Positions 1 to 64,000 of a stretch of DNA of 64,000 bases are shown here, piece after piece. Made by a program: the position numbers and the translations under genes. Origin of the DNA: a virus. The DNA is taken from the IMG/VR virus record IMGVR_UViG_3300009503_000020, positions 32,001 to 96,000 of that record; one strand, given 5' to 3'. Numbering within the stretch: position 1 is the stretch's first letter; each line of letters begins with the position of its first letter. The notes beneath the pieces were generated by a model. That model was not told the DNA's origin. It ran no database searches and was given only the letters and a program-made list of their open reading frames with translations.

Positions 1-43
1 TAGATGCAATGCTAAACTAATCTTAGGAGAGAATCTGGGACAG

Positions 44-250
44 ATGTGGTCTTCTTGTAAGTTGAGATTGAATGGTCTATGCTGTAAAGATTGCAAGAAG
101 TTAGACACATGTCGAATACCTTGTTCACTCTTAGCACGTTACTATGACCATGCTGAGGATAAATTCAAGTTCAAGAACTTTAATTGTGAATATTACTGTA
201 CTAAAATGGAGGCTCTGTTTAAGAGAATAACAAATGAGAGAGGACATTGA
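44..250 (+). CDS. Small Cys-rich hypothetical protein
   Basis: ORF track; several Cys pairs; overlaps the next ORF. Confidence 0.45.
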   Translation: MWSSCKLRLNGLCCKDCKKLDTCRIPCSLLARYYDHAEDKFKFKNFNCEYYCTKMEALFKRITNERGH

Positions 251-539
251 TATGGGATTGTATGATTCCTTTATTGCTAAGATAAGGTGTCCTATCTGCA
301 AGAAAGTAGGAGAGTTTGAATTTCAGACCAAGGATTTAGTATGCTTGCTGTTGTGTTTCAGGAAAGGAGACAAAGTAGAAACAGATACCTTGATAATAAA
401 AGATGGAATAGTTAAAGATGCTATAGGTAGATGTCCTCATTGTCAAGAGTTACTCACTGGTGATATAGTAATAAAGAATCATCGTTTCAAGACAATTAAG
501 AACATAAAGAAATGGGTAAGTCCAAAGGAAGAAGTATAA
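234..539 (+). CDS. Zn-ribbon protein
   Basis: CPIC and CPHC motifs; start may be ATG 252. Confidence 0.6.
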   Translation: MREDIDMGLYDSFIAKIRCPICKKVGEFEFQTKDLVCLLLCFRKGDKVETDTLIIKDGIVKDAIGRCPHCQELLTGDIVIKNHRFKTIKNIKKWVSPKEEV

Positions 540-554
540 GGAGGGAAGAGAGAA

Positions 555-824
555 ATGCCTTACATAATTAAAGAAAAGAGAGAACGTTTTGAACCTGCAG
601 TAGCTAACCTAGTAGCTTTGCTCCAAGAAGATCCAGAGAATGTAGCTGGCAATCTCAACTATGTGATAACTGCTGTTCTTAAGAGGCTGATAGCTACTAA
701 CAAGAGATACAAGACAATGAATGACTTGATAGGTGCACTGGAGTGTTGCAAGTTAGAACTCTATAGAAGAGTAGTTGGACCATATGAGGATACGGCAATA
801 GAACGCAATAGTGATGTAGAATGA
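555..824 (+). CDS. Conserved small phage protein (MPYI..R..F / GNLNYVIT / GALECCKLELYRR type)
   Basis: SD GGAGG upstream; sequence pattern typical of a widespread uncharacterised phage family. Confidence 0.65.
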   Translation: MPYIIKEKRERFEPAVANLVALLQEDPENVAGNLNYVITAVLKRLIATNKRYKTMNDLIGALECCKLELYRRVVGPYEDTAIERNSDVE

Positions 825-1051
825 AGAAGTGTGACTACTGTAAGAAGGATATCCATGAGATGAATTATATACAAGTAACCTTCTTAGGTGAAACTCAACG
901 GATAGCTCAGTTCTTCAGGAGACCTATTCAACTAGAGTTCTGTTCCTTTAATTGCTTTCAAGAATACTTCAATCTAATGATAAAAGAACAAGCAGTAGAG
1001 GAAGAAAGAGTAAGACAGGAGAGAGAACGACAAGCTCAGATGAAAACTTGA
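821..1051 (+). CDS. TRASH/MYM-like Zn-binding protein
   Basis: CDYC...FCSFNC; ATGA coupling. Confidence 0.6.
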   Translation: MKKCDYCKKDIHEMNYIQVTFLGETQRIAQFFRRPIQLEFCSFNCFQEYFNLMIKEQAVEEERVRQERERQAQMKT

Positions 1052-1052
1052 G

Positions 1053-1490
1053 GTGGTGATAGTGAATAAGAAAAATACTAAGAAGTTAATGAAGGACTTT
1101 CCTAAACTGTATCCAGAATACAATCCTCTATTTGCTAGTAGAGTAAGGATGCCTTTTGTTTTTGACTGTCAAGATGGATGGTTTGATCTCATCTACAAAT
1201 TAAGTCAAGATATTCAGAGAGTAATAGACAATACTCCAGACTCTACTCTCTTCAAAGACTTTTTCGTTATGCAAGTGAAACAGAAATGGGGACTCTTGAG
1301 ATACTATGTCTCATATGGAACTGATGAGATCTTTGATTTAATTCACAAAGCAGAGGGAGAGAGTGGACATATCTGTGAAATATGTGGCAAGCCTGGAACA
1401 TTAACTGTTAAACATGGCTTCTTGCAAACACTATGTCCATATCACAGAAAGAAGAAAGGAGCTAAAGAGGTAGAGCCTGAAGAGGAATAG
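1053..1490 (+). CDS. Conserved phage protein with C-terminal Zn finger
   Basis: QVKQKWGLLRYY motif, CEICG...CPYH; GAGGTGGTGA SD. Confidence 0.65.
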   Translation: MVIVNKKNTKKLMKDFPKLYPEYNPLFASRVRMPFVFDCQDGWFDLIYKLSQDIQRVIDNTPDSTLFKDFFVMQVKQKWGLLRYYVSYGTDEIFDLIHKAEGESGHICEICGKPGTLTVKHGFLQTLCPYHRKKKGAKEVEPEEE

Positions 1491-1492
1491 AA

Positions 1493-1801
1493 ATGAGAAA
1501 GAAGAAAGTGAGTTACGCATACTTCTGTGACATCTGTGGGAAGCAGATACTTGATGTTGGACAAGAGGTACCCAGATGTGCTCTCTGTGGGAAGGAGATA
1601 TGTCTAGACTGTTCTCGTTTTATCTGTAAAAGGGCTCCAGTAGCTCAAGGAACATCAGGTGGCTTCTCTTGGCAACTTATTCCATCTCCACAGTATACTG
1701 AGGAACTTAGAATATGCAAGGAGTGCACTGATTCTCTCAAGCTTACTCTTCATGTAGTTGCTAGGAAGAATAAAAATGGAAATAAAGATAACAGACATTA
1801 A
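1493..1801 (+). CDS. Multi-Cys Zn-finger protein, paralog of 2764-3192
   Basis: CDIC, CALC, CLDC, CKEC; shared C-terminal IC..C.D.LKL.L.V pattern. Confidence 0.65.
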   Translation: MRKKKVSYAYFCDICGKQILDVGQEVPRCALCGKEICLDCSRFICKRAPVAQGTSGGFSWQLIPSPQYTEELRICKECTDSLKLTLHVVARKNKNGNKDNRH

Positions 1802-2117
1802 AGTCTACCACCATAGCTTGTTGCCATCGGAGAAAGCAGTAGACATAGAAGTATTCTTTGTAGCCAAGAAAGGTGAGTACTTCTTCTGTGCTAGTTCAGG
1901 AGTATTCACTTTGTATTCGTGGTTGTCTGAAGATGATATGAAGACTGTCATCTATAGACAGATAGTAGAGATGGCTAAAAAAGAATATGAGAAGTGGAAA
2001 GAAAAGAAACAAGAAGAAGATAAACTGTTAAGAAACTATCCTTGGGTTAGACAATTGAAAGGAAAAGTTCCTGAAGTCTATATCCTGTCAGATAAGTTAG
2101 AGGAGAAACCTAAATGA
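1776..2117 (+). CDS. Hypothetical protein
   Basis: ORF track 1758-2117; ATG 1776 is the more likely start. Confidence 0.55.
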   Translation: MEIKITDIKVYHHSLLPSEKAVDIEVFFVAKKGEYFFCASSGVFTLYSWLSEDDMKTVIYRQIVEMAKKEYEKWKEKKQEEDKLLRNYPWVRQLKGKVPEVYILSDKLEEKPK

Positions 2118-2512
2118 CTACTTGGGTAACTAAAGTCTTGGGCTTTCAGTCTATGACTGATGTCTTTCCTAAAGATGCTATTGCTATCTCCTTACTAGAC
2201 TTACAAGATGGATACAATGAGCCAGAACTTATCTTCAGAAAAGCAAAGAAGATACTAGAAGAACTAGCAAGAGGAAAGAGAGTTATTTTGTTCTGTGCAG
2301 CAGGTCTGAGCAGAAGTCCTGGAATGGTAGCATTGATAATTGCCTTTGAGACTTATATGCCTTACAGAGAAACCTTGTACTTGATTAAAGATGACATAGC
2401 TCCTTGGATTCAAGTTAACCCTGACTTTCAAGATGCTTGTGAACAAGCTCTCTCAATCATGAATGCTAAACTAGTAAAGAGGAGTAAATATGAAGCTCAA
2501 ACCGAAGGCTGA
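2114..2512 (+). CDS. Dual-specificity/tyrosine phosphatase family (Cx5R)
   Basis: VILFCAAGLSRS P-loop; C-terminal IQVNPDF like the I.PN.GF motif of DSPs. Confidence 0.85.
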   Translation: MTTWVTKVLGFQSMTDVFPKDAIAISLLDLQDGYNEPELIFRKAKKILEELARGKRVILFCAAGLSRSPGMVALIIAFETYMPYRETLYLIKDDIAPWIQVNPDFQDACEQALSIMNAKLVKRSKYEAQTEG

Positions 2513-2744
2513 GAATTCTAAGAACAAGGAAGACCTTCTTGCCTGGAACAAAATACTTTACACACCAGAGTCTTGTATCTATTATATGAGAGGAGATTGT
2601 TACTTGAAATGCTTATATGGTAAGTTCTCAGGTGATGGTTTAGCCTGTAGAGGTATTTGCAAGGCTTTTATTCCTATGACTAGAGAAAATACAAGTCCTT
2701 CAAAATACTTATATGACCTAGAAACTCAAGCTAAGATGTATTAA
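2490..2744 (+). CDS. Cys-rich hypothetical protein
   Basis: ORF track; coupled to neighbours. Confidence 0.5.
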   Translation: MKLKPKAENSKNKEDLLAWNKILYTPESCIYYMRGDCYLKCLYGKFSGDGLACRGICKAFIPMTRENTSPSKYLYDLETQAKMY

Positions 2745-2763
2745 ACAAGATAGGAGCAATAAA

Positions 2764-3192
2764 ATGTTTGGACATAAGAAGAAGAAAAGCATGGGTACAC
2801 CTGCTAATGTCTCTTATTCAACTTCCAGTTCATCTTCAACAAGCTCTACATCTGCAGTTACTCCTGTTATTTATACAACCAGCATAGTGCCTTGTGTTCT
2901 CCCAGAAGTTGGGAGATGTGAGATCTGTGGAGAGAAAGTATATGGACAAATCTATGAATGTCAACTTTGTGGGAAGAAGACCTGTGGAGAGCATATTAGA
3001 GTGATAACTCGTCTTTCTCATTTCTATGTGACTTCTTCAACATTTGTAGTTTACACTGTTTCTCCAACTCCTGTTAACCCTATAGCTCAAGATGATATCT
3101 ATATCTGTACTTCTTGTGCAGATATTCTCAAGCTATCATTAAGAGTAGCAGCTAAAAACGGAGAGAACAAAAATGACCAACCAGAGAAATGA
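2764..3192 (+). CDS. Multi-Cys Zn-finger protein with Ser/Thr-rich N-terminus, paralog of 1493-1801
   Basis: CEIC, CQLC, CGEH, CTSC; SD GGAG. Confidence 0.65.
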   Translation: MFGHKKKKSMGTPANVSYSTSSSSSTSSTSAVTPVIYTTSIVPCVLPEVGRCEICGEKVYGQIYECQLCGKKTCGEHIRVITRLSHFYVTSSTFVVYTVSPTPVNPIAQDDIYICTSCADILKLSLRVAAKNGENKNDQPEK

Positions 3193-3583
3193 GTTAGCTA
3201 AGAAGTTAGATGAAAAAGCATACTATGAATATATTAGAGAAAGAGATAAGAAGAGAAAGGAGAGAATAGAGCGAATAGTTAGCTTCATACTTCACTTAAC
3301 TGGAACTCATGTCATAGACTACTCTCCAACGGTTGTTTACTTAGGAAAAGAAGCTCGTAATTTCTACAAGTGCAAAGTCTGTAAAGCAGAATTCACTTCT
3401 GATGGTTTAAAAGTGCAAGCTTTCAAGTGGTTTGCAACACTTGTTGGACTTGTCTCAGCTACAGCAGTAAATGAAGCTATTGGATTCTATAAAGATCAAA
3501 TCTTCTTAGTTTTGTTTCCTCTGCTCATACTACATTTAGCTACAGGAATAATAAACTTATTTGCATGTGTGCGGGAACACTGA
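3173..3583 (+). CDS. Membrane protein with Zn-finger-like motif
   Basis: CKVC; two C-terminal hydrophobic segments. Confidence 0.55.
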   Translation: MTNQRNELAKKLDEKAYYEYIRERDKKRKERIERIVSFILHLTGTHVIDYSPTVVYLGKEARNFYKCKVCKAEFTSDGLKVQAFKWFATLVGLVSATAVNEAIGFYKDQIFLVLFPLLILHLATGIINLFACVREH

Positions 3584-3798
3584 TGGAAGAGAAAATATGT
3601 GCTAGGTGTGGTAAGCCTATCAAAGATAGGAAACGCTTTCTTCTTATCTTAGAGGAGAGACCTCGTTACAGAACCTATTACCAACCAACTCCTTTAGGTC
3701 TATACTTTCATGAACGGTGTGTCAAGAGAATATCAGTGAATGTTAGAAATCTCTATGACCTGATTAAAGTAATGAACAAGTTAAGTGATCAAAAATGA
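3583..3798 (+). CDS. Small Zn-finger protein
   Basis: CARC...FHERC; TGATG coupling at 3583. Confidence 0.6.
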   Translation: MEEKICARCGKPIKDRKRFLLILEERPRYRTYYQPTPLGLYFHERCVKRISVNVRNLYDLIKVMNKLSDQK

Positions 3799-4019
3799 AG
3801 GAGAAAAAGAAGACACAAGATATCTGGGTAGCACCTAAGAGGTGTCCTCTTATGAAGAGTTGTGAAGAGGATGTTCCTTGGGATACTTTTGAAGCTATAT
3901 GTGAGACTCAGAACTGGGTATTCTGCAAGAAAGCAGAGAAGGCTGCTAAGAAGTATAAACGTAAACCATATGAGTGGAAGCTTATACATGAACTTGGAGG
4001 TTTGCCACATGGAGTTTAG
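3795..4019 (+). CDS. Small Cys-containing hypothetical protein
   Basis: ORF track; ATGA coupling. Confidence 0.55.
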   Translation: MKEKKKTQDIWVAPKRCPLMKSCEEDVPWDTFEAICETQNWVFCKKAEKAAKKYKRKPYEWKLIHELGGLPHGV

Positions 4020-4356
4020 AAAGGTTTATCAATATTCAAAGATAGAAAATACTCAGGGAAACAAATCATGGTCAAGAGAAAGAGAAGAGCCATCAGAGGA
4101 ATCTGTGAAGACTGTGGAAACTACGACACCCTCCAAGAAGTTGACGGACTGTGGCTCTGTGAGACATGCAGAAGAATGCGATCATGATTGGGAAGAAATT
4201 GGATGTCTGATTACATATCCTAAAGATGAAGTAACTGATGGTGGAAGACCTTATTCAGGATATATGGAAGTACAAGATGAGTTTGTTGTATGTTTATGTA
4301 AGAAATGTGGAGAAGTGAAGTTGAAATGGAATCCATGGAAGAGAATACTAGAGTAA
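4009..4356 (+). CDS. Hypothetical protein with C.H.W...CKKC Zn motif (start 4009 or GTG 4159)
   Basis: SD GGAGG 8 nt before ATG 4009; CDHDW...CKKCG. Confidence 0.5.
   Translation: MEFRKVYQYSKIENTQGNKSWSREREEPSEESVKTVETTTPSKKLTDCGSVRHAEECDHDWEEIGCLITYPKDEVTDGGRPYSGYMEVQDEFVVCLCKKCGEVKLKWNPWKRILE
4068..4187 (+). CDS. 39-aa Zn-finger microprotein (not in ORF track)
   Basis: Manual translation MVKRKRRAIRGICEDCGNYDTLQEVDGLWLCETCRRMRS; CxxC-x(14)-CxxC. Confidence 0.6.
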   Translation: MVKRKRRAIRGICEDCGNYDTLQEVDGLWLCETCRRMRS

Positions 4357-5579
4357 AAGAATGGGAATCACCTGCAGAACGACTAGACAAGTTGGCTAAG
4401 GAATTGAAGAGAAAGAGAAGCCTACAACGCATAAGAGGCATAGTTTCTGATATCTTAGTATGCAAACCTTCTGACTTGCAAGACTTTTCATTTAATGTAG
4501 GTGCACACAAGTTCAGAGGAGTTCTTTATTCTAAGAGAAATAGTCTGATGGGTACTCTGATTTATCTTTGGGATAACAAGCCTGGCATCCTCAGAGGTTA
4601 CCCAAAAATCAAGTATTCAGAAGACTCGAGGTTGCTTGGGAAAGAAGTTATTGCACAAGAAAAGTGCGACGGGACGAATCTGTTGCTTTGGAAGTTCCCA
4701 GATGGAACAATAGGTGGAAAGACTCGCTTGACTCCATATTGGAAAGGTCACAAATCATTCTTCTTCAAGACAGAAACATGGGAAGATCTCTTAAAGAAAG
4801 CAGACAATGGAGAAACTTATCCTAAGATAAAGAAACTCTTAGAGGACATGAATGTTGCTGTATGTGGAGAATTGTATGGATCAGAGTTAGCTCATGACTT
4901 TGTACACTACAAGTTTCCTCCTATAGGATTTAAGGTATTTGATATCATTGACAGAGAGACTATGAGATTCCTTCCTCCTTTGAAAGCTCTTAAGATAGCA
5001 GATGACTATGGAATTCCTAGAGTAGAAGTAAGATGGCAAGGAATATTAACTAAGAAAGAAGTTGAACGCATTGAATTTGAATTGACTAAGTCTCTTGATA
5101 TAGAAGAAGGATGGGTTGCTAAAGCATACTTCCCTAAAGAGAATGATTGTTATTTCTGTAAACTTAAGTGTGAAAGTGTTAAGGAACGCTGTTGGGAAAC
5201 TACACACAAAGAAGGAATACCTAGAACAATTATCAGGAAAGCTATCCGTAAAGTATTAGAGAACTATCCTGAAGATAATACAATTGAGAGTATGGAACCT
5301 CATGTTATTGAAGAATTAAGAGAGGAAGTTGAACAGAGTTTCATAGATAAATCAATAGATAGAATAAGAGAGCAAATTAGGTACACACTTGTTCCTAATG
5401 ATGAGGCTCTCTTTAAACTAGTTATTGAGAAGATGAGAGAACTTAAAAAGAAAGGGTTAGACTTGACAGACAAGAAATCAGTCCTGCACAACTTAGCTAA
5501 TGAACTAGGAAACATAAATGGAAGCAAGATATACTTCCTGTATCTACAATCATTAAAGAAGCTAGAACAAGAAAAATAA
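4326..5579 (+). CDS. ATP-dependent RNA ligase (Rnl2/Rnl3-like nucleotidyltransferase) with C-terminal helical extension
   Basis: Motif I EKCDGTN, GELYG, FKVFDI, EEGWV, KLK. Confidence 0.8.
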   Translation: MESMEENTRVKEWESPAERLDKLAKELKRKRSLQRIRGIVSDILVCKPSDLQDFSFNVGAHKFRGVLYSKRNSLMGTLIYLWDNKPGILRGYPKIKYSEDSRLLGKEVIAQEKCDGTNLLLWKFPDGTIGGKTRLTPYWKGHKSFFFKTETWEDLLKKADNGETYPKIKKLLEDMNVAVCGELYGSELAHDFVHYKFPPIGFKVFDIIDRETMRFLPPLKALKIADDYGIPRVEVRWQGILTKKEVERIEFELTKSLDIEEGWVAKAYFPKENDCYFCKLKCESVKERCWETTHKEGIPRTIIRKAIRKVLENYPEDNTIESMEPHVIEELREEVEQSFIDKSIDRIREQIRYTLVPNDEALFKLVIEKMRELKKKGLDLTDKKSVLHNLANELGNINGSKIYFLYLQSLKKLEQEK

Positions 5580-5580
5580 A

Positions 5581-5614
5581 GCTACCATGTTCATATGTAG
5601 GTAACATATTAAAG
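5581..5614 (+). promoter_or_regulatory. Putative archaeal promoter(s)
   Basis: GCTACCATGTTCATAT followed by GGTAACATATTAAAG in an intergenic gap; resembles 10131-10146. Confidence 0.5.
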
Positions 5615-5646
5615 CAACCTGAGATGCCGATATAAGGTGTGGAGAA

Positions 5647-6054
5647 ATGAAGATTACAAACAAGCCCTCATTTGAGTATAAGACTGCTAGAAAGGACCAT
5701 GTCTGCATGTTCTGTGGTGACATAATTCCAAAAGGTACAAAGTATTACTCTAAATCAGAGTACTCAAAGGAGTTGAGGAGACTCTTAGAAGAGAGAACTG
5801 GTTTTGATATCTATACAATAAAGAAACGTACTCACTTCTGGTATGTAGATAAAGTCTCTTGGGCATTCTGTAGTCTAAAGTGCATGTCGTTCTTCACTTG
5901 CTTGTCAGAAGATAAACTTCCAGAAGAAGTTAAGAAAAGGAAACAAGACAAGATAAACTCTATAGTAAATAATATAAGTGATACCCTAAATATGATGGCT
6001 TCTCTAGGTGGGTTAGAAGATAAACGAAAGCAAGATCCTCCTTGTACTTGTTGA
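5647..6054 (+). CDS. Zn-finger (TRASH-like) protein
   Basis: CMFC...FCSLKC; SD GGAG. Confidence 0.6.
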   Translation: MKITNKPSFEYKTARKDHVCMFCGDIIPKGTKYYSKSEYSKELRRLLEERTGFDIYTIKKRTHFWYVDKVSWAFCSLKCMSFFTCLSEDKLPEEVKKRKQDKINSIVNNISDTLNMMASLGGLEDKRKQDPPCTC

Positions 6055-6086
6055 GTAACATATATATTTCCAGAGTAACATTTAAA
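6053..6086 (+). promoter_or_regulatory. Tandem GAGTAACAT repeat, each copy followed by a TATA-like AT tract
   Basis: GAGTAACAT at 6053-6061 and 6073-6081, followed by ATATAT and TTAAA. Confidence 0.5.
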
Positions 6087-6099
6087 GGATGTGAAACGT

Positions 6100-6372
6100 A
6101 TGAAAGAAGAGAAAACCAAGTTAGGAGATAAGGTGCTAATCTCAAGCAAAACTGAATGTGTTCCTGAAGGTCTATCAATGAAAGAAGTTCCTCAGGGAAA
6201 AGTCTTTGACATAAGATACTACAGAGACAGAGAATGGGTCTTAATCTTCATGGATAAGAAAACATTTGAGTCTCTTAAAGCCTTGTGTGACAAGAGGAAC
6301 TTGGACATTAGAAAAGTGCTATATGGTTCTCTAATGAAGACTAAAGATTTGCTAGGTGGTAAAGATGAGTGA
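6100..6372 (+). CDS. Hypothetical protein
   Basis: ORF track 6091-6372; ATG 6100. Confidence 0.55.
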   Translation: MKEEKTKLGDKVLISSKTECVPEGLSMKEVPQGKVFDIRYYRDREWVLIFMDKKTFESLKALCDKRNLDIRKVLYGSLMKTKDLLGGKDE

Positions 6373-6487
6373 AGAAAACAAGTTAGATGGAGAGAGATTA
6401 GAGACTGAAGAAAGAGAAGACAGACAGAAGCAAAGGTGGTCTAACTTCAGAAGACAAGAAGAAGAACTTTCTAAGGAAGGATATTGA
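6365..6487 (+). CDS. 40-aa charged microprotein (not in ORF track)
   Basis: Manual translation MSEENKLDGERLETEEREDRQKQRWSNFRRQEEELSKEGY; fills the gap, stop abuts ATG 6488. Confidence 0.4.
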   Translation: MSEENKLDGERLETEEREDRQKQRWSNFRRQEEELSKEGY

Positions 6488-7348
6488 ATGCAAGAGAACC
6501 CAAGTTTTAAACAGGAGAACATGGAAGAGAGAAAGTCTATCAGAGTGTCTGAGCTAACAGACATTTGCCCAAGAAAGTTGCAGTTTGAATACCTTAACTA
6601 TCAAACAGATCCAGAGAAATATGAGACTGTGTTAGGCAGACTAAAGCACTACTTGTTTGAGACATACCTTAAGATTAATCCTGATGCTTACCAGAGCTAT
6701 TACATGACTAAGGTGCATCCCATAGTCCAAGTTCTTCTACCAAGAGATGCTCCTAAGTTTGCTATTGATATCCAAGAAACAGAAAAGAAGATTAAAACCT
6801 TCATGAAGAGTGATGAGGGTACAAGACTTAGGAATAACCCTATCTTACATATAGAGAAGGACTTGACAGTTAGGATTCCTTGTGAGCTACTTCCTGAGTA
6901 CAAGATACCAATAAATAAACCAATAGAGACTTTGAAACAATACTGCCTGTCTGGAAGACCAGACTTCAAAGTCAATAAGGAAATCTTTGAGATCAAGAGT
7001 AGAGAAAGTCTAAAGAAAGAAGAGGGCCTCCAAGCTGTTGCCTACAAGCTAATGTTTGATATAATAGAACCAGAAGTGAAGCATGTAAACAAGTATATCC
7101 TTCTTGGAGGTAAAACAATTAGAGTAAGTAGGAAACCATTCCTCACTTGGTTCTTAAAAGATGCAAGGAAAGAACTAGGCAAGAAGATAGAAGAAATGAT
7201 AGATGTCTATGAGAGAGTTGAGACCTCTGAGGAACTTCTTGAGAGAAATATAAGTTCAGACAAGTGTCAGTTCTGTGAATATCACTCAGTTTGTAATTCA
7301 ATATATAGACCTAGAAGAAATTGGAGAGTAATTAAAGTCAAGAGGTGA
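6488..7348 (+). CDS. cas4: Solo Cas4-like PD-(D/E)xK exonuclease with Fe-S Cys motif (start possibly 6521)
   Basis: VSEL..ICPRK, G..KH, LSGRPDF, FEIKS, Q..AY, CQFCEYHSVC. Confidence 0.8.
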   Translation: MQENPSFKQENMEERKSIRVSELTDICPRKLQFEYLNYQTDPEKYETVLGRLKHYLFETYLKINPDAYQSYYMTKVHPIVQVLLPRDAPKFAIDIQETEKKIKTFMKSDEGTRLRNNPILHIEKDLTVRIPCELLPEYKIPINKPIETLKQYCLSGRPDFKVNKEIFEIKSRESLKKEEGLQAVAYKLMFDIIEPEVKHVNKYILLGGKTIRVSRKPFLTWFLKDARKELGKKIEEMIDVYERVETSEELLERNISSDKCQFCEYHSVCNSIYRPRRNWRVIKVKR

Positions 7349-8310
7349 ATTGTATGGAATTAAAAATAAACCCTATACTAGAGAAGGCTATTCCACCACT
7401 TAGTCCAGAAAAACAGAAAGCTCTGAAGAAGTCTATTCAGAAGTATGGTCAGAGAGAATCAATAGATGTTATGCCTGATGGAACTATCATAGATGGACAC
7501 CACCGTTACAAGATAATCAAAGAACTTGGACTCGAACCAAAGTATAAGGTTAATGAAGACATAACTACTATAGAACAAGCTCTAGAACTAGGCGAGTCTT
7601 TAAACACTGACAGAAGGCACTACAATACAGCTATGGCAATCTTGCATGCATACAATGTAGAAAAGTCTAAATTAGCTGCAGAAGCTGAGAAGAGAAAGAA
7701 AAGAGGAACCTCAGCGTCCCAGGACGCTAGGGTAGGTAAAACTGCTGGGATTATAGCAGAGAGGTTAGGGATCTCTGAACGCACTGTTGAAAGAGGTTTC
7801 AAGATAATCAGAGATGCTCCTGAAGAAATAAAGCAGTTATGGTTAGGTGAACAGGTGCTTACTCAACCAACTGCCACAGCTATAGAAGCTTTAGAAAGCA
7901 TTCCAGATGAGTACAAGGATAGGAAACAAGTCTTAATAGACATGGTTGTCAAAGATCCAGAGAGAATCACCGAAATCAAGAAGATAGTTGGAGAGACAAA
8001 TGCAGTAATTGCCATGTTGGATGGGGAACCAGATAAAGTCAGAGTTGAAGCAGAGAAGGTACTGAAACCATTATTCTTCACTCCAGACTTAAACATCAAA
8101 GAAGCACTGTGGAAAGTTGAAGAGATAGCAAAGACAGGGCATGTGATCACTAAAGGCAGGAAATGGGCTGATGAGATTGGAGAGACTTGGGAAGAAGCTC
8201 AAGCATGGTTTGCTCACTATGGAGGATATTGCATTGGAGAAGTGAAGGGCTGGGAAGGAGAATGGGATCACCAAAGAGAACAACTAGAAAAGAAAGAGCA
8301 GAAAGAGTAG
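7345..8310 (+). CDS. ParB/Srx-domain protein with HTH
   Basis: LKKSIQKYGQ, IIDGHHR; HTH IAERLGISERTVER. Confidence 0.85.
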   Translation: MNCMELKINPILEKAIPPLSPEKQKALKKSIQKYGQRESIDVMPDGTIIDGHHRYKIIKELGLEPKYKVNEDITTIEQALELGESLNTDRRHYNTAMAILHAYNVEKSKLAAEAEKRKKRGTSASQDARVGKTAGIIAERLGISERTVERGFKIIRDAPEEIKQLWLGEQVLTQPTATAIEALESIPDEYKDRKQVLIDMVVKDPERITEIKKIVGETNAVIAMLDGEPDKVRVEAEKVLKPLFFTPDLNIKEALWKVEEIAKTGHVITKGRKWADEIGETWEEAQAWFAHYGGYCIGEVKGWEGEWDHQREQLEKKEQKE

Positions 8311-9002
8311 CTTCTTGGCTAAAATGGCACCCAAACAATCCCATTCTCTCTCCAGAAGAGACCAGAACGTTTCTTGATTGTATAGAAGAAGTGAAACCTA
8401 TAGATGATCCTACCAGCAAAGTTGGAGATATAGTAGAAGCTCTTGTTCCTAATCTTCACTATGCTTACAATGTCTACCAGTGTCCTTTCTGTGAGAAAGT
8501 TTACAGTTCAGATGAAGCCATGCAGAAACATATAGAGCAGGTGAAGGAACAGGTAAAAGAAGTGGAAGAGGGAGAAGCAATTAGCCATCCTATTGTAGAG
8601 AAGAAGGACTTCAAGGAACTGCAGTCTGATATCTTTCTGAAGAGAGCTAGGGTTTACTATGAAGTAGTTAGGCCTGAAGAAACCCTTCCAATACCTTCGT
8701 CAGTAGAATACTCAGATGAGCATAAAAGAATAGCAACACCTAAGGCAAGAGAGCAACATGATTTAGACATGAGAGAATGGAGAGAACACATGAAAGCAAC
8801 AAACGGGAAAAGAAAGGCTGTGTTTCCAATACTTCCACATGGAAGCCTTCAAGAGAAAGGAGGCAAGGGTTGGTGGTACTGGACTGTCCAAATATGGAAT
8901 GAAGAACTTAAGATGTGGTTGCCAATGCCTGTCAAGTTAGCAAATTCTGTTCCAGAGAAAGTAAGAGTATTATGCTTAATAGCTATAGTGCCAGATGAGT
9001 AA
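8262..9002 (+). CDS. C2H2 Zn-finger-containing hypothetical protein
   Basis: CPFCEKVY......KH; SD GGAG before ATG 8262. Confidence 0.6.
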   Translation: MGSPKRTTRKERAERVASWLKWHPNNPILSPEETRTFLDCIEEVKPIDDPTSKVGDIVEALVPNLHYAYNVYQCPFCEKVYSSDEAMQKHIEQVKEQVKEVEEGEAISHPIVEKKDFKELQSDIFLKRARVYYEVVRPEETLPIPSSVEYSDEHKRIATPKAREQHDLDMREWREHMKATNGKRKAVFPILPHGSLQEKGGKGWWYWTVQIWNEELKMWLPMPVKLANSVPEKVRVLCLIAIVPDE

Positions 9003-9249
9003 CATGATAATCCTGTATACCTTACCAAGCTGTCCCAAGTGTCAAGTAATCAAAATGTATCTTACTACTTTAGGTGTCCCCTTTACAGAGAGAAATGCTA
9101 GTAACTTCCTTGCCTACTTAACATCTAAAGGCTTCAGAGAAGTACCAATCCTTGAGATCAATGGTGAGCTTTTCAACTGCACTTCTGTTCAAGAAGTAAT
9201 GTTTATCTTACGAAGCAAAGGATACTTAAGTGTGAGAGATGCATGGTAG
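8995..9249 (+). CDS. Glutaredoxin/NrdH-like redoxin
   Basis: LYTLPSCPKC, G.REVP.L.ING. Confidence 0.85.
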   Translation: MSNMIILYTLPSCPKCQVIKMYLTTLGVPFTERNASNFLAYLTSKGFREVPILEINGELFNCTSVQEVMFILRSKGYLSVRDAW

Positions 9250-9473
9250 AAATCTATGACTGTAGACAGAGAGAAAAGATAGTAACTAAAAGAGTAGGTG
9301 GAGACTTCGAACTAGCTGTGTATGATGACAAAGGAAACTTGATTACTAAGTATTGGTTAGAGATGAAGAGACCTTATAAGAAAACATTTGAGGAATTAGA
9401 AAAATTAATGGAGGAGTTTAAATGGCATCTAAAGAAACAGGGGAGAAGAAGAGCTTCTTCCAGACTTGGTTGA
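9243..9473 (+). CDS. Hypothetical protein
   Basis: ORF track; coupled. Confidence 0.5.
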   Translation: MVEIYDCRQREKIVTKRVGGDFELAVYDDKGNLITKYWLEMKRPYKKTFEELEKLMEEFKWHLKKQGRRRASSRLG

Positions 9474-9760
9474 AAGTGAGGAGACTTAAGAAGAAAAGGC
9501 AGAAGTTCTTTTCTGAGGAGATAGGTCCCTCCAAGTATTCGATATTCCTTAGAGAAGTAGACAGTGCAGTGTTGAATATCTTGAAGGACTACCCTGACAA
9601 TGTCTCACTGTTAGACAAACTTGGAGAAGAATCCTCAAGATGGTTGAATGATATGCCTAAGATTAACCTCTCATCTTTCAAAGCAGGAGTTGTCTATGGA
9701 ATGTATGCTCTTCTTAAATCCAAGAGAGAGACTACAGCAAAAGAAAGCTATGTAGTTTAG
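9422..9760 (+). CDS. Hypothetical protein
   Basis: ORF track. Confidence 0.5.
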   Translation: MASKETGEKKSFFQTWLKVRRLKKKRQKFFSEEIGPSKYSIFLREVDSAVLNILKDYPDNVSLLDKLGEESSRWLNDMPKINLSSFKAGVVYGMYALLKSKRETTAKESYVV

Positions 9761-9763
9761 GAG

Positions 9764-10120
9764 GTGAAGAGAGTGGCAACTAGAAAAATTCACATTGGAA
9801 CTTATGTCACTTTAGTTACTAGCATAGCTGCTTTGATGGCAGGAATACTTGAAGCAGGAGTAGGAGGTTTGCTAACCATTCCTCTTGTTCTTATTGCTCT
9901 GTTTGGTTCACTGCTAGGGTTAGTTCCATTCATTGGTCCTCTACTGTACTATTATGCAATAGGATATCTCTTTGGAATAATCCAGGAAGGAGCTCATGTT
10001 AGCATGCCTATTGCCTCACTTATCATCTTCTACACACACTTTGTCTTCTCAATAGTCTACTTCTTCATAACATCAACAGTGACTATCCTGTACTTGCTAG
10101 CTAAGAGGAAGAAAAGGTGA
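9764..10120 (+). CDS. Multi-pass membrane protein
   Basis: Three to four hydrophobic helices; basic C-terminal tail. Confidence 0.65.
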   Translation: MKRVATRKIHIGTYVTLVTSIAALMAGILEAGVGGLLTIPLVLIALFGSLLGLVPFIGPLLYYYAIGYLFGIIQEGAHVSMPIASLIIFYTHFVFSIVYFFITSTVTILYLLAKRKKR

Positions 10121-10130
10121 GGAGTTTTAA

Positions 10131-10146
10131 GCTAACATGTTTATAT
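10131..10146 (+). promoter_or_regulatory. Putative TATA-box promoter
   Basis: GCTAACATGTTTATAT in an intergenic gap about 50 nt before the next start. Confidence 0.6.
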
Positions 10147-10195
10147 CTCACATTCTTCCTCCTGTATATCAAACTACTGAAATATTAAGAGGAGA

Positions 10196-10456
10196 GTGGT
10201 TAAATTAGGTAAACGCAATCAACTCTATGCTCAGTATGTGAGGATAATGCAGTCAGCAGAGGATCCAAATGAGATCTACCTGGTTCTCAGGAAAGATGCT
10301 CCTATGGATAGGAAATACATAAGGCAATTTGACAACATGTTTGCAGGGAAAGACATCATAGTATCTCTAACTTTATTGAAGAGAGGCCTTAGCAAGCAAA
10401 AAGCTAACGAAGAAGAGGAACAGGAGGAGAATCCATTTTGGCAGGTAGAAACATAA
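10196..10456 (+). CDS. Hypothetical protein
   Basis: ORF track; SD GAGGAG. Confidence 0.55.
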   Translation: MVKLGKRNQLYAQYVRIMQSAEDPNEIYLVLRKDAPMDRKYIRQFDNMFAGKDIIVSLTLLKRGLSKQKANEEEEQEENPFWQVET

Positions 10457-10701
10457 ACAAATGTCCTAGTCGTGGTTACAAGAAAGGATGGCTAACAGGA
10501 TATGAGATAGAGAGACGTTACAATATCAGTGTAATCTTGGTTCCTCTTGAAGCATATATGTCTCCTATTTGTATCTGTGGCCATCATGCAAAGTACCACA
10601 AGAATCCTGGTTCTGCTGGTATATGTACAAAGTGTACAAAATGTGAAGGAGAAGTCCATAACTTTATTCCAAGAGAGCATGCTAAAGTGGTGAAGATATG
10701 A
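10438..10701 (+). CDS. Cys/His-rich Zn-binding protein
   Basis: CICGH..KYH...CTKCTKC. Confidence 0.55.
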   Translation: MAGRNINKCPSRGYKKGWLTGYEIERRYNISVILVPLEAYMSPICICGHHAKYHKNPGSAGICTKCTKCEGEVHNFIPREHAKVVKI

Positions 10702-10877
10702 CACACTATGGAGAGAAAGGCTACTGTAGTCTTTGCCAGAAATGGATACCCAAAGAGCAACTCAAGAAACTATACATTAGAAAACTTAAAGTCTATGCCT
10801 ATTATTGTCCAGTACACCTCAAGCAAGTCAGAATGAAAGCAAGAGGCGTACCAATGTCAAAGGTAAAGGAGGGATAG
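10698..10877 (+). CDS. 59-aa Zn-finger protein (not in ORF track)
   Basis: Manual translation MTHYGEKGYCSLCQKWIPK...YCPVHLKQVRMKAR...; ATGA coupling. Confidence 0.6.
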   Translation: MTHYGEKGYCSLCQKWIPKEQLKKLYIRKLKVYAYYCPVHLKQVRMKARGVPMSKVKEG

Positions 10878-10880
10878 GAT

Positions 10881-11138
10881 ACGACAGAAAAAGACAAAGA
10901 GCAGCTTAAGAGACTTGAAGAAATGATGAAGAAAAGAGCCAAGCCTGTTGATTGCCCATACAAAGATACTTGCACTCAGAAGGTCTTGCAAGGTGAAGCA
11001 GAGTTCCTTTGTAAAGACTTAGAGACAGATAGAGATGCTGTAATGCTACACATGAACAATAGACATGGTTGGGAAATGTGCAAAGTCTACCAAGACAAGA
11101 AACGGGAAGCTGAAGGCAAGCTTCCTCGAGAGTGGTAA
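10881..11138 (+). CDS. Small Cys-containing protein (ATG 10923 or near-cognate ACG 10881)
   Basis: ORF track 10923-11138; the frame is open upstream to an ACG lying 8 nt after GGAGG. Confidence 0.55.
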   Translation, partial: TTEKDKEQLKRLEEMMKKRAKPVDCPYKDTCTQKVLQGEAEFLCKDLETDRDAVMLHMNNRHGWEMCKVYQDKKREAEGKLPREW

Positions 11139-11515
11139 GCTGCTTGTGTATTGAGAAATTATTTCCTCAAGTAACCAGAGACTTTAATGAATACAAGGAA
11201 CTAAGTGGTTCTGATTTACAGAAGCCATCTAAGGGAGTTAAAGCATACTATTACAATGGAATAATCTGGATTAAAGATCTTGATCCACTTAGGATAGCAC
11301 ATGAATACACACATTACATCTTGAACAGCTTGGGCAATTCCAATTTTTTAACTAGAAGATTTTTAGACTTAATAGATTTCATACAGGATAGTTTCTATCA
11401 TTATCTAAGATACAAAGGATCTAGAGATTTAGAAGCTAGACAAGTTATGATTGAAGGAATACACGAAATAGTAGAAGACATAAAAATGTGGATTACTTGT
11501 GAAGAGGTTTGCTGA
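11132..11515 (+). CDS. Small HExxH zincin-like metallopeptidase
   Basis: IAHEYTH preceded by GVKAYYYNGIIWI strands. Confidence 0.6.
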   Translation: MVSCLCIEKLFPQVTRDFNEYKELSGSDLQKPSKGVKAYYYNGIIWIKDLDPLRIAHEYTHYILNSLGNSNFLTRRFLDLIDFIQDSFYHYLRYKGSRDLEARQVMIEGIHEIVEDIKMWITCEEVC

Positions 11516-11530
11516 CAAGACTACAAATAC

Positions 11531-11547
11531 AAGTGAAATGTTTATAT
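11531..11547 (+). promoter_or_regulatory. Putative TATA-box promoter of the AAA-vWA operon
   Basis: GAAATGTTTATAT about 37 nt before ATG 11584; SD GGAG. Confidence 0.6.
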
Positions 11548-11583
11548 GAAATGACTCTTGCAAGATAAGATGGAGAATAAAAT

Positions 11584-13143
11584 ATGGAAGAAGTAAGAGA
11601 CAAGATCCTACGTCAAATAGATGAGTTGGAGAAAACCCTCTTTGGCATGAGAGATGTTATAAAGATCTACATATTAAGCAAGGCTTGTGATTTGACTGTT
11701 CTATTGTTAGGAGCACATGCAACAGCTAAGTCTGCTCTCTCAAGAATGTGGTCAATAACCACTGGTTTGAACTATAGAATAGTAACTAGTTCTGAAGTCG
11801 ATGAAAGTTTGATTGCCTACATTGACCCTGCAGTCTTTAGAGAGAAGAACATTGTTCAAATGAGGCGAGGAGAACTTATGGAGAAGAACCACATCATAGT
11901 TGATGAATACTTTTTATGGCTTAACAAGTATAGAGCTAAGCTGCACCAACTCTTGGAAGAGAAAACATATGCTGGTCTAGATTCGCTTGTTTTCACATAT
12001 ACGTTTCTCTCCAACCCCTTATCAGACTTCTATGCAGGACAGATACCAGAAATTAATATGGCTTCAATTGACAGAATAGACTTATTTGTTCCAGTTAATC
12101 AACCATCAATAGTTCCTGCAGAGACTATGATGAGGAAGTTCTCTAAATATGGTAGAAAAGAAAGACCTCTGTCTCAGATATCTACATGGGAAGATTACTT
12201 GAAGGCTAGAGAGGAAATAATGCAAGTAAAAGTCCCTTCAAAGATAATAATCTGGCTAACGCTGTTTGCTCACTCTATGGCCTCATGCAAACATGTTAAA
12301 GACAAATGGAGCCTCTCTACTGCTAAACTCAAGAAGATGTGTCTCAATTGTAATGAAGTCAATCACTTGTGTAGCAAAGTCTGCCTTTCCAAACCTAGGT
12401 TCTTAAGAGCTACAATTTTACTTTCTAAAGGACTTGCTTGGTTAAATGGAAGAGATACTGTAACATTTCAAGATATCAATGAGGCTATCCTGTACACTCT
12501 TCCTCATAGACTAGCTTGGATACAAGAAGAACTCTCATACTCAGAATCTCTTGAGAAAGTACATGAGCTAGTTCAACAATTTAATGATGACATGCTAGTC
12601 TGGAAGAACAGAGGAGTGTTTTCTCAACTAGCCAAGATAATAGAATCAAGCAAAAGTGTTCCACCTAAGTATGAAGATAAGATAGGCCAAGAACTGAGTG
12701 CAGATGTCTCAGAGATTCACATACTGAAGGAGTTCATTGCTGAAACCTTAAACTCAGTTAAAGAGGATGTTAGTAGTTACTACTTTGTAGAAGCTAGCAA
12801 TAAGACTTACAAGACACTGAAAGAACTACAGGAATTCCTAGAGAAGTCAGGACTTAGTCCTTTTGAAAGAGATGTTCTTGCATTCAAGATAAGTCCTCCT
12901 AACTTGTCTTACATAATTCCAAATAATCCTGAGAACATAGAGAAGTTAATTGACACTCTAATCAACTGGCACACAAGAGAACAAGTAACTATAGATGATA
13001 AGACAATACTTGAGAGGAAGTTCTCCGAAGCAATAATCTTTGACTCAGAACTAGTCAAGATACAAGAAGAAACAGGAAGTGCTAAGTTGCTGTTTCCAGA
13101 TGAGAAGAAAAGGAATGCATTTGTGAAACTGTGGGAGGCATAA
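11584..13143 (+). CDS. MoxR-family AAA+ ATPase, RavA-like
   Basis: Walker A GAHATAKS (the AKS ending is typical of RavA), Walker B IIVDE, IDRIDL. Confidence 0.8.
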   Translation: MEEVRDKILRQIDELEKTLFGMRDVIKIYILSKACDLTVLLLGAHATAKSALSRMWSITTGLNYRIVTSSEVDESLIAYIDPAVFREKNIVQMRRGELMEKNHIIVDEYFLWLNKYRAKLHQLLEEKTYAGLDSLVFTYTFLSNPLSDFYAGQIPEINMASIDRIDLFVPVNQPSIVPAETMMRKFSKYGRKERPLSQISTWEDYLKAREEIMQVKVPSKIIIWLTLFAHSMASCKHVKDKWSLSTAKLKKMCLNCNEVNHLCSKVCLSKPRFLRATILLSKGLAWLNGRDTVTFQDINEAILYTLPHRLAWIQEELSYSESLEKVHELVQQFNDDMLVWKNRGVFSQLAKIIESSKSVPPKYEDKIGQELSADVSEIHILKEFIAETLNSVKEDVSSYYFVEASNKTYKTLKELQEFLEKSGLSPFERDVLAFKISPPNLSYIIPNNPENIEKLIDTLINWHTREQVTIDDKTILERKFSEAIIFDSELVKIQEETGSAKLLFPDEKKRNAFVKLWEA

Positions 13144-13144
13144 C

Positions 13145-13633
13145 ATGTCAACTACTCCTCAAGATATAGAGAAGAAGTTTCCTGAAGTTTATGGCTATTC
13201 TATAAAGAAGGAGAGGAAAGAACAGGTAACCATAAAAGGAATTTCTCTTGAGATAAAGAAGTATACAACTACACTTAAGACAGGTGGAATTAGAGTCTCA
13301 CTTATAGACAACACTAGTGAGTTCTTTCTCAAGTACAATGAGTACCTTGCATCTATAGAGAGTTTTAGACCTGCAGAAGAGAAAGCAATGAACATGTGGT
13401 CTTTCACTACTCTGTGCACAGCAGATCCAAGTCTAGAAGAGATGGGAGGAGCAGGGTTCTATGTGTATCAGAATCACCTTGTGTTCAATGAAGAAGAGAA
13501 GAGTGCTCCTCCTATAGATAGACTTACTAAGTTTATAGAACACTACAAGAAGAAGTTTGGTATTAGAACAAGACTCAAGGAAGATGATTTCTCAGACTTG
13601 GATGTTCTAGAGAGGACAACAGAGAATGAATAA
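13145..13633 (+). CDS. Hypothetical protein in the AAA-vWA operon
   Basis: ORF track; tight coupling on both sides. Confidence 0.65.
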   Translation: MSTTPQDIEKKFPEVYGYSIKKERKEQVTIKGISLEIKKYTTTLKTGGIRVSLIDNTSEFFLKYNEYLASIESFRPAEEKAMNMWSFTTLCTADPSLEEMGGAGFYVYQNHLVFNEEEKSAPPIDRLTKFIEHYKKKFGIRTRLKEDDFSDLDVLERTTENE

Positions 13634-15449
13634 GGAACTAATTACTAAGAAGAATTTCAACAAGATAGCTAAGAGATTAGAGGAACTGCAAGTACGCAGT
13701 TGGAAGATGTCTAGACCTATATTCCCTAAGATGACTCTATACTTCAAAGTATTTCCTATAGAATCATATTTCTCTACTGTAGGTCAGATCTGGTGGGTCA
13801 CACCTTACTGGAGAGGAGATGCTTTTGCTCTCTCTATTTTGTTCCATGAAGGACATCACTGGAACATCTATCCACTAGATATATTTAGAGCTATCAAAGA
13901 TATCTTTGAAGCTAGAAGACTTCTTGCTGAGGAGATAGGATTCGTACCTGAGAAAATCCAGAAGTCTCTTTGGAGAGTAGAAGAAGACTGGAGTCAGTTT
14001 GCATACTCTACAGCTGAACTTCAGTTCGTTGAAAATATTCTCGGAGATTACTGTCTTGAAGGAACGACAAAGATCCTACTCCCTGGTGGTGCAGAAAAAG
14101 AAATCAGAGAGATAAAAGAAGGAGATATAATCCTAGGAGTAAGAAATGGAAAAGTGGTACCTACTCGGGTCTTAGGGATTGGGAAAACTCTTCACACTGA
14201 AATAATTGAATTCAGAGATGGAAAACGCCATTTAGTCACCTCCCCTGAACATAAAATTTTTTCTTATCCAGACTTTCAACTTAAACTAGCAAAAGAGTTT
14301 AATAATGAGAGTGTTTACTATTACTTGGATGATAAACTTGGGCAAAAGAACCTGGACAGAAGAACAGATACAATTCCTGAAGGAAAATTATCCGAAGATG
14401 ACAGCAAAAGAAATAGCAGCAAGACTAGGAAAAACAGTTCACAGTGTTCAAGGCTATGTTTACCTTCACGTAGATACTCTCTCCAAGCGAGAACTCTCAA
14501 GAAAAAGATGCCACCAGATAGTCACTTCATTTACAGAAACGGAGAAAGCTTATATTGCTGGAATTGTCGATGGGGAAGGAACGATTACGATCGTGGGAAA
14601 GAAATATCGACAACCAATGATATCAATATCCAACACTTCTTTCCTTCTCAAAGAATATTTCGAACGACTTGGCTTTCAAACTCGAGTGAAGACAAATTGG
14701 GCAGGAACAGAATACTTCTCACTTTACATAACAGGGCAACACAATATCAGAGAATTCCTAGTTGCTATCAAAGATTACTTAGTAATCAAGAAGGAACATG
14801 CCCAACTCTTGCTGCAGTGGTTAGAACTGAAAGCTCAACAGAAGGTTCATGGCAAAGACACTCCTCAAATGGAGGAACTATTCAAACGCTTGAAACTTTT
14901 GAACTCAAGACATCCACATTTAAGGTTATCAGAAAGAAAAAAACTGATCCAGTAATTCTCTATGATCTAAAAACTTCAACCGGTTCATTCTTTGCTAACA
15001 GGATTCTAGTCCACAATTGTGTGAATTTACATATACATGACAACTATCCTCTAGTGTGGAATGATCTCTGGCATTTCCTCTCAGTTGAAGGTACATTTTA
15101 TGAGAAAGAGAAAGCACTCAAGAGAGACACTACTTTCCTGTTATACTTAGCAGTCTATCCAGAGCTAATTCCAGGTTTAGAACAGATACCAGTCAAAGAG
15201 AAAGTTTCTGAAGAGAAGATACCTAAGATAGCTCACATTGTTAAACTATGTAAAGAAGGAAGGATTTCTACTCCCTATGCTATTAAAGAGCTAGCTAAGT
15301 TATTCCATGACAATATCCAACAGGATCTCAAAGAAGCAGAAGGAGAAGGGAAAGAAGGAGATTTCAAATGCCCCAAATGCCACTCAGATGAAGGGTGGGA
15401 GATAGTCTCATACTTTGATGAACAGAAAGGAAAGTGGTTAGATGTCTGA
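13626..15449 (+). CDS. vWA-associated zincin metallopeptidase (DUF2201 N-terminal-like), intein-containing precursor; 285 aa after splicing
   Basis: LFHEGHH; the spliced junction restores N.LGDY-CVN, matching the N.A.D..IN motif; ends with CPKC. Confidence 0.75.
   Translation: MNKELITKKNFNKIAKRLEELQVRSWKMSRPIFPKMTLYFKVFPIESYFSTVGQIWWVTPYWRGDAFALSILFHEGHHWNIYPLDIFRAIKDIFEARRLLAEEIGFVPEKIQKSLWRVEEDWSQFAYSTAELQFVENILGDYCLEGTTKILLPGGAEKEIREIKEGDIILGVRNGKVVPTRVLGIGKTLHTEIIEFRDGKRHLVTSPEHKIFSYPDFQLKLAKEFNNESVYYYLDDKLGQKNLDRRTDTIPEGKLSEDDSKRNSSKTRKNSSQCSRLCLPSRRYSLQARTLKKKMPPDSHFIYRNGESLYCWNCRWGRNDYDRGKEISTTNDINIQHFFPSQRIFRTTWLSNSSEDKLGRNRILLTLHNRATQYQRIPSCYQRLLSNQEGTCPTLAAVVRTESSTEGSWQRHSSNGGTIQTLETFELKTSTFKVIRKKKTDPVILYDLKTSTGSFFANRILVHNCVNLHIHDNYPLVWNDLWHFLSVEGTFYEKEKALKRDTTFLLYLAVYPELIPGLEQIPVKEKVSEEKIPKIAHIVKLCKEGRISTPYAIKELAKLFHDNIQQDLKEAEGEGKEGDFKCPKCHSDEGWEIVSYFDEQKGKWLDV
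14052..15017 (+). mobile_element. Intein 1 (322 aa); Hint halves joined by an overprinted linker
   Basis: Block A CLEGTTKILL, block B LVTSPEHKIF, block F ILYDLKT, block G FFANRILVHN, +1 Cys. Confidence 0.93.
14305..14955 (+). CDS. Single-motif LAGLIDADG homing endonuclease with N-terminal HTH, in the +1 frame inside intein 1 (start 14305 or 14329)
   Basis: WTEEQIQFLKENY..MTAKEIAARLGKT HTH; AYIAGIVDGEGTI LAGLIDADG helix; ISISNT; YL.IKKEHA. Confidence 0.9.
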   Translation: MRVFTITWMINLGKRTWTEEQIQFLKENYPKMTAKEIAARLGKTVHSVQGYVYLHVDTLSKRELSRKRCHQIVTSFTETEKAYIAGIVDGEGTITIVGKKYRQPMISISNTSFLLKEYFERLGFQTRVKTNWAGTEYFSLYITGQHNIREFLVAIKDYLVIKKEHAQLLLQWLELKAQQKVHGKDTPQMEELFKRLKLLNSRHPHLRLSERKKLIQ

Positions 15450-15615
15450 AGAGTTTGAGTTCATTACTGAATGTCCCAAGTGTAAGCAGATAGTAACTGT
15501 AAGACGCATATTCTCTAAAGCAAAGTGTCCCTACTGTGGGTATAAGTTTGAACCAAAGATGCTAGCTGCAAGGAAAGCTTTCAACCCGTCTCTAAGGAGG
15601 AAAGAGAATGTCTAG
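15442..15615 (+). CDS. 57-aa Zn-ribbon protein (not in ORF track)
   Basis: Manual translation MSEEFEFITECPKCKQ...KCPYCGYKF...FNPSLRRKENV. Confidence 0.7.
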   Translation: MSEEFEFITECPKCKQIVTVRRIFSKAKCPYCGYKFEPKMLAARKAFNPSLRRKENV

Positions 15616-15844
15616 AACATCTCTGAAATGTCCTAAATGTGGCTATCCTTTAAAGCCTCAAATCAGAACTAGATTAGGAGATCCTTTTGAAGTACCATTC
15701 AGGTGTGAACATTGCAATACAACTTGGATATGGCACAGTTGGCAAGAATACTATGAGAGTTGTTTCTTTGAAGATCTAGTTAGATTTGTGACTAAGAATT
15801 TTAATCCATCAATAAAGGGGAGTACTTTAAAACATGAAAGTTAG
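15608..15844 (+). CDS. Zn-ribbon protein
   Basis: CPKC...CEHC; SD AGGAGG. Confidence 0.7.
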   Translation: MSRTSLKCPKCGYPLKPQIRTRLGDPFEVPFRCEHCNTTWIWHSWQEYYESCFFEDLVRFVTKNFNPSIKGSTLKHES

Positions 15845-16826
15845 AATAAAATGCAAGAACTGTGGTTACACTTGGGAAACTGATTTGCAACTTAGTCCAC
15901 TTGGGAGTCTTAAACCAGGCAAGAAAGGACCACTCTCAAGAATCAAGATAGACAAAGGCTCTCTAGATAAAATACTTGACATTGCTGCAGGAGCTTCTAG
16001 AGATGACCTAGAGAAATTAGGATTAGAGATAGACATAGAGGAATGGGAAGATGCTGTGGAGAGGCTAGCTCTTAGGAAATTCCTTCTTGAAAATTTAAGA
16101 GTATGTAGAGAAAAGAAACAGAAAACAGGAGAGAAGTATGTAGTAGGTACTGAACCGTTTGTTATGGGAGATAGTTTCAAGGATGTTGACATCCCGTCAA
16201 GTGAAGTGAAGAGTCTTGGTGTAGAAGACTTGAGAATGATACCAGGAGTTACTCTCCAAAAGAAGGTATATAGTATAACAAGAGGAAGAGATGAAGAAGA
16301 GCTAAAAGGTATTAAGTGCTTTGTGATTATAGATGGTAGTGGATCTATGATAACTGGGAAAGGACTCACATTCTCTGGAGGCAAGATAGGCAAAGCTCTC
16401 CTAATAGGGAAAGAGATCTATGAGATAACTAAGAAATTTGGATTTGATTATCAGCTTGCACTCTTCTCTGATGCAGGTGTGAGAGTGCCAAAGGAGAAAC
16501 TTAGAGAGTTCTGGGCTGATGCTAGTGAGAGAGCTAACTACAGGATATGGAATGGAGGTACAAGATTACAACGAGGCTTGGAACAGTTTACTGAGCAAGA
16601 ATACAGGGATGCTAACTTGATAGTTATCTCAGACATGGACTTAGGAGACTTCCAAGAAACTAAAGATGAGATCCTTAAGATATCTAAACTAACAAATAGC
16701 TTCAAGATAATTATAATAGAGACTCAAGACATAGACTTAGTTGAAAGAGAGAAGCAAGTGCGTGAGATATTTCCACCTGAAGCTCAATTGCAGATAATGG
16801 TAATACCTTTATCTGAAGGAAGTTAA
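15834..16826 (+). CDS. von Willebrand factor A (vWA) domain protein
   Basis: MIDAS IIDGSGS, NGGT, LIVISD; N-terminal CKNC. Confidence 0.85.
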   Translation: MKVRIKCKNCGYTWETDLQLSPLGSLKPGKKGPLSRIKIDKGSLDKILDIAAGASRDDLEKLGLEIDIEEWEDAVERLALRKFLLENLRVCREKKQKTGEKYVVGTEPFVMGDSFKDVDIPSSEVKSLGVEDLRMIPGVTLQKKVYSITRGRDEEELKGIKCFVIIDGSGSMITGKGLTFSGGKIGKALLIGKEIYEITKKFGFDYQLALFSDAGVRVPKEKLREFWADASERANYRIWNGGTRLQRGLEQFTEQEYRDANLIVISDMDLGDFQETKDEILKISKLTNSFKIIIIETQDIDLVEREKQVREIFPPEAQLQIMVIPLSEGS

Positions 16827-16861
16827 AAATAGGTCTAAATGGATAGGAAGTATGAGAGTAT

Positions 16862-17053
16862 ATGGCTAAGTTTAGAATGAAGAATGACTACTATGAAATT
16901 GTAATCAAGACAGGAACTGCCGAGAAACTAGAGATTGAAATTACTTTTAATGAGAAAGAAATAGCAGAACAGGAATTGAGAAATCTAGAGACATCTCTTC
17001 GTTTACTCTTGGAAGCATGCGGAAGATTTATCCCTAATCCCTCTAAAAGATGA
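16862..17053 (+). CDS. Small hypothetical protein
   Basis: ORF track; ends NPSKR. Confidence 0.55.
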   Translation: MAKFRMKNDYYEIVIKTGTAEKLEIEITFNEKEIAEQELRNLETSLRLLLEACGRFIPNPSKR

Positions 17054-17059
17054 TATGCC

Positions 17060-17512
17060 TTGTTCAGATATAGCTTTGTTAAGTTCTCTCCTTACTACAA
17101 GAAACATGTCATGGAATTCCTCTCTTCTCTAAGTCTAGAGACAAGGAGCAACTTATCTCTGTCTGGAGTCGATCCTCAGACAATATATCATTCATTTAAA
17201 GAAGACTGGAACACAACAACTCCTGTTATGTTATTTAGAGACAATCAAGTATTGGCTATTGGAAAACTGAGACCCTATGAGGATGGAGTTTACTTGTCCT
17301 GTTTGGTTGTTAGAGATGATTATCAGAATCAGCACTTAGGAACTAGACTAGTAAAGTATATGTTTGCCTTATCCCTTCTGAATGGTTTTAATACTATGTA
17401 CACTGAAGTCAAGAAGGATAACCTAAGAGCACTAGCCTTCTTCAAATCACTTCACTTCAAGAGAATTGTAGAGAAAGAGATGACCTATTTAATGAAGAGG
17501 GACCTGCAATGA
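17060..17512 (+). CDS. GNAT-family acetyltransferase
   Basis: LVVRDDYQNQHLGTRL acetyl-CoA motif; N.RALAFFKSL.F. Confidence 0.85.
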   Translation: MFRYSFVKFSPYYKKHVMEFLSSLSLETRSNLSLSGVDPQTIYHSFKEDWNTTTPVMLFRDNQVLAIGKLRPYEDGVYLSCLVVRDDYQNQHLGTRLVKYMFALSLLNGFNTMYTEVKKDNLRALAFFKSLHFKRIVEKEMTYLMKRDLQ

Positions 17513-17697
17513 GAATGAGAAAGGAGAGAGTAGAACAATTGCTAGAAGAAGTTGAAGAACGTCTTAAAGAAACTAGACAACGGCTCTTGCATTATAAGGA
17601 AGAGGTTGAACTCTTGACATGTGCTAAGGCTTATCTTGAGTTTATCCTGCATGGCTTAGAAAGTAATCCTTCAAAGAAGAGGGGTAAGAATGCATAA
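17509..17697 (+). CDS. Small coiled-coil protein
   Basis: ORF track; heptad-like Leu/Glu pattern. Confidence 0.55.
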   Translation: MRMRKERVEQLLEEVEERLKETRQRLLHYKEEVELLTCAKAYLEFILHGLESNPSKKRGKNA

Positions 17698-17923
17698 AGC
17701 ATTATGGGAATGGTTTGGCAGAAGGATACGGAGCAAAGAAGAAGTTCCTCCAGGAATGGATTTCTGTGATAGTTGTGGAAGGCTATTCCCTAAAGAAGAA
17801 ATGCATCATGTGTTGATACCTGGAGAAGGAGAAGTAATTATATGTGAAGAATGCAGTGACAAGCCACCATCATCATTAAGATTCTTCTATAGAAGGTGGA
17901 GAAAGAAGAATGCAGAAGAGTAA
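17690..17923 (+). CDS. Zn-finger protein
   Basis: CDSC...CEEC. Confidence 0.6.
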   Translation: MHKALWEWFGRRIRSKEEVPPGMDFCDSCGRLFPKEEMHHVLIPGEGEVIICEECSDKPPSSLRFFYRRWRKKNAEE

Positions 17924-18329
17924 AGTATTCTATATAGATGGGTCTAGTACAGGCTTGTATGGGTTTTATGATCCAGAGACAAACCAGATGAACATCTTTG
18001 AAGACTATCCATGCACTAACAACCAAGGTGAGTGGTTAGCTTTATATTCTCTTGTATTGACCTTGCCTGAGTATTGGAGTGGAGTTGTGTATTCTGACTC
18101 TCAACTTATAGTGAACCAGTTCAATGGAAACTACAAGATTAAGAACTTGGAATTGAAGAGAATACATGACTTAGTTAAGACAGTCTGTTCAGAGAAGAAT
18201 CTGAAGCTAGAACTGAAGTGGGTCCCAAGAGAACAGAACATAGCAGGGAAGAAAATAGAGAAGGAATTGGCACATAGGAAGGTAAAGGTTTGGGAACACG
18301 AACGCATTCAAGCTTTCAATAAAGACTAG
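17910..18329 (+). CDS. rnhA: Ribonuclease HI-like protein
   Basis: YIDGS, TNNQGE, YSDSQL, WVPREQN. Confidence 0.88.
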   Translation: MQKSKVFYIDGSSTGLYGFYDPETNQMNIFEDYPCTNNQGEWLALYSLVLTLPEYWSGVVYSDSQLIVNQFNGNYKIKNLELKRIHDLVKTVCSEKNLKLELKWVPREQNIAGKKIEKELAHRKVKVWEHERIQAFNKD

Positions 18330-18337
18330 GTGAAAAT

Positions 18338-19891
18338 ATGCAGACTTTAATTCATTCAGGAGTGTATTTACCAACATATAATCCAATAGGTCTGACAATC
18401 AAGTTCAAAGGAAAAGAGATAGAACTAGAGCCTGAAGCAGAGTGCATGGCAATTGCTTTTGCTAAGAAATTTGATACACCATACTTAAATGATAATGTGT
18501 TTGTTACCAACTTCCTTCTAGACTTCTCTACCAAGCTAGGAATAGAGAAAGAAGATGGTTGTTTAGACTTAAAGAACTATGACTTTGAAGCTATCAAAAA
18601 ATACTTAGAAGAGACAAAAGCTAAGACAGAGGGTATGACTAAAGAAGAGAAGAAATTAGCTACTACTTTAAAGAAACAACTAAGAGAGCAACTGAAAGAA
18701 AAATATGGATATGCCTTAGTAGATGGAGTGAAGACTCCTGTAATGAATTGGGCAGTTGAACCTCCCTCGATATTTATGAGCAAAGGAAAGAACCCTCTCA
18801 GAGGACACTGGAAGAGAGCAATACGCAAAGAAGAGATTATACTTAATTCCTCTCAACCAATGGAAGGTTGGAATACAGTCTGGGAACCTAATGAGTTGTG
18901 GATAGCTAAATGGAAGGATGTCTTTGACCCTACTCGTTGGAAGTATGTCTGGTTGTCACCTGCCTCTCAGCTTAGACAAGAAAGAGAAAAGAAGAAGTTT
19001 GAAAAGGCAGAGAACTTAGCTAAGAATATTAAGAAACTAGAAGTATTCATAGACAAAGAACTGAAGAGTCCAGATGTAACTAGGAGAAAGCTAGCTACTG
19101 TATGTTGGTTAATGAAGAATTTAGGTATTCGAGTCGGAGATGAACGTATCGCAGGAGAACGTGGCACACTTGGTTGTACTACTCTCAAGGCAGAGAATGT
19201 CAAACTAGGTAAAGATGGTACAGTTTATCTAGACTTCACAGGCAAAGATTATGTTCATTGGATGAAGTCTTTCAAGCCACCAGAACAAGTCTACAAGAAC
19301 TTACAAGAGTTCAAAGAAACAGCTAAGGATGACTTTCTCTTTAAAGGACTTGACTCCAACAAAGTTTCTCGCTTCCTCAGAGAAGTCTTGCCTGGGATGT
19401 CAGCTAAGGTCTTCAGAACTTATCTAGCAGGAACAGTGTGGGATGAGAATGCTAAGGAGCATCTCAAGCTAGTAGATGGAAGAACTTCACTCCCTGTTAG
19501 ACTTTACCTGTTTAAGATGACTAACTTAGCAGTAGCCAAAACATTAAACCATAGAAGAGCCTTACCAAAGAATTACCAAGAGAGAATTGCTAAGAAAGAA
19601 GAACAACTAAAGAAGGAAACAGCTAAGCTAGAATCCTTGAAAGAAGCTCCTGAGTCTAAACTACTAAAACAACAGAGGAAGGCAGAGAAAATAGCTTGTG
19701 AGTTAAATCTCTTGAAAGAGACAGCAGAGTGGAACCTGAACACTAGTCTGACTAGTTATATTTCCCCTAAGAAGACACTCTACTTCTGCAAGAAAGCTGG
19801 ACTTAAACCAGAACAGATATATTCCAAGAGTCTCCAAGAGAAGTTTAGTTGGATAATTAAGAGGGATGAGGACGATACAGAGGAGAGCTGA
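18338..19891 (+). CDS. top1: DNA topoisomerase IB, eukaryote/TACK-like large form
   Basis: Catalytic pentad motifs IRVG, FTGKD, AKVFRTY, LNH, TSLTSY; coiled-coil linker; N-terminal TLIHSGV. Confidence 0.93.
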   Translation: MQTLIHSGVYLPTYNPIGLTIKFKGKEIELEPEAECMAIAFAKKFDTPYLNDNVFVTNFLLDFSTKLGIEKEDGCLDLKNYDFEAIKKYLEETKAKTEGMTKEEKKLATTLKKQLREQLKEKYGYALVDGVKTPVMNWAVEPPSIFMSKGKNPLRGHWKRAIRKEEIILNSSQPMEGWNTVWEPNELWIAKWKDVFDPTRWKYVWLSPASQLRQEREKKKFEKAENLAKNIKKLEVFIDKELKSPDVTRRKLATVCWLMKNLGIRVGDERIAGERGTLGCTTLKAENVKLGKDGTVYLDFTGKDYVHWMKSFKPPEQVYKNLQEFKETAKDDFLFKGLDSNKVSRFLREVLPGMSAKVFRTYLAGTVWDENAKEHLKLVDGRTSLPVRLYLFKMTNLAVAKTLNHRRALPKNYQERIAKKEEQLKKETAKLESLKEAPESKLLKQQRKAEKIACELNLLKETAEWNLNTSLTSYISPKKTLYFCKKAGLKPEQIYSKSLQEKFSWIIKRDEDDTEES

Positions 19892-20213
19892 AGAATTCTA
19901 CAAAGGACTTAAAGAAGGTACTTGGTATTGTTTCCTATCTTACAGAGGAGAACTTGTTTGGTCTAATGATGAGAACAAGGTATGGTGCTCATTACTTAAC
20001 GATACCAAGTTTGATAGCAAATGGAAGTGGAATGCAGAGGAATCTCTTTGGGAAATAACTCTTGTGCCTAATAAGTCCTGTTATGTAGATGAGATAAGAG
20101 TCGAAGTATTAACTAAGAATGGGCTAATCTATGAAAGAACTATTTCCTTTGCTCCAATTTATATTGACAAAGGTGATGACTTCATCTGTCAAATTAAATT
20201 TGAAGGGTGGTAG
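19866..20213 (+). CDS. Hypothetical protein
   Basis: ORF track. Confidence 0.55.
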   Translation: MRTIQRRAEEFYKGLKEGTWYCFLSYRGELVWSNDENKVWCSLLNDTKFDSKWKWNAEESLWEITLVPNKSCYVDEIRVEVLTKNGLIYERTISFAPIYIDKGDDFICQIKFEGW

Positions 20214-20482
20214 TTTTGAAGACTTGTATTCTTTGCAATGCACCAATAGAAGACGGACAAACCTTATGTGAGAAGTGCTTACATAGAACTCTAGAAGCAT
20301 TAGAGAAAGAAGGAGGAGAATTAGTGCATAAACTAAAAGGTAGAGCTAAGAGTGATTTAACTAAACTAATCCAAGAAATATGCAAACATTGTCCTTACTT
20401 TCACAAAGACATCTCAGACCCTGCTTGCTCAACTTGCACTTACAAAGAAAAAGAGAAGCTTATACGAGCTTTCTTGGAGTAG
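20207..20482 (+). CDS. Cys-rich Zn-binding protein
   Basis: CILC, CEKC, CKHC, CSTC. Confidence 0.6.
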   Translation: MVVLKTCILCNAPIEDGQTLCEKCLHRTLEALEKEGGELVHKLKGRAKSDLTKLIQEICKHCPYFHKDISDPACSTCTYKEKEKLIRAFLE

Positions 20483-20487
20483 TAGAG

Positions 20488-20742
20488 ATGCATAAACACA
20501 AGGTATCTGAAACTCGTATTCGAAGCCTTTTGAAGACTGTATCTGCTAGGTTATTGGAAATACTTATAGACACTCTTCTTTTAGGGGTAATTTACTCTCT
20601 TCTAGGGATATCTAGACCCTATGAAATAGCTTTTAGTTTGTCAGTAGTTATAGAATGCTTGTGTGCTCTTGCTACTTATATCAATGAGAGGTTGTGGAAT
20701 AAAGTTCAATGGGGTAGGGAAGTAAGAGATGTCAGCAGCTGA
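20488..20742 (+). CDS. DUF2061-like small membrane protein
   Basis: ET..RS..KT.S.R ... YINERLWNKVQWG pattern. Confidence 0.7.
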   Translation: MHKHKVSETRIRSLLKTVSARLLEILIDTLLLGVIYSLLGISRPYEIAFSLSVVIECLCALATYINERLWNKVQWGREVRDVSS

Positions 20743-21076
20743 TTCTTGTAAGAATTCTCTATACTTTCAAAACCATAAGAGATTATTGAAGTGCCCTTTC
20801 TGCGGGTATAAGATGTCATGGTATGTGATATTTGCTTATGATACTACTTTAAAATACTGGTATTGTACAAAGTGTGGCTGTCAAGTCCCTGACAAGGAAA
20901 GATACTCCAAAAGTGAGTTATCTGCTATTAGGAAAAGGTATAAAGCTTCTTTAAAGGAAGACATTGAGAAGCTAGAAAAACAACTAGAGAAGAGACGAGA
21001 AGCACTCTCTCTTTGGGGTAAGTTTATGTCAGAGAAGAAGAAGGTTGAACTTCTTGCAGAAGAACTCCAGACTTAG
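20729..21076 (+). CDS. Zn-ribbon plus coiled-coil protein
   Basis: CPFC...CTKC. Confidence 0.6.
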   Translation: MSAADSCKNSLYFQNHKRLLKCPFCGYKMSWYVIFAYDTTLKYWYCTKCGCQVPDKERYSKSELSAIRKRYKASLKEDIEKLEKQLEKRREALSLWGKFMSEKKKVELLAEELQT

Positions 21077-21425
21077 AATAATGTTCTACAAAGATCACAG
21101 GTTTCCTGTTGTCTCATATCTAGATGAAGAGAAATGGAAAGCTGGAGTGTTTTATTTTCATGATATTCCTATGTGGTTGTACTTCTGGAATTGTTTACAA
21201 GACTTTGAGAGCTGGGCTGATGACAAGTGTGTTGTCTTTTACTTACCTCAAGAAGCTTCAGAAGGAATTCAATTGCTGTTTGAATTCTTAGAGAAGAGGA
21301 AGGAAGCTCACCTTACTCCCGAATTGTTTAGTCTAATTAAAGACAAGAAATGGGATGAGCTAGCTGATACCTTGGCTGTACGTAAACTAGCTAAGAGGAT
21401 AGATGTGGAAAATGAAGAAAGTTAA
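21045..21425 (+). CDS. Hypothetical protein
   Basis: ORF track; the start may be internal (MFYKDH). Confidence 0.55.
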   Translation: MNFLQKNSRLRIMFYKDHRFPVVSYLDEEKWKAGVFYFHDIPMWLYFWNCLQDFESWADDKCVVFYLPQEASEGIQLLFEFLEKRKEAHLTPELFSLIKDKKWDELADTLAVRKLAKRIDVENEES

Positions 21426-21996
21426 AGTACCTACTGAAGAGCTTAGCTATCCATGTCCATCATGTGGTACCTACAATCTGCCTTACATGCACTCTAGAGA
21501 TGGCTATGCATACATGCTATGCAAGAAATGCAAGAAGCAGTATCGTACTTCAACAGCAGTGAGTGCTAACTTCAGGAAATTCTGCAGTAAGGTAGGATCT
21601 AAGCCAAATCGTTCACCTACATTCTACACTTCAAGTGAGAAGTCAGCTAAGCAGTACTTTGACAGGTTAGGATACAGAGAAGGGTTAGACTATTGGCATA
21701 ATGTAAGAGTTAAGTTGAATGGTACCTATTGCTGGTTGGACTTCTACTTCCCTAAGCTAGACTTGGCTGTTGAGATATCTCCTTCTGTGTGGCATAGAAT
21801 GTGGAACAGGCAAGAGGCAGACAAGAAGAAAGAAGATGCACTGAAGAAAGCAGGAGTAACCGTTATCTCATATCCTGAAGGCTGGATACGTAAGTTGAGA
21901 CATATAAAGAAACCAAAGCAGACTCTTGAGTATCTCACTAACCCAATGAACTTTGTCAGGAGAAAGCCTAAAGATGTTGTTCCGAAGAAACCCTGA
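21403..21996 (+). CDS. Zn-ribbon plus Vsr/DUF559-like endonuclease
   Basis: CPSC, CKKC; WLDFYFPKLDLAVEI...WH. Confidence 0.7.
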   Translation: MWKMKKVKVPTEELSYPCPSCGTYNLPYMHSRDGYAYMLCKKCKKQYRTSTAVSANFRKFCSKVGSKPNRSPTFYTSSEKSAKQYFDRLGYREGLDYWHNVRVKLNGTYCWLDFYFPKLDLAVEISPSVWHRMWNRQEADKKKEDALKKAGVTVISYPEGWIRKLRHIKKPKQTLEYLTNPMNFVRRKPKDVVPKKP

Positions 21997-22032
21997 AAAA
22001 GGCCATGAGTCAAATAATAAGGAGGGACAGAA

Positions 22033-22287
22033 GTGATAATTGAAGCTGTGGGATATCTTGGTATGGGACTAGTGTTAGCTACACTTTATCTAAGCAGAAA
22101 GCATTTCCTGGAATCACAAGTGTGCAGTCTAATAGGAGGAGTTTGTTTAACAGCTAATGCAACTCTCATTGGTCCACCTGCAAATCCCTTTCAGATACTC
22201 AATGGTATTTGGACTATCATAAGCATTTTCAATATCTACAAGACACTGAGGGAGAGAAATGTCAAAGCAAGAAAGAAAATGTCCTAG
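22033..22287 (+). CDS. Small three-TM membrane protein (CBU_0592-like)
   Basis: GYLG..LVL, IGG..L..NA, ILNGIW..IS. Confidence 0.6.
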   Translation: MIIEAVGYLGMGLVLATLYLSRKHFLESQVCSLIGGVCLTANATLIGPPANPFQILNGIWTIISIFNIYKTLRERNVKARKKMS

Positions 22288-22420
22288 CTGTGGTTCAACA
22301 GATGTCAAAGTCCTTTCTCTACCTTTAAATGATGAAGAGGAGTTTATCTATTGCAATACCTGTAAGAGTGTTAATGTAGTTACAAAGGTGAAAGTGAATG
22401 GGAAACAAACTAAAGAGTAG
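22259..22420 (+). CDS. 53-aa TFIIB-like Zn ribbon (not in ORF track)
   Basis: Manual translation MSKQERKCPSCGSTDV...YCNTCKSV...; SD GGGAG. Confidence 0.6.
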   Translation: MSKQERKCPSCGSTDVKVLSLPLNDEEEFIYCNTCKSVNVVTKVKVNGKQTKE

Positions 22421-22700
22421 AAAGAAATGTCCTTTCTGTTTCAGTGAAGGTTATTTGTATAAGACTAAGAACGGACTAATGAGACATGTTATGTTTAATC
22501 ATATGTATGATAATCATTACAAACTAGTTTACCCTGGTTCTTACACTTGTGTATATCTTAGAGTAGAAACAGCAAAAGGATCTACATTTATCAAGATAAA
22601 AGATTGGGCTGAGGTTGAAGAATTCCTTGAAGATTATGTAACAGGATATAGGAATCCAAGTAAGAGGAGTATGAGGTTCTGGAAATATGTCACACCCTGA
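22398..22700 (+). CDS. Zn-finger protein
   Basis: CPFC...RH...H. Confidence 0.55.
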   Translation: MGNKLKSRKKCPFCFSEGYLYKTKNGLMRHVMFNHMYDNHYKLVYPGSYTCVYLRVETAKGSTFIKIKDWAEVEEFLEDYVTGYRNPSKRSMRFWKYVTP

Positions 22701-23064
22701 AGAGAAAGAGTGGCAAGAGTTAGAGGAAACAGGAAAGAAATATGAGGATATACTGTCTGAGATAAACAAGCTCTTCAGGCAGGAAGTAAGGAAGTTAGGT
22801 GTTAAGAAAAACGTCATACCTATGAAGTATATTCTACCAAAAGGTTATATTACCAGGTTACTAGAATATCCTGTGTTCAGGAGAGCATGGGAAAGAAAAC
22901 TCCTCTGGATATATCTGAAAAGTGATGATGAAAGGGAAGGACAGTGGCACTGTGTGCAATCCTTCCCTAATATCGGAGGAGTTCCTGTTGAAGAAGGGTC
23001 TGAATTAAGAGTAGAAATAGTTAGAATACCTAGAAGAAAGAGGAAACCAAAATGCCAAGCATAG
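22687..23064 (+). CDS. Hypothetical protein
   Basis: ORF track. Confidence 0.55.
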   Translation: MSHPEEKEWQELEETGKKYEDILSEINKLFRQEVRKLGVKKNVIPMKYILPKGYITRLLEYPVFRRAWERKLLWIYLKSDDEREGQWHCVQSFPNIGGVPVEEGSELRVEIVRIPRRKRKPKCQA

Positions 23065-23615
23065 ACCTAGAGAGTATATTCAAGCAACGGAGACTAAGTA
23101 CTGTACCCATCTACCAGACACTGAAAAAGGATGAGATACATATCTACTTAGCTGGTCCAATCTCCTTTGCTGAAGATCTCCAGGACTACAGAAGGCAGCT
23201 ACGAGAAGGTCTAATGAAGATATCTCCAAAGTTTAGGATACATGATCCTTGGGAGAGAGAACAGGTTACTCATCCAACTAAGATAGACTTAGAGCCAGAA
23301 GGAATTGAAGAGAGAAAGCAGATGGCTGAAGAGATAATAACTACAGACCTGAAAGACATAGCTGCATGTGATATAGTACTAGCTTACCTATTTAGGATTG
23401 GAATGGGTAGTTCAATGGAGATCTTCTTTGCTTCAAGAATACTAAAGAAACCTGTTATAGTTATCTACCAACCAACTGAAGAAGGAAGTGGACATGTGCC
23501 TCTGTGGTTGCTAGGACATGCAAACTTGATATTTCAATCTAAGAGAGGTTTGTATGCTTGGTTAAGGAAAGCATTTGAGGAGTTGGGAGAAGATGAGAAT
23601 CAAATCAAAACCTGA
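23052..23615 (+). CDS. Nucleoside 2-deoxyribosyltransferase / nucleotide N-glycosidase-like protein
   Basis: IYLAGPI, DLKDIAACDIVLA, GSSMEIFFA, KPVIV. Confidence 0.85.
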   Translation: MPSIDLESIFKQRRLSTVPIYQTLKKDEIHIYLAGPISFAEDLQDYRRQLREGLMKISPKFRIHDPWEREQVTHPTKIDLEPEGIEERKQMAEEIITTDLKDIAACDIVLAYLFRIGMGSSMEIFFASRILKKPVIVIYQPTEEGSGHVPLWLLGHANLIFQSKRGLYAWLRKAFEELGEDENQIKT

Positions 23616-24201
23616 ACCAGAGACACCTGAAGCTCCAGAAACTTGGGAGATAGTTAGCAAACAAAGCCAAGTGGATGATACTGTAGAGATGACTCTCCTA
23701 AAGAATAACACTATAGTCTTACATGGAGAACTAACAGAAGACTTATGCAATAAAGTATGCAAACGACTTCTCTACCTAGCCTTCTCTGGAGCTAAAGAGA
23801 TAAAGATAATTCTCAATTCAGTTGGTGGAGAAGTGTACCATGGTCTATTGCTTTTCAATACACTAGAAGACCTAAAGAAGAAAGGCATTCAAATAGATAT
23901 AGAAGCTAGAGGTTTATGTGCTAGCATGGGTGTCCTCATTCTTATGGGAGGAAGCACTAGGACTGCAAGCAAGTATACCAGATTCTTGCTTCATGAGACT
24001 TCTTCATTCACATATGGTAAAGTATCTGAGATGAAAGAAGGAGTAGAGGAACTGGAACGCTTGAATGCTATGCTAGATGAGATAATAATAGAGAGGACTA
24101 AAATTAATGCTACTCTCTTGAAGAACAAGACAAAGAAACGAGAGTGGTGGCTAAGTGCTGAAGAAGCACTCAAGTATGAGATAATAACCAAGATTGTGTA
24201 A
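23593..24201 (+). CDS. clpP: ClpP-like serine protease subunit
   Basis: LNSVGG, GLCASMG (Ser), FLLHE (His), WLSAEEA. Confidence 0.88.
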   Translation: MRIKSKPEPETPEAPETWEIVSKQSQVDDTVEMTLLKNNTIVLHGELTEDLCNKVCKRLLYLAFSGAKEIKIILNSVGGEVYHGLLLFNTLEDLKKKGIQIDIEARGLCASMGVLILMGGSTRTASKYTRFLLHETSSFTYGKVSEMKEGVEELERLNAMLDEIIIERTKINATLLKNKTKKREWWLSAEEALKYEIITKIV

Positions 24202-24210
24202 AGTTTATAT
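24201..24210 (+). promoter_or_regulatory. Putative TATA box
   Basis: AAGTTTATAT about 25-30 nt before the next start; SD GGAGTGAGG. Confidence 0.55.
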
Positions 24211-24230
24211 TTCCTAGTAAGATAAAAGGA

Positions 24231-25229
24231 GTGAGGATGGAAATGCAAATAAATTCAGGAGTTGTTTTAGATACAAAAGAGTCAGAGATTCCTGTCATAG
24301 AAATTAAACCTAAGAAAGGAAAAACCTATGGTGAGATTTGTTTCATGGGAGACTGGCATCTTGGTAGTGGCAATTTCTCTCTTGGACAATACATAGAATA
24401 TGTCAAGTTTCTTTCTAAGCACCCAGAGATTAAAGTAGTCTTGATGGGTGATTTGATAGAGATGGGAAGCTTAAGTCCTTATGGAGCTTCAGAGGAGAAA
24501 GTAGGTTCGGTGCAGTTACTAGATGTTGTCAGACTCTTAGAGCCAATAAAGGATAGAATAATTGTAATGCTAGAAGGTAACCATGAAGAACGATTCTGGA
24601 GAGCTACTAAGGGAACTGACTCAATTACAAGGTCAATAGCAGATGCTTTGAAGATTAAACCATTACTACCTGGACCAGAGAGAGGACAACTCTTTATGAT
24701 TAAAATAGGTAAGCAAGTTTATTCTGTCTATGCAATACATGGTTCTACAGGAGCAACAGTCTACAAAGCTTCACAACTTGGTAAGATGTTTAGCAACATT
24801 CACACTTCACTAGCAGTACATGGACATAACCACCAGATCTTTAAAGATCATAGAACATATTATGGGGTAAGAGAGGCAGGAGGCAAATACTATATTTCAG
24901 TTCATGAACAGTATTGGCTCACTACAGGATGCTTTGTAAAGAATCTAGGATATGCTGAAGCCAAGTCTATGCCAGTAACTAAGATAGGAGCTCCATTTGT
25001 AAGGTTCTATGCTAACAGAGAAGCAATAGAGATAATAGATGACCCAAGGATAACCTATAGTGTAGGAACAGGAAGTGAAGCAAGATTAGAGGACTTAGGT
25101 CTAGCTGGACTTGACTTGTCAAAATATGAAGAGAGAGCAGGATTTGGTGGGACAGAAGTAGTCAAGAAGAGATGGAATGAGGTGAAGTTATGCCCTTCAG
25201 AGAAATTAAACGAGGAGCAGGAAAGCTAG
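24231..25229 (+). CDS. Calcineurin-like metallophosphoesterase
   Basis: GDWH, GDLIE, GNHE, IHG, GHNH. Confidence 0.88.
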   Translation: MRMEMQINSGVVLDTKESEIPVIEIKPKKGKTYGEICFMGDWHLGSGNFSLGQYIEYVKFLSKHPEIKVVLMGDLIEMGSLSPYGASEEKVGSVQLLDVVRLLEPIKDRIIVMLEGNHEERFWRATKGTDSITRSIADALKIKPLLPGPERGQLFMIKIGKQVYSVYAIHGSTGATVYKASQLGKMFSNIHTSLAVHGHNHQIFKDHRTYYGVREAGGKYYISVHEQYWLTTGCFVKNLGYAEAKSMPVTKIGAPFVRFYANREAIEIIDDPRITYSVGTGSEARLEDLGLAGLDLSKYEERAGFGGTEVVKKRWNEVKLCPSEKLNEEQES

Positions 25230-25486
25230 TAATCAGATCTGAAGGATATATCAAGATACCTATCCTTTATAGGCACGAATTCTCTAAGAATGTGAAGATC
25301 TTATTTGATCCAGAACAGAATCTTCTAGCCTTGCAACCATCTAATGACTTAGGTGATTATCCTATTACAAGATGGAGAATCTTCTGCACACAGTTCCTAA
25401 GAACCTACAAGATCTCCTCTCAAGAAATAGAAACCGTATGGGATAGAAAGAACAAGTACTTAATAGCAAGAGTAAAACGAGGCTAG
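25190..25486 (+). CDS. Possible AbrB/swapped-hairpin DNA-binding protein
   Basis: GYIKIP...LFDPEQNLLALQP pattern; weak. Confidence 0.4.
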   Translation: MPFREIKRGAGKLVIRSEGYIKIPILYRHEFSKNVKILFDPEQNLLALQPSNDLGDYPITRWRIFCTQFLRTYKISSQEIETVWDRKNKYLIARVKRG

Positions 25487-25497
25487 GAAGTGTAGAC

Positions 25498-25755
25498 ATG
25501 GAACCTTTAGAACTTGTGTTCAATCTAATAAATGTAGGATTCATAGGTAGTTTTGCTATCTATAGAACATATGTCAATTATAAGTCTCTGAAAGTGCAAC
25601 AGGTAATGCTAGAAGAATCAAGAGACTATTGGAACAGTTGGAAAGAGAGAAGCAAGGATGTAGCTAGGAAGGTATTAGAGGAGATCTCTACTGAAGATTT
25701 GAAAGCAGAACTTAGAAAAAGGCAAAGAGTGAGAAAGATAAAGAGGAGAAGTTGA
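25498..25755 (+). CDS. Single-TM coiled-coil protein
   Basis: N-terminal hydrophobic helix. Confidence 0.55.
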   Translation: MEPLELVFNLINVGFIGSFAIYRTYVNYKSLKVQQVMLEESRDYWNSWKERSKDVARKVLEEISTEDLKAELRKRQRVRKIKRRS

Positions 25756-25756
25756 A

Positions 25757-26230
25757 ATGTCTGAGCAGAAAAGAGTACCCAAATATGAAATTCTTAGGCA
25801 GATGAGGAAAAGGAAAAGAAGAGTGAAAATACAGTGTCCTATCTGTAAGGTAGAAATGAAGAGGAAAGGAAAGAAAGGAAGAGATGAGTATTTCAAGTGT
25901 CCTAAATGTAAAGGGAAACTGTTTAGCAATGGTATCTTTAAACAAGCTGTACCAAAAGATTCTCTAGACATTAGAAATTATCAGTTGAAGGAAGAGAGGA
26001 AAGAAATAGCTCTTAGGAAGTTAATTAGGAGACTTAAGAAAGAAAAATACTTAGGATATCACACCTTCCAGTGGGAAGGAAAGATAATAGACTTAAATGA
26101 CTATGATGTGGATGGTATCTCTTTTGCAGAGAAGAAGGAGGCAGAAGAAGCTAGGAAGAAACAAGAAGAGGAACTAAAGCAAAAGCAAGAACAAGAACAG
26201 AAAGAGGAAGGAAAACAGAATGTGTCGTAA
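25757..26230 (+). CDS. Basic Zn-ribbon protein
   Basis: CPIC...CPKC. Confidence 0.6.
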   Translation: MSEQKRVPKYEILRQMRKRKRRVKIQCPICKVEMKRKGKKGRDEYFKCPKCKGKLFSNGIFKQAVPKDSLDIRNYQLKEERKEIALRKLIRRLKKEKYLGYHTFQWEGKIIDLNDYDVDGISFAEKKEAEEARKKQEEELKQKQEQEQKEEGKQNVS

Positions 26231-26633
26231 CTGTGCATTTGCAATAGGAGACTCACCAAGCAACAGTGAAGAGTGCTCTATTTGTCTACGAAATCCAAAG
26301 ATAATCTCTCAAAAATTTGAACCTAAGATATACAATGAAGAGCAGATAGATAGACCAATTGATATGTATGTCTCAAAGGAGTTCTGGAGAATACTTCAAT
26401 CAGTAATCCTAAAAAGAATAACAAAAGCACTCTCTCAAAGAGATAAGGAAGTCATTCCTTGGTTCCCTTGGTATCCAACAACTTGGAATGACAACACTTG
26501 GAGCTTCCACCTAGTAGAAGAGGATCCTGTAAACTATGAGGTTAAAATCTCTACTCCTATTCCAATAGAGAAAAAGAACAGGAGAAGGAAAGGAAGGAAG
26601 AATGAAACTAAACAAGTCCCCATTCACAGTTAA
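26220..26633 (+). CDS. Cys-containing hypothetical protein
   Basis: CRNC...CSIC. Confidence 0.55.
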   Translation: MCRNCAFAIGDSPSNSEECSICLRNPKIISQKFEPKIYNEEQIDRPIDMYVSKEFWRILQSVILKRITKALSQRDKEVIPWFPWYPTTWNDNTWSFHLVEEDPVNYEVKISTPIPIEKKNRRRKGRKNETKQVPIHS

Positions 26634-27795
26634 GTTCTTTAAACAAGCATATGATACTTACAGAGAACCAGGATTGTTCTGGGCAACTCTAACTCTATTC
26701 TCTTCTTGTTTTGTAGTTACCAATGACAAGTGGTTGTTAATGAAGTTTGGTTCCTCAGGTGTAGGAAAGACAATAAGTGATAGAGTAGCAATAGAGTGTT
26801 TTGGTAGTAGATTAAACCCACTAGTTATCTCAGGAAGACTAACTCCTGCAGGGATGGCTAAGGTAATGAAGAAAGCAGAGAAGAGTCCAGAGGCTAAGAA
26901 TAACTTGGAAAGGTTCAGACAAGCTAAACTGATATTTGTAGAAGACCTTAGCAGGTGCACTACTCACTACTTGAAACTAGCATCTCTACAGTTCTTAGCA
27001 GGTTTAACTAAGACTACATCTTTAGATGACCTCACTTCTGAAGGAGGAACATTTGGAGGAGACTTAGGACCTGAACCAAAGAAGAGCATGGTAGCTGGAA
27101 CTCCTTCAGACTGGGAAGAGATAGCATCTACTTCACTATACAATGAATTCATAGACAGGAGATCATTAACTGGAATCTCTCTCATGTCACCTAGAGAGTG
27201 GCAAGCAAGAGAGCAGCTAGCAAAGCAACAGAAACTGCTGAAGGAAGACTGGCAGATTATCCTAAGCTGGAAAGATATGATAAGAAGTGTGGATGTTCAG
27301 ACTTACTATGGTCCAATGAAACTCCCAGAACATGGTTCTCACAGGCTATTACTGTATGAGAAGCTCTCTGCCTTCAAACGCTTTCCTGAGAATGTTCTCC
27401 TAATGATAGATTCTCTTGCTGAAGGACATGCTAGACTTAACAGTAGAGATCAGGTTATACCAGAGGATTATGAAGTAATCAACAAGCTATTCTCTAGACT
27501 ATTAACAATAGCAGATATGAAGAAGAAGGAGTTGTTTATAGTAGAGGAGTTGGTTAGATCTCATGGCATGCTTGCCCTCGAAGAACTTTGTTACAGGCTA
27601 CGCAAGAGAGCTAGGAACGAAGATCTACCAGACTTGATGATAGTAGAAAAGACAATAAGTAACTATGCTAATGCTTCTAAATATCTGAATAAGACAAGAG
27701 CATGTAAGAACAAACCAGCTTACATACTGCTATCACAAGCATTGAGAGATCTCTTCAATAATTGGGACAAGGAAGTTAAGGAGATGCTTAGATAA
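26602..27795 (+). CDS. AAA+ ATPase, MCM-like core, candidate replicative helicase
   Basis: Walker A GSSGVGKT, SGRLTPAG, Walker B IFVED, SMVAGTP, IDRR; probable C-terminal wHTH. Confidence 0.6.
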   Translation: MKLNKSPFTVKFFKQAYDTYREPGLFWATLTLFSSCFVVTNDKWLLMKFGSSGVGKTISDRVAIECFGSRLNPLVISGRLTPAGMAKVMKKAEKSPEAKNNLERFRQAKLIFVEDLSRCTTHYLKLASLQFLAGLTKTTSLDDLTSEGGTFGGDLGPEPKKSMVAGTPSDWEEIASTSLYNEFIDRRSLTGISLMSPREWQAREQLAKQQKLLKEDWQIILSWKDMIRSVDVQTYYGPMKLPEHGSHRLLLYEKLSAFKRFPENVLLMIDSLAEGHARLNSRDQVIPEDYEVINKLFSRLLTIADMKKKELFIVEELVRSHGMLALEELCYRLRKRARNEDLPDLMIVEKTISNYANASKYLNKTRACKNKPAYILLSQALRDLFNNWDKEVKEMLR

Positions 27796-27986
27796 TGTTG
27801 TCTAGAATTAAACATGCAATTGATATTAAGGACTGGACTAAGGAAGAGATAGCAAATAAACTGCAAGAGATTGTTCTAAAAGAACAAGGTCTAACATGGA
27901 TAAGAGTAGAACCGCTTCTCATTGAGTATGAAACTGTCCTAGATCAACCTCTAAAGTTTAATCCAAGTTTGAGGCATTCAAAATGA
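27795..27986 (+). CDS. Small hypothetical protein
   Basis: ORF track; ends FNPSLRHSK. Confidence 0.55.
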   Translation: MLSRIKHAIDIKDWTKEEIANKLQEIVLKEQGLTWIRVEPLLIEYETVLDQPLKFNPSLRHSK

Positions 27987-28681
27987 AAGAAGCTATTGTT
28001 CTTGCTGGTGGTAAAGGCTTAAGACTTAAAGGACAGATAGATGTACCTAAGCCTTTCTTGATAGTGCATCCAGAAACTGGAGAGACACTTTTAGAAGCAC
28101 AGTTGAAGTGGTTAACTGCATATGACTTTGAACATGTCATTGTAGCTATTTCAAGAGAGAACTTCAAGTTCATGAGAGTAAACTATGCTAAACTCTTGAA
28201 TATACCTTGGTTGGATACTTCTATAGAAGAAGAACAACTGGGTACAGGAGGAGGACTCAAGAAAGCTTTAGACTTAGTTGAAGAGCCTGATTTCTATTGT
28301 ATGAATTTAGATGATGTGTGTTTCTTTGACCCCACTGAGTTGTTTAATGCACAGAAAGGATTAAATGCTATCTTAATCCAACAAGCTAAACTACCATTTG
28401 GAGCAGTGCAGGTAGGGGAAGATATGAAGGTAATAGACTTCATAGAGAAACCTCTTATTGATAAGTTTGTATCTTGTGGTCACTATGCTTTCAATAGAAA
28501 ACAGATAGAACCTTATTTGCCAGATGAGGGAGACTTGGAAATGACTCTCCTCAAAGCCTTAGCGAAGAATAATCTCCTATATGCACATATCTTGAAAGGA
28601 AAGTGGATAACAATTAATACATATAAAGAGCTACTTGAAGCAAGAGGGATTATGAATGAGTCAAGAGAAGAGCAAGACTGA
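27983..28681 (+). CDS. Sugar-phosphate nucleotidyltransferase (NTP_transferase family)
   Basis: AIVLAGGKGLRL, PKP, LGTGG, DFIEKP. Confidence 0.9.
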   Translation: MKEAIVLAGGKGLRLKGQIDVPKPFLIVHPETGETLLEAQLKWLTAYDFEHVIVAISRENFKFMRVNYAKLLNIPWLDTSIEEEQLGTGGGLKKALDLVEEPDFYCMNLDDVCFFDPTELFNAQKGLNAILIQQAKLPFGAVQVGEDMKVIDFIEKPLIDKFVSCGHYAFNRKQIEPYLPDEGDLEMTLLKALAKNNLLYAHILKGKWITINTYKELLEARGIMNESREEQD

Positions 28682-28892
28682 ACCTGAAAGTCTAAAGAAT
28701 CCGTCTTTTAAAGTGACTAAAGAAGAGTCTGTGGAGAGAGAGAAATTAGAAGAATTGAGGCTTTACCTTAATCACCTTAGGCGAGAGAATGAAGACATTA
28801 GAGAGCAGTGGCACAGATACTATTCAAGAGCTTGCCTGGTCTTCTTCATAACAGGAATTCTGATAGGGTTTATTGTAGGGATGCTACTGTGA
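28656..28892 (+). CDS. Small C-terminally anchored membrane protein
   Basis: C-terminal TM helix. Confidence 0.55.
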   Translation: MSQEKSKTEPESLKNPSFKVTKEESVEREKLEELRLYLNHLRRENEDIREQWHRYYSRACLVFFITGILIGFIVGMLL

Positions 28893-29131
28893 TAGACCAC
28901 CTAAGTGAAGAATTGAATTGGATTAAAGAGAACATAAAAGGAGTGCTGAAGTATCCATATTTCTTTACAGGAGATACTCTAGTAATTTCTTCAGAAGACG
29001 TTCCTAGAGTGGAAAGACGTTTAAAGGAACGGATCTGGATAGACCGAAATGGGCAAAGGAGATTATGGTTCCACAAGATAATCATATATCACTCTCAGGA
29101 GGAATATGCATGGTTGAGAATACTGAAATAG
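28889..29131 (+). CDS. Hypothetical protein
   Basis: Within track ORF 28808-29131; GTGA coupling at 28889. Confidence 0.45.
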   Translation: MIDHLSEELNWIKENIKGVLKYPYFFTGDTLVISSEDVPRVERRLKERIWIDRNGQRRLWFHKIIIYHSQEEYAWLRILK

Positions 29132-29478
29132 AAGAACTAGCTGCTGAATTGAGAAAGCATTTCAAGAGTGGACATCCTGACTTCTACACTCTACTAATTA
29201 AGATGGCAGAAATACACAACATAAAGAATAAAGGATATGGTTTAGGAGACCCTCTTGGTAATTTTCTAGAATCAGAACGCTTTGGAGTGGAAGCTTGGAA
29301 AGGTTGCTTGGTTAGGCTCTCAGACAAGTGGAGTAGACTGTGCAATTTGGCTTCTAAACTAGAAGACCCAGAATATCAGGATGCAATCAAACTAGAGAAT
29401 CTAGAGGATACTCTTATAGACTTAGCTAACTATTCTCTCTTGTGTATAATTTTACTTAGGAGGAGATCCAAGGAATGA
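29110..29478 (+). CDS. DUF1599-like nucleotide-modification-associated alpha-helical protein
   Basis: KNKGYG...GNF, VRLSDKWSRL, EDTLIDLANY. Confidence 0.75.
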   Translation: MVENTEIEELAAELRKHFKSGHPDFYTLLIKMAEIHNIKNKGYGLGDPLGNFLESERFGVEAWKGCLVRLSDKWSRLCNLASKLEDPEYQDAIKLENLEDTLIDLANYSLLCIILLRRRSKE

Positions 29479-29618
29479 GATGCCCCAAGTGCATGTCAAC
29501 AGACATAGACCAATGCCCTACTTGTAGGAAAGGATTAAAGAAATGTAAGAACTGTGGCTTTGTAGCTGAACAGAAGTACTTTGAAGGAGAACCACTCCCA
29601 TCTGAAAGGAAGGAATAG
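29475..29618 (+). CDS. 47-aa Zn-ribbon microprotein (not in ORF track)
   Basis: Manual translation MRCPKCMSTDIDQCPTCRKGLKKCKNCGF... Confidence 0.6.
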   Translation: MRCPKCMSTDIDQCPTCRKGLKKCKNCGFVAEQKYFEGEPLPSERKE

Positions 29619-29619
29619 C

Positions 29620-29916
29620 ATGGATCTGCAAGAATATATAAAAAAATGTGGAGAGGCTGCCAACAAGAAAGGGTGGCTAGTTACCTGGGACATGTATCCT
29701 CCATATCTTTTAGCAACTATAGATGAACTGACAGACTCCTTTGAATCTGGGTGGAGAGATGACAACAAGGAGAAAGCCTTTGAAGAACTAGGAGATGCTC
29801 TTGTGAGGCTATTTCATATTATACATGATTTAGATATTCCAATTGAAGACATACTTAGAAAGATAATGCAAGAAAATGAAACAAGACCATATCTCCACAA
29901 TCACAAGAGGATTTAA
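29620..29916 (+). CDS. MazG-like NTP pyrophosphohydrolase
   Basis: IDELTD...EELGD.L.R.F..I..LDI.IE..L..I...NETR. Confidence 0.75.
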   Translation: MDLQEYIKKCGEAANKKGWLVTWDMYPPYLLATIDELTDSFESGWRDDNKEKAFEELGDALVRLFHIIHDLDIPIEDILRKIMQENETRPYLHNHKRI

Positions 29917-29920
29917 ATAG
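29911..29920 (+). promoter_or_regulatory. Putative TATA box (ATTTAAATAG)
   Basis: Identical 10-mer at 32514; about 38 nt before the next start. Confidence 0.5.
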
Positions 29921-29957
29921 AAGAGAAGCCTACAGTAAGAGCTGCAAAGGGACCAAC

Positions 29958-30209
29958 ATGGATCATCTAGTTGAGAGATATATGGATGAAGAGACTATTC
30001 GTGTGTTCTGTTTCTTTCTAAAGAATAAATTCAATCCTAAAGATAAAGTCTGTGAAGGCTGTGCACGTTATGCATTGTGTAGCAATGATGCCTTCAAGAT
30101 GCTTTCTTTTCTAGGATATATACCTTGGCTAGAAAAAGACAACAACGAAATTTCAACATTAATTGAGAAGATGTATGGTCATCAAAGATGCAAACAGTGT
30201 CTGATATGA
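29958..30209 (+). CDS. Cys-containing hypothetical protein
   Basis: ORF track. Confidence 0.5.
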   Translation: MDHLVERYMDEETIRVFCFFLKNKFNPKDKVCEGCARYALCSNDAFKMLSFLGYIPWLEKDNNEISTLIEKMYGHQRCKQCLI

Positions 30210-30385
30210 AACCTCAATGTAATGCTTGTCTCAAATTTATAGACATATCAGAGTATCTTGAGAATGGTGGTTACTGTAAAGAATGCTCTAAGGAAGTAGA
30301 TAGAATCTACAAGGAAGAAGGAAGTAATGGAGTCAGAAGATACATTATCAGAAAAAGAAAAGAAGCTATGCAAGAACAACTTTGA
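30206..30385 (+). CDS. Small Zn-finger protein
   Basis: CNAC...CKEC. Confidence 0.55.
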   Translation: MKPQCNACLKFIDISEYLENGGYCKECSKEVDRIYKEEGSNGVRRYIIRKRKEAMQEQL

Positions 30386-30542
30386 GTGCTTTGGAGAATA
30401 TGGTACTAGATTAGATTGCAAAGAATGTCCTCAGAGCCTAGCATGCAGAAACTTTTCTCACAGTTTACAAGAAGGCTTATATCTCCGAAACAAGACCAAA
30501 TACAAAGGAAGAGGGAAGACTAGAAGAAAAGATAAGTATTAG
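30327..30542 (+). CDS. Small Cys-cluster protein
   Basis: CF..YG...DCKECPQ..AC. Confidence 0.5.
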   Translation: MESEDTLSEKEKKLCKNNFECFGEYGTRLDCKECPQSLACRNFSHSLQEGLYLRNKTKYKGRGKTRRKDKY

Positions 30543-30545
30543 AGG

Positions 30546-32519
30546 ATGGAAGCTTTGCAGGTATTAAGCAAGAAAGAGATTATGGAATTAAAGAAGAAAA
30601 TAGAACCTATAAAGAAACTAGCTCTGCATGACGATGCAGATGGTGTAACTTCTGCAGTACTTATGTCTTATGTGTTTAAGATAAACAAAGTATGGGCTCC
30701 AGATGACTTTGGAGAGTGGCCTGTTGCTCCTTATAAAGTTCAAGGGCAAGAACAACTAGAGCTTCCACCAGATGTTTGTGTGGATATGGTACCAGCTAAT
30801 CCTGAATGGGTTGGTTTAGCAATAGACCACCATCCAAATCACCCTCCTGAAGGAAAGAGAAGTTACCAGCTTATCTATGGAGAAGCACCTGCTTCTGTTA
30901 TTGTCTATACTCTCTTTAAAGAATTAATTCCACAAGAACATAGATGGAAAGTAGTAGTTGGCTGCCTGTCCAAGGACACGGAAATACTTACTCCAAGTGG
31001 GCAAATTGAAATCAAAGATCTTAATACTTTGGATTCTGGAATAGGTCTAGATGAACATGGAAAGCTTTGTAAAAATTTACTGTTTACAATACCTAAAGGA
31101 CGGAAAGAACTGCTGCGAATCACTACCAGAAAGAGAGAGATATTAGTAACTCCTGAGCATAGGCTGTTTACACAAAGAGGTCTTGTTGAAGCAAAGGACT
31201 TAAATATTGGAGACTACTTGGTGGTATACTTGAGGAGTTTAGATGACTTCTCAAAGAAAGTTAGAAGCAAACAGGAAGAATTTAGAGAAAGCACGCCAAG
31301 TCTTAAAACTATTAAGCGGAAATCCCAGCTGGAAGAGCTGGTGGCTTGGGAGAGTGAAAGCATCAATTACAGAAGAGAAAAGACAGAAGCTCAGAGAAGC
31401 AGCTATGAAGAATGGAACAAGAGAACGAATTCTTCTTCACAATCTCAGTCATCGAGAGACGAGAATGTGCCCAATATGTGGGAAAGAGTTTACGGTAAAG
31501 AAATCTTCAAGAAAGAAATATTGCTCAATGAGATGCTCAGGCAAAGCAAACTTGAAGAACCTTGGCAAATATACAGGTTCACACAGTGGGCGAGAAAACC
31601 CAAATTGGAAAGGTGGAACTTCAGCCAAGCCATATCATTGGGAAATGAAGAAAAAAGAATGGAGAAACCTTTTGTATCAGAAGGTCGGGTACAAATGTCA
31701 ACTTTGTGGCAACAAAGGCAAACTCAACATTCATCACATAAACAGAGACAAGATGGATGGAAGGCCAGAGAATTTGCTTATACTCTGCCCAAGTTGTCAT
31801 TTAAAAGTTCACAAATTGGTTTGGAAAGGATTGAAAGCATAGACTATGAGGGCAGAGAAGAAGTATTTGACATACACTGGGCCTCTACCAACAATTTCTT
31901 CTTAGCTAATGGAATTCTTTCCCACAATTGCGTTGGAGACGGACAACCAGAACTTATACCTCCAGAGATATGGAGAGAATTTCCTATCTTACTGGAAGAG
32001 TCTGTTACTCCAAGAGAGAGATATGGAAAGCTAGAGACTTCTAATTATCCTCTGTATTTAAGATTAAGTTCAGGCATCAATGCAGTATGTAAGATACCTG
32101 AGAAATGGTACGTAGGATATGCTATATTACGCAATGCAAAGTCACCTTGGGATCTAATCAATGATTCCTCTCTTAAGTCTGCTAAAGAACTTGTTGAGAG
32201 TGAAAGAGAAAGGATCTACAGGGAGACAAGTCCCATACAACTCAGAAATGGAATAAGAGTCTGGGCGTTCCAGTCTGAGACCAAGATAGAGAGAACTCTA
32301 GCTTGGGAAATGTGGGATACTGACAAACGCACTATTGTAGCTATAAACTCTGCTACTGGAAGAGGTAGCATAAGAGGTACATTAGCTACTTTAGTGTATG
32401 AGCATTTGACTGCTCATGGTTTCAAGGCAAGTGGACATCCAGGGTTTGGAGGTTTAAAACTTAAACCTGACCAGACTTGGGAGGATGTGTACCACTGTCT
32501 TGCAAATCTAAAGATTTAA
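30546..32519 (+). CDS. DHH-family phosphoesterase (RecJ/GAN-like), intein-containing precursor; 335 aa after splicing
   Basis: HDDADG, VD, IDHH; spliced motif VVG-CVGD; DHHA1-like GSIRG and GHPGFGG. Confidence 0.85.
   Translation: MEALQVLSKKEIMELKKKIEPIKKLALHDDADGVTSAVLMSYVFKINKVWAPDDFGEWPVAPYKVQGQEQLELPPDVCVDMVPANPEWVGLAIDHHPNHPPEGKRSYQLIYGEAPASVIVYTLFKELIPQEHRWKVVVGCLSKDTEILTPSGQIEIKDLNTLDSGIGLDEHGKLCKNLLFTIPKGRKELLRITTRKREILVTPEHRLFTQRGLVEAKDLNIGDYLVVYLRSLDDFSKKVRSKQEEFRESTPSLKTIKRKSQLEELVAWESESINYRREKTEAQRSSYEEWNKRTNSSSQSQSSRDENVPNMWERVYGKEIFKKEILLNEMLRQSKLEEPWQIYRFTQWARKPKLERWNFSQAISLGNEEKRMEKPFVSEGRVQMSTLWQQRQTQHSSHKQRQDGWKAREFAYTLPKLSFKSSQIGLERIESIDYEGREEVFDIHWASTNNFFLANGILSHNCVGDGQPELIPPEIWREFPILLEESVTPRERYGKLETSNYPLYLRLSSGINAVCKIPEKWYVGYAILRNAKSPWDLINDSSLKSAKELVESERERIYRETSPIQLRNGIRVWAFQSETKIERTLAWEMWDTDKRTIVAINSATGRGSIRGTLATLVYEHLTAHGFKASGHPGFGGLKLKPDQTWEDVYHCLANLKI
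30963..31928 (+). mobile_element. Intein 2 (322 aa); Hint halves joined by an overprinted linker
   Basis: Block A CLSKDTEILT, block B ILVTPEHRLFT, block F EEVFDI, block G FFLANGILSHN, +1 Cys. Confidence 0.95.
31243..31842 (+). CDS. HNH homing endonuclease with Zn finger, in the +1 frame inside intein 2
   Basis: SD GAGGAG before ATG; CPICGKEF..KYCSMRC; NPNWKGG; CQLCG..LNIHHINRD..D...NLLILCPSCH..VH. Confidence 0.92.
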   Translation: MTSQRKLEANRKNLEKARQVLKLLSGNPSWKSWWLGRVKASITEEKRQKLREAAMKNGTRERILLHNLSHRETRMCPICGKEFTVKKSSRKKYCSMRCSGKANLKNLGKYTGSHSGRENPNWKGGTSAKPYHWEMKKKEWRNLLYQKVGYKCQLCGNKGKLNIHHINRDKMDGRPENLLILCPSCHLKVHKLVWKGLKA

Positions 32520-32523
32520 ATAG
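32514..32523 (+). promoter_or_regulatory. Putative TATA box of the ssDNA-binding/recombination operon
   Basis: ATTTAAATAG about 40 nt before ATG 32564; SD GGAGG. Confidence 0.55.
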
Positions 32524-32563
32524 CCCAGACAAAGAAATAAAATAAAATGGAGGAATAGGAAAG

Positions 32564-33673
32564 ATGGACAAGAAAGAGGAAGAAGCTCTGTTAAAGGCTT
32601 TTTCTAAGTCTACTGGTAAAACAGTTGCTCAGTTGAGACCACTGCTTGAGAAAGCTAAACAAGAAGCAAAAGAACTAGGCTCTGCAGACAATGACAATAT
32701 AATCAAAGGTAGATTCAGAAGGAAAGTAAGTGCTCTACTTTTTGCAGAGAGAACAGGGAAGCCAGTAGCAAGAAAAGAACCTGTAGTTTTCAGAGGATTC
32801 CTGTTAGGTGCAGATGCAATTAGAGACATCAAAGAACAGATGAGAAGGAAAGCACTGAGATACTTTGATGAAGAAGGAGAGAATGCAAGGATAGAAGGTT
32901 ATGTGGATGAAAATGGAACTCCGCTTGACTGGAGACCTACAATTAGAAACAGACGGGGAGAAGAAGTAGAGAACCCTGATTTCCATAAGCCAATTATAGG
33001 ACATAGATATGTCAGAGATATCTTTGGTATAGTTAAGAAGGAAGGAGATGAGAAAGCAAAGCTGTTCCAAATGACTCTGTGGGGAGGATTTGCTTCTAAG
33101 TTCACTTATAGACCTTTTACTCCAGTAGAGTTCAAAGCTACTATCAAAGCAGAGGGAAGCCACTACATTCTCAACCCACCTAGAGTACAGAAAGGAGAGA
33201 AAGGATTCAAGAGTATAACTATGGATATAAACTATGAACAGTGGATAAGAGAAGCGTTAGGTTCTAGAGAATACACACTAGATAAACTAGAGAAAGCAGT
33301 TGCAGATACTAAGAATGCTAAAGATCCTTGGATAATGGTCACAGGAATTGTGGACTTCATAGACCCGGAGATTAACCCAAAGACAGGTTCTAGAAATATC
33401 ACAATAGTAGATGTAGACTCAGGAATGACAGACACAGTAAGAGTTTTCATACCTAAAGACTTCCCACTAGCATTCAGAGAATATTCAAAGGTAATTGTCT
33501 TTGGTAGACCTAGATCTTGGAAGAGAGATGACGATACTGAAGAACACTACTCTATCAATGGAATAAGTGTTTATCCAATACCAGGAGAGACAGTAGAAGC
33601 ACCAGTAGAAGCAAGTAAACCAGCTAGAGAAACAGAAACTAGTGAAGAGGAAGGATGGGATCTCTGGGAGTAA
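32564..33673 (+). CDS. Probable OB-fold ssDNA-binding (RPA/SSB-like) protein
   Basis: Beta-rich OB-like segments (MTLWG, VTGIV, IVFG), acidic aromatic C-terminal tail EEEGWDLWE, position in the replication block. Confidence 0.55.
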   Translation: MDKKEEEALLKAFSKSTGKTVAQLRPLLEKAKQEAKELGSADNDNIIKGRFRRKVSALLFAERTGKPVARKEPVVFRGFLLGADAIRDIKEQMRRKALRYFDEEGENARIEGYVDENGTPLDWRPTIRNRRGEEVENPDFHKPIIGHRYVRDIFGIVKKEGDEKAKLFQMTLWGGFASKFTYRPFTPVEFKATIKAEGSHYILNPPRVQKGEKGFKSITMDINYEQWIREALGSREYTLDKLEKAVADTKNAKDPWIMVTGIVDFIDPEINPKTGSRNITIVDVDSGMTDTVRVFIPKDFPLAFREYSKVIVFGRPRSWKRDDDTEEHYSINGISVYPIPGETVEAPVEASKPARETETSEEEGWDLWE

Positions 33674-33682
33674 TCCCATCCT
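33652..33682 (+). terminator. Stem-loop at the end of the SSB-like gene
   Basis: AGGATGGGAT (33652-33661) pairs with ATCCCATCCT (33673-33682); inner CTC/GAG pair. Confidence 0.5.
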
Positions 33683-33701
33683 CACTAAGGAGGTTTAAAA
33701 G

Positions 33702-34661
33702 ATGGCAGTAATTTCTTCAGGATGCAAAGCATTGGATGAAGTTCTAGTAGGTGGCTTAAAGACTTCAGTTACTACTCTAGTCTTTGGAATACCAAACTTA
33801 GGTAAGACTTGGTTATGCTACCAACTTGCATGCATGTGCACTAGACCAGTTAAATCAGGAGGACTAGGGAAGAAAGCTCTCTACTTAGATACAGAAGGAT
33901 TCTTCTTTACTGAAGACACTGTTGACAGGTTTGCAGGATATTTCAAGAAGAGATGGCCTGACTGTGATCCGAAGAAGATAGAGATAATACATGTACCTAG
34001 TATCTTTGACCTTGGAGAACTCTTTGGTATGCAATTGGATATACATATAGAAGAGTCTAGAGTCTCAGTGATAACTAAGTATCCTACAGAAGCACAAAAG
34101 AAGATAGCACAAGGAAAAGGAAAAAGTAAAGTAGACACAACAACAAGCAAAGACAAAGATTGGTTGGAGAAGGCTCCTATTTACCAGAAAGTGAAGACAG
34201 GAGAATTTGGTTTACTAATAATAGACTCTATAACTATACCAATCAAGAGTGAGATAGCTGCAGCAACCCAGAACTTTCCTGCAAGGACAAGCATAGTATC
34301 TGCAATACTAGGTGCTTGTTATCCAATTGCAAGGAGAGCAGACATAGCTATTCTAATAACAGACCACATCACTAGCAACCCTATGTCTCCTACATATCAG
34401 TTTGGAACAGGAGATCCTTGGGGAGGAAGGAATATCCTCTACTATATTAAACACATCTTTGGATTGTACAAGCCACTAGCAGATCAAGTGAAAGCATATG
34501 CACCAGATGGACAGAGAGTTAGGAGATTCTCTAGGTATAGATATCCTGGATTAGATGCAGCTATGGCTGTAGTAAAACTAGAGAAAGACAAAGGCTATGT
34601 AGACTTACCACCAAAAGGACCTAAGCCAGCCACTGAAGAAGGTGGAGAGGAGGCTGCATAG
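33702..34661 (+). CDS. RadA/RadB-family recombinase lacking the N-terminal HhH domain
   Basis: ISSGC.ALD.VL.GG, GIPNLGKT, LYLDTEG, LLIIDSI. Confidence 0.9.
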   Translation: MAVISSGCKALDEVLVGGLKTSVTTLVFGIPNLGKTWLCYQLACMCTRPVKSGGLGKKALYLDTEGFFFTEDTVDRFAGYFKKRWPDCDPKKIEIIHVPSIFDLGELFGMQLDIHIEESRVSVITKYPTEAQKKIAQGKGKSKVDTTTSKDKDWLEKAPIYQKVKTGEFGLLIIDSITIPIKSEIAAATQNFPARTSIVSAILGACYPIARRADIAILITDHITSNPMSPTYQFGTGDPWGGRNILYYIKHIFGLYKPLADQVKAYAPDGQRVRRFSRYRYPGLDAAMAVVKLEKDKGYVDLPPKGPKPATEEGGEEAA

Positions 34662-34663
34662 AA

Positions 34664-34828
34664 ATGCCAAAGGAAGATGAAAGCCCTCAAGTCTATTACT
34701 GTATCTGGGAAGGCAATGAGAAAGTGGTGTGTCCAATAAGAACCAAGTACAAGCTCAAGCCTGAGAGTCTAGTGATGTTCTGTGAGAACTGTACTGAACT
34801 CCCTCTGAACAGGAAGAAACTCAGATAA
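34664..34828 (+). CDS. 54-aa Cys-containing microprotein (not in ORF track)
   Basis: Manual translation MPKEDESPQVYYC...CPIR...FCENC...; SD GAGGAGG. Confidence 0.5.
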   Translation: MPKEDESPQVYYCIWEGNEKVVCPIRTKYKLKPESLVMFCENCTELPLNRKKLR

Positions 34829-34860
34829 CCACTCCCTTTCTTTTCTTTGAGGTGTTAAAT

Positions 34861-35661
34861 ATGTCTCAAATTAAACTTGACAAGAGTCTCTTTCCAGAGA
34901 AGGAAACTAAACAGAATAATTCAGGAGTTAAAGTTACTCCAACTAATAATGGACTTAGCAAGATACAACCTAACAAGGAAGGACTTACTATCTTATATGT
35001 AGATGTACATGAGCCTCCAGAGATTCCTGAGAGGCTGCAACGAGAGAAAGGAATCTATGTGATAGTCAAGTCTTTACCTGTATCAGATTATTGCTTCTCT
35101 AATATAGGAATAGAGAGGAAGACATTGAATGACTTCTATAACTCTATAGTACATGGAGACAAGCATATCTGGAAACAGATGTTTAACTTAAAACACGCAT
35201 TTGAGAGACCTATACTCATAATAGAGAGATGGGATGATAGTTTCTTATCTTCTCCTGCTGTGGAGAGAACAATTAGAGGAGCTATAGCTAGTATAGTCTT
35301 GATGGGTATTTCTGTGTTAGTGATACCAGGAAAAGGACATAACATTAAACCCTTTGTAGACCAACTAGCATATCTCTTCTATTCATCTGATAAGAAAGCA
35401 TTGTCAATGAGACCTATACCAGAGAAGAGTAAAGAGAAAACTAAGAAAGCTATACTCTCTGATGTATTAAGTATGATTCCTGGATTTGGTAGGCAGAAAG
35501 CAGACTTAATAGCTAGTAAAGTAAATTCTATTGAGGAAGTTTGTAAGATGCCTGATGAAGAACTAAAGAAGCTATGTCCTGGTCTAGGACCTAAGAGACT
35601 AGAGATGCTCAGGTGGATACTCAATGGAAGAGAAAACAAAGAAGAAGAGAAAGAAGCATAA
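34861..35661 (+). CDS. ERCC4/XPF-family structure-specific endonuclease with HhH
   Basis: VDVHE, GDY-like SDY, IERKT..DF..SI, HhH IPGFG and CPGLG. Confidence 0.9.
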   Translation: MSQIKLDKSLFPEKETKQNNSGVKVTPTNNGLSKIQPNKEGLTILYVDVHEPPEIPERLQREKGIYVIVKSLPVSDYCFSNIGIERKTLNDFYNSIVHGDKHIWKQMFNLKHAFERPILIIERWDDSFLSSPAVERTIRGAIASIVLMGISVLVIPGKGHNIKPFVDQLAYLFYSSDKKALSMRPIPEKSKEKTKKAILSDVLSMIPGFGRQKADLIASKVNSIEEVCKMPDEELKKLCPGLGPKRLEMLRWILNGRENKEEEKEA

Positions 35662-35738
35662 ACAAACTTCTCTAGTAGACTATGGGTTCCCTGACAATAT
35701 CCCTACAACTTTGAAGTTAGGACCAGGCGGAAAAGAAG

Positions 35739-38420
35739 ATGAAGAGAAACACTAAAGGTGTCTGGACTGCAATTAAGTATAAAGATGAAGTAGTAGATCC
35801 TAGTCTTTCTGAGACAGATCCTAAGAAGTATAGACCTACAATCTATCTATGGGTTAGAGACACAGACTTAAAGAGACACAGGTTAGCTATCAAAGGATTC
35901 AAGCCATACTTCTATACTATTCCTGCAGTTAAGTCTGATGCAAACTATATCTTTCAGATGCCAGAGATAGAGAAGTATGAGCTAGTAGAGTTTGGAAATA
36001 GAAAGCTATACAGGATCTACACATACATACCTGGTTTTGTACCTAAGATAAAGAGAACTATACAAGCTCAGTTTGCTCAAGCAGCAGTGAGAGAAGCAGA
36101 TGTGCTCTTTGAACTTAGATTTTTAATAGACATGGGGATAAGAGGAGCAATTGACTGGTATGATGAAAGCAATCCAGTACCATTAGAAGAGGATTTGAAT
36201 ATTCCTCTAAGGAAAATATACATAGACACAGAAGTATGGTCTAAAAGACAAGTTAAGCCAGGAAGGATGAGAGCTAATGAATTTATTAAATGCTTAACTG
36301 CTTATGACTCTTATGAGAAGATATATTATACTTGGTATCTCAACGAATATGATTTGAAAGTACAAGAGACAGACTCTTGGAAGATAATCTGGTGTAGAAC
36401 AGTAGAAGAGATGATGAAGGGATTTCTTAACTATGTCAAAGAGAGAGATCCTGATGTAATTACTGGATATAATGTAGACTTTGACCTATTGAATATAAGA
36501 CAGGAAGCACTCAGAAGAGGATTACACACAGAGTTCAATTACTTGTCTGCTTTATCCGATTTGGGTTACTCTGTGGGAAAGGTAGTAACTAAGAAACACA
36601 GAATACGTGGAGTGGACTGGTCTAGGGAAGGACTGTTGCTAGATGGTAGAGAAGTGATAGACATTCTAGACTGTATAAGAATGGTAGCAAGAACACAATT
36701 GAGGAGCTATACTCTTGACTATGTGGTTGAAGTTTTCTTAGGAAAGGAAGAAAAGAAGGTAACCTATCAAGGAAAGCCTATAGCTCCTAATATAGTCAAA
36801 GTGTGGGAAGAAGCACCACAAGTAGTTCTTGAATATAATAAACATGATGTGGAACTAGTAGTGAAACTAGATGGGAAGAATGACTTGATAGGCTTCTTAG
36901 ACCAGTTGAGGAAGACTGTAGGTGTAAGGTTAGAAGATGCTTTCTCTACTCAGAGGATGATAGATACAGAAGCATTGAGAAGAAGGACATTTCCTCTTCC
37001 CTCTAAGTTCTCTAACAAGAAAGATGAGAAACAAAGCTACAAAGGTGCTATTGTAGTTAATCCAGTGATTGGTCTACACAAATGGGTAATCTGCCTAGAC
37101 TACAAGTCTCTATACCCATCTATCATTAGAACATTCAATATAGACACTGACACCTATGTGGTTGATTCCAAGTTTATTCCTAAGAAAGCTGAAGTATACA
37201 AGTTTAGCAATCTTGAAAACACTAAGTCGTGGATCTTCCTCAAGAAGCCTAGAGGTTTGTTCCCAGAGATGCTTGATGACTTCACTGCTTTGAGAGATAG
37301 TTTAAGAAAGCAGATAGAAATAGAGAAAGATCCTGAAAAGAAGAAGTTGCTAGATATCAAACAAGAAGTAATCAAAGTACTTTCAAATGCAGTGTATGGA
37401 GCTTTTGGATACAGGTCTAGGAAGCATAATTTAGAAGTAGCAGAAGCAATTACTGCATTTGGACAGAGGATGATTAGACTAGCAGCAGATATAGCTACTG
37501 AATTAGGAATGCAAGTAATCTATGGTGATACAGATAGTATCTTTGTATGTACAGGAAAGAACAACTATGGAGAAGCATACAATGAAGGGATTAGACTACA
37601 AGATGAAATCATGAGAAGGATACCTAAGTTCACTTATCAGTTTAATGTAGATGAGAAGAACATCTTTGAGATTAAGCTAGAGAAGATATACAGTAAGTTC
37701 TTTATGGCAAAAGGAGCTACAGGAAAAGCTGCTAAGAAGAGATACTGTGGACAAATAATCCTTAAAGATGGGAAGACAAAGTTAGATGTGAAAGGATTTG
37801 ATATCAAGAGAAGTGATACTTCAGAGTTTGCTAGTACACTTCAACAGAAGTTAATTGAGACAGTACTAACAGAGAAATCTAAAGAGGAACTTATTGAGGA
37901 GATAGCTAATGAGTTAAACACCATTGACAAACTCCCGTTTGAAAAGATAGCTGTACCTTCAGCAATCTCTAAACCACTGAGAGGAGGATACAAGAAGAAT
38001 CCTATACAGAAGAGAGCAGCTGAGAATGCTAACAAATATTTGGGAACTCACTATGAGTATGGTTCCAAGCCTCTTAGGTTATACATACAAGTTCCTAGTC
38101 TAGAAGAAGTGTATCCTAGAAGTCACAAGAAAACAGAGGTTGAGAGAAAAGAACTGGAGAAGGAGTTAAAGAATCTAAATGTGATAGCTTTTGATTCTTC
38201 AATTACCCTACCAGAGTGGATTAGAGTAGACTATCCCAGAATGCTAAAGCTGACTGTGAAACCTAAGATAGAGAAATTCCTAGAATCACTAGATATAACA
38301 TGGGAAGAAGTTAAACAGAACTTGAAACCAGAATTGCAAGAAAAAGAAAAGAGAAAGAAGAAGAGAGAAGAACCAAAGACTACTCTTGACCTCTTCTTTG
38401 GAGGAAAGGAAAGTGCTTAG
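35739..38420 (+). CDS. polB: Family B DNA polymerase with 3'-5' exonuclease and C-terminal PIP box
   Basis: IDTE, GYNVDFD, YNKHDV, DYKSLYPS, K...NAVYG, YGDTDS; KTTLDLFF. Confidence 0.97.
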   Translation: MKRNTKGVWTAIKYKDEVVDPSLSETDPKKYRPTIYLWVRDTDLKRHRLAIKGFKPYFYTIPAVKSDANYIFQMPEIEKYELVEFGNRKLYRIYTYIPGFVPKIKRTIQAQFAQAAVREADVLFELRFLIDMGIRGAIDWYDESNPVPLEEDLNIPLRKIYIDTEVWSKRQVKPGRMRANEFIKCLTAYDSYEKIYYTWYLNEYDLKVQETDSWKIIWCRTVEEMMKGFLNYVKERDPDVITGYNVDFDLLNIRQEALRRGLHTEFNYLSALSDLGYSVGKVVTKKHRIRGVDWSREGLLLDGREVIDILDCIRMVARTQLRSYTLDYVVEVFLGKEEKKVTYQGKPIAPNIVKVWEEAPQVVLEYNKHDVELVVKLDGKNDLIGFLDQLRKTVGVRLEDAFSTQRMIDTEALRRRTFPLPSKFSNKKDEKQSYKGAIVVNPVIGLHKWVICLDYKSLYPSIIRTFNIDTDTYVVDSKFIPKKAEVYKFSNLENTKSWIFLKKPRGLFPEMLDDFTALRDSLRKQIEIEKDPEKKKLLDIKQEVIKVLSNAVYGAFGYRSRKHNLEVAEAITAFGQRMIRLAADIATELGMQVIYGDTDSIFVCTGKNNYGEAYNEGIRLQDEIMRRIPKFTYQFNVDEKNIFEIKLEKIYSKFFMAKGATGKAAKKRYCGQIILKDGKTKLDVKGFDIKRSDTSEFASTLQQKLIETVLTEKSKEELIEEIANELNTIDKLPFEKIAVPSAISKPLRGGYKKNPIQKRAAENANKYLGTHYEYGSKPLRLYIQVPSLEEVYPRSHKKTEVERKELEKELKNLNVIAFDSSITLPEWIRVDYPRMLKLTVKPKIEKFLESLDITWEEVKQNLKPELQEKEKRKKKREEPKTTLDLFFGGKESA

Positions 38421-38859
38421 TTTTCCTTGTAGAGCATTTAGAGAGAACAGAGTTGTTTTCTCTAGAGAAGAATTAATAATGAGACTTAATGAAGCTAATG
38501 AGGCAGGGAAGAGTTGTGAGGTAGGGTTCTATGCATTCTCTACTTGGATAAACTTAGAACCAGTCAAAGAGAGTGTAGTGCTAGACAAAGTCATCTATAC
38601 AGGAAAGCAAGAAACTTTAGAGAAGCTAGCAGAGAGAAAGCTAAGAGAAGGAAAAGAGTCTGTGCTTATATGGGATGGAGAGAGATACCTATTATTTGTA
38701 AGAGAAGAAGTAGATTCAATAGAAGGACTAGCAAAGAAGAAAGAGCCAGGAGCAGATGTAATAACTAATATAGAGGGCAAATTCACGTTCCCAGGCTTTA
38801 GGAATCTTAAAAGTGGTCAAATGAGCAAGATAATCAAGAAGTGGAGATTCAATGACTAA
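38413..38859 (+). CDS. Degenerate archaeo-eukaryotic primase (PriS-like) fold protein, catalytic motifs missing
   Basis: FP.R...R.V.S.EE, FY.F..., DKVIY (no DxD), FPGFRNLKSG; SD GGAGG before GTG 38413. Confidence 0.45.
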   Translation: MLSFPCRAFRENRVVFSREELIMRLNEANEAGKSCEVGFYAFSTWINLEPVKESVVLDKVIYTGKQETLEKLAERKLREGKESVLIWDGERYLLFVREEVDSIEGLAKKKEPGADVITNIEGKFTFPGFRNLKSGQMSKIIKKWRFND

Positions 38860-39895
38860 AGTCTGTTGGATATCTGATTTTCCTCTCAGAGGCAGTTCTT
38901 TTGGTAATGTAACTTATGAATTGCTTACAAGGATGCCTAAGGATTACTACTTTGAAGTGCTTAGTCTAGGATATGAAGGTATGCCTCTTAAACTAACAGA
39001 TAACATAAGAATATTTGAATTGAAGAAGGCCTATCAGTTAAGGTATTACTACTCTAAGTTTAAACCAGATACAACTGTAGTATTTCATTCATTCTGGTTA
39101 CTTAACTCAATTGCAAATGAAATGGAAGCAATGACAGGTAAGAAGATCCTATACATACCAGTAGAGGGAGAAGAGGTTCCTTTTGAATATAGAAAACACT
39201 TCTTCTATTTTGACACTATAGCAACACCTTCTGAATACTCCAGGAAAGTTTTAAAGAAATCAGGAATAAATGCAAGTGTAGTTCCTCATGGAGTAGATAC
39301 TGCATTCTTCACACCTAAACCTAAAGTATGGCATGAGTTTAGATTTGGATATCTAGGACTAAATGACATTAGGAAACAGGTACCAAGAGTAATGGAAGCA
39401 TATGCCAGACTTGGACAAGGGACTCTTGTAATTGCAGCAGAGAAAGAAGGACATTATGACTTGCCTAACCTAGCTAAGCAATACAATATATCTCCTATAT
39501 TTGTAGAAGCTAAGTTGAATGGTCTAACTCTCAATAGAGAAGCAGTTAGAGACTTCTTGCAATCTCTAGATGTATACATTTCACCTGCATCAGAATCATT
39601 TGGCTTACCTGCATTAGAAGCACAAGCTTGTGGCATCCCAGTTATAGCTCTTGAACATGGAGCATCTAAAGAAGTCTTAGGCAATGGAGCAGTGTACTGT
39701 GGAGTAGCTGATCTCTTAGAGACAAGTATAGGAAAGATAGGTCTGATATCTGTCTCTGATCTATATAGGAAGATGAGATTCCTTATTCAAGTAAAAGAAG
39801 CTTATGAGAAGACAGCAAGTAAAGCTCTAGCTAATGCTCAGAACTGGACTTGGGAAAATGCTGTAAAGAAACTAACAGAGGTATTAGAGTCATGA
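38852..39895 (+). CDS. GT-B glycosyltransferase (GT4-like)
   Basis: VPHGVD, ESFGLPALEAQACG.PVI. Confidence 0.9.
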   Translation: MTKVCWISDFPLRGSSFGNVTYELLTRMPKDYYFEVLSLGYEGMPLKLTDNIRIFELKKAYQLRYYYSKFKPDTTVVFHSFWLLNSIANEMEAMTGKKILYIPVEGEEVPFEYRKHFFYFDTIATPSEYSRKVLKKSGINASVVPHGVDTAFFTPKPKVWHEFRFGYLGLNDIRKQVPRVMEAYARLGQGTLVIAAEKEGHYDLPNLAKQYNISPIFVEAKLNGLTLNREAVRDFLQSLDVYISPASESFGLPALEAQACGIPVIALEHGASKEVLGNGAVYCGVADLLETSIGKIGLISVSDLYRKMRFLIQVKEAYEKTASKALANAQNWTWENAVKKLTEVLES

Positions 39896-40266
39896 ACTTA
39901 GAAGGTATTAATTTGAAAGGAGTAAAACATCTAGATGCTAGGTTAAGAAAAAAGAAGAACAGTCTCAACTTAGAAGAAATGTGGCAAAGAATCCTTGGCT
40001 CAGGTTACTATCAGCCATTCTGTCCTCTTTGTGGTGAGCCATTGAAATTAACTGATTGCACAATAGAGTATGAACTTGCTCCGGGCTTAGGAAAGAAACA
40101 TTTCTTGTGGCATTTAAGGACAGCTACACCTACAATAATAGTTAAACTTAGATGTCTTCACTGTAATGTAGAGATAAAAGGACAAGGTTATGGACTTTCT
40201 TATGACAGTGAAGGAATAGCCTTTGAATCTCTGCGTATGACTTCTATAGATAAAAAGGAGGAATGA
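39892..40266 (+). CDS. Zn-ribbon protein
   Basis: CPLC...CLHC; ATGA coupling. Confidence 0.55.
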   Translation: MNLEGINLKGVKHLDARLRKKKNSLNLEEMWQRILGSGYYQPFCPLCGEPLKLTDCTIEYELAPGLGKKHFLWHLRTATPTIIVKLRCLHCNVEIKGQGYGLSYDSEGIAFESLRMTSIDKKEE

Positions 40267-40544
40267 AATTGGAAGAAAAGAAAGAAGACAAAGTAAGATA
40301 TGTGCAAGGTTGGCGTTGTGAGTTCTGTGGAGAAATATATTCTACTAAAGAAGAAGCAGAGACATGTTGGGAGAGACATGTACAGTTTGAGATACAGCCA
40401 CTGTTCTCATTAAATGAAGAGTTCCCTACTGAAGTCCTAGTAAAGAAAATAGAGGGTAACTACTACACTGAAATAGCAACATATGAACTAGCTAAGAAAG
40501 AGAAAGTAAGCATCGAAAGGAAAGTGAGAAAAGAAGATGAGTAA
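40263..40544 (+). CDS. C2H2-like Zn-finger protein
   Basis: CEFCG.IY.....A..C...H. Confidence 0.55.
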   Translation: MKLEEKKEDKVRYVQGWRCEFCGEIYSTKEEAETCWERHVQFEIQPLFSLNEEFPTEVLVKKIEGNYYTEIATYELAKKEKVSIERKVRKEDE

Positions 40545-41823
40545 ACCAACAGAAGCTAAGGTAATAGAACAAACTATAGCTCAAGATATAAAAGAGAATC
40601 GTACTTGGAGAGACATGAGAATACTATGGCATTCAGTAGCACCTTATATCAATTCTGGCTATGGCACTGTTACTCGTGAGTTTATGACAAGACTTTTGAA
40701 TAAAGGCTTTGTAGGCTTCATATCAGCATATTATGGAATACAACCAGGAGGAATGTTAAATTGGCATGGACTATATGTCCTACCAGTTCAAAAGACTTCT
40801 TCAGATCAACTAGGATTTGAATCTGCTATTGAACACTACAAAAGATTCAAGTGTGACCTGGGAGTTTTTCATGCTGACTTTTGGGTATCATATCAGTTTG
40901 CTAAGAAGATACCTTATACTCTCTGTTACTCCCCTATAGATCATGAACAGTATCCTGATAAATGGTTAGAAATCTTAAGGACTTACAAGTGGGTAGCTGT
41001 TCCTTCACGACATGCTGAGAAGGAACTAAAGAAATCAGGGATAGAAGCAACCTTTGTTCCTCATGGTGTAGATATAAAAGAATATCATCCACTAGATAAA
41101 AAGACAAGCAGGCAAGCATTCTCACTAAATCCAGAAGACTTCATAATTGGAATAGTTGCAGCTAACAACGATGAGGAGACCAGAAAAGCTTGGGATGCTA
41201 ATTTCTTGGCAGTTAAGTACTTCCTTGATAACAATCCAGATGCTAAGAAAGATGTAAAAGTAGTGATACATACAGACCCTACTAATGAAAGAGGGAGAAA
41301 CCTCTATGAACTAGTTGATCAAGTAGGAATAGGAGAACAAGTTATTTGGAATGACCGCTACTTTGCTTCTCTTTTGACATTTCCTTCTTCAGTAATGTGT
41401 AAGCTATACAACTGTTTTGATGTGTTTCTCTTGTTATCTAGGAGAGAAGGATTCTGCATTCCTGCACTTGAAGCACAAGCATGTGGAGTACCTTGCATAC
41501 TTAATGACTTCTCTGCACTCTCTGAAAGAAATGACTATGGTAGAGTAGGGTGGCTAGTAAAACCGAGTGCACTAGTCTATTCTCCACTGAATGCAATTAC
41601 TTCTATTCCTGATCCTTACGGAGGGGCGAAGGCTCTTGAAGAAGCATACAATAATGAATCTAAGAGAAAGTTGTATGCAAAGAGATCACTTGAATATGCT
41701 AGACAACAGACATGGGATATAGCTATTGACAAGTACATGATGCCTCTTCTAGAGAGAATAGGAGAAGAAATTCCTTCTCTAACAAGTAGAAAGGAGGCTA
41801 GAAAGATTGCAGGAAACACCTAG
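40537..41823 (+). CDS. GT-B glycosyltransferase (GT4-like)
   Basis: VPHGVD, EGFCIPALEAQACG.P. Confidence 0.9.
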   Translation: MSKPTEAKVIEQTIAQDIKENRTWRDMRILWHSVAPYINSGYGTVTREFMTRLLNKGFVGFISAYYGIQPGGMLNWHGLYVLPVQKTSSDQLGFESAIEHYKRFKCDLGVFHADFWVSYQFAKKIPYTLCYSPIDHEQYPDKWLEILRTYKWVAVPSRHAEKELKKSGIEATFVPHGVDIKEYHPLDKKTSRQAFSLNPEDFIIGIVAANNDEETRKAWDANFLAVKYFLDNNPDAKKDVKVVIHTDPTNERGRNLYELVDQVGIGEQVIWNDRYFASLLTFPSSVMCKLYNCFDVFLLLSRREGFCIPALEAQACGVPCILNDFSALSERNDYGRVGWLVKPSALVYSPLNAITSIPDPYGGAKALEEAYNNESKRKLYAKRSLEYARQQTWDIAIDKYMMPLLERIGEEIPSLTSRKEARKIAGNT

Positions 41824-42628
41824 AGTAATGATATGTCTACTAGTTAAGAATGATGCCAAGCATCTTCCTCAATTTCTGAATGCAATGAAGAACTTAGACT
41901 ATCCAAAAGACAAACTTAGATGGATATGGATATATGGTAAGTCTGTTGATGACACCCTGGACATCATTCTTGAGTTTCATAAGAAAGAACCTTATAAGTA
42001 TGAAGTCTATGAAGAACCTGTCTTTGAGAGACTACTACCAAATGCCCTTTATGTTGCTAGACTCTGTAATGAATTTAAGAAGATGTATCAAGGAGAAGAG
42101 TATGTTCTCTTTGCTGACTCTGATATAGTAGAAATGCCTCCTGAGACACTAAAAGAACTGATAAGAGTAGATAAGGACATAGTAGCTCCTTATGTGTACA
42201 GAAGAACTTCAGATGGAGAGGAGTTCTTCTATGACACCTATGTCTTTCGTTGGCATGGTTGGAAGTTTGAACATGTAGAATGTAAAGGAGTTGTATATGG
42301 CTATGAAAAACCAGTATTTGCTAATGAAAAGCAACCTGTTGAATTAGATTCAGTAGGAACATTTCTCTTGATCAAAGGAGAAGTGTTCAAGAAAGTTGAT
42401 TGGGATAATCCAGCTCCACACTTACAATTCTGTAAGAATGCTAGGAAAGCAGGATATAAAGTGTGGGCTCTCCCATATCTTAAAATATACCATGCAGATG
42501 TGACTCAAGAAGAGTCACCACACTACTCATTAGAATGGTATGCACAACACGATATGATACCCTTTGAGGAACTATACAAGGTCGGATATGTGAAGAAAGG
42601 AGGAAAACTTGTTCTGGAGACGTGGTAG
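41807..42628 (+). CDS. GT-A glycosyltransferase (GT2/Anp1-like)
   Basis: LDYPK, LFADSD, DIVAP, ELDSVGTFLLIK. Confidence 0.8.
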   Translation: MQETPRVMICLLVKNDAKHLPQFLNAMKNLDYPKDKLRWIWIYGKSVDDTLDIILEFHKKEPYKYEVYEEPVFERLLPNALYVARLCNEFKKMYQGEEYVLFADSDIVEMPPETLKELIRVDKDIVAPYVYRRTSDGEEFFYDTYVFRWHGWKFEHVECKGVVYGYEKPVFANEKQPVELDSVGTFLLIKGEVFKKVDWDNPAPHLQFCKNARKAGYKVWALPYLKIYHADVTQEESPHYSLEWYAQHDMIPFEELYKVGYVKKGGKLVLETW

Positions 42629-42655
42629 TTTGGACAAGAGAAAGGAGGGAAAAAA

Positions 42656-43099
42656 ATGAGACCTAAGGAGCAGATCCTTCAGTTCTTACAAGAAAAAATA
42701 CAAGATAGTAATTGCAGTTTGTTAGATGTAGGTGCAGGAGAAGATTTTGTTAGGAATGTATTTATTAACACAGTTAGTTTGGACATTAGAGGTAAACCAG
42801 ATGTGAAAGCTGATGCTCACTTTCTTCCTTTTAAATCTAATAGTTTTGATTATGTCATAGGCATATCTGTAATAGAGCATTTAGAGAATCCTGCTATAGC
42901 AGTGAGAGAAATGCTAAGAACAGCAAGAATAGCCGTTATCCTTTGGACTGATTTTACACAACACGATATGGAAGCTGATCCTGAACATAAGTATTGCTGG
43001 ACACCTAAAGTCTTCCAGCAGTTTCTTAACATGTTTGGTTATCAATCTAAAGCAGAAGTGTGGAGAGACTTTGCACTTGTTGGAATCATATGGAAGTGA
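42656..43099 (+). CDS. Class I SAM-dependent methyltransferase
   Basis: LLDVGAG, DAHFLPF..NSFD.V, IEHL..P. Confidence 0.88.
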   Translation: MRPKEQILQFLQEKIQDSNCSLLDVGAGEDFVRNVFINTVSLDIRGKPDVKADAHFLPFKSNSFDYVIGISVIEHLENPAIAVREMLRTARIAVILWTDFTQHDMEADPEHKYCWTPKVFQQFLNMFGYQSKAEVWRDFALVGIIWK

Positions 43100-43103
43100 G
43101 AAA

Positions 43104-43847
43104 ATGAAAACAGTAGTCTTGATAACTGGTGGAACGAAAGGAGTTGGAAAGTGGATAGCAGAGGATTTTGCTAAATCTTTATCAGAAGTTGTCTTAGTGC
43201 TGAACTATAAATCAGACTATGGCACAGCACTCCAGACTGAGGAAGAATTAAGACAGATGAGTAATGCAGAAATAATGTTATACAAAGCAGACATAAGAAA
43301 CGAAGATGAAGTAGAGAAGATGGTAGATGTAATTATAAAGACTTATGGAAAGATAGATGTGCTGATAAACAATGCTGGTGTAAACAAGGATGCTGTTACT
43401 TGGAAAATGGAGAAGAAAGATTGGGATGAAGTCATAAATACTAATCTCACAGGAGCATTCTTATGTACCAAACACGTATTGCCACACATGAGACAAGCTT
43501 GCTTTGGAAGGATAATCAATATCTCTTCTGTTGTTGGACAAATGGGAGTCTTTGGAACATGTGCTTATTCAGCAACAAAAGCAGGACTTATAGGATTTAC
43601 TAAGACAGTAGCTAAAGAAGTAGCAAATAAGAATATAACGGTGAACTGCATTGCATTAGGATATGTTCAGACAGGAATGAGTATGAGAATAGATGAAGAG
43701 TTAAGGAAAGCTTATGAGAAGAATATTCCTTTAGGAAGATTTGCTACTAAAGATGAAGTTACTGGGATTGTGCTATTTCTATGTTCAAAGGAAGCTAGTT
43801 ACATAACAGGACAAGTAATCAATGTAAATGGCGGGTGTTATATGTGA
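43104..43847 (+). CDS. SDR reductase, FabG/PhaB (acetoacetyl-CoA reductase)-like
   Basis: TGGTKGVG, NNAG, GRIINISSV.GQ.G.FG, YSATKAG. Confidence 0.9.
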   Translation: MKTVVLITGGTKGVGKWIAEDFAKSLSEVVLVLNYKSDYGTALQTEEELRQMSNAEIMLYKADIRNEDEVEKMVDVIIKTYGKIDVLINNAGVNKDAVTWKMEKKDWDEVINTNLTGAFLCTKHVLPHMRQACFGRIINISSVVGQMGVFGTCAYSATKAGLIGFTKTVAKEVANKNITVNCIALGYVQTGMSMRIDEELRKAYEKNIPLGRFATKDEVTGIVLFLCSKEASYITGQVINVNGGCYM

Positions 43848-44422
43848 TGAACAAACTAGGAATGAAATACTACACAGAAGATGAACTTAGAAAGATGGGC
43901 TTCAAGTCAGTAGGAAAAGATGTACGAGTAGGAACTAGGGCTATTATTCGAGACCCTTCCATAGTCTCAATTGGAAACCATGTAGCAATAGATGACTTTG
44001 TTGTTATTCTAACAACAGTTGATATAGGTAATTATGTACATATAACAAGATTCACAAGCATCTCTGGTTCTAGAGATAGTTACTGTAAAATAAGTGATTA
44101 TGCTGGCATTTCTGAAAGATGCTCCTTAATATGTGGTACAGATGACTTCTCTGGAGAATATCTTGCTAACCCAACTATACCGATAAAGTATAGGAAAGTG
44201 ACTAATGGTAGGATAATACTTGAGAAGTATGTACAACTAGGAGCCAATGTAACTGTACTTCCAAACGTGACTATAGGAGAAGGTACTGCAGTAGGGGCAT
44301 GCTCTCTTGTAACTAAAAGTCTAGACCCATGGGGTATCTATATAGGAATCCCGGTCATAAGGAAAAAAGAAAGAAGTAGACAGATGGTTGAATTAGCTAA
44401 AGATTTGGAGGCAAGTAAATAA
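43844..44422 (+). CDS. Left-handed beta-helix sugar N-acyltransferase (AntD-like)
   Basis: Hexapeptide repeats; YTEDEL..MGFKSVG, IDDF, DDFSGEYLANPTIP. Confidence 0.85.
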   Translation: MMNKLGMKYYTEDELRKMGFKSVGKDVRVGTRAIIRDPSIVSIGNHVAIDDFVVILTTVDIGNYVHITRFTSISGSRDSYCKISDYAGISERCSLICGTDDFSGEYLANPTIPIKYRKVTNGRIILEKYVQLGANVTVLPNVTIGEGTAVGACSLVTKSLDPWGIYIGIPVIRKKERSRQMVELAKDLEASK

Positions 44423-44442
44423 GAAACTAGAAGGGATTAGAA

Positions 44443-45522
44443 ATGAAGAAACAAATACACTGGGCTGAACCTAGAATAGAGGAAGAAGAAATAGAAGCTG
44501 TCAAGGAAGCAGTTAAGTCTACTTGGATAGGAGGAAATGGACCTCTAGTTAGGCAATTTGAAAAAGAACTAAGTTCTCTTCTTGGAGTTAAGTATGCAAT
44601 TGCAGTCAATAATGGTACATCTGCTTTGCTATGTGCTATGCAAGCATTGAGAGAAGCTAAGTATCCAATGAGATTTCTAGTTCCTACACTAACCTTCTTT
44701 GCTACTGGAGCTACTGTACATGAGATGAGTGAGAAAGGACTGTCTTATCTTATAGACTGTGATAGGAAGACATTCAATATACTAACAGACTTAAGCTTCT
44801 ACAGAGGAGTACCAATAGTAGTTCCAGTTGATGTAGGTGGACTTCCTGTAGACTATGATGAACTAAGAAAGAATGAGAAGATAATGCTAGCTGACTCTGC
44901 TGAAGCATTAGGATCTAAATACAAAGGAGAATATGTAGGAAAGCAAGCAGACATTCACACATTCAGTTTCCACTCTGCTAAAGTAATAACTACTGGAGAA
45001 GGAGGAGCAATAACTACTAATAACAAAGAACTTTATGAGATGATGAAGTCTATTGCTAATCAAGGATATGGAAAGAAAGAGTGGTATGAATATAGGCATG
45101 AAAGAATAGGTTTCAATTATAGAATGCCTGAACTTCAAGCAGCACTAGGTCTAGTCCAGTTAAAGAAACTAGACAGGTTCGTTAGAGAACGAAATGAGAA
45201 GGCTAAGACATATAAAGACATCCTTGGAGACTTAGTAGAGTATCAGCATGTGCCTAAATGGGCAACACACAACTACTTCTTGTTTATTATACTAGTTAAG
45301 AACAATGTGAAACTTTGTCAGGAACTTAAGAAAGAAGGAATAGAAACTAAGACGATGTGGATACCTCTTCACAAACAACCTCCATTTGACAGGAATGCAC
45401 ATCTTGAAAATGCAGAAGAGGTAGCTAACCATGGATTAACACTTCCTATACATAACAATCTGTCTGAAGAAGATGTGAAGGAAATAGCTCAAGTAGTAAG
45501 GAGACTGATCAAGAATGAGTGA
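44443..45522 (+). CDS. DegT/DnrJ/EryC1/StrS aminotransferase (perosamine synthase/LegC-like)
   Basis: NGTSAL, DSAEALGS, FSFH.AKVITTGEGG, GFNYRM. Confidence 0.93.
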   Translation: MKKQIHWAEPRIEEEEIEAVKEAVKSTWIGGNGPLVRQFEKELSSLLGVKYAIAVNNGTSALLCAMQALREAKYPMRFLVPTLTFFATGATVHEMSEKGLSYLIDCDRKTFNILTDLSFYRGVPIVVPVDVGGLPVDYDELRKNEKIMLADSAEALGSKYKGEYVGKQADIHTFSFHSAKVITTGEGGAITTNNKELYEMMKSIANQGYGKKEWYEYRHERIGFNYRMPELQAALGLVQLKKLDRFVRERNEKAKTYKDILGDLVEYQHVPKWATHNYFLFIILVKNNVKLCQELKKEGIETKTMWIPLHKQPPFDRNAHLENAEEVANHGLTLPIHNNLSEEDVKEIAQVVRRLIKNE

Positions 45523-46480
45523 TCTGAAAGGTAGTAATGTGCTAGTGACTGGTGGAGCAGGTTTCATAGGATCTTCATTAGTTAGACAACTAGAGAAGTT
45601 GAATTGTCATATTATAGTACTAGATAATCTTATTGCAGGAAGAAAAGAAAACTTAGAAGGAACAAAGGCTGAACTAATAGAAGGAGACATAAGAAACCAA
45701 GAACTGTTGACTTACATCCTTAACAAGAATAGTATAGAATATGTATTTCACTTGGCTGCTGAACCTTACATACCTAAAGGATATCAGAACCCTAATGTTA
45801 TGTTTGAAGTGAATACACTAGGGACAATGAAAGTTCTTCTTGAAAGTAAGAAAGCGGGAGTAAAAAGAATTCTGCACTACTCCACTTCAGAGGTATATGG
45901 CACAGCAAAGTATCTTCCAATGGATGAAAATCATCCCTTGTTGCCTCATAGTATCTATGCTGTATCTAAGCTAGCAGCAGACAGGTCAGCTTTTATTCTC
46001 TGGAAGGAAAAGGGAGTTCCTGTTGTAATCTTAAGACAATTTAATTGCTTTGGCCCAAGAGAGTGTCAACCTTACATTATTCCAGAGATTATCTCTCAAT
46101 TTATCCACAAAGGACCTATCCTCACTCTAGGCAATATAGATGCAAGACGAGACTTTACTTTTGTAGATGATGCTTCTCTAGGTGCTGTTAAACTAATGCA
46201 AGTTCCTGATATTGAGGGAACAGTAGTAAACTTAGGAAGAGGACTAAACTGGTCTGTAAAGGAAATAGCACAGAACATTGCAGAAGTGCTTAGTACAACT
46301 AATTGGGGCATACAAATAGATAGCAATAGGTTAAGACCTTATGATGTAGATGAGCTTCTCTGCAATAATTCCTTCTTTAATCAACTAACTGGTGGTCTAG
46401 AATTCACAGACTTCAAAGAAGGACTCAAGAAAACTATTGAATGGTACAGAAGCAATGGAGCAAGGTGGAGTTGGGAATAG
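45515..46480 (+). CDS. NDP-sugar 4,6-dehydratase (extended SDR, LegB-like)
   Basis: TGGAGFIG, FHLAA, STSEVYGTA, YAVSK, RDFTFV. Confidence 0.9.
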   Translation: MSDLKGSNVLVTGGAGFIGSSLVRQLEKLNCHIIVLDNLIAGRKENLEGTKAELIEGDIRNQELLTYILNKNSIEYVFHLAAEPYIPKGYQNPNVMFEVNTLGTMKVLLESKKAGVKRILHYSTSEVYGTAKYLPMDENHPLLPHSIYAVSKLAADRSAFILWKEKGVPVVILRQFNCFGPRECQPYIIPEIISQFIHKGPILTLGNIDARRDFTFVDDASLGAVKLMQVPDIEGTVVNLGRGLNWSVKEIAQNIAEVLSTTNWGIQIDSNRLRPYDVDELLCNNSFFNQLTGGLEFTDFKEGLKKTIEWYRSNGARWSWE

Positions 46481-46547
46481 TACCTACCAAAGAATATCTG
46501 AAGGGATATGTCTATAGGGCAATCTCTTCTGAACAGGAGGGAAGTTA

Positions 46548-47072
46548 ATGAATAAGGACTATAGGTCCTACAAACTATCTGGTTTGTATTCTAAGAACAC
46601 TAATTCTCTAGATTCTACTCTAAATACAGGTAATAACTATAGGTCCTGTAGACTATCAGGTCTACCATTTCAAGATACTAGTTTCTTAAAGGTTAGTCTA
46701 AATCTTGTTACTCCTGTACAATTCCATGGTTCTATCCTTCAAGTATTTAGCTACAAAAGAATTAAAGTAGAAAGCTTGGATGCATCTCTTATAAAGAGAG
46801 TGTATGAGCTACAAAATGCAAAGGCAGTCACTGTTCTGGAGTGCCCCAACTTCTTTCTAATACAGTATCCTGGCAAGCCATTTGTGTTTATCAATAAAAA
46901 GGATGGCAAGTTGTATGTCCTGAATGAGGATGGATTTGAACAAGAGGAGAAGGAAAGTCAGGCATCCTTTGTAGTTAGAATGCTTCATAAATTCCAGTTG
47001 GTTGAAGACTTGCACTCCAAGAAGATTTCAAGAAAACACATAAATATAGAGCAGAGAACAGGTAAGAGGTGA
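46548..47072 (+). CDS. Hypothetical protein with repetitive N-terminus
   Basis: SD GGAGGG; YRS..LSGL repeated twice. Confidence 0.55.
   Translation: MNKDYRSYKLSGLYSKNTNSLDSTLNTGNNYRSCRLSGLPFQDTSFLKVSLNLVTPVQFHGSILQVFSYKRIKVESLDASLIKRVYELQNAKAVTVLECPNFFLIQYPGKPFVFINKKDGKLYVLNEDGFEQEEKESQASFVVRMLHKFQLVEDLHSKKISRKHINIEQRTGKR
46558..46661 (+). repeat. 26-bp imperfect direct repeat, 78-nt period
   Basis: ACTATAGGTCCT-N4-ACTATCWGGT at 46558-46583 and 46636-46661. Confidence 0.7.
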
Positions 47073-47077
47073 TAAGC

Positions 47078-47395
47078 ATGGATAAAGTGTTTGAAATTTT
47101 AAAGAAGCACTTCAGTGAACTTAGAAAATATCCTAATGTGCTGAATGCTAATGTAGGAGAAGAAATAACTAAAGGAAAGAGGACTGGAAGGAAAGCAATT
47201 GTTGTCTTTGTTTCTCAGAAGAAACCACTGTCAGCCTTACCTATAAATGCTAGACTTCCAGATGAAGTAGAAGGAGTTCCAGTTGATGTTGTTGAATGGA
47301 AAGCAGACTATAAGTTAGGAGACACTGCTCCTTCCCATTTAGACCCTGAAACACAGCATAGGATTTCAAGTGGTGTTAGACATGGGAAACAGTGA
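47078..47395 (+). CDS. Protease pro-domain-like protein
   Basis: PNV...VG....G..TG..AIVVFV..KKP...LP....LP.EVEGVPVDVVE, a pattern I recognise from N-terminal pro-regions of some serine proteases. Confidence 0.5.
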   Translation: MDKVFEILKKHFSELRKYPNVLNANVGEEITKGKRTGRKAIVVFVSQKKPLSALPINARLPDEVEGVPVDVVEWKADYKLGDTAPSHLDPETQHRISSGVRHGKQ

Positions 47396-48125
47396 TTGGA
47401 GACCGTTCTGTTCTCCTATTCGTGATCAGGGTTCATGTGGTTCCTGCACTGCCTTTGGAACAATTGGGGCCTGGGAGACTTGCATAAGAATAGCAGAAAA
47501 CAATCCAAATGATCCAATAGACTTGAGTGAGAGAGACTTGTTTGTTTGTTCAGGAGGATATTGTGCACTTGGCAATACAATGGAGAATGTACTCAACAAA
47601 GCCTTGAGTGGAGTGGCTTTAGAAAGTTGTTGCCCTTATGATGGACTAGATCATCTCTGTGGAGAAGGTCGTTGCCCTGACTGGACTAAGACAGGGAAGA
47701 GACTAAGGTCCTACAGAGAAGTAACTGAAAGAGAAGAAATGAAACAGTTGTTAAACAAAGAAGCTCTTGTAGGAGTAATGACAGTCCACCAATCATTTAT
47801 TAACTATAAAGAAGGAGTTTATCACAGTCTTGGAGACACAGATCCTATATTAGGTGGACATGCTATTGCAATTGTTGGCTATAGTGATGATTTGCAAGCT
47901 TGGTTGGTCAGAAACTCCTGGGGCACTTCTTGGGGTATGGAAGGTTATGCTTGGGTAGCTTATGGTGATAGTGAGATAGACCAAATAATGTATGAGATTA
48001 TACCTGATGGACCTATAAACCCAGTTCCAAGTCCATGCAAGCTAGGAAATGCTATTGCTAAATTCTTGAACTTCTTTGCTTGGTTGTTTCATAGAGAGGG
48101 AAGATTTTTCTATCTAAACCCATAA
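47382..48125 (+). CDS. Papain-like cysteine protease (peptidase C1A)
   Basis: DWR, IRDQGSCGSC, GGHAIAIVGY, VRNSWG..WG..GY. Confidence 0.95.
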   Translation: MGNSDWRPFCSPIRDQGSCGSCTAFGTIGAWETCIRIAENNPNDPIDLSERDLFVCSGGYCALGNTMENVLNKALSGVALESCCPYDGLDHLCGEGRCPDWTKTGKRLRSYREVTEREEMKQLLNKEALVGVMTVHQSFINYKEGVYHSLGDTDPILGGHAIAIVGYSDDLQAWLVRNSWGTSWGMEGYAWVAYGDSEIDQIMYEIIPDGPINPVPSPCKLGNAIAKFLNFFAWLFHREGRFFYLNP

Positions 48126-48158
48126 ACTTTAAATTAGAAGGTGTAAGATTATAAAGAG

Positions 48159-48377
48159 GTGATAAATGTGTCAGAAGATAAAGAGGTTGTATCTGAAAGA
48201 GACAAGCCATTTGTTCTTGCTCTTATTTCAGCAGGCATTACTATAGTTTCACTTGCTTTTGCTGTTATTGGAGCTTTCCTGCATAATCAAGAAATGACCA
48301 ACACATCAGTAGAAGCACTTAAATTCACATTTCCTTTAACTGCAATGGCTTGGACTTTCTATCTGAAGAAAGAGTAG
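48159..48377 (+). CDS. Two-TM holin-like membrane protein
   Basis: Two hydrophobic helices, small size, adjacent to the protease; upstream CTTTAAATTA at 48127. Confidence 0.5.
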   Translation: MINVSEDKEVVSERDKPFVLALISAGITIVSLAFAVIGAFLHNQEMTNTSVEALKFTFPLTAMAWTFYLKKE

Positions 48378-48378
48378 T

Positions 48379-48666
48379 TTAGAGATTAAGAATAGTCCTT
48401 ACCAACCAAAGAAGAACTGCAGTTACTGAAGGACTGACAACAACTGCAAGTATCTTCCAAACCATAATACTTTCTTTTGATTTAGTTTCCAGTTCGTGTT
48501 GTTTTTGGATAAGATTTCCATACTCTTCATTTAATTTACGAAGAGATTCAGTTATTATCTTTAAGTCTTCATTCAAGTGTTTGAAGTCTGTTTCAACCAG
48601 AGTCTCAAGTTTAATTATACGGTCTCTGAGTTCTCGTATCTCATTTCTTTCAGAAGTGTTCATAGA
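48379..48666 (-). CDS. Coiled-coil protein with C-terminal TM (XhlA/holin-like)
   Basis: Heptad coiled coil followed by a TM helix; last gene of the late operon; track start 48675 lies in the SD. Confidence 0.55.
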   Translation of the reverse strand, partial: SMNTSERNEIRELRDRIIKLETLVETDFKHLNEDLKIITESLRKLNEEYGNLIQKQHELETKSKESIMVWKILAVVVSPSVTAVLLWLVRTILNL

Positions 48667-48816
48667 TATCACCAAATGAAATTGAGATTTACACTTATCT
48701 AAAGCTTATCTAAGACTAATTGTTAACAAATAACTCTTGTAGGAATGTTGAGACAAGAGCAACACATGCTAAAGAAATGCCTTTCACATTACTTCAGAAC
48801 GAAAGGTAACGCTTGA

Positions 48817-48826
48817 ATATTTAAAG
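48817..48826 (-). promoter_or_regulatory. Putative late TATA box CTTTAAATAT
   Basis: Same motif as 63517-63526. Confidence 0.45.
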
Positions 48827-48945
48827 TGGTTGAAGAGGCTGTCGAGGTCGGTCCAGATGGACTATGACTTCGAGAACGTTTAGAAGTCTGAAACATTAAA
48901 TAATTGCTACTCAAGGCATGTCAGAAGTGAAGTTCATATTAGGGG

Positions 48946-48956
48946 GAAAAAAAAAT
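48946..48956 (-). terminator. Oligo-T tract after the tail fibre gene
   Basis: Run of about 9 T on the minus strand about 30 nt after the stop; typical archaeal terminator. Confidence 0.5.
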
Positions 48957-48985
48957 TGTGGGCAATCTGACTTCTGAGTAAGCGC

Positions 48986-51900
48986 TTACCTATGAGTATG
49001 TGGTGAATGACCCCAAATAACCCAATTAACCATGCCGTTCATTGGATCATAGATACCGAAATTGTACACATAAACATCAATTGTATTACCTTTTATATTC
49101 TTTGGGATTGTTATAACAAATGTCCAATAATTGTAAAGAGCTGTGCTTTTCACTTCATTCCATGCATTTATCCATCCAGGAGGGCATTGTTCGGGGTCGC
49201 TGGATGGATAGAATTCACCTGTTGACTCATTTTTAACTGCTACTGCAAATTCATTTGCGTATCCGTCCGAACCAATCCAAAGACCAGTTGTCAAATGAAT
49301 GTGGCAAATTAACACTTCGAAATCTTCATTTGGAACCGTTATTGCACAATACATTTTGTTCCAAGTTCCTGCTCTTATTGCTTCGGCTGTTCCTGTAGTC
49401 TTAGCACGGGCGTTAACTATTCCAGTTGTTGGCACTGCCGCTCTTATTTCACTAAAAACGACATCATCATAATATGTAGTGTAAGTAGCTGATGTTCCAG
49501 CATACAAATGTATTCTAGCATATCTAACATTTGCTTGATATGTGCCATCAGTGGGCACTGTAGCAGTTACTTCGTGATAATCCCAAGATGTGCCTAGAGT
49601 CTTAACTGAGGATTGTACTTCATTAAGATATGAAGAACCATCAGGAGCATACCAAGCAATGTGTATGATTCCTCCAGCTGGTGTATAAGAATTGTCAGCT
49701 TTTGCATAACATCTTGCATACAGTTTTTGTCCAGGTCTCACTGGTATGCTGACTGATTGCCATTCTTTGTATGTTCCACTTGTTGAAATCTTACTCCAAA
49801 TACATCTCTTGCCTTTATAGGCAGAGCTTGAAGAACCATAGTCTGTACCTTTTGTTCCAGAAGGTGGTGTCCAATAGTCTGGAATATCATCCCCATCAAC
49901 ATCTTCTTCAAAACATGGATTTGGCAAGATAGTTTCAGGAGGCGCATTGTATTTAGTTAAAGGATATCGAGGAATGTATCCTTTTTCTCCTGTCTGTCCA
50001 ATGAACCTTAGCGTATCATCAGGAGTCCAGTAGTATAAGGCTCCTTCTTTAGTAGGTTCATTTGTATCGAGCCTAGAAAGCTGTAGTTGGTCAGTTGTTA
50101 TAGCATTTGCTGCTATTTGTGTTGCAGTAACTGTTTGAGCACTGATTTGCCCACCATCAATCTTAGTTACATCTCCAGCTTTTTGCCAACTATTCACAAA
50201 GTATGTTGTACCATCCAATAATATCTGACTAGCCTTTATAGCTAAGGAAGAGTCTGATGTAATATGAGTGGTATTTATCTGTCCTGCTTTGATATGGTCT
50301 GCCAAGATACTCTTAGCTGCTATACAACCAGCACCAATTGTTGGAGTATAGCTGTCAAACATCAAAATAGTGGATGGTGCATCTGTCTTTCTGTCAATCA
50401 CAGTAACTAATCCTTTTCCTGTTCCTACAGCACTGCTATAGTCAGTAGTGATATGCAAATTACTGTCAGTATCTTGCCAATAAACGAAATGATTGCCAAC
50501 TACTGAACTTGATAGTTTTGTTCCAGAAAGATCACCAGCAATTGTTTTAGTTGTTCCATCAGCAAATTTAATCGTTGCATCTTTCGTAGTCACTATACTA
50601 GTATCATAACCAGCACCAAAATATATTCTTCCTCTTGTAGTGTAGATGCCACCAAAATATGAAGTGCTTCTGTATGAATAATATGAGACCCTCCATGTAC
50701 CAGCTGGTAGAGAAGTGACGTTAAGCTGTTCAGTTACAGCTTTTATTTTTTCTTGATACCCAGAACCACTGTCTATGTAAAATTTTATACACAGCCTATC
50801 CGTTGTTGCAAATGTTGCACCTCCAAAAGAATAATCTGCTGTCTGAATTCCAGAACCATTTGAAGACCTGTAAACAATAGCAACAGGGGTACCAGCTGTC
50901 AGTTCTGTTTCAGTGCCATCAGAGGCAACTTTGAAAATCCTGATGCCACAGTAAACAGGATAGTAAGTTTCTGTATCTCCTGTTATGTCCTCAACATAAG
51001 TGCTGGTATCACTGTTGACAAGTCCAAAGTTGTAATAAGTATTTGAACCAACTGTTACTGTATCTGTTCTAACATAACGTTTCCAAGACTCAACAGCTCC
51101 AGAACTACCATAGTAAAATGTGCCTCTTGAAACACAGTTCTCAAATATTTTAAGATTAGATGTCCAAGGACGACTCTCAATTGATAAATCAAGAGGAGTG
51201 ACTTTAAGAGGAGTATAAGTGCTTGAACTAGAAGTTACACTGCTTGCATTCAGAGCAGTGTCAACTGCTGCTGCTCCTACATAGTAGGCTGAATAGTCGG
51301 AAGCTTTCCAAAAGAATATTGGCCTTGTAGATGTTCCTACAGGAGTGGAAGGAGGATAAGTTGTTCCTACATAAAATACATAATGACTAAAGTCTGTTGC
51401 AAAGACTGCACCACATTCAATAATAAGTCCATCAATTGCTGGAGTAGCTGAAGCACTTGCTGGTGCACTAGGTGCTACTTGATTAGGGGCAGTAGTCGCA
51501 GTTGTCACATTGTAATGAGGAGTATTATTTTTGTCAATAAATGTGAAGGTGTTGTTCCAAGGACCTGCTTCACCTAACTTAGTTACTGCACAAACCTCAA
51601 CTTCATAAGTTGTGTTGCCTTCTAGAAATGTTGTGTTGACTGAAGGATTACCAGAAGAAGGTTGTTGAACAAATATAGGATGCCAATCACTAGTACCATA
51701 CTTTCTGTAAGAGACAAAATATCCTCCAGCACCTTCTACTCTGGTAATAGTAACGTTTAACCAGACTTTAAAGTCAGAGACTGTATCTATTACTTGATTA
51801 TAGGCAGAAACAGTGAATGATGAGACTGAGAGTGTATTTTGAAAAACTTGATCTTGCGCATCTACCTTCAGTGGTGAACCATAAACTTCAGTACTTGGTC

Positions 51901-53725
51901 CTGACTCATTCCCTACTCTATCCACAGCCTTTACTTTATAGTAATAAGTAACACCTAAAGTAGTTGAAGTATCTGTGAACATGTTAGTATCTACTGCAGC
52001 AAAAGTTCCCTCTCCACCAGATATTGTTCCTCTAAGGATAATATACCTGTCCAAATCTGCTTCTGTGTTAGCATCCCAGGCCAAGAGAATAGAAAGGGGT
52101 TTAGGAGTTAGTTGTAGATTTACAGGAGTTACAGGAGGACCAGGTGGATAGTCTAATACAACAGTAGGTTCTTGAGGAGTGGCTGAAGGACCAGATACAG
52201 TTACACTTGGTTCTAGGTTCTCAGATTCATCTTCACCTAAACGTTGTTCATGTTCCTGGACTATCTCTGCTGCAGTCTTTGTCAAAGAAGATATTTCTAG
52301 TTCAGTATAGAGGTCTCCCTCATCTAAGTGATGTGTTAAGCCTACTATCTTTACATTAGAAATTGTTCCTTCAGATACACTGATAGTTATTAAGTCTCCT
52401 AGCTCATAAGCTTCCTTGAGATCTATTGTGACTATATTCTCTAAGATATCCTTAGGATCTTTATTCTCTTGTATTATAGAATTAGCTATCTCTTGACACT
52501 CTTCTGTAGTACGTAGAGAGTCTTTTATGATTGCAGGGCATTCATGTAGACCATATGTATTTTGAGAATTGGTATCCTCTGCTGTAGCATATATTCTCCC
52601 TTCAGAGAAGAAGAGTTTATCTACAAACAGTGATGCACTAATGTAAGTAGAGTATTGTACTTGAATACGAACCTTCGAGATACTGTCCCATGTTGGAGAA
52701 CCAGTCGAAGACCAGCTAGTATCAGGACCAACTTCTAGAGATATTTCCTTCCAAGAAGTAGCATACTTATCAAAATTATTTACTAAGTTCCCACTAGAGA
52801 AGTAGTTTGAAGTGTCTTTGTAGAGGTATATAGAGACATCAGTTAGATAACCACTAGACATAGCATTGCCTATACTTACATTTATTTTCTTAGGAGACCA
52901 TTTTTGTGAAAAGTCAAGAGGAGTAGCAAATGTGAATTGCAAATACTGTGAGTTGATCCCTGCTGCTGAAGACCTAATTGAGTATGATCCAGCTCGAGGA
53001 GGAAGAACAGCATCCTTATCTGCTAGTGAGAGAGTTCCAGAGGCTGTCCATGTGCCATTTGTTCCAGATAGTTCTTCACATAAGTCTCCTGAAGTTGGGA
53101 AGAGATACTGTTTACCAAGAACAGCTACTCTATTGATTATATTAGATGTATCTTTCTTGTACGAATGAGAATCAAGGTCTTCTTCAGTTAGTGTTCCTCT
53201 ATCGGTTCCAGACTCAAAGAAATGAAAGTCTTTGTTTGCATCAATGTACCACATCCAACCAGTTCTAGCACATATCTCCTCAACTCCCTCTAGTATTGTC
53301 TTATTCACAAGAGTTAATGTGAGAGGAACAGTATTTGATTGAACATGGTTAGTAGTTATCTGACCAGAAAGAGGTTGCAATAAATCTACTAAGATAGTAC
53401 TTGCTGGAGTCTCTGTGTATCGTTTTGTTACTGTTCTAAGTTCTAGAGTAGAAGAGATATCCTCTGCAGTAGCTTCTAAGACAGGTTGTCCTTCAGATGA
53501 TTTTCTTTTGTATGATTTCACAGAACCTGAAAATATCTTCAGAGAAGAACCATATATCTCTAGTGTATCTCCTTCAGTTATAGGTTGGGCTAGTTCTTCT
53601 AAGAGGACAGAGACTGTTGCAGTTTGAGATTTACCTTTCTGCTTTGTAACTTCAAAACTGTCAACTAAAGTAGTTAAGTCATATGTATTAGAACCATGCT
53701 TATGGATAACTTGGTAGTCTCCCAT
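48986..53725 (-). CDS. Baseplate hub/central tail fibre protein with FN3 and carbohydrate-binding-like domains
   Basis: N-terminal hub pattern (WYID..KDFHF, NRV.V.G); FN3 (L.WD.N...DL..Y...YYYKVKAVD..GNES); CBM-like ILPNPCFE....DYW; follows the tape measure gene. Confidence 0.85.
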   Translation of the reverse strand: MGDYQVIHKHGSNTYDLTTLVDSFEVTKQKGKSQTATVSVLLEELAQPITEGDTLEIYGSSLKIFSGSVKSYKRKSSEGQPVLEATAEDISSTLELRTVTKRYTETPASTILVDLLQPLSGQITTNHVQSNTVPLTLTLVNKTILEGVEEICARTGWMWYIDANKDFHFFESGTDRGTLTEEDLDSHSYKKDTSNIINRVAVLGKQYLFPTSGDLCEELSGTNGTWTASGTLSLADKDAVLPPRAGSYSIRSSAAGINSQYLQFTFATPLDFSQKWSPKKINVSIGNAMSSGYLTDVSIYLYKDTSNYFSSGNLVNNFDKYATSWKEISLEVGPDTSWSSTGSPTWDSISKVRIQVQYSTYISASLFVDKLFFSEGRIYATAEDTNSQNTYGLHECPAIIKDSLRTTEECQEIANSIIQENKDPKDILENIVTIDLKEAYELGDLITISVSEGTISNVKIVGLTHHLDEGDLYTELEISSLTKTAAEIVQEHEQRLGEDESENLEPSVTVSGPSATPQEPTVVLDYPPGPPVTPVNLQLTPKPLSILLAWDANTEADLDRYIILRGTISGGEGTFAAVDTNMFTDTSTTLGVTYYYKVKAVDRVGNESGPSTEVYGSPLKVDAQDQVFQNTLSVSSFTVSAYNQVIDTVSDFKVWLNVTITRVEGAGGYFVSYRKYGTSDWHPIFVQQPSSGNPSVNTTFLEGNTTYEVEVCAVTKLGEAGPWNNTFTFIDKNNTPHYNVTTATTAPNQVAPSAPASASATPAIDGLIIECGAVFATDFSHYVFYVGTTYPPSTPVGTSTRPIFFWKASDYSAYYVGAAAVDTALNASSVTSSSSTYTPLKVTPLDLSIESRPWTSNLKIFENCVSRGTFYYGSSGAVESWKRYVRTDTVTVGSNTYYNFGLVNSDTSTYVEDITGDTETYYPVYCGIRIFKVASDGTETELTAGTPVAIVYRSSNGSGIQTADYSFGGATFATTDRLCIKFYIDSGSGYQEKIKAVTEQLNVTSLPAGTWRVSYYSYRSTSYFGGIYTTRGRIYFGAGYDTSIVTTKDATIKFADGTTKTIAGDLSGTKLSSSVVGNHFVYWQDTDSNLHITTDYSSAVGTGKGLVTVIDRKTDAPSTILMFDSYTPTIGAGCIAAKSILADHIKAGQINTTHITSDSSLAIKASQILLDGTTYFVNSWQKAGDVTKIDGGQISAQTVTATQIAANAITTDQLQLSRLDTNEPTKEGALYYWTPDDTLRFIGQTGEKGYIPRYPLTKYNAPPETILPNPCFEEDVDGDDIPDYWTPPSGTKGTDYGSSSSAYKGKRCIWSKISTSGTYKEWQSVSIPVRPGQKLYARCYAKADNSYTPAGGIIHIAWYAPDGSSYLNEVQSSVKTLGTSWDYHEVTATVPTDGTYQANVRYARIHLYAGTSATYTTYYDDVVFSEIRAAVPTTGIVNARAKTTGTAEAIRAGTWNKMYCAITVPNEDFEVLICHIHLTTGLWIGSDGYANEFAVAVKNESTGEFYPSSDPEQCPPGWINAWNEVKSTALYNYWTFVITIPKNIKGNTIDVYVYNFGIYDPMNGMVNWVIWGHSPHTHR

Positions 53726-54163
53726 TTAGAGTTCCACCCTCTCTAGCTTTAGAGTGTATTCAAAGATTGTCTTTCCTGGAACTTGATTGCAAGAAAAATC
53801 AGTAATAACAAAGTAGCTTGTAGTTGCACTTGGAGGATAAGAAGAACCATCATCTATAGACTGATTAGCAGGACTCTGAAATCTAGTACCTAAATCAAGA
53901 GTAAATTTAGAGTTTCGTGTTGCAAGTGCTTCTAACTTTAGTCTGTCTGTTTCATTCTGAAGAATACCGTCTAAGGTAATTGTTTCTGCTCTCCTATAAC
54001 GCCATTTTGCTTTCTTCAGTTCTTTTATTCCAGCATGTCTAACTCTCCAGGTTACATTAGCAGTCTTCTTTATAGAGGATGGTTCAGGATTGAATGTGAA
54101 TGATACTCCTGTAGAAACATAACTCCCATTTTGAAAATGATACTCATTTAGTTTAACTGTCAT
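53726..54163 (-). CDS. Probable distal tail (Dit-like) protein
   Basis: Position between TMP and hub; beta-rich; ends Y.LKLERV. Confidence 0.55.
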   Translation of the reverse strand: MTVKLNEYHFQNGSYVSTGVSFTFNPEPSSIKKTANVTWRVRHAGIKELKKAKWRYRRAETITLDGILQNETDRLKLEALATRNSKFTLDLGTRFQSPANQSIDDGSSYPPSATTSYFVITDFSCNQVPGKTIFEYTLKLERVEL

Positions 54164-56373
54164 TATCTTGTCCTCCCTATTTCAGTACCTTGCAACCTGT
54201 TTATTTCTTGAGCTAGCTTAGTGATGTCTGCCTCTTCCCTTATAGTTGCTGTGATATAGAATGTATTGTACACTTCTCTAGTACCTGGAGTGCCTCTAGC
54301 AGGAACTATTTCTTCTCCAGCATGAACTACAGCAAGTCCTGTCTTAGTAACTACTCCACCTTCTTCAAATGTTGGTAAATGTCTAAGTGCTTCAGTTACT
54401 GCACCAGGTCCACCTATAGCTGCAATTACTCCAAGAGGTATTGCTAATGCTCCTAAAGCAAGAGCTAATGCTCCTACTGACAAGGCTAAAGCTCCAAAGC
54501 TAATAGCTGCAAGGCCTGCTGAAACAGCTAGTGCTCCAAGAGCAACACTTGCAGCTAAGAGGCCAGGAGCTGCTGCAACTAAGAACTGAAGAGCTGGCAT
54601 CATGTCGTTTAAACCTTTGGCAACTGTCTGTAGACCTATTCCTGCTACAATTAAAGCAGCTCCGAATGCAGCTACCCCTGCAGCAATAAGGAACATAGCA
54701 ATAGCACCTAATACTGCAAGATCAAAGAGTGAGCCAAGAAGAACAACAATCAAGGCAAAAGCTCCCATTGCCGTTGCCAGACCAAGTAGAGTCTCTGTAA
54801 GTCCTTCCACTCCTCCTGTTACTTGTAGCAAAGGAGGAAGAATTTGAGTTAAGATTATCAAGAATAGAGAAACTACACCCAGTAAAGCAGCAAAGGCTGC
54901 TACACCTAAGAATATATTTTCTGATGTACTTCCTAGAAGTTCTGAAAGAAGAGATAGTCCAGCTAAGAAACCTAAGATAGCTCCAAACAAGGCAGCTACT
55001 GCTGCTACACCTTCCCAAACATTCACTCCTAGACTACCAAATACACTGAATAAGTAAGCTATTGCTGCTACCAGAGCAGCTGTTGCAGCGACTAGTGCTG
55101 CATTTGCTAAAGTCATCTTCCATGAGACTGCACTTACAGCATCACCTGCTTGCACAAAATCAAACAACTTGCCAACTGCTTTAGCTACAAAGGAACCAAC
55201 ATTTGAGAAGATATCAAAGAGTTTTGGTCCAACAAGGAGTACTGCTCCTATAGCTAAAGCTACAGCTATTAGAGTCTTAGCTAATTCAGGATTTGCTTCC
55301 ATCCAATCTACAAAGGACTCAATTACAGGACCTAGTGGTTCAAATAGATCTATAAGCAAGTCTCCTATTGTTTGAAATAGATCTTGCAAGGGTTCAAAGT
55401 TAGCTATTAGAAAAGAAACTACTCCACCTAAGAGGAGTCCACCTAAAGCAAATTTAGCTGCTGCTTTAGTTCCTCCCTTGAGAGTTTCTGTTAAACCTCT
55501 GCCTGTTTTTGCTTCTTTCTTGAACCCTGAAGCTCCTTCGGTAGTACTTACTCCCATATTTTCTAGTTGGTCAGTAACTGTTTCAGTTTGAATCTCATTC
55601 TTTAAAAGAGCACGGTTTGTTCTAGCTATCTCTGCTTCATAGAGCTTAAGTTTTTCTTGATAGTCAGGTAGACCTTGAGCATAAGCTGCCCAGGAAGCTG
55701 CATTCTCTTCTAATGTTTTCTTGTTAGCAAGTAGAGTTGCTTTCTGAGTTTTTAAAGAAGATAATGTTCCTAGCAGCTTGTTCTTGGTGATGTCTGCCTC
55801 TGTTCCAATTCCTTTCACTGAGGCTATATATGCTAACATAGCCTCCTTACCTTCAGTAAACCCTATCACTAAGGCTCTGAGAGAGGCTCCAAGACCTAAG
55901 TGAGCTTTCCCAGCTATCATTAGTGTACCTGAATACAAAGTGAAAGCTCCAACTGCTGTCAAAACTTTAGAAATTAACTTAGTGAAAAGCAGTATACCAA
56001 TTCCTAACAGAACAAGGAATTGCAAGACAGGACTTTGTTCTAGAGCATTTGCAAAGTCTTCTATAAGACCTACTACTTCATCTATAAATGGTGCTAGTAT
56101 ATCACCTATAACTGAACCTACATCTTCTAAAGCCCAGCTGATGTCTTCAAGACCAGCTTCCCAATCTAGTGAACCAGAGAGTGCTCGATTAACTCCAGTT
56201 AAGAAAGGAGTTATAGCTCTATCAATAGTACCTCCTAAACGCATCAAGTCACGGCCAGTAAGTCTCAGACTTAGACCTAACTTCTGTATCATTCTGTCTA
56301 CTTCAGAAATAGGTTCAACAGAGCCTTTGACTGTAAACAGTAGGTCTATTGGGAAGAGAGCAGACACTCTCAT
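54163..56373 (-). CDS. Tail tape measure protein
   Basis: 736 aa Ala/Leu/Gly-rich amphipathic helices; C-terminal F..GGVV...GLAVVHAGE.IVP motif. Confidence 0.9.
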   Translation of the reverse strand: MRVSALFPIDLLFTVKGSVEPISEVDRMIQKLGLSLRLTGRDLMRLGGTIDRAITPFLTGVNRALSGSLDWEAGLEDISWALEDVGSVIGDILAPFIDEVVGLIEDFANALEQSPVLQFLVLLGIGILLFTKLISKVLTAVGAFTLYSGTLMIAGKAHLGLGASLRALVIGFTEGKEAMLAYIASVKGIGTEADITKNKLLGTLSSLKTQKATLLANKKTLEENAASWAAYAQGLPDYQEKLKLYEAEIARTNRALLKNEIQTETVTDQLENMGVSTTEGASGFKKEAKTGRGLTETLKGGTKAAAKFALGGLLLGGVVSFLIANFEPLQDLFQTIGDLLIDLFEPLGPVIESFVDWMEANPELAKTLIAVALAIGAVLLVGPKLFDIFSNVGSFVAKAVGKLFDFVQAGDAVSAVSWKMTLANAALVAATAALVAAIAYLFSVFGSLGVNVWEGVAAVAALFGAILGFLAGLSLLSELLGSTSENIFLGVAAFAALLGVVSLFLIILTQILPPLLQVTGGVEGLTETLLGLATAMGAFALIVVLLGSLFDLAVLGAIAMFLIAAGVAAFGAALIVAGIGLQTVAKGLNDMMPALQFLVAAAPGLLAASVALGALAVSAGLAAISFGALALSVGALALALGALAIPLGVIAAIGGPGAVTEALRHLPTFEEGGVVTKTGLAVVHAGEEIVPARGTPGTREVYNTFYITATIREEADITKLAQEINRLQGTEIGRTR

Positions 56374-56441
56374 CCACCTCTAGTTACTATAATTGAAAGA
56401 CAAAAGAAACAAGGGAATTGGAAGACAGTTTTCATAGTGTG

Positions 56442-56920
56442 TTACCTTTTAGAAGCAGCTCTCCTTTCTCTTTCTTTCTGTTCCTCTAGTTCCCTTACTA
56501 TCCAATTGAATTGTGGTAAGGTTAACTTGCGTACATCATCAAGAGTCCAGTGCATATGATACATCACTTGAAAGACTGTCTTTAAGACTTTGTTCTGAAA
56601 AAATTTTCTAGTTTAGCTAGTGACTCTCTGTCAAGTTCTGAGAACTTAGAGATCTCCCAGACAAGTTGCAAGAGTGTCTTGTGTGACATCTTTCTTATCT
56701 GCTCTACTGTCAACTTAGGACTTACAAGGCATTTGTAGACAAGCCAAATGTTCTGTTCTAGTTGAGAGTCCTTTGCTACTTTAAGGATATCAGCTAGTTC
56801 ACCTACTGTTATCTTTTTGATCTTTACAGACTTACCTTCAATAGTAACTATCTTTTCTCCTTCTGCAGGAGCTAGCAAGTCTGCTACTTCAGCTAATTCT
56901 GTACCTTCAGCTGTCGACAT
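56442..56920 (-). CDS. Tail assembly chaperone long form (GT-like) made by -1 frameshift
   Basis: Slippery A AAT TTT TTC at 56606-56597; the -1 frame gives FQNKVLKTVFQVMYHMHWTLDDVRKLTLPQFNW...KR stop at 56442. Confidence 0.75.
56582..56920 (-). CDS. Tail assembly chaperone short form (G-like)
   Basis: Between the tube and TMP genes; IKKIT.GE..D.L pattern. Confidence 0.8.
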   Translation of the reverse strand: MSTAEGTELAEVADLLAPAEGEKIVTIEGKSVKIKKITVGELADILKVAKDSQLEQNIWLVYKCLVSPKLTVEQIRKMSHKTLLQLVWEISKFSELDRESLAKLENFFRTKS

Positions 56921-56941
56921 ATTTATTCACCTTCCTTTCTT

Positions 56942-56977
56942 GGAAGTCAAACCCTTACTTGGGTATGATATACTTCC
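56942..56977 (-). terminator. Stem-loop after the tail tube gene
   Basis: GGAAGT...ACCC-AAGTAA-GGGT...ACTTCC. Confidence 0.5.
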
Positions 56978-56983
56978 TTATGG

Positions 56984-57361
56984 TTACACTACAGCTATTG
57001 ACTTAGCTCTGAAGTCATAGTCTTCCTTCAAGACACCATCTTGAGGAATGTCCAGTGATCCTGTTTCAAAAGCACAGTCATAGCAATATATTTTCATTGT
57101 GCCTACTTCAAATGCAAGAGTGAAAGTAGTCAGTGAATTTTCTCCTGGAGCAACTAGTTGAAGATAGTTAGTATCTATCCAAGCTTTAGAGAATGAACCT
57201 GTGACCTCTTCATTTCCTGTAGTAAGGTCTACTGGTCTCCTTGAACCTAATTGGTAGAAAGCTTCTAAGTTAGTTGCTATCTCAACTGATGCAGAGTCAG
57301 CATAGCCTATTTGGACATCATTTCTATAGATTTTTGCATTCCAACCTTTATAGACTGTCAT
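56984..57361 (-). CDS. Tail tube protein, copy with its own promoter
   Basis: Tube-like pattern (LT.GNEEVTGSFSKAW), position; paralog of 57406-57780. Confidence 0.8.
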   Translation of the reverse strand: MTVYKGWNAKIYRNDVQIGYADSASVEIATNLEAFYQLGSRRPVDLTTGNEEVTGSFSKAWIDTNYLQLVAPGENSLTTFTLAFEVGTMKIYCYDCAFETGSLDIPQDGVLKEDYDFRAKSIAVV

Positions 57362-57395
57362 TCATGTTTCACCTACCTCTATATCCCTACATGAA

Positions 57396-57410
57396 ATATT
57401 TAAGGTTAGC
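57396..57410 (-). promoter_or_regulatory. Internal late promoter GCTAACCTTAAATAT
   Basis: TATA-like element 35 nt before ATG 57361; SD GGTGA. Confidence 0.55.
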
Positions 57411-57780
57411 TCAGTGAGAAGGAAAGAGCAGAGAAGTCATAATCTTCTGTTAATATTCCATCCTGAGGGATAGTTAAAGTTCCTTTCTTTAGTTTACAGT
57501 TATTGAGGGTAATGTACATTGAGCCTACTTGAACTTTGAGAGAGAACTCCGAAAGAGTTCCTGTGTTATTAAGTAAAGACAAGTAGGTTGTATTGATCCA
57601 AGCTCTTGAAAAACTACCTGTAATATTGACTGGTCCTTCAATAGTTAAAGCAGCTTGTCTATTGCCTGCAGGAAAATAATAGTCAAGAGAATGATCTATG
57701 TCAATTGTTACTTCTTTAACATAGCCTACTACACTTCCATCAATTAACAACTGAGCATTCCAGCCTTTGTATACTGTCAT
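57406..57780 (-). CDS. Tail tube protein paralog
   Basis: Shares MTVYKGWNA, TGSFS.AWI.T.YL and IPQDG.L.EDYDF with 56984-57361. Confidence 0.8.
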   Translation of the reverse strand: MTVYKGWNAQLLIDGSVVGYVKEVTIDIDHSLDYYFPAGNRQAALTIEGPVNITGSFSRAWINTTYLSLLNNTGTLSEFSLKVQVGSMYITLNNCKLKKGTLTIPQDGILTEDYDFSALSFSLS

Positions 57781-58256
57781 TAGCTTACCTCCCTTTCTTG
57801 TGTTACTCGTATAGTTATAGTCTTTCTATGTAGCATATTCTCTTCATCTATAGGACTCGTAGTTATTCCTGTTATCTCTACATCAACTATCTTATTTGAA
57901 CGTAGTGTATCTTTATTATCAGTAAGAGTTTGAAGAACTAGATCTGCATACTTGTCTCTTAGTTTTGTACCTACATAAGTCTCTGAGTTTATTGTTGCTC
58001 TATCATTTACCTTCACCCAGATATCAATATCATATGTTATAGAGTAGAAATGTCCTTTCATTTGGTTACCCCACTCACCTATTCCTACTTCATCTAAGTT
58101 GCCTGATGTTTGTGTAACAGAGATTCTGGGAAATGTTGCATCCATTCTAGGATAATCTGCATATACCCACTCACCTGAAGGATGTGGATTAGGTAAACTA
58201 TTCCTCAAAAGGTCAACTAATATAGTAGTTAACTCAACCAATGACAATTTTACCAC
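57780..58256 (-). CDS. Tail terminator/completion protein
   Basis: FPRISV, YDIDIW pattern; position. Confidence 0.7.
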   Translation of the reverse strand: MVKLSLVELTTILVDLLRNSLPNPHPSGEWVYADYPRMDATFPRISVTQTSGNLDEVGIGEWGNQMKGHFYSITYDIDIWVKVNDRATINSETYVGTKLRDKYADLVLQTLTDNKDTLRSNKIVDVEITGITTSPIDEENMLHRKTITIRVTQEREVS

Positions 58257-58854
58257 CTCTCTCTCTGCTTGCTTTTATTGCATGCTGATGCAAGAGCTTA
58301 AGCAAGACGGGCTTATTCCTTTCAAATACTCTCCAAATAAAAGGATTATAAACACGCCAAGCATCAGGAGGCTGGAATACCCATTTTACTACTACCCAGT
58401 TCTTTGGTCCTCTAGTCCTTATCTTTTCTCTTGACACAGGGCTAGCTTTTCTTGAGTAGATAGTTTTAGAAGAGAGAGGAAAAGCCAATGCTTGCTTTCT
58501 TATAGGTTGAATGAGAAGAGGTTTAGTTCTCCTCGCTCCTGTGCCATGTAAAGCTAAGATTGCAGAATAAGCTCTCCAAGCTGGAGATCCTTGAACGCTT
58601 GCCCCTGGTACTCCTATTGCTTGATAAGATCCTTCTTTTATCCTGTGAGTAACTAGCTTGATGTGACTCCTAACAAATCCTGGGCTTCTTCTTGGATCAG
58701 GAACTTTGTGTACAGGACATTCACTGATGACTTGAGGATACATAAAGCGTTGCCAATCTGAAAATGCTGCATACATCATTCTTCTTGTTTTCTTACTTAA
58801 ATTCCTAGGGTACCTAAGTTCAGTTCTTACAGTCTTGAACTTGAACTCTGGCAT
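58234..58854 (-). CDS. Neck/tail completion protein (HK97 gp10-like)
   Basis: Basic; CPV...G..R.HI, ALHGTG, I.PI.KQALAF, V..P....NPFI.R. Confidence 0.65.
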   Translation of the reverse strand: MPEFKFKTVRTELRYPRNLSKKTRRMMYAAFSDWQRFMYPQVISECPVHKVPDPRRSPGFVRSHIKLVTHRIKEGSYQAIGVPGASVQGSPAWRAYSAILALHGTGARRTKPLLIQPIRKQALAFPLSSKTIYSRKASPVSREKIRTRGPKNWVVVKWVFQPPDAWRVYNPFIWRVFERNKPVLLKLLHQHAIKASRERGGKIVIG

Positions 58855-58855
58855 T

Positions 58856-59233
58856 TTAAATCACTCTCTTGAGTAAAGCTCTCTTATAGAAGATACTGTT
58901 GCCTAGAGAATAGTCTTCTATCTTATCTATTCTCCAAGTCTTGTTATTCCACTTGACTATATCCTCAGGAGCTATCTTGATAGTTTGTCCTTTTACAGTA
59001 TAATCTGGATAGAAGTAACCCCAAGCATCTCCTACTTCAGCTGTCCCTGGAACTAAGAATGCTAAGTCTTCAGATGTTATCTCTTGTATCTCTGCATTTA
59101 TAGTATAAGTATCCACTAAAGTTCCTGCTGACTGTCCATACTCATCACTACCATTAGTATAGGTATACTTTTCAAGAGTAACTGTCTTATTGAATATCTT
59201 GGAAAGTTTCTTTCTAGGAGGAACTTTCAACAT
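58856..59233 (-). CDS. Head closure/stopper protein
   Basis: DEYGQ, IN.AEIQ, D.V.WN.K.WRI; position. Confidence 0.7.
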   Translation of the reverse strand: MLKVPPRKKLSKIFNKTVTLEKYTYTNGSDEYGQSAGTLVDTYTINAEIQEITSEDLAFLVPGTAEVGDAWGYFYPDYTVKGQTIKIAPEDIVKWNNKTWRIDKIEDYSLGNSIFYKRALLKRVI

Positions 59234-59244
59234 GTTAAAGCCTC

Positions 59245-59943
59245 TTATTGAGCTTCAGGGTCTCTTTCATATGTTCCTACTTCTGTATCTTCTTCACTCA
59301 GGACAGTACCAGGACCTCTATAGTGTACTGTACTTCTTGAAGGTACCATTATCTTTCTATAGTTAACTATATCCATAGGAACACTTGTAAGGTGAAATAC
59401 TATCCTCAGGAACTCATTCCGTAATCTATCCCATGGTTGGGTTTGTCTGACTCGTATGTTACCAATCGCTAGTTGGTCTGGAACAAGAAACTCTTCTCTT
59501 GCAACCCAAAGCATGCCAGCATAGTAAGCAGTTGCTAGAGAAACTAAGTTCCAGTCTATAGCACAAGTGTAATAGGAATAAGATACAGTAACTGTCTGGT
59601 AAGAAGAAGCACTTGAGGCTAATTTGATTACTCCATTTTCAGGCCATATAGTTGATACTTGAAGTGTACTTCTTGTTTCCATACTTTCATCATGATAGCC
59701 ATAAACAGTTACATCTGAAGCAGTAATTTGTTTATCAAAGTTAGTATCAGCTAAGTACTTGTGTGAAAGAACAATTGTCTTACCACTTGAATCTAGACTT
59801 ACTACTTCTTCATCCACTGGTATTTGGATATAATGAAGAATAACCTGTTGAGCTTTAGTAATGAACTCTTCTAGAACGTCATCTGGAGCTTCATCAATTG
59901 ACAGTCCTAGAAGATCTCTGACATCTTGCTCAGTTGTATACAC
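59245..59943 (-). CDS. Head-tail adaptor protein
   Basis: Y.T..DVR.LLG, V.V.YSY; follows the MCP gene. Confidence 0.7.
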   Translation of the reverse strand: MYTTEQDVRDLLGLSIDEAPDDVLEEFITKAQQVILHYIQIPVDEEVVSLDSSGKTIVLSHKYLADTNFDKQITASDVTVYGYHDESMETRSTLQVSTIWPENGVIKLASSASSYQTVTVSYSYYTCAIDWNLVSLATAYYAGMLWVAREEFLVPDQLAIGNIRVRQTQPWDRLRNEFLRIVFHLTSVPMDIVNYRKIMVPSRSTVHYRGPGTVLSEEDTEVGTYERDPEAQ

Positions 59944-59977
59944 AAGTCTCCACCTACTTACATTAAGTCAACTTACA

Positions 59978-59987
59978 AATATAAAAC
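59978..59987 (-). promoter_or_regulatory. Putative TATA box of the neck/tail operon
   Basis: GTTTTATATT about 35 nt before GTG 59943. Confidence 0.5.
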
Positions 59988-60000
59988 CTTTCTAACATAC

Positions 60001-60044
60001 AGAAAAAGAAACTCGGGCTTGAGTCCACACAGGGACAGAAGCCC
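60001..60044 (-). terminator. Hairpin plus U-tract after the MCP gene
   Basis: GGGCTT-CT-GTCC-CTGTGT-GGAC-TC-AAGCCC followed by TTTCTTTTTCT. Confidence 0.65.
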
Positions 60045-60070
60045 TAATAATTTTAAACAAACTGGGTAGT

Positions 60071-60934
60071 TTAGCTTATGTTAGTGATCTTGACACATGC
60101 ATTGGAATCTGTCAATTCTACACCATATTCAGTGTAGAAGTACAGCTCTATTGAGTCTGTATCAGGATTGTCCCAACGCTTCATGTCAAGATGTCTCCTA
60201 ATTGCCATCCAAGCTGCTCTATCTGGATCAACTACCAGAGCTACATTGTCCCCATCTGGTATTTGAGTTGTTACAAGAACTTTAAGTCCTGCTATCTTAC
60301 CAATCTCTCCATTCAAGATTGGTTCATTGCTGCCATACTTAGAAGCATCTATGAACATGTCAGTTGTCAAGATACTCTTCAAGTCATTTGGATGGATTAC
60401 TAGGAACTTAGGACTCCAGTTAGCAGCTCTTATCTTTGCAACTGCAGCTGATATTACTTTGTATGCATTAACTGACCAGGTTCCTTCTGCAGTTGCATTA
60501 ACTGTATTTGTGGTTGTAAGTAATTCAGTTATGATGTCTGAGTCTTCCTTAACAGCTAATGCAATACCTGCTTCAGTTATTGCATCTCTTATCAAGTTCA
60601 GTTCACAGCCTTCAATTGCCTCTTGGGTAATCACAGCCCAAGTGCCAACTTTAGTTGGGTGTATTGTGCTTGCAGAGTATGTCAACGTGCCAGCATTAAC
60701 AGAGCCTTTTAAGCTAGTTCCTTCAGAAACAGAACCAGCTGAAAGTGTAGATCTGCGACCTACAACTATCTCTCTGCCTTTAGTCCTTACAAGGTCTTCA
60801 TTTATTCTGACCAAGTTACGACCAAAGCGTCTAGCACGAGCAGCTTCCTCTACCTCATTAAGTATAACTTTTGGTATCAAGTCATATATCTCAGCTTCTT
60901 TGATAGTACCCAGTTCTTCTAGGCTTTTCATTCT
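60071..60934 (-). CDS. Major capsid protein, HK97 fold (start 60934 or 60928)
   Basis: IP......V.E, EG, KVG....IT.EAIE, A.A.KED..I, ..HP.D...L, GEIGKIAGL.V..T, YG. Confidence 0.92.
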   Translation of the reverse strand, partial: RMKSLEELGTIKEAEIYDLIPKVILNEVEEAARARRFGRNLVRINEDLVRTKGREIVVGRRSTLSAGSVSEGTSLKGSVNAGTLTYSASTIHPTKVGTWAVITQEAIEGCELNLIRDAITEAGIALAVKEDSDIITELLTTTNTVNATAEGTWSVNAYKVISAAVAKIRAANWSPKFLVIHPNDLKSILTTDMFIDASKYGSNEPILNGEIGKIAGLKVLVTTQIPDGDNVALVVDPDRAAWMAIRRHLDMKRWDNPDTDSIELYFYTEYGVELTDSNACVKITNIS

Positions 60935-60969
60935 CATGTCACCTTTCAAGGTACAGAAGTACATAGAAC

Positions 60970-60978
60970 ATATTTAAG
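60970..60978 (-). promoter_or_regulatory. Late promoter of the MCP gene, CTTAAATAT
   Basis: About 36-42 nt before the probable start; SD AAGGTGA. Confidence 0.55.
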
Positions 60979-60983
60979 TGTTC

Positions 60984-61247
60984 TTACTCTTCTGTCTCTG
61001 CTTTAGCAGCTGAAGTTGTACGTGGAATTAGATCCTTTAAGATAGCATACCGAACAAGCTCTCCTAGGTGTACTTCTTTAAGTTCCTCTTTTAGAAGTTC
61101 TTTATCCACAGGAGGTTCTTCTTTTGGAGGAGCTTGTTGTTGAGTCTCTCTTTCTAGTTTCATCTTCTCAAGAGCAACTAGAGCTTCAACTGCTTTAGTT
61201 AACTCCTTTACCTTCTCTTCAAGAGACTTATCCTTCTCTTCAGACAT
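60984..61247 (-). CDS. Small coiled-coil protein, possible scaffold
   Basis: Lys/Glu heptads; lies between the protease and MCP genes. Confidence 0.55.
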   Translation of the reverse strand: MSEEKDKSLEEKVKELTKAVEALVALEKMKLERETQQQAPPKEEPPVDKELLKEELKEVHLGELVRYAILKDLIPRTTSAAKAETEE

Positions 61248-61291
61248 TTAAATACCTCTCAGTTGTAAGAATATTTAGAGAAAAGAGGAAT

Positions 61292-63484
61292 TTAAAACTT
61301 CTTTTCTTTAGCTAGTTTGTGAAGGACTTCTGCCCAGTGTTCTTTCAAGTAGGCATAGACTTCTTCTTCACTAGGTTCTTTCTTCTCTTCCTTTGGAGGC
61401 TCTTTAGGTGTTTCAACTTTAGGCTCTTCTTTCTTTACCTCAGTAGGCTTTGTTTCCTCTTTTGGTACTTCTGTCTTGGGAGGAACTTCTTTCTTGGGTT
61501 CCTCTTTCTTAGCTTCCTCTTTTGGAGGTTCCGCTGGTTTCTTTTCCTCTTTAGGACACTCTTCACAAGGTTTCTCAGTCATTTTCTTTTCCTCAGTAGC
61601 TGTACTTTGTGGTTCCTCCTTTTTAACTGTTTCAGCACTCATCTTTACTTTCTCTGCTAAGGCTTTAGCTTGCTCATCTGGACCTGGAGGAGAAGTTATC
61701 CTTTCACCTGGCTTCATGTCAGTGAACTCACGTCCACCACTTGGTGCTGTAACGGAAGCAGCTGAGGCAGGAGCAGGATACTTTTCTTTTCCTTCAACAG
61801 GGACGCACTTCTGTTCTTTCTCGTCCCATACTTGTCCTGCTGGGCATTCTTCTTTCTTCTTAGCCTTCTCTTCTTTCTGTTTCTTATATGCCTCTGCACA
61901 TTCTTTCATTCTTTTAACTACTGGCATTGTCTTGCTTTCTTTCATACACTTCTTCATAAAGTCTATATAGTCTGAAGCAAGAGGCAATGCATCAACTAGC
62001 TCATCTATTTCTGTATCACTAATCTCTGTAGAGTTCTTAACCTCCTCTGATTTCTTTTCAGGATACCCATAATAGGGATAGTATCCTTTTACTTTCTTTT
62101 TCTTCTTTAGTTCTTCAAGGTCTTCCTCAGCTACTTCCATAGCAAAGTCTTGGCCATTTTCCTCGACTAAAGCTACTCCCATTTTCTTTGGATATCTGCC
62201 ATATGGATAACCATAGTAGGGATAGTACTCAGAGTACGGATAACCGTAATATGGATAATAGCCATAACCAGGATATCCATAGCCAGGGTAACCATAATAG
62301 TAAGCAACTATCTTCTTTGCTTTCTTGAGTTCAGCCAGCTCATCTTCTGTATCGAACTCTATCTCTTCTCCCTCTTCAGTTATTGCTAGTCCTTTCTTAG
62401 TTCTCTTCTTTTCTGGATAACCATAGTATGGGTAGCCATAGTAAGGATAGTTTCCTTTGCCATAGTAAGGATAGCCATAATGAGGATAGCCATAATAGCC
62501 ATAGTAAACTGCTACAACCTTCTTCCCTTTCTTTCTTAGAGCCTCAACCTCTTCAGGAGATTCGACTTCAAACAATGCATAGAGAGACTTCTTCTCTGGT
62601 TTCTTGACCTTGCCTTTTGGTTTGCCATAGTATGGGTAATAAGGATAGTATGGATAGTGTGGATATGGATATTTCTTTCCATAAGGATATGGATATCCAT
62701 AGCCATAGTAGTAGCTTACTATCTTCTTAGCCAACTCAGCATCAAAGTCTGCAAGTGAATCAGCTTCAACAACAGCATACATCTTTGGTTTCTCTATTTC
62801 AGAGAGATCTATTTCCTCTTCCTCTAGCTCTGCAATAATCTCTTCCTTTTCTTCTGACATATCTTTCACTTCTGTTGTAGTTACTTGAGAACTTTCAATA
62901 TTTAAGTCTTCTTTCTTTCCTTGGTTTAATTGCTTGGAAAGCTCTTCAACAGCAAAGATAAAACACTTTTCACATGCTGGATTCCTAACCAAGGAAAGTT
63001 CATTGAATAGGAAATTAAAACCTATACTCTGTTCCTCATTAATTGGAAACTTGTCTATCCAAGTAGAACAGGAGACAGCAGGAAACGTTCCATTCTTTAC
63101 TAACTTAATAGCTTCAGGGTCAGTTACTTCTGCTTGGAAGACAATAGACTTAAGTGTCTTATCATAATAAGCTTTAGTTACTTTACCTACATCTCTTGCT
63201 AAGAAGAGAGAATCCTGACCATGTTCTACTTTAAGAGGTTTACCAACTAATCTGTCTGCAGCCTTCTGTATCTCATCTGCTGGATAAAATACATTCTTCC
63301 AGATGCCTTCAGCAAGAGCTATCCCAGTAATCATCAGTTTACCCTCTTTCTCTTCTAATGAGAAGAATGGAGCTGCAGATAGTATTACTTCTTCTTTAGT
63401 GATGTCCTTTGCTTCTCTAATCCTCTTCTCTAGTTCTTCACTTTCAGCTCTTAACTCTTCAAAGATACCAGAGTTATCTACCAT
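61292..63484 (-). CDS. Prohead protease fused to a long low-complexity scaffold-like region
   Basis: ITGIAL.EG, L.GKPL..EH, VG.V, AVSCS, F.ELSLV.NPAC; then Tyr-Gly-Pro repeats and a KEE/P-rich tail. Confidence 0.82.
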   Translation of the reverse strand: MVDNSGIFEELRAESEELEKRIREAKDITKEEVILSAAPFFSLEEKEGKLMITGIALAEGIWKNVFYPADEIQKAADRLVGKPLKVEHGQDSLFLARDVGKVTKAYYDKTLKSIVFQAEVTDPEAIKLVKNGTFPAVSCSTWIDKFPINEEQSIGFNFLFNELSLVRNPACEKCFIFAVEELSKQLNQGKKEDLNIESSQVTTTEVKDMSEEKEEIIAELEEEEIDLSEIEKPKMYAVVEADSLADFDAELAKKIVSYYYGYGYPYPYGKKYPYPHYPYYPYYPYYGKPKGKVKKPEKKSLYALFEVESPEEVEALRKKGKKVVAVYYGYYGYPHYGYPYYGKGNYPYYGYPYYGYPEKKRTKKGLAITEEGEEIEFDTEDELAELKKAKKIVAYYYGYPGYGYPGYGYYPYYGYPYSEYYPYYGYPYGRYPKKMGVALVEENGQDFAMEVAEEDLEELKKKKKVKGYYPYYGYPEKKSEEVKNSTEISDTEIDELVDALPLASDYIDFMKKCMKESKTMPVVKRMKECAEAYKKQKEEKAKKKEECPAGQVWDEKEQKCVPVEGKEKYPAPASAASVTAPSGGREFTDMKPGERITSPPGPDEQAKALAEKVKMSAETVKKEEPQSTATEEKKMTEKPCEECPKEEKKPAEPPKEEAKKEEPKKEVPPKTEVPKEETKPTEVKKEEPKVETPKEPPKEEKKEPSEEEVYAYLKEHWAEVLHKLAKEKKF
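62050..62790 (-). repeat. Four acidic-helix plus YYGYP low-complexity modules
   Basis: Visible in the translation; imperfect repeats of ccatag/ggata at DNA level. Confidence 0.85.
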
Positions 63485-63516
63485 AAAGCATCACTACCTA
63501 AGAGTTCCTCTCTTCT

Positions 63517-63530
63517 ATATTTAAAGTTAC
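63517..63530 (-). promoter_or_regulatory. Late promoter GTAACTTTAAATAT
   Basis: About 33 nt before ATG 63484. Confidence 0.55.
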
Positions 63531-64000
63531 TCTTCACCATTCTCATCTTCAAGTATCTCCCAGAGCATTTTCTTAAAGTCTTTCTTACCCTCACACTCGA
63601 CTGAGAGTTTGAAAGGAGAAACTAGACTTCCAGATATAGGAATAGACTTAGATATCTTGTTAACTACATCTCCAGTTATCTGGTATTTCTCTGCAGTTGA
63701 TTTGAAAGGAGTACCTATTGTGGGTGTTTTAATTTGAACAGGAACTACTAAGTCTCCTCTAACTGGGGTTGAAGTTTCTTTCCTTTCAAAAGGATTTCCA
63801 GTCACATGGACAGGAAGCTGAAGAGGAGTAAACGGAGAACCTACTACTTGCACTTGAAAGAGTACTGCCTTTCTTCTTTTAGGTATGAATCTCTTAACTA
63901 CTTCAATTATCTTCTTAATTATCTTCTTCCAGAACTTCATCCTAAAAGGGTCTGCTACTAGGTAGTTACCCCAGGGTTCTCCCATACCTTTACTCAATGA
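63527..64000 (-). CDS. Hypothetical beta-repeat protein, possibly 5'-partial
   Basis: Frame open to the window edge; recurrent V.G.PF segments. Confidence 0.5.
   Translation of the reverse strand, partial: SLSKGMGEPWGNYLVADPFRMKFWKKIIKKIIEVVKRFIPKRRKAVLFQVQVVGSPFTPLQLPVHVTGNPFERKETSTPVRGDLVVPVQIKTPTIGTPFKSTAEKYQITGDVVNKISKSIPISGSLVSPFKLSVECEGKKDFKKMLWEILEDENGEE

Follow-up and report, generated by a model that had tools for sequence, protein, structure and literature searches.

Introduction

Inteins whose homing endonuclease is encoded outside the intein reading frame have been described before. In the cyanobacterial dnaX intein a LAGLIDADG ORF overlaps the intein on the same strand and out of frame (Phillips, DeSimone and Gogarten, bioRxiv 10.64898/2026.09.14.751524), and that preprint credits the proposal of this layout to Gorbalenya 1998. 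Non-canonical inteins of actinobacteriophages carry their nuclease out of the intein frame, and what the intein frame encodes there is unstructured (Gosselin, Arsenault and Gogarten, bioRxiv 10.1101/2025.01.02.630785), the authors arguing that a free-standing nuclease gene invaded the intein and that mobility continues. An earlier note on the DNA analysed here had mentioned alternative-frame endonucleases from actinobacteriophage inteins; these are real, and the literature on them is wider, as the two preprints illustrate.

The present locus lies in a 64,000-nt stretch of the IMG/VR record IMGVR_UViG_3300009503_000020 (record positions 32,001 to 96,000), hereafter the window, to which all positions refer. 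With the dnaX intein it shares a contiguous intein, a disordered in-frame middle, a same-strand LAGLIDADG ORF and a Shine-Dalgarno (SD)-like motif, as well as a low dN/dS of the nuclease frame beside a high one of the intein frame, and the coexistence of occupied and intein-free alleles in one population. It differs in the host gene, which is a bacterial chromosomal clamp-loader gene for dnaX and a viral zincin-like gene, of a probable archaeal virus, in the window. The window nuclease has an N-terminal helix-turn-helix (HTH) and one LAGLIDADG motif, the dnaX nuclease being compared by its description and not by sequence, and the window-type composite spans four host-gene contexts.

An out-of-frame nuclease and an unstructured in-frame stretch are shared with the actinobacteriophage inteins; there, however, the nuclease gene found on the same strand is endonuclease VII-like and in 'frame 3', the LAGLIDADG and Vsr cases are antisense, and the inteins sit in bacteriophage genes for terminase, polymerase, minor capsid protein and thymidylate synthase. 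Fractured genes (Dassa et al. 2009, as cited in the actinobacteriophage preprint) also carry a free-standing-type nuclease gene at the intein nuclease slot, but with the intein and its host gene broken into two ORFs, whereas the window locus is one uninterrupted ORF. ShiLan-type HNH insertions in phage methylase genes (Arsenault et al. 2025, PMC11855218) resemble the window in their overprinted, out-of-frame nuclease and open host frame; they have no splicing domain, while the window nuclease gene is enclosed by a complete Hint domain. The layout is therefore already known and of a rare kind (Gorbalenya 1998; Gosselin 2025; Phillips 2026). What is new is the nuclease family, the host genes, the hot-spring virus, probably an archaeal one, and another +1 intein, with an HNH gene, in the same 120.7-kb genome.

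A class-1 intein in a zincin-like viral gene

The host gene and its parts are as follows.

13626..15449, + strand: host gene, encoding a 607-aa precursor of a 285-aa HExxH (HEGHH) protein (ORF list, intein-free homologues)
13626..14051, + strand: N-extein, last residues ...ENILGDY (aligned with the intein-free alleles L001, L157 and L158)
14052..15017, + strand: class-1 intein, 322 codons (splicing residues; AF2 and Foldseek Hint fold)
14052..14339, + strand: N-terminal Hint lobe, intein residues 1-96 (pLDDT above 90; Foldseek Hint matches)
14340..14888, + strand: in-frame linker, intein residues 97-279 (183 residues), stop-free and predicted disordered (pLDDT 31-38)
14889..15017, + strand: C-terminal Hint lobe, intein residues 280-322, with blocks F and G (AF2, pLDDT above 90)
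15018..15449, + strand: C-extein, first residue Cys+1 (TGT 15018-15020), a Leu in intein-free alleles

The insert in the host ORF, CLEGTT...ILVHN/C, is 966 nt long and carries the class-1 residues Cys1 (TGT 14052), S64-P-E-H67 in block B, Asp305 and Thr308 in block F, and His321-Asn322 in block G (15012-15017). The nucleophile pair is present, with TGT at 14052 (Cys1) and TGT at 15018 (Cys+1). Among 13 related inteins C1, T308, H321 and N322 are invariant and H67 nearly so. The AF2 model is confident at residues 1-96 and 280-322 only, and its Foldseek matches are Hedgehog Hint, BIL2 (TM 0.79 on target, with both lobes spanned) and the Mtu RecA and gp41-1 mini-inteins. Pfam Intein_splicing (PF14890) was found in the intein frame at E 7.6e-5, its 23.0 bits lying below the cut-off of 35.8; the relatives L008, L014, L016 and L018 reach 42-50 bits. 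The linker is Ser/Arg/Thr-rich (S 12.6%, R 11.5%). The earlier note had described intact Hint blocks A, B, F and G with a Cys+1 around a nonsense middle, and both descriptions held, the class-1 residues being found at 14052-15020. These sequence features strongly support a host gene that would be read through the whole 966-nt insert, with every class-1 splicing residue held by the two predicted Hint lobes.

The host gene lies in a MoxR-like AAA / zincin / VWA cluster, with neighbours carrying AAA_lid_2/bpMoxR and VWA_CoxE. It was likened to the DUF2201_N zincins because of its HExxH, an N-I-x-x-D-Y-x-I-N motif and the MoxR/VWA neighbours. A search of an intein-free homologue for PF13203 (DUF2201_N) gave no Pfam match at E below 0.1, and hhalign of the host family against DUF2201 exteins gave E 0.063, in the HExxH region only; assignment to DUF2201_N was hence dropped. 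By this resemblance only, the host gene may work like a DUF2201_N zincin, outside formal membership of that family. Among 5.8 billion proteins no close relative of the 607-aa precursor was found. The virus is probably an archaeal, hot-spring one; the archaeal host assignment stays tentative, because the MoxR-like neighbour had no match among GenBank phages and the window PolB is only 24-27% identical to those of haloarchaeal tailed viruses.

A nuclease gene overprinted in the +1 frame

Within the intein the +1 frame contains the following features.

14293..14297, + strand: weak Shine-Dalgarno-like AAGAG, 7 nt 5' of the ATG at 14305 (motif inspection)
14305..14955, + strand: homing endonuclease gene, +1 frame, 216 aa (ORF list, Pfam, AF2)
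14344..14472, + strand: HTH DNA-binding module, nuclease residues about 14-56 (PHROG and GcrA-like matches; three AF2 helices)
14536..14835, + strand: single LAGLIDADG core, nuclease residues 78-177 (Pfam, AF2, conservation)

The nuclease ORF overlaps intein codons 85-302, has a second possible ATG at 14329 and is preceded by a stop of its own frame at 14287. ORF, Pfam and AF2 evidence all agreed with the initial description of an HTH plus single-motif LAGLIDADG protein with its own ATG (14305 or 14329) and stop (14955). Pfam LAGLIDADG_3 (PF14528) matched one such stretch only, at 24.4 bits (cut-off 22.5), and the motif itself, YIAGIVDGEGT, is found at 14551-14583. In 23 homologues D89 is invariant, E91 nearly invariant and K162 invariant or nearly so, and in many of them the HTH unit is repeated. 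To the AF2 model (pLDDT 86.5) DSSP assigns the succession H78-91, E, E, H, E, E, H of the alpha-beta-beta-alpha-beta-beta-alpha core; in a Foldseek comparison of this model with PDB structures, I-MsoI and I-CreI ranked first (E 6e-7 to 2e-6, TM 0.65-0.69 on target). No relative of the nuclease above about 37% identity was found in protein collections, IMG/VR or JGI metagenome contigs.

As in I-CreI, I-MsoI and I-CvuI, there is one motif per chain, and the predicted dimer interface runs through the LAGLIDADG helix; unlike the window nuclease, these three enzymes are encoded by group I introns and have no N-terminal HTH, and identity to them is 15-23%. The homodimer model scored 0.79, against 0.26 for the best of 3 controls, a mark reached by 20 of 30 proteins whose structures are pairs of one chain and by 1 of 23 with single-chain structures. 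Contact agreement between runs was 100%, the partner pLDDT was at least 88 and the interface was formed by helix 78-91. This modelled pairing may stem from memorised solved I-CreI dimers.

A GGAG/GAGG-type motif stands upstream of 40 of the 56 window genes, compared with AAGAG before the nuclease ATG. At the place of AAGAG the relatives have GGGG or GGAGG, formed by a conserved Hint Gly codon; an ATG near the frame start was found in all of them, and in many a G-rich motif stands 7-10 nt before it. No RNA sequencing run containing the window stretch was found.

Selection on the two reading frames

Over the 322 intein codons the third frame contains 31 stops and the intein frame none. Stops in the intein frame all need a T at the nuclease wobble position, so that synonymous choice can keep this frame open almost free of cost. 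Indeed, none of the 59 nuclease codons before AA/AG/GA codons ends in T, against 46/156 elsewhere in the nuclease ORF, and T before at-risk codons is likewise absent from all 17 related loci tested. For this nuclease protein and the codon usage of the window, the exact P of an open intein frame is 2.6e-9, and none of 5000 synonymous permutations was stop-free (mean 9.5 stops). The intein frame is therefore kept open by selection, and this stop avoidance implies that the zero frame is read.

At the protein level the two frames differ. In 8 pairs of related loci the nuclease frame had a dN/dS of 0.20-0.30, the intein frame one of 0.9-1.9. Population variants of the window intein alter 2 nuclease residues, conservatively, and 7 intein-frame residues; one of them, CTC TCA to CTG AGC, leaves Leu-Ser of the nuclease unchanged. 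Selection on both frames, as first suggested, was thus borne out for their being kept open, while protein-level selection acts on the nuclease frame only: across the linker, whose apparent dN/dS is 0.9-1.9, the intein frame is selected only for the absence of stops. The same dN/dS of 0.20-0.30 and the catalytic residues of the 23 homologues answer the question of whether the +1 ORF is conserved, which it is.

Relatives with the same layout

A nuclease in the +1 frame of an intein was found at no fewer than 18 other distinct metagenomic loci, independently assembled and ranging in GC from 36% to 63%, with nucleases only 25-35% identical. Their host genes are DUF2201_N/DUF2201 (zincin-VWA), GT1 glycosyltransferase and DegT genes. 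Relative to the intein end, the nuclease stops as early as 33 codons before and as late as 3 codons after, the stop of locus L007 falling past the intein end. Free-standing members of the family (L162-L164 and L031) are full-length proteins that begin and end like the nested nucleases. Outside this +1 intein family, weaker LAGLIDADG matches (L038, L040, L049) lie antisense to long ORFs, that of L040 being a capsid protein.

An ordinary in-frame intein nuclease masked by two compensating assembly or sequencing indels would give the same appearance, and the a priori rarity of the layout is all that speaks for it. In contigs of runs X2, X3 and X4, from three other samples and studies, positions 14195-15030 are covered with 0-10 substitutions and no indel, as the earlier note had asked to be checked. 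The +1 layout is common to the 18 independently assembled loci, the nuclease frame has an ATG and a stop of its own, the stop of L007 is irreconcilable with any indel pair, and stop avoidance shows the zero frame in use; an artefact is effectively refuted.

Alternatively, ribosomes might shift to +1 near 14300 and back near 14955, producing a canonical intein with an in-frame nuclease domain. Both ends of the nuclease ORF do lie near the place between blocks B and F where canonical intein nucleases are inserted. Under such recoding, however, the zero frame would need no stop avoidance, yet it is strongly selected to be stop-free in 18 of 18 sequences; moreover, an ATG is present near the beginning of the nuclease frame in each relative and is often preceded by a G-rich SD-like motif, the nuclease end varies among relatives as given above, an informal look noticed no common slippery motif, and the free-standing members are whole proteins with unchanged ends. 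We consider recoding very improbable, and a nuclease made from its own internal start is the reading we retain.

On sequence grounds, the Hint lobes and the +1 nuclease appear to form an old unit that occurs in four host-gene contexts and has probably moved between host genes. Since this composite is common to at least 18 other loci, it would have reached the window virus ready-made, and the independent capture of the nuclease proposed in the earlier note did not take place in this virus; the composite is older.

Empty alleles, recent arrival and mobility

The search for intein-free alleles returned 42 clusters of intein-free homologues (280-300 aa) against one occupied allele. At the insertion site L157, L158 and L001 read GDY-L(V/I)N with no gap, and L157 and L158 are 97-98% identical in DNA to the window genome over 12.5 kb. 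The empty-site sequence of L157 is ...GGAGATTAT^CTAGTTAAC..., and the spliced-window junction reads GGAGATTAC/TGTGTGAAT. Compared with the 98%-identical empty allele, substitutions cluster at the junction on either side of the intein.

14036..14051, + strand: junction substitution cluster, upstream part, 3 synonymous changes
15018..15073, + strand: junction substitution cluster, downstream part, 12 mismatches within the first 50 nt (elsewhere about 1 per 50 nt)

The downstream changes include Leu to Cys, Thr-Trp to Leu-His and Arg to His. These junction-proximal substitutions could partly reflect post-insertion adaptation or target immunity instead of co-conversion. No pseudo-palindrome was found at the empty site, where the best half-site match was 6/11, like shuffles (P 0.9), a result uninformative on the cleavage site. 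A sediment metagenome (run X3) contains both alleles, the empty one at about 106x and intein pieces at 4.7x.

The intein contains 17 CpG in 966 nt (obs/exp 0.49), the number counted by eye in the earlier note, compared with 5.2 per kb (0.15) for the window as a whole and 1.9 per kb for polB; this is 3.4x the genome level (Poisson P 1e-5). The second intein of the same genome, with its unrelated +1 HNH gene, also shows elevated CpG, and the raised CpG could come partly from dual-coding constraint and not from recency. The recent arrival first suggested from CpG is nevertheless supported, by the 98%-identical empty-site sister as well as by the CpG level: the intein reached this hot-spring virus lineage recently.

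In the homing-cycle model of inteins, nucleases decay once the intein is fixed. The +1 ORF might accordingly be inactive here, surviving as a relic in decay or serving as a DNA-binding or maturase-like protein, leaving a de facto mini-intein with a junk linker. The weak start signal, the non-palindromic target and the decay that the cycle predicts after fixation would suit such a state. The ORF, however, is intact with D89, E91 and K162 conserved, and the within-lineage variants spare the nuclease protein. Fixation does not apply either, because the intein is rare (1/43 clusters) and the minority allele in run X3. The 98%-identical empty sister points, in addition, to a recent invasion, for which the donor needed an active nuclease. 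Loss of activity is thus unlikely, and we favour a nuclease that still serves mobility.

Proposed mechanism and implications

We propose, with a probability of roughly 0.85, that the locus is a mobile, non-canonical dual-coding intein which splices, has its +1 nuclease made by an internal start and homes into empty alleles. The Hint lobes would come together in one fold, cut out the intein and join the exteins into the 285-aa host protein. Ribosomes translating the same mRNA would restart in the +1 frame at ATG 14305, behind the weak AAGAG, or at ATG 14329, and yield the 216-aa HTH plus single-motif LAGLIDADG protein, predicted to pair as an I-CreI-type homodimer. The nuclease would then cut the empty allele of co-infecting related viruses, and recombinational repair would copy the intein together with a short flanking extein stretch.

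A broader reading, to which we give even odds, is that Hint lobes, +1 nuclease and Gly-codon start signal make up an old mobile module, the HTH-LAGLIDADG +1 intein, which is complete in itself and has repeatedly moved among viral genes unrelated to each other (DUF2201 zincins, GT1, DegT and the zincin-like gene of the window) and across the divide between bacterial and archaeal viruses, the window copy being an invasion in progress. The +1 phase would be favoured because nuclease wobble positions can avoid every intein-frame stop. Were this broader reading true, homing of an overprinted intein would be directly testable in a natural hot-spring virus population.

For annotation, the layout means that gene callers overlook the nuclease or split the host gene. 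Thermostable meganucleases of single-chain size with an added HTH may be of interest to enzyme engineers. Occupied and empty genomes that are 98% identical, one metagenome with both and a second, unrelated +1 HNH intein provide a natural experiment for homing and co-conversion. The dual-coding intein layout extends to a probable archaeal virus, and an entire family of nucleases with an HTH and a single LAGLIDADG motif is found overprinted in at least four kinds of viral genes. That the layout has been retained through divergence to 25-35% identity supports the view of inteins and nucleases as separable partners, joined here by overprinting and not by domain fusion.

Intein and overlapping nuclease ORF

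The viral record containing the window (its bases 32001–96000) is 120,717 bp in length and carries direct terminal repeats. An earlier note on this DNA had described an intein whose LAGLIDADG nuclease is a separate gene overprinted in the +1 frame. Its coordinates were re-derived and every statement that it made on the sequence was found correct:

13626–15449, + strand: host-gene precursor ORF, 607 aa (ORF list)
14052–15017, + strand: intein, precursor residues 143–464, starting with CLEGTTKILL and ending with ILVHN, followed by Cys
14305–14955, + strand: nuclease ORF in the +1 frame, 216 aa, with a second ATG at 14329 and a preceding in-frame stop at 14287

In the intein frame, Intein_splicing was matched under the Pfam cut-off (E 7.6e-5), and the complete set of class-1 splicing residues was found by sequence analysis. 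The +1 product matched LAGLIDADG_3 over the cut-off, as well as a GcrA-like HTH, and, in PHROGs, homing-nuclease and HTH-regulator families. The nuclease catalytic residues are present: within the motif IAGIVDGEG, D89 is invariant and E91 nearly invariant in the homologue alignment, where K162 is also invariant. These matches, together with the stop avoidance and the layout of the relatives reported below, support a separate LAGLIDADG gene in the +1 frame.

Selection on both reading frames

As the nuclease lies in the +1 frame, a stop in the intein frame requires a T at a nuclease wobble position followed by a codon beginning with AA, AG or GA. The third frame holds 31 stops in 966 nt versus none in the intein frame, and T precedes 0/59 at-risk codons of the nuclease gene versus 46/156 of the others. 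Given the nuclease protein and the codon usage of the window, an open intein frame has an exact probability of 2.6e-9; each of 5000 within-gene synonymous permutations contained at least one stop (mean 9.5 stops). Such avoidance is far from chance, thus indicating that the intein frame is read and kept open. No T was found before at-risk codons in any related locus tested, despite a locus GC ranging from 36% to 63%. In the eight alignable pairs, dN/dS was 0.20–0.30 for the nuclease frame and 0.9–1.9 for the intein frame. Judging from these sequences, both frames are open and each is under a different kind of selection, in agreement with the selection on both frames proposed in the earlier note.

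The intein-frame linkers of 13 loci have in common an R-(R/W)-R-G "shadow" motif (columns ~203–207 of the intein-frame alignment A2, ~ residues 170–175 of the window intein), which results from reading the LAGLIDADG motif GIVDGEG one base early and which a profile search could misread as intein-frame conservation.

Predicted structures

The +1 product was modelled by AlphaFold2, with a 23-homologue alignment, at a mean pLDDT of 86.5, as a three-helix HTH (residues 19–56), one alpha-beta-beta-alpha-beta-beta-alpha LAGLIDADG core (78–158) and C-terminal helices. In the PDB, the closest structures are those of I-MsoI, I-CreI and I-CvuI (E 6e-7 to 2e-6), intron enzymes that act as homodimers. A two-copy model of residues 72–205 scored 0.79 versus 0.26 for the best control, a pass that may show likeness only, because I-CreI-type dimers are already solved; the mark applied was reached by 20/30 proteins solved as one-chain pairs and by 1/23 solved as single chains. 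The runs share 100% of contacts, partner pLDDT is at least 88 and the predicted interface is the LAGLIDADG helix.

In the in-frame intein model, built with 13 related inteins, pLDDT exceeded 90 only at residues 1–96 and 280–322, and residues 97–279 were left without secondary structure (pLDDT 31–38). The confident parts match Hint folds, namely Hedgehog, BIL2 (over both lobes, TM 0.79) and the RecA and gp41-1 mini-inteins. By these lobe bounds, the nuclease ORF also extends over about 12 structured residues of the N-terminal Hint lobe and about 22 of the C-terminal one.

Host gene, virus and a second intein

The extein family carries HExxH and, where the intein is inserted, an invariant N..DY..N motif; the host gene has a MoxR-like AAA gene on one side and a VWA gene on the other. 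The cluster at 11584–16826 comprises a MoxR-like AAA ATPase, an unknown gene of 162 aa, the host gene with its HExxH, two small genes for zinc ribbons and a VWA protein, and has the appearance of the intein-carrying DUF2201 zincin-VWA proteins in split form. DUF2201_N zincins resemble the host gene, and their related inteins lie two codons upstream; homology between the two was not established by profile tests (Pfam search and profile-profile alignment).

The virus is, tentatively, probably archaeal, because of a eukaryote-type topoisomerase IB, the affinity of its PolB (nearest to haloarchaeal tailed viruses, 24–27% identity) and one host-gene homologue binned with an Archaeoglobaceae MAG. 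The topoisomerase (18338–19891) is full-length, with Topoisom_I_N, Topoisom_I and Topo_C_assoc, and also occurs in the 98%-identical sister contigs.

A second intein lies in an ORF that the earlier note took to be RecJ/DHH-like:

30546–32519: ORF of 657 aa
30963–31928: second intein
31243–31842: HNH ORF in the +1 frame, 199 aa, with GAGGAG before its ATG

Intein_splicing was matched with 59 bits and the Pfam HNH match of the +1 gene is over cut-off; T is found at 0/77 at-risk junctions versus 42/121 elsewhere.

Relatives of the nuclease

Distant homologues of the nuclease numbered 3355 at E up to 0.001 and 365 at E up to 1e-10. Comparison loci were drawn from IMG/VR, GTDB genomes and assemblies, and each was tested for a second frame open across the nuclease gene. 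Besides the window, 18 distinct loci (L002, L003/L004, L005–L014, L016–L018, L026, L160, L161) have the nuclease in the +1 frame of a 340–1040-codon open frame, and all 13 IMG/VR matches covering the HTH belong to loci of this layout. The open frames are inteins (C1 ... HN/C or HN/S), and their host genes are of three kinds:

DUF2201_N/DUF2201 zincin-VWA genes: at N-I-A|C-D-Y-A-I-N, with a second site in L008
GT1 glycosyltransferases: at E-A-Q-A|C-G, with a second site in L018
DegT aminotransferase

Nuclease identity between groups of loci is only 17–36%. In an unrooted tree the window nuclease groups with those that are DUF2201-associated or free-standing (support 96/96), and the GT1/DegT nucleases stand apart from it. 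The Hint domain and the nuclease of L008 both rank among the nearest to their window counterparts. Free-standing members include L162–L164 and a gene of L031. The +1 layout is, from these comparisons, a conserved trait of this HTH + LAGLIDADG nuclease family.

In all loci the nuclease ATG follows closely behind block B, and in many it is preceded by GGGG or GGAGG, built from the Gly codon of the conserved Hint 'GF/GW' motif. The start signal of the window copy is weakened (AAGAG, 7 nt before the ATG), with a GGAG/GAGG-type motif in 40/56 window genes. The position of the nuclease stop varies between 33 codons before and 3 codons past the end of the intein. Programmed frameshifting into and out of the nuclease frame, which could also join the two frames, is very improbable given this conserved ATG, the variable stop and a zero frame selected to stay open.

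In the 72%-identical sister virus L031 (IMGVR_UViG_3300031999_007842), the free-standing HTH + LAGLIDADG gene (2279–2818, 179 aa, motif YIAGIVDGEGT) lies between two genes, ~10 kb from the intein-free host-gene copy. In L007 (2209–3127), the nuclease ORF continues across Hint blocks F and G to a stop located 3 codons inside the C-extein, structured protein being encoded by both frames across the whole C-terminal lobe. The DUF2201 intein of L009 (2305–4077) has an open frame starting inside the N-terminal Hint lobe, with N-extein and first ~35 intein residues absent upstream in frame, and may be a fractured gene, the product of a rearrangement or a misassembly. Weaker LAGLIDADG matches in L040 (1553–3007), L038 and L049 are antisense to long open frames, that of L040 matching Phage_capsid_4, and possibly correspond to the antisense layout reported for actinophage capsid inteins.

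Empty alleles and recent arrival

A search for intein-free alleles retrieved 42 clusters of host-protein homologues (280–300 aa), and the protein homologue search found no close relative of the 607-aa precursor at its own length. L157 and L158, contigs from two other samples, share 97–98% DNA identity with the window across 12.5 kb, and precisely 14052–15017 is missing from both. The sequence is GGAGATTAT^CTAGTTAAC at the empty site and GGAGATTAC/TGTGTGAAT in the spliced window. Compared with the empty allele, the 16 nt upstream of the junction contain 3 synonymous changes, and the first 50 nt downstream 12 mismatches versus ~1 per 50 nt elsewhere, the changes including Leu to Cys at +1. Co-conversion of flanking extein in homing, perhaps together with target immunity, is expected to leave such a cluster.

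Metagenomes that contain the stretch come from hot springs and sediment. Three runs from other samples yielded contigs that span most of the intein, showing 0–10 substitutions and no indels; with these independent contigs and the 18 parallel loci, it is hardly conceivable that the layout is an assembly or sequencing error. In run X3, two empty-site variants (window 14050/15033), TCTAGTTAACACATGG at ~79x and TCTTGTGAACACATGG at ~27x, are found beside intein pieces at 4.7x; the second has GTG, as in the occupied allele, and could be a resistant or recombinant target. Variants of X3 and of another run, X4, change 2 nuclease positions each, the X3 changes altering 7 intein-frame residues. A four-base variant (CTC TCA to CTG AGC) leaves Leu-Ser of the nuclease unchanged and replaces Leu-Lys by Glu-Gln in the intein frame.

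The window copy of the +1 ORF is unlikely to be dead or a non-nuclease, since D89, E91 and K162 are kept, these variants spare the nuclease protein, and intein-free clusters are many and intein pieces few beside the empty alleles of X3.

The CpG count given in the earlier note was confirmed (17 per 966 nt, obs/exp 0.49, versus an obs/exp of 0.15 in the window and 0.06 in polB). CpG is strongly depleted window-wide, with both inteins being CpG-richer islands (0.49 and 0.30). Recent arrival, also put forward in that note, is supported by the near-identical contigs without the intein and by the coexistence of both alleles in X3, where polymorphism would be ongoing.

Discussion

The observation is confirmed and its interpretation supported. 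The precursor would splice by docking of the Hint lobes across a 183-residue disordered linker; the Synechocystis DnaX intein, whose layout is now known to equal that of the window intein, reportedly splices in E. coli. The nuclease would be produced by internal initiation on the host-gene mRNA and, as a homodimer aided by its HTH, would act on the empty allele during co-infection, into which repair would then copy the intein.

The overprinted-nuclease layout is already known, albeit recently recognised. The proposal of nucleases lying out of the intein frame goes back to Gorbalenya (1998). Actinophage inteins with LAGLIDADG and Vsr genes in antisense, and with an EndoVII-like gene on the same strand, were described in 2025 (bioRxiv 10.1101/2025.01.02.630785), and a same-strand overlapping LAGLIDADG ORF in a cyanobacterial dnaX intein in 2026 (bioRxiv 10.64898/2026.09.14.751524), which resembles the window intein in frame-specific dN/dS and coexisting alleles. 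What is new is a family of HTH + single-motif nucleases living in the +1 frame within DUF2201, GT1, DegT and the zincin-like gene of the window, its setting in a hot-spring virus that is tentatively and probably archaeal, a natural pair of occupied and empty alleles, and a second intein of the same genome with an unrelated HNH gene in +1.

Follow-up and report, generated by a model that had tools for sequence, protein, structure and literature searches.

Two inteins of identical length are present in the 120.7-kb virus genome G000, each overlapped by a predicted homing endonuclease gene in a second reading frame, which raises the question of whether this shared architecture reflects a route general to the viral lineage, a constraint on size, or the arrival of two finished elements. 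All coordinates refer to the window, a stretch of 64,000 nt covering positions 32,001-96,000 of IMGVR_UViG_3300009503_000020. The elements are very probably non-canonical class-1-type inteins in which a split Hint domain is linked by a spacer and accompanied by a +1 nuclease gene; they were probably acquired ready-made, with a coincidental length and a frame for whose constancy the genetic code offers a reason. The features concerned are as follows.

13626..15449, plus strand: host gene 1, 607 aa with the intein and 285 aa without it.
14052..15017, plus strand: intein 1, 966 nt / 322 aa, beginning with Cys1 and ending in His-Asn, followed by a Cys-Val C-extein.
14340..14888, plus strand: host-frame loop of intein 1, residues 97-279, pLDDT <50 and without predicted secondary structure.
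14305..14955, plus strand: nested gene 1, +1 frame, 651 nt, 216 aa, with an N-terminal HTH and a LAGLIDADG domain.
30546..32519, plus strand: host gene 2, 657 aa with the intein and about 334 aa without it.
30963..31928, plus strand: intein 2, 966 nt / 322 aa, beginning with Cys1 and ending in His-Asn, followed by a Cys-Val C-extein.
31239..31799, plus strand: host-frame loop of intein 2, residues about 93-279, of low AlphaFold (AF2) confidence.
31232..31242, plus strand: start context of nested gene 2, with a GAGGAG Shine-Dalgarno (SD) sequence at 31232-31237, 5 nt upstream of the ATG at 31243.
31243..31842, plus strand: nested gene 2, +1 frame, 600 nt, 199 aa, with a zinc finger, an NPNWKGG motif and an HNH domain.

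Both elements are class-1-type inteins by their motifs, their Hint fold and their precise in-frame insertion, and the original prediction of two 966-nt inteins with Cys1, His-Asn, Cys-Val and a +1 nuclease agrees with the coordinates and features found. Block B reads SPEH or TPEH in the two, both of which have Cys1, HN and Cys+1; an alignment of 11 inteins shows no variation at Cys1, the block-B His or the terminal Asn. The AF2 model of intein 1 has pLDDT >90 at residues 1-96 and 280-322, and its best Foldseek matches are Hedgehog/BIL/intein (Hint) structures (E about 2e-5); the Pfam Intein_splicing score is 21-23 bits, under the cut-off of 35.8. Intein 2 scores 59-60 bits, over the cut-off, and is modeled confidently at residues 1-92 and 280-322. 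The host-frame loop of intein 1 is predicted to act as an open-frame spacer; a Pfam search of the intein 2 loop found no recognisable domain and no in-frame nuclease family. The product of host gene 1 combines an HExxH-like motif with a zinc ribbon at the C terminus, and its one lead, to DUF2201_N/CobT-like proteins, is weak; an orthologue of 285 aa without the intein lies in syntenic context at L002:3001-3858. Host gene 2 may encode a DHH-like phosphoesterase, as weakly indicated by a Pfam DHH match, and its orthologue without the intein is found at 136971-137957 of G001, a related virus of 156 kb.

The product of nested gene 1 matches Pfam LAGLIDADG_3 at 24.4 bits (cut-off 22.5), and a profile built from it and two homologues matches I-CreI/I-MsoI structures with E=3.7e-14 to 4e-8; its motif AGIVDGEG aligns on AGFVDGDG of I-CreI, and it is predicted to be a single-motif, I-CreI-like LAGLIDADG homing endonuclease. 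The product of nested gene 2 shows the pattern CxxC...HH...N...CxxCH and matches Pfam HNH at 25.7 bits (cut-off 21.4) and phrog_1271 of PHROGs at E=5e-23; it is a predicted HNH (beta-beta-alpha-Me) endonuclease, for which a sequence search against solved structures gave no match. Protein searches returned neither nested nuclease. Both ORFs are shifted 1 nt from the host frame, and they start at offsets of 253 nt (ORF 1) and 280 nt (ORF 2) within their inteins. They overlie the loops as had been proposed, but do not fill them exactly: by the AF2 confidence boundaries ORF 1 extends about 35 nt into Hint-N and about 67 nt into Hint-C, and ORF 2 starts 4 nt inside the loop and ends about 43 nt into Hint-C. 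The two elements are unrelated, as had also been suggested; the nuclease superfamilies and the host genes differ, and no DNA similarity between the inteins was detected beyond their last ~40 nt (best local score 17, shuffle maximum 18). In the whole 120.7-kb genome exactly two nested same-strand ORFs reach 200 aa, both of them the intein nucleases; the single other nested ORF of at least 100 aa (104 aa) lies on the minus strand.

The host frame across each nuclease gene is kept open by selection, far beyond chance, because none of 5000 synonymous-codon shuffles of either nuclease left the host frame free of stops (0/5000; mean 9-17 stops) and the unused third frame is stop-rich, with 21 stops in intein 1, 14 in intein 2 and 14-35 in each of 11 tabulated elements. 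Further elements were found as distant Hint relatives with retrieved DNA (n=11; L009, L050-L059), which were chosen by one-stretch alignment to the 322-aa query and reside in MCM, AAA, terminase and glycosyltransferase-like genes. In all 11 the loop contains a nuclease ORF in the +1 frame, which is intact in 10 and broken by an internal stop in L059; the ORFs of L009, L051 and L054 are homologous to nuclease 1, and those of L050, L052, L053 and L055-L059 to nuclease 2. Comparison of intein 1 (W1) with L009 gives a score of 158 in the nuclease frame (null 32+/-5) and of 49 in the host-frame loop (null 33+/-6). Among the best 16 nuclease pairs listed, identity is 28-54% in the nuclease frame vs 15-37% in the host frame, and substitutions are most frequent at position 3 of the nuclease codon and rarest, in most listed pairs, at nuclease position 2 (host position 3). 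Protein-level constraint sits on the nuclease frame, as read from a comparison of distant homologues rather than a formal dN/dS estimate.

In the preferred reading, the Hint halves are encoded in the host frame and linked by a spacer of ~185 residues that needs only to be free of stop codons, and the homing endonuclease is a separate gene in the +1 frame; the host protein may be translated through the spacer, after which the Hint halves would fold and splice the intein out. The nuclease would be made by internal initiation and would cut the empty allele, thereby driving the copying of the whole 966-nt element. For the HNH gene, the strong SD sequence and an upstream stop make putative internal initiation well supported: a +1-frame TAG at 31240-31242 abuts the ATG, and the start context across the genome is purine/G-rich at -8 to -14, with GAGG there in 40/122 ORFs. 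The case for internal initiation of the LAGLIDADG gene is weaker, as its candidate ribosome-binding site is a weak AAGAG, its start is uncertain (14305 or 14329), and five sense codons separate the upstream +1-frame stop from the ATG. This weak signal and short open approach would also suit production of the nuclease as a fusion to Hint-N through programmed ribosomal frameshifting or, in a milder form, nested ORFs that are no longer expressed, and the broken ORF of L059 demonstrates that decay occurs. The arrangement of TAG, ATG and SD in ORF 2 however stands against frameshifting, and both ORFs in the window are intact with their catalytic motifs kept; together with the presence/absence polymorphism described below, which argues for recent mobility, this makes either form unlikely.

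In X3, a run from another metagenome whose contigs have ~100x depth and are mostly 95-99% identical to the window, contigs link 14050 to 15033 by 16 intervening nt, and one contig links 30961 to 31935 by 7; the net loss is exactly 966 nt in each case. The empty sites read DY|LVNTW and VVG|AV, compared with DY|CVNLH and VVG|CV in the predicted spliced products of this genome, such that the Cys+1 position is Leu or Ala in the X3 strain and Cys+1 arrives together with the intein. G001 likewise has intein-free alleles of both host genes. The presence of empty alleles of both elements in a near-identical strain identifies the composite elements as mobile units, and the polymorphism argues for recent movement of both inserts.

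The original prediction explained the two inteins by free-standing nuclease genes landing in mini-inteins, a route taken to be general in this lineage. The likeness to free-standing homing endonucleases is supported by sequence: a 179-aa HTH-LAGLIDADG relative (37% identity) lies between genes in G001, and the HNH product is similar to HNH/NUMOD proteins that phages encode as free-standing genes. The second half of the proposal fares less well; the layout is not a property of the lineage, because G001 and the 95-99% identical strain have neither intein. Construction within this lineage, from local free-standing genes entering resident mini-inteins, could draw on the G001 relative and on the resemblance to phage nucleases; however, scans detected neither an intein nor a mini-intein in G001 and no free-standing paralogue of either nuclease in G000, the corresponding sites of the X3 strain are cleanly empty and hold no mini-inteins, and distant inteins in other genes already show this +1 layout with homologous nucleases. 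Such local construction is quite unlikely. Since that layout is shared with homologous nucleases in other host genes, ready-made arrival is the most likely origin; the two elements were probably acquired in finished form and not made in G000, and they may be read as members of two old, widely dispersed composite lineages, one of LAGLIDADG type and one of HNH type. The Hint tree gave no clear branching order, and Hint and nuclease may or may not have descended together.

The identical length, for which both chance and a size constraint had been offered, is best read as coincidence. Nine relatives measure 314, 324, 326, 327, 327, 328, 336, 338 and 341 aa; with the two window inteins, 2/55 pairs among the 11 measured (314-341 aa) are tied, a tie probability of about 0.034, and the second tied pair, L053 and L057, is unrelated. 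A real size constraint, for example on the loop length for splicing, would fit the similar Hint boundaries of the two AF2 models (Hint-N end at 92-96, Hint-C start at ~residue 280) and the fairly narrow length range of related overprinted inteins; that range is partly an artefact, as one-stretch alignment biases the relatives toward similar length and loop type, and the internal layouts differ in nuclease length (651 vs 600 nt) and in offset (253 vs 280). Shared recent origin, the other means of producing equal lengths, is opposed by DNA similarity no higher than that of shuffled sequence. Because relatives vary in length, ties are few, layouts differ and the DNA is dissimilar, chance is preferred, and constraint or recent common origin is very unlikely; the equal length carries no meaning. 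An assembly or sequencing artefact, in which paired indel errors displaced in-frame nucleases, has negligible probability and is effectively refuted: metagenome assemblies can hold indels, with nothing specific to the window, but independent contigs from the inteins-bearing runs X1 and X2 (two hot-spring studies) agree with the window without gaps across the inteins, the host frame is stop-free where 9-17 stops are expected, and 11 independent loci from other samples have the same layout.

The frame, in contrast to the length, is not random: it is +1 in 13/13 (the two window inteins and 11 relatives), although selection by alignment keeps this count from being an unbiased census. Since their nucleases are homologous, the 13 cases lack independence, and the frame may simply be inherited within two lineages. 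Analysis of the code offers a reason for its constancy: in the +1 arrangement no dipeptide of the nuclease forces a host-frame stop, whereas in the alternative same-strand frame a stop is forced by any M that precedes I, M, T, N or K, with 1-6 such occurrences per nuclease; +1 is thus the sole same-strand frame in which synonymous nuclease changes remove every host-frame stop. It is tentatively proposed, at somewhat less than even confidence, that same-strand overprinted nucleases are channelled into +1 by the structure of the code; in addition, this virus population, with bearing and empty alleles of two elements, would offer a natural setting in which the homing driven by separately encoded nucleases can be measured. 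At least one out-of-frame nuclease in the literature, endonuclease VII-like and in 'frame 3', appears to lie in the other frame (10.1101/2025.01.02.630785).

The out-of-frame intein-nuclease architecture is already known from preprints of 2025-2026, and the elements described here are further members; invasion of mini-inteins by free-standing nuclease genes has likewise been proposed earlier (10.1101/2025.01.02.630785; 10.64898/2026.09.14.751524; PMC2677866). An out-of-frame LAGLIDADG nuclease is described in a cyanobacterial DnaX intein (Gorbalenya 1998, as cited; Phillips, DeSimone and Gogarten, 10.64898/2026.09.14.751524), which also has host-frame Hint halves around a low-confidence loop, a nuclease ORF that overlaps on the same strand and is preceded by an SD of its own, a nuclease frame under purifying selection, and coexisting intein-free and intein-bearing alleles. 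That intein lies in the bacterial chromosomal gene dnaX, whereas those described here lie in unrelated genes of a virus; here an N-terminal HTH precedes a LAGLIDADG domain of the single-motif I-CreI-like type, and the other element of this genome relies on HNH. Non-canonical inteins of actinobacteriophages (Gosselin, Arsenault and Gogarten, 10.1101/2025.01.02.630785) similarly place the nuclease in a separate frame or strand, with an in-frame region lacking a recognisable fold; their authors propose that a free-standing nuclease gene invaded the intein and report evidence that transfer continues. The types described are in-frame HNH, antisense LAGLIDADG, antisense Vsr-like and 'frame 3' endonuclease VII-like, among which same-strand +1 HNH and +1 I-CreI-like LAGLIDADG are absent; hosts and environments also differ, the present viruses being from hot springs and sediment.

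Two further systems share parts of the layout. In fractured genes a free-standing endonuclease gene separates the two parts of a split intein (Dassa et al. 2009, PMC2677866). These genes resemble the present elements in the position and type of the nuclease between N and C Hint halves and in the evolutionary model; however, their host gene is broken into two ORFs whose products are trans-spliced, while here the host frame is open and splicing would be in cis. The ShiLan 'hidden HNH' insertion in phage methylase genes (Arsenault et al. 2025, PMC11855218) also has an out-of-frame HNH gene in an insertion kept open in the host frame, but no Hint domain accompanies it and splicing does not remove it, in contrast to the complete Hint halves that flank the nuclease here.

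Gene callers give only the long host ORF, so that inteins of this kind are easily mistaken for decayed or mini-inteins; if true, the +1 rule predicts hidden nuclease genes in inteins labeled 'decayed' or 'mini', which a census could check. The X3 empty-site sequences are natural candidate cleavage substrates. One virus holds two unrelated out-of-frame nucleases, and a near-identical strain holds the empty alleles.

Translation confirms that the window holds two inteins of 966 nt and 322 aa, each starting with Cys, ending in His-Asn, followed by Cys-Val and enclosing a nuclease gene in the +1 frame, as the original prediction described:

Host gene 1, 13626-15449: 607 aa by translation, contains intein 1
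Intein 1, 14052-15017: 322 codons, Cys first, His-Asn last, then Cys-Val
ORF 1, 14305-14955: nested in intein 1, 216 aa, 1 nt off the host frame (+1)
Host gene 2 (DHH-like phosphoesterase), 30546-32519: 657 aa by translation, contains intein 2
Intein 2, 30963-31928: 322 codons, Cys first, His-Asn last, then Cys-Val
ORF 2, 31243-31842: nested in intein 2, 199 aa, 1 nt off the host frame (+1)

The two nucleases belong to different superfamilies, as had been claimed; by Pfam and PHROGs the ORF 1 product is an HTH and LAGLIDADG nuclease and the ORF 2 product a zinc-finger and HNH nuclease. A profile of the ORF 1 protein and two homologues matches the structures of I-CreI and I-MsoI, and in the alignment its motif falls on the catalytic LAGLIDADG motif of I-CreI; a sequence search of the PDB with the ORF 2 HNH protein gave no match. 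AlphaFold2, supplied with an 11-sequence alignment, models intein 1 with pLDDT > 90 at residues 1-96 and 280-322, while residues 97-279 have pLDDT < 50 and no secondary structure; intein 2 is alike, its confident residues being 1-92 and 280-322. For intein 1, the high-confidence residues resemble known Hedgehog, BIL and intein structures; because the stretch between the confident Hint parts is of low pLDDT and without secondary structure, the host-frame loop is predicted to be a spacer rather than a domain. The nucleases do not fill this loop exactly, as was first proposed, but overrun it: ORF 1 covers ~12 Hint-N codons and ~22 Hint-C codons, and ORF 2 covers ~14 Hint-C codons. The start of ORF 2 has GAGGAG 5 nt ahead of the ATG, in agreement with the genome's usual start context, and a +1-frame TAG immediately upstream precludes fusion by an earlier frameshift; the upstream element of ORF 1 is AAGAG only, and its start position is uncertain.

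No close homologue emerged when the intein-bearing host proteins were searched against 5.8 billion proteins, and neither a tblastn of host protein 1 against the phages collection nor a viral-contig scan with host protein 2 returned anything. The single weak match to host protein 1 among the 5.8 billion leads to L009, a glycosyltransferase-like gene with a 328-aa intein ending in FANRILVHN/C as in intein 1; its +1 ORF encodes an HTH-LAGLIDADG homologue of the ORF 1 protein (31% identity, E=7e-15). A HMMER search of 1.84 billion representatives with intein 2 gave distant matches only (best 88 bits), about a dozen of which align in a single stretch over all 322 residues. Pfam detects an in-frame nuclease in 0 of the 15 single-stretch proteins checked, and a +1-frame nuclease ORF lies in the loop of all ten single-stretch relatives with DNA examined; these reside in genes for MCM, AAA ATPase and terminase large subunit, among others, and carry 2 LAGLIDADG-type and 8 HNH-type nucleases. 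Across the 11 tabulated inteins the host frame has 0 stops in each and the third frame 14-35. The Hint tree is poorly resolved: its branches are 1-3 changes per site long, it implies 2 changes of nuclease type, and a single change suffices in only 26% of bootstrap trees. A local motif and HMM census of in-frame nucleases, covering 187 Hint pairs in 150 best representatives, was dropped as too crude, having misclassified one verified overprinted case.

Some relatives differ in detail. In L059:829-1794 (a terminase gene, Logan SRR18595300) one stop splits the +1 HNH ORF into 829-1338 and 1339-1794 while the host frame is still open, as though the nuclease were decaying and the intein still obliged to splice. 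In the terminase inteins L053:1605-2501 and L056:1815-2690 the nested HNH ORF passes the intein end and covers 7-10 nt of the C-extein, so that Hint-C in its entirety and the splice junction lie within the nuclease gene.

Selection keeps the host frame open while the +1 frame codes for a recognisable enzyme: when the nucleases' synonymous codons were redrawn from genome usage, or their own codons permuted, the host frame gained a mean of 9-17 stop codons and was stop-free in 0 of 5000 redraws, whereas the real sequences have 0 host-frame stops (and 21 third-frame stops for the first nuclease, 14 for the second). ORF 1 and ORF 2 are the only nested same-strand ORFs of at least 200 aa in the whole genome. 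Across the 16 top-scoring nuclease pairs, proteins read in the nuclease frame are 28-54% identical, against a lower 15-37% when read in the host frame. The third position of nuclease codons takes the most substitutions, and in most of these pairs the second, equivalent to host position 3, takes the fewest. These patterns point to constraint on the nuclease and not on the loop peptide, and the loop comparison of the window element W1 with L009 agrees in finding the nuclease frame constrained.

The suggestion that frame might prove non-random is borne out, with the +1 frame used in 13 of 13 cases (the ten relatives, L009 and the two window inteins), although these are not independent events because they fall into two homologous nuclease groups. 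An exhaustive check over codon pairs offers a rationale: a nuclease in +1 contains no dipeptide that makes a host-frame stop unavoidable, as any T/AA, T/AG or T/GA (slash, codon boundary) can be removed by a third-position change. In the other same-strand frame, Met before Ile, Met, Thr, Asn or Lys makes a TGA unavoidable, and each of these nucleases contains 1-6 such dipeptides; the codon-aligned antisense frame is likewise without forced stops, in agreement with published antisense nuclease cases. This rationale for the +1 frame is drawn from the structure of the code rather than demonstrated, and one published case is apparently in the other same-strand frame (10.1101/2025.01.02.630785).

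Alleles without either intein exist in nature. In the related 156-kb virus G001 (IMGVR_UViG_3300031999_007842), the syntenic orthologues of the two host genes carry no insertion (285 and ~334 aa, 61-75% identical), and an intein search across G001 detected none anywhere. Contigs from the sediment metagenome run X3, mostly 95-99% identical to the window and at ~100x depth, span both sites:

Intein 1 site in X3: 14050 joined to 15033, 16 letters between, net exactly -966 nt
Intein 2 site in X3: 30961 joined to 31935, 7 letters between, net exactly -966 nt

Two hot-spring studies supplied runs X1 and X2, in which the inteins are present; the X3 contigs that span the sites lack them, so both are polymorphic among near-identical strains. 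Gain in the window strain is the likelier history, being more parsimonious, because the more distant G001 also lacks the inteins. The empty X3 alleles translate as DY/LVNTW (gene 1) and VVG/AV (gene 2), and the predicted spliced products of the window genome as DY/CVNLH and VVG/CV; Cys+1 therefore arrives with the intein, while each gene has the common Val at +2 natively. Allele differences in gene 1 are concentrated in the five codons adjoining the insertion point, which fits co-conversion or target-site change. The intein bins in X3 have a depth of 3-6x, a signal not assignable to this virus. In the sediment run X4 the summed contig depth is 7.4 over the intein 1 bin (14137-14773) vs ~1 on the flanks, an excess again not assignable to this virus; one X4 contig matches until 14300, just ahead of the nested ORF start, and then departs. 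In X4, either Hint-N or the nuclease may sit in other surroundings or be combined with another loop.

The proposed route, in which free-standing nuclease genes land in mini-inteins, survives in part. G001 has a homologue of the intein 1 nuclease as a free-standing gene (L006:1288-1827; HTH-LAGLIDADG, 179 aa), flanked by a small zinc-ribbon-like ORF and another of 365 aa, and the ORF 2 HNH protein matches free-standing HNH/NUMOD proteins; judged by homology, both nested nucleases resemble phage enzymes of the free-standing kind, which fits the published model of mini-intein invasion. The invasion itself would have taken place outside the window genome, since the whole record (G000) has no free-standing paralogue of either nuclease, relatives have no mini-inteins at the two sites, and the same layout with homologous nucleases recurs in distant genes. 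None of 40 free-standing-type LAGLIDADG relatives on viral contigs (L010-L049) is nested on the same strand. In ~12 of the 40 the antisense frame is open over the whole match, and two of these antisense ORFs are long (538 and 459 aa; L021:1376-2989 and L040:1631-3007, minus strand) with no Pfam match; they may reflect host genes into which an antisense nuclease has inserted, or a by-product of codon usage.

The equal length of the two inteins, for which chance and a size constraint were both entertained, is read as a coincidence. The 11 measured inteins are 322, 322, 328, 324, 326, 314, 327, 338, 341, 336 and 327 aa long, so that the nine others spread over 314-341 aa, a narrow range due in part to how the relatives were selected; given that spread (SD 8.2 aa) a tie would be expected with a probability of ~3%, and ties occur in 2 of 55 pairs, the second being an unrelated terminase/AAA pair. 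The layouts of the window inteins also differ (ORFs of 651 vs 600 nt, starting 253 vs 280 nt into the intein), and their DNA shows no significant similarity except in the last block. Cys1, His-Asn and Cys+1, common to both, are generic intein features.

Out-of-frame and antisense intein nucleases are already described, and the window inteins add members. A cyanobacterial DnaX intein has a LAGLIDADG nuclease in an overlapping ORF under frame-specific selection (10.64898/2026.09.14.751524); actinobacteriophage inteins carry in-frame HNH, antisense LAGLIDADG and Vsr-like, and frame-3 endonuclease VII-like nucleases (10.1101/2025.01.02.630785); related arrangements include fractured genes (PMC2677866) and hidden HNH (PMC11855218). 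A same-strand +1 HNH inside an intein is absent from the published lists consulted and is a variation on this known theme. The window further contributes a natural presence/absence polymorphism affecting two such inteins of a single virus, together with a simple argument from the genetic code for the nuclease frame.

Pfam and NCBIfam find nothing in host gene 1, and Atlas leads are weak, to DUF2201_N/CobT. An AAA-lid (MoxR/chelatase-like) ATPase lies two genes upstream (11584-13143), and in L054:1001-4325 a DUF2201 gene comes after an AAA ATPase that carries a related intein of LAGLIDADG type; host gene 1 may encode a metallopeptidase-like partner in an AAA ATPase/DUF2201-type module.

The virus record is 120,717 bp with direct terminal repeats, the window being bases 32001-96000; its G+C is ~38%, it codes for a family-B DNA polymerase, a eukaryote-type topoisomerase IB and an RNA ligase, and a tRNA search of the window found none. 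Public runs containing window sequence are hot-spring and sediment metagenomes, with no RNA run among those listed. An archaeal host is plausible. The topoisomerase IB (18338-19891) is complete, with N-terminal, core and C-terminal domains; its nearest Atlas clusters are from Nucleocytoviricota, Nitrososphaerota and eukaryotes, affinities that may serve as a lead on host affiliation.

Follow-up and report, generated by a model that had tools for sequence, protein, structure and literature searches.

Inteins that carry a homing-endonuclease gene out of frame with the splicing element have already been described in 2025–2026 preprints (10.1101/2025.01.02.630785; 10.64898/2026.09.14.751524), which proposed for actinophage and cyanobacterial dnaX inteins the same logic as we propose here. 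Among actinobacteriophages, Gosselin, Arsenault and Gogarten (bioRxiv 10.1101/2025.01.02.630785) reported inteins whose homing endonucleases lie out of frame or antisense, and they proposed that such elements originated when a free-standing HEG invaded an intein. Phillips, DeSimone and Gogarten (bioRxiv 10.64898/2026.09.14.751524) described a cyanobacterial dnaX intein in which a LAGLIDADG HEG lies out of frame, a case that, as cited in their preprint, was first noted by Gorbalenya in 1998. A related arrangement, the ShiLan-type hidden HNH elements of phage DNA methylases, is known to home actively (Arsenault et al., Genes 2025, PMC11855218).

Here we evaluate a comparable locus in a 64,000-nt stretch of a virus genome (positions 32,001 to 96,000 of IMG/VR record IMGVR_UViG_3300009503_000020; hereafter the window). 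We consider it likely that a viral DHH phosphoesterase gene has, in its motif IV, a class-1 intein whose homing endonuclease is a separate cistron in the +1 frame, placed between the two Hint halves (Table 1).

Table 1. Features of the intein-containing gene, with positions in the window.
Feature	Position	Strand	Evidence
Host gene, DHH-superfamily phosphoesterase precursor with intein	30546–32519	+	Single 657-codon ORF, 657 aa
N-extein, 139 aa, ending ...VVVG	30546–30962	+	Alignment to empty alleles
Intein, host frame, 966 nt / 322 codons	30963–31928	+	Cys1, TxxH at residues 63–66, His-Asn end
N-terminal Hint half, blocks A and B	30963–31241	+	Weak matches to solved mini-inteins, alignment to L015 intein
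Predicted 10-bp RNA hairpin burying the Shine-Dalgarno (SD) element	31230–31254	+	Arms 31230–31239 and 31245–31254
SD-like GAGGAG, 5 nt before ATG 31243	31232–31237	+	Sequence
Host-frame linker over the HNH gene, ~200 codons	31242–31841	+	0 stops, positive coding score, no Pfam domain
Putative HNH homing-endonuclease gene, +1 frame, 199 aa	31243–31842	+	Pfam HNH, conserved residues, AF2 model
C-terminal Hint half, blocks F and G (...NNFFLANGILSHN)	31818–31928	+	Pfam and PDB alignments
C-extein, beginning Cys-Val-Gly-Asp (Ala-Val-Gly-Asp in empty alleles)	31929–32519	+	

Evaluating the splicing element, we found the intein at the coordinates given in the initial annotation, with its splicing residues all present (Cys1, T63-P-E-H66 in block B, and an ...SHN end followed by Cys+1) and with a Pfam Intein_splicing (PF14890) score of 60.4 bits against a cut-off of 35.8. 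Across nine aligned inteins H66 is invariant, and the NNFFLANGILSHN motif of the C-terminal Hint half is kept in loci L015–L018. The N-terminal Hint half is open in the host frame only (the other frames have 6 and 8 stops) and gives weak matches to solved mini-inteins (E 0.003–0.005; gp41-1). From its nucleophile, TxxH motif, His-Asn end with Cys+1, profile match and precise absence from other alleles, the element reads as a bona fide class-1 intein. Two side observations concern its relatives. Locus L018, in the same block-G clade, resembles a split form with a free-standing nuclease. The virus's other intein is also 966 nt long, and we treat the equal length as coincidence, as the linkers of the two are unrelated and their Hint halves are only 31% identical (over 72 residues).

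The host protein appears to belong to the DHH superfamily. Its intein-less homologues (301–338 aa) keep DHH motifs I–IV, with the motif residues (DxD, D, DHH, GD) invariant in 20 of them, and their profile matches a DHH-family PAP phosphatase (8a8k) at E 1.7e-4; Pfam DHH on the host protein itself gives 13.9 bits, below the 28.1 cut-off. The insertion point lies three residues ahead of the invariant Gly-Asp of motif IV, in agreement with the initial annotation, which had put the intein at a conserved site after DHH. That annotation had also equated the site with ALGTIAD of RecJ, and while the motifs point to the superfamily, a specific RecJ identity is weak (host-homologue profile against archaeal RecJ2, E 0.07). 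A blastn search of the host gene against 50,697 phage records returned no match.

To compare copies of the gene, we used contigs from several sequencing runs (X1 to X4) and further assemblies. Assembly error, which the initial annotation had named as something that would overturn its reading, is contradicted by the identical sequence in three more assemblies, two from other metagenome samples and one from a second hot-spring run; the 1974-nt host gene is the same in the ENA and JGI assemblies, and the X2 contigs matching it identically cover most of the gene, both junctions included. Empty alleles, whose existence the initial annotation had raised, were found. Locus L025 and contigs from X3 and X4 lack exactly the intein, joining across 30963–31928, and the occupied alleles are those of X1, X2, L013 and L014. 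The DNA match to L025 stops at 30961, its flanks are 97–98% identical to the filled allele, and the empty alleles have Ala at the position of Cys+1; a further 29 host homologues are intein-less as well. This sporadic distribution is consistent with homing, and a filled/empty polymorphism at ~98% identity suggests recent movement. Relative to L025, the N-extein differs at 21 SNPs in 416 nt and the C-extein at 8 in 588 nt, and the filled allele has three silent changes adjoining the junction. We looked on these as a possible co-conversion tract and found nothing firm, since the X4 empty allele shares at least the GTT codon that follows the junction.

Within the intein, the +1 frame encodes the protein that the initial annotation had described, with a zinc finger, an NPNWKGG motif and a complete HNH domain, and Pfam HNH (PF01844) matches it at 25.7 bits against a cut-off of 21.4. 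It has a helical N-terminus, a CxxC...CxxxC zinc ribbon and the NPNWKGG motif, and its HNH core contains two CxxC pairs. In the alignment of the family, H164 and H165 never vary and C155 and N177 hardly do, and the sequence also has C152, C182, C185, H186 and H190; the catalytic and Zn-binding residues are intact. The family profile matches the HNH region of IscB (9.6e-9) and the phage GVE2 HNH endonuclease (2.1e-7). Modelling from a single sequence gave a pLDDT of 43.7, so an AF2 model built from a 26-sequence alignment was used instead (core pLDDT 88–97), and Foldseek against the PDB returned local matches of 47–66 residues at 1.7–3.5 Å to Cap5, IscB, McrA and HNH-like DotN, with weak whole-model E values of 0.02–0.1. 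The gene ends, as had been noted, at the start of block F, with its stop (31840–31842) inside the first strand of that block. No identical entry to this HNH protein was found in a collection of 5.8 billion proteins.

Over the same bases the host frame had been called nonsense in the initial annotation, and the Pfam search bears this out, with no nuclease or other family at a significant level; its composition is hydrophilic (58% K/R/E/S/Q/N, GRAVY -1.32). Both frames are nonetheless free of stops across the overlap, with coding scores of 0.16 and 0.12 bits per codon (ordinary genes read in a shifted frame score -0.68 ± 0.16), and the third frame has 14 stops. Off-frame stops occur in this genome at 9–10% per codon, which gives a probability of ~1e-8 for 199 open codons. 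This double openness is far beyond chance. In ten free-standing HNH relatives the corresponding frame has a mean of 21 stops per 200 codons, and in 11 of 11 neither alternative frame stays open across the HNH match. From the genome's stop frequency and these relatives, ~18–21 host-frame stops are expected across the overlap.

How the host frame is spared can be read from wobble positions. Where a T would risk a host-frame stop, the HNH gene has T at none of 77 sites, with ~31% expected, and judged by this codon use both frames are held open by selection. The same holds over nine nested nuclease genes (0 of 682 at-risk sites, with controls at 30–31% T), in which C/(C+T) is 1.00 at at-risk wobble sites against 0.23 elsewhere in the same genes. 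The nuclease frame outscores the host frame in conservation in 21 of 21 pairs (mean 176 vs 72), and since it is the better conserved among relatives whose inteins share only 25–30% identity, long-term purifying selection on it is indicated. As the intein is invariant across all assemblies compared, the argument for selection draws on wobble use and on relatives rather than on variation in this copy. The initial annotation had the HNH gene overprinted on the intein, and here we differ; the HNH reading is the conserved one and has free-standing relatives, so the host-frame linker is probably the derived reading and the direction the opposite.

We evaluated the start region for possible routes of expression. 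The GAGGAG element was confirmed where the initial annotation had placed it, 5 nt before ATG 31243 and at the end of the N-terminal Hint half. SD-like motifs precede 48 of the 78 ATG-started ORFs of the virus (62%) against 13% of random positions, and on these signals the HNH gene is most likely expressed by internal initiation at 31243. Most relatives have no SD before the nested gene, and SD-led initiation, on these sequences, is not a feature common to the family. The SD-burying hairpin, predicted from the single sequence, has a stability of -11.6 kcal/mol (z = -3.36, with 1 of 200 shuffles folding as well); of the start codon, A and U lie in the 5-nt loop (31240–31244) and G is the first base of the 3' arm. 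With the same folding test, no significant start-site hairpin was found at the nuclease starts of relatives. By itself this predicted structure would inhibit initiation at 31243, and HNH expression may rely on ribosomes passing in the host frame. Because the hairpin buries the SD, HNH output may perhaps be independent of splicing and yet not of translation of the precursor.

Taken as a mechanism, host-frame ribosomes would translate the overlap as a hydrophilic tether of ~200 residues without a recognisable domain, which would let the Hint halves come together and splice; the spliced protein would have Cys where the ancestor had Ala. The HNH nuclease would be a separate product, arising most probably from internal initiation at the SD–ATG (31232–31245), and the hairpin may gate this step by opening on passage of a host-frame ribosome. 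From the pattern of presence and absence, we infer that the nuclease would cut intein-less alleles of co-infecting relatives, with repair copying the element in. Under selection, the host frame is kept free of stops purely by codon choice in the HNH gene, with C and not T at every at-risk wobble. Counting against this explanation, the origin of such a layout implies the purging of ~21 host-frame stops.

Other routes to the HNH protein were weighed against internal initiation. Nested homing-endonuclease genes of phages can have their own promoters, and an A/T-rich TTAAATATT element ~40 nt upstream of the ATG, together with A/T-rich tracts ahead of the nested starts in L015 and L019–L021, would suit a short transcript of its own initiated inside the N-terminal Hint coding region. 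We think this unlikely, as the SD and hairpin geometry fits translational regulation, and a promoter of the relevant type cannot be scanned reliably where the host is probably archaeal. A programmed +1 ribosomal frameshift near 31243, yielding a fusion of N-extein, N-terminal Hint and HNH, would use GAGGAG as a stimulator in the manner of prfB of E. coli, in which +1 frameshifting is stimulated by an SD-like element lying a few nucleotides ahead of the shift site, and the hairpin could then serve as a pause signal. The initial annotation had disfavoured this entry, and we likewise reject it as highly improbable. Two +1-frame stops lie just upstream (31231–31233 and 31240–31242), and because the second, a TAG, adjoins the ATG, a ribosome that had shifted would have access to the HNH frame no earlier than 31243, forcing the shift to occur exactly at codon 31242–31244, where the host-frame codons TTA GAT GAC offer no slippery or hungry codon; the ATG stands at ideal SD spacing, and the fusion product could not splice.

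Two further readings would deny the nuclease a present role or the layout its reality. The HNH ORF might be a silent relic in an intein that is now a splicing element with a long tether, its nuclease frame not yet decayed; the invariance of the intein across assemblies would agree with this, and decay stages of this kind are predicted by the homing cycle (bioRxiv 10.1101/2025.01.02.630785). Against it stand an ORF open over 199 codons in which no catalytic or Zn-binding residue has been lost, the better conservation of the nuclease frame across distant relatives, and the recent movement suggested by filled and empty alleles, which together leave a relic improbable. That two compensating indels displaced an ordinary in-frame HNH intein, as an assembly or sequencing artefact, has a negligible chance of being true given the identity of the gene in the ENA and JGI assemblies and the X2 contigs; indels cannot explain a stop-free host frame, and the same layout occurs in eight of the eight other inteins examined.

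These recurrences place the separate +1 cistron, our preferred reading, in a broader set. Seven other inteins have it, six at metagenome loci (with Zot-like ATPase, terminase, MCM and helicase hosts) and one being this virus's other intein, which has a LAGLIDADG nuclease; the nested register is +1 in all 9 cases. We do not take +1 as a significant rule, as the set comprises only about three independent nuclease families (HNH, LAGLIDADG, DUF559/Vsr-like) and the HNH members were collected with a host-frame profile, which biases them towards the same register. Viral contigs scanned with the whole protein and a two-intein alignment gave no further confirmed case. In free-standing HNH genes, 231 of 231 stops are silently removable in the +1-type register, against 90 of 121 for +2.

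More speculatively, and with considerable doubt on our part, out-of-frame nuclease inteins could be an old, stable and widespread class rather than rare transitional accidents, with the nuclease at +1 and, here, its output metered by host translation. The +1 placement would then follow because it is the only register in which all host-frame stops begin at a nuclease wobble and are removable by a silent T-to-C change. For this virus, the same proposal would have the hairpin over SD and start codon opened only by the intein-frame ribosome, by analogy with the RBS sequestration of I-TevI. On the six contigs examined, gene calling had left out every nested ORF, and because gene callers miss them, such inteins are annotated as nuclease-less.

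Comparing the locus with described systems, we find the layout of the published out-of-frame class to be shared, with a separate-frame ORF between splicing blocks, a stop-free host frame and a domainless linker. As in the actinobacteriophage inteins (10.1101/2025.01.02.630785), the host-frame splicing domain is intact, the nuclease occupies a second ORF between splicing blocks and is kin to free-standing phage HEGs, and terminase is among the hosts. There, the out-of-frame sense case is endonuclease VII-like in frame 3 and HNH occurs only in frame, whereas here the HNH is in +1 and preceded by an SD, the host gene is of DHH type, and the genome contains another +1 case, with LAGLIDADG. Those genomes are also high in GC, which makes open alternative frames less telling, whereas in this 38% GC hot-spring virus the low GC indicates that such frames did not arise by chance. 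With the cyanobacterial dnaX intein (10.64898/2026.09.14.751524), the locus shares an in-frame linker overlapped by the nuclease ORF (the dnaX linker being disordered and its nuclease well-folding), putative SD motifs before the nested start and purifying selection on the nuclease frame; the dnaX case differs in having LAGLIDADG and not HNH, a cellular host, another host gene and a frame labelled '+2ORF'.

The ShiLan-type elements resemble this locus in an out-of-frame HNH with flanking zinc fingers over an open host frame, and differ in that they lack a splicing domain, so that the insert stays in the protein, whereas true Hint halves flank the gene here; their HNH is in the third frame without an RBS, with leaderless GTG initiation proposed in place of an SD–ATG (PMC11855218). 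Fractured genes (Dassa et al. 2009, PMC2677866) likewise have a nuclease gene of free-standing type between N and C intein halves; unlike them, the host gene here is one uninterrupted ORF, with no stop in 657 codons, and splicing would be in cis. The locus provides a natural test system of unusual clarity for the way in which an intein and a nuclease of free-standing type share DNA, as it offers an evident SD–ATG, a hairpin that is a candidate regulator, two inteins of this kind in one virus genome whose nucleases belong to different families, and filled and empty alleles at ~98% identity usable as homing donor and target. Canonical HNH inteins have the same nuclease family at the same position in the Hint fold, and there the intein polypeptide includes the nuclease as a domain, whereas here the nuclease would be a separate cistron in another frame, extending the out-of-frame layout to HNH nucleases in true inteins and to what is probably a tailed virus of archaea.

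The gene carrying the intein is assigned on sequence to the DHH superfamily, its family profile matching PAP phosphatase (E 1.7e-4) and, weakly, archaeal RecJ2 (E 0.07), with a Pfam DHH score under the cut-off. The insertion point lies 3 residues N-terminal to the Gly-Asp that is invariant in DHH motif IV, so the initial annotation was right to place the intein in a conserved motif of this family, while for the equivalence it drew to RecJ we found the weak RecJ2 match. Evaluating the intein itself, we found Cys1, block B T-P-E-H (residues 63-66) and a terminal ...NNFFLANGILSHN followed by Cys+1, with Pfam Intein_splicing at 60.4 bits (cut-off 35.8). Between the Hint halves, the host frame runs through ~200 hydrophilic codons (58% K/R/E/S/Q/N) in which a Pfam search found no domain, whereas this stretch, read in +1, encodes a zinc ribbon (CxxC...CxxxC) together with an NPNWKGG motif and an HNH core (Pfam HNH 25.7 bits; cut-off 21.4). 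A +1-frame TAG stands immediately 5' of the HNH-gene ATG, and the gene's stop codon falls inside the first strand of block F. The coordinates and features given in the initial annotation (intein, nonsense linker over a +1 zinc finger, NPNWKGG and HNH, GAGGAG 5 nt before the ATG, stop in block F) hold throughout, and the dual-coding layout is confirmed, with splicing and DNA cleavage putative.

Coordinates of the nested-gene inteins and associated features (window positions unless a locus is named)
Feature	Position	Details
Host gene ORF	30546-32519	657 aa; split by intein at 30963-31928
Intein 2	30963-31928	966 nt, 322 codons; inside ORF 30546-32519
HNH gene	31243-31842	+1 frame; 199 aa; same bases as host-frame linker
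GAGGAG (SD-like)	31232-31237	5 bases before ATG 31243
Intein 1	14052-15017	within 13626-15449; exactly 966 nt; +1 ORF 14305-14955
Nuclease-frame stop before nested ATG, window	31240-31242	
Nuclease-frame stop before nested ATG, L019	879-881	
Nuclease-frame stop before nested ATG, L015	457-459	
Nuclease-frame stop before nested ATG, L020	2273-2275	

The layout is not an artefact of assembly, a possibility raised at the outset: the 1974-nt host gene recurs unchanged in L013, an ENA MEGAHIT contig, and in L014, a JGI contig from a different sample, with 4-6 SNPs separating their flanks from the window, and X2 contigs, from a second hot-spring run, read through the two intein junctions and the start of the HNH gene with zero differences. 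Empty alleles, also proposed as a search target, were found. Searching with the C-extein returned 29 homologues (301-338 aa), the intein absent from all, and most of these read ...VVG-A-VGDGQPE at the insertion site, where the filled allele after splicing is predicted to carry Cys at the A position. One homologue from another JGI sample (P0175, locus L025) shows 99% identity, and its DNA aligns to the window at 97.7% as far as 30961 and again at 98.3% from 31932 on, with exactly the intein missing and GCA (Ala) in place of the filled-allele TGC. Contigs from two further runs, sediment (X3) and hot spring (X4), likewise run straight across the site. That near-identical viruses carry both filled and empty alleles is a classic sign of an intein that is, or until recently was, mobile. 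SNP density against L025 is ~5% in the N-extein (30553-30932) and 1.4% in the C-extein, and three silent changes directly adjoin the intein junctions, a pattern that could be, not conclusively, a co-conversion tract.

Shifted frames of long ORFs in this genome (38% GC) hold 9-10% stops per codon, from which the probability of 199 open codons by chance is about 1e-8. The overlap has 0 stops in both frames and 14 in the third. Coding scores in the two open frames are positive, at 0.16 and 0.12 bits per codon, compared with -0.68 +/- 0.16 for shifted frames of ordinary genes. Among free-standing HNH relatives, the corresponding frame averages 21 stops per 200 codons (n=10), and in 11/11 neither alternative frame stays open across the HNH match. 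The most direct sign of selection comes from wobble positions. A host-frame stop arises only where an HNH codon ends in T and the next two bases are AA, AG or GA: such at-risk sites carry T in 0/77 cases, compared with 31% in the same contexts of the virus's ordinary genes, and pyrimidine-ending HNH codons end in C at 17/17 at-risk sites versus 17/59 elsewhere.

Searching for relatives with the whole protein returned one distant intein, P0016 (locus L015), in a Zot-like ATPase gene and with a 224-aa NUMOD3-HNH ORF in the +1 frame. A profile of these two inteins in the host frame, searched against 1.84 billion representative proteins, added among the matches listed five aligned along the whole intein and one (P0165) along the first 167 profile positions, and all six contain a 224-322-codon +1 ORF confined to the intein. 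These inteins (L019-L024) sit in ATPase motifs of their hosts, namely the Walker B site of four terminase-like genes, one MCM P-loop and one helicase motif II (DE/CH), and none of their nested ORFs had been called as a gene. Five of the nested ORFs are zinc-ribbon HNH genes (Pfam HNH above cut-off in 3, the other 2 assigned via HNH-motif alignment) and one is a DUF559/Vsr-like nuclease. The virus's own intein 1, whose host gene has no family match, shares 31% identity over 72 residues with intein 2 in the Hint half; its +1 ORF is a single-motif LAGLIDADG gene (Pfam LAGLIDADG_3, E 3.6e-5) with wobble T at 0/59 at-risk sites. Altogether, the nested nuclease is at +1 in 9/9 inteins, with wobble T at 0/682 at-risk sites pooled. 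The same block-G intein clade (…NHNFFLANGILTHN) also holds a mini-intein (L016), an in-frame-nuclease intein (L017) and L018, in which a LAGLIDADG/HTH-like ORF (2-487) precedes a separate ORF (472-1782) that opens with the C-terminal Hint block only, then extein; L018 looks like a split ('fractured') form, though its contig is truncated at the 5' end.

The seven HNH-type members share 25-30% intein identity, and because the nuclease frame outscores the host frame in 21/21 pairs (means 176 vs 72), the HNH reading is the one under protein-level selection. Recurring host-frame motifs, such as KLERWNF over NPNWKGG, accordingly read on these sequences as by-products, and since HNH has free-standing relatives, it is the linker rather than the nuclease that is the derived reading. 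The nuclease looks competent from alignment and modelling: across 26 aligned sequences H164 and H165 never vary and C155 and N177 hardly do, the protein has the two CxxC pairs as well as the distal His, and an alignment-based AF2 model reaches mean pLDDT 79.6 (HNH core 88-97, zinc ribbon ~95). Its family profile matches the IscB HNH region and the phage GVE2 HNH endonuclease, and Foldseek gives local matches to the HNH nucleases Cap5, IscB and McrA, but with weak whole-model E-values.

As to expression, an SD-like motif occurs at -18 to -4 in 48/78 ATG-started ORFs of the virus versus 13% of random positions, and GAGGAG-5 nt-ATG therefore has the appearance of a true start site. Entry by frameshifting, already doubted in the initial annotation, is unlikely: stops interrupt the +1 frame at 31231-31233 and at 31240-31242, and TTA GAT GAC, the host-frame codons there, are not slippery. 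We infer that internal initiation at 31243 is the most likely reading. The SD is absent in most relatives, and no clear one was seen upstream of ATG 14305 in intein 1. In four HNH-type members the nuclease-frame stop lies 0 or 1 codon before the nested ATG, in an A/T-rich tract, and may be a cassette-boundary remnant or part of an initiation signal. A predicted 10-bp hairpin (31230-31239 with 31245-31254) buries the SD together with part of the start codon (single-sequence prediction, -11.6 kcal/mol, z = -3.36; 1/200 shuffles folds as well), and was not seen at nuclease starts of relatives. Such a structure, if it forms, would hold down HNH translation and make it depend on host-frame ribosomes opening the region. 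Ribosome-binding-site sequestration is known for intron-encoded I-TevI, and the predicted hairpin is comparable in principle.

For the recurring register, we hypothesize that with the nuclease at +1 the first T of each host-frame stop occupies a nuclease wobble position, where changing it to C is silent and removes the stop; among free-standing HNH genes such silent removal is available for 231/231 stops in the +1 register versus 90/121 in +2. The rule stays conjectural because the +1 sample spans no more than about three independent families of nuclease and the query behind the HNH set was register-biased.

The window covers bases 32001-96000 of an IMG/VR virus record that is 120.7 kb long and has direct terminal repeats. 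The virus occurs in hot-spring and sediment metagenomes and encodes a family B DNA polymerase, eukaryotic-type topoisomerase IB, Rad51/RadA-like ATPase, ERCC4 nuclease and tail proteins. It probably belongs to the tailed viruses of archaea. The topoisomerase is full-length (18338-19891; Topoisom_I_N, Topoisom_I, Topo_C_assoc; E down to 1.8e-53), and together with the RadA-like, ERCC4 and PolB genes suggests an archaeal host, possibly Nitrososphaeria.

The architecture of an out-of-frame nuclease gene within a host ORF has already been described in three sources. Actinophage inteins with out-of-frame homing endonucleases are one, a cyanobacterial dnaX intein contains an out-of-frame LAGLIDADG gene with putative SD motifs and nuclease-frame purifying selection (bioRxiv 10.64898/2026.09.14.751524), and phage methylases carry out-of-frame HNH insertions without splicing domains (PMC11855218). 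Split inteins with free-standing nuclease genes are a related broken form (PMC2677866). In our reading of the actinophage, dnaX and methylase reports, no out-of-frame HNH within a true intein appears. The published actinophage cases have the nuclease in frame 3 of high-GC genomes (bioRxiv 10.1101/2025.01.02.630785), whereas intein 2 carries a +1 HNH at 38% GC.
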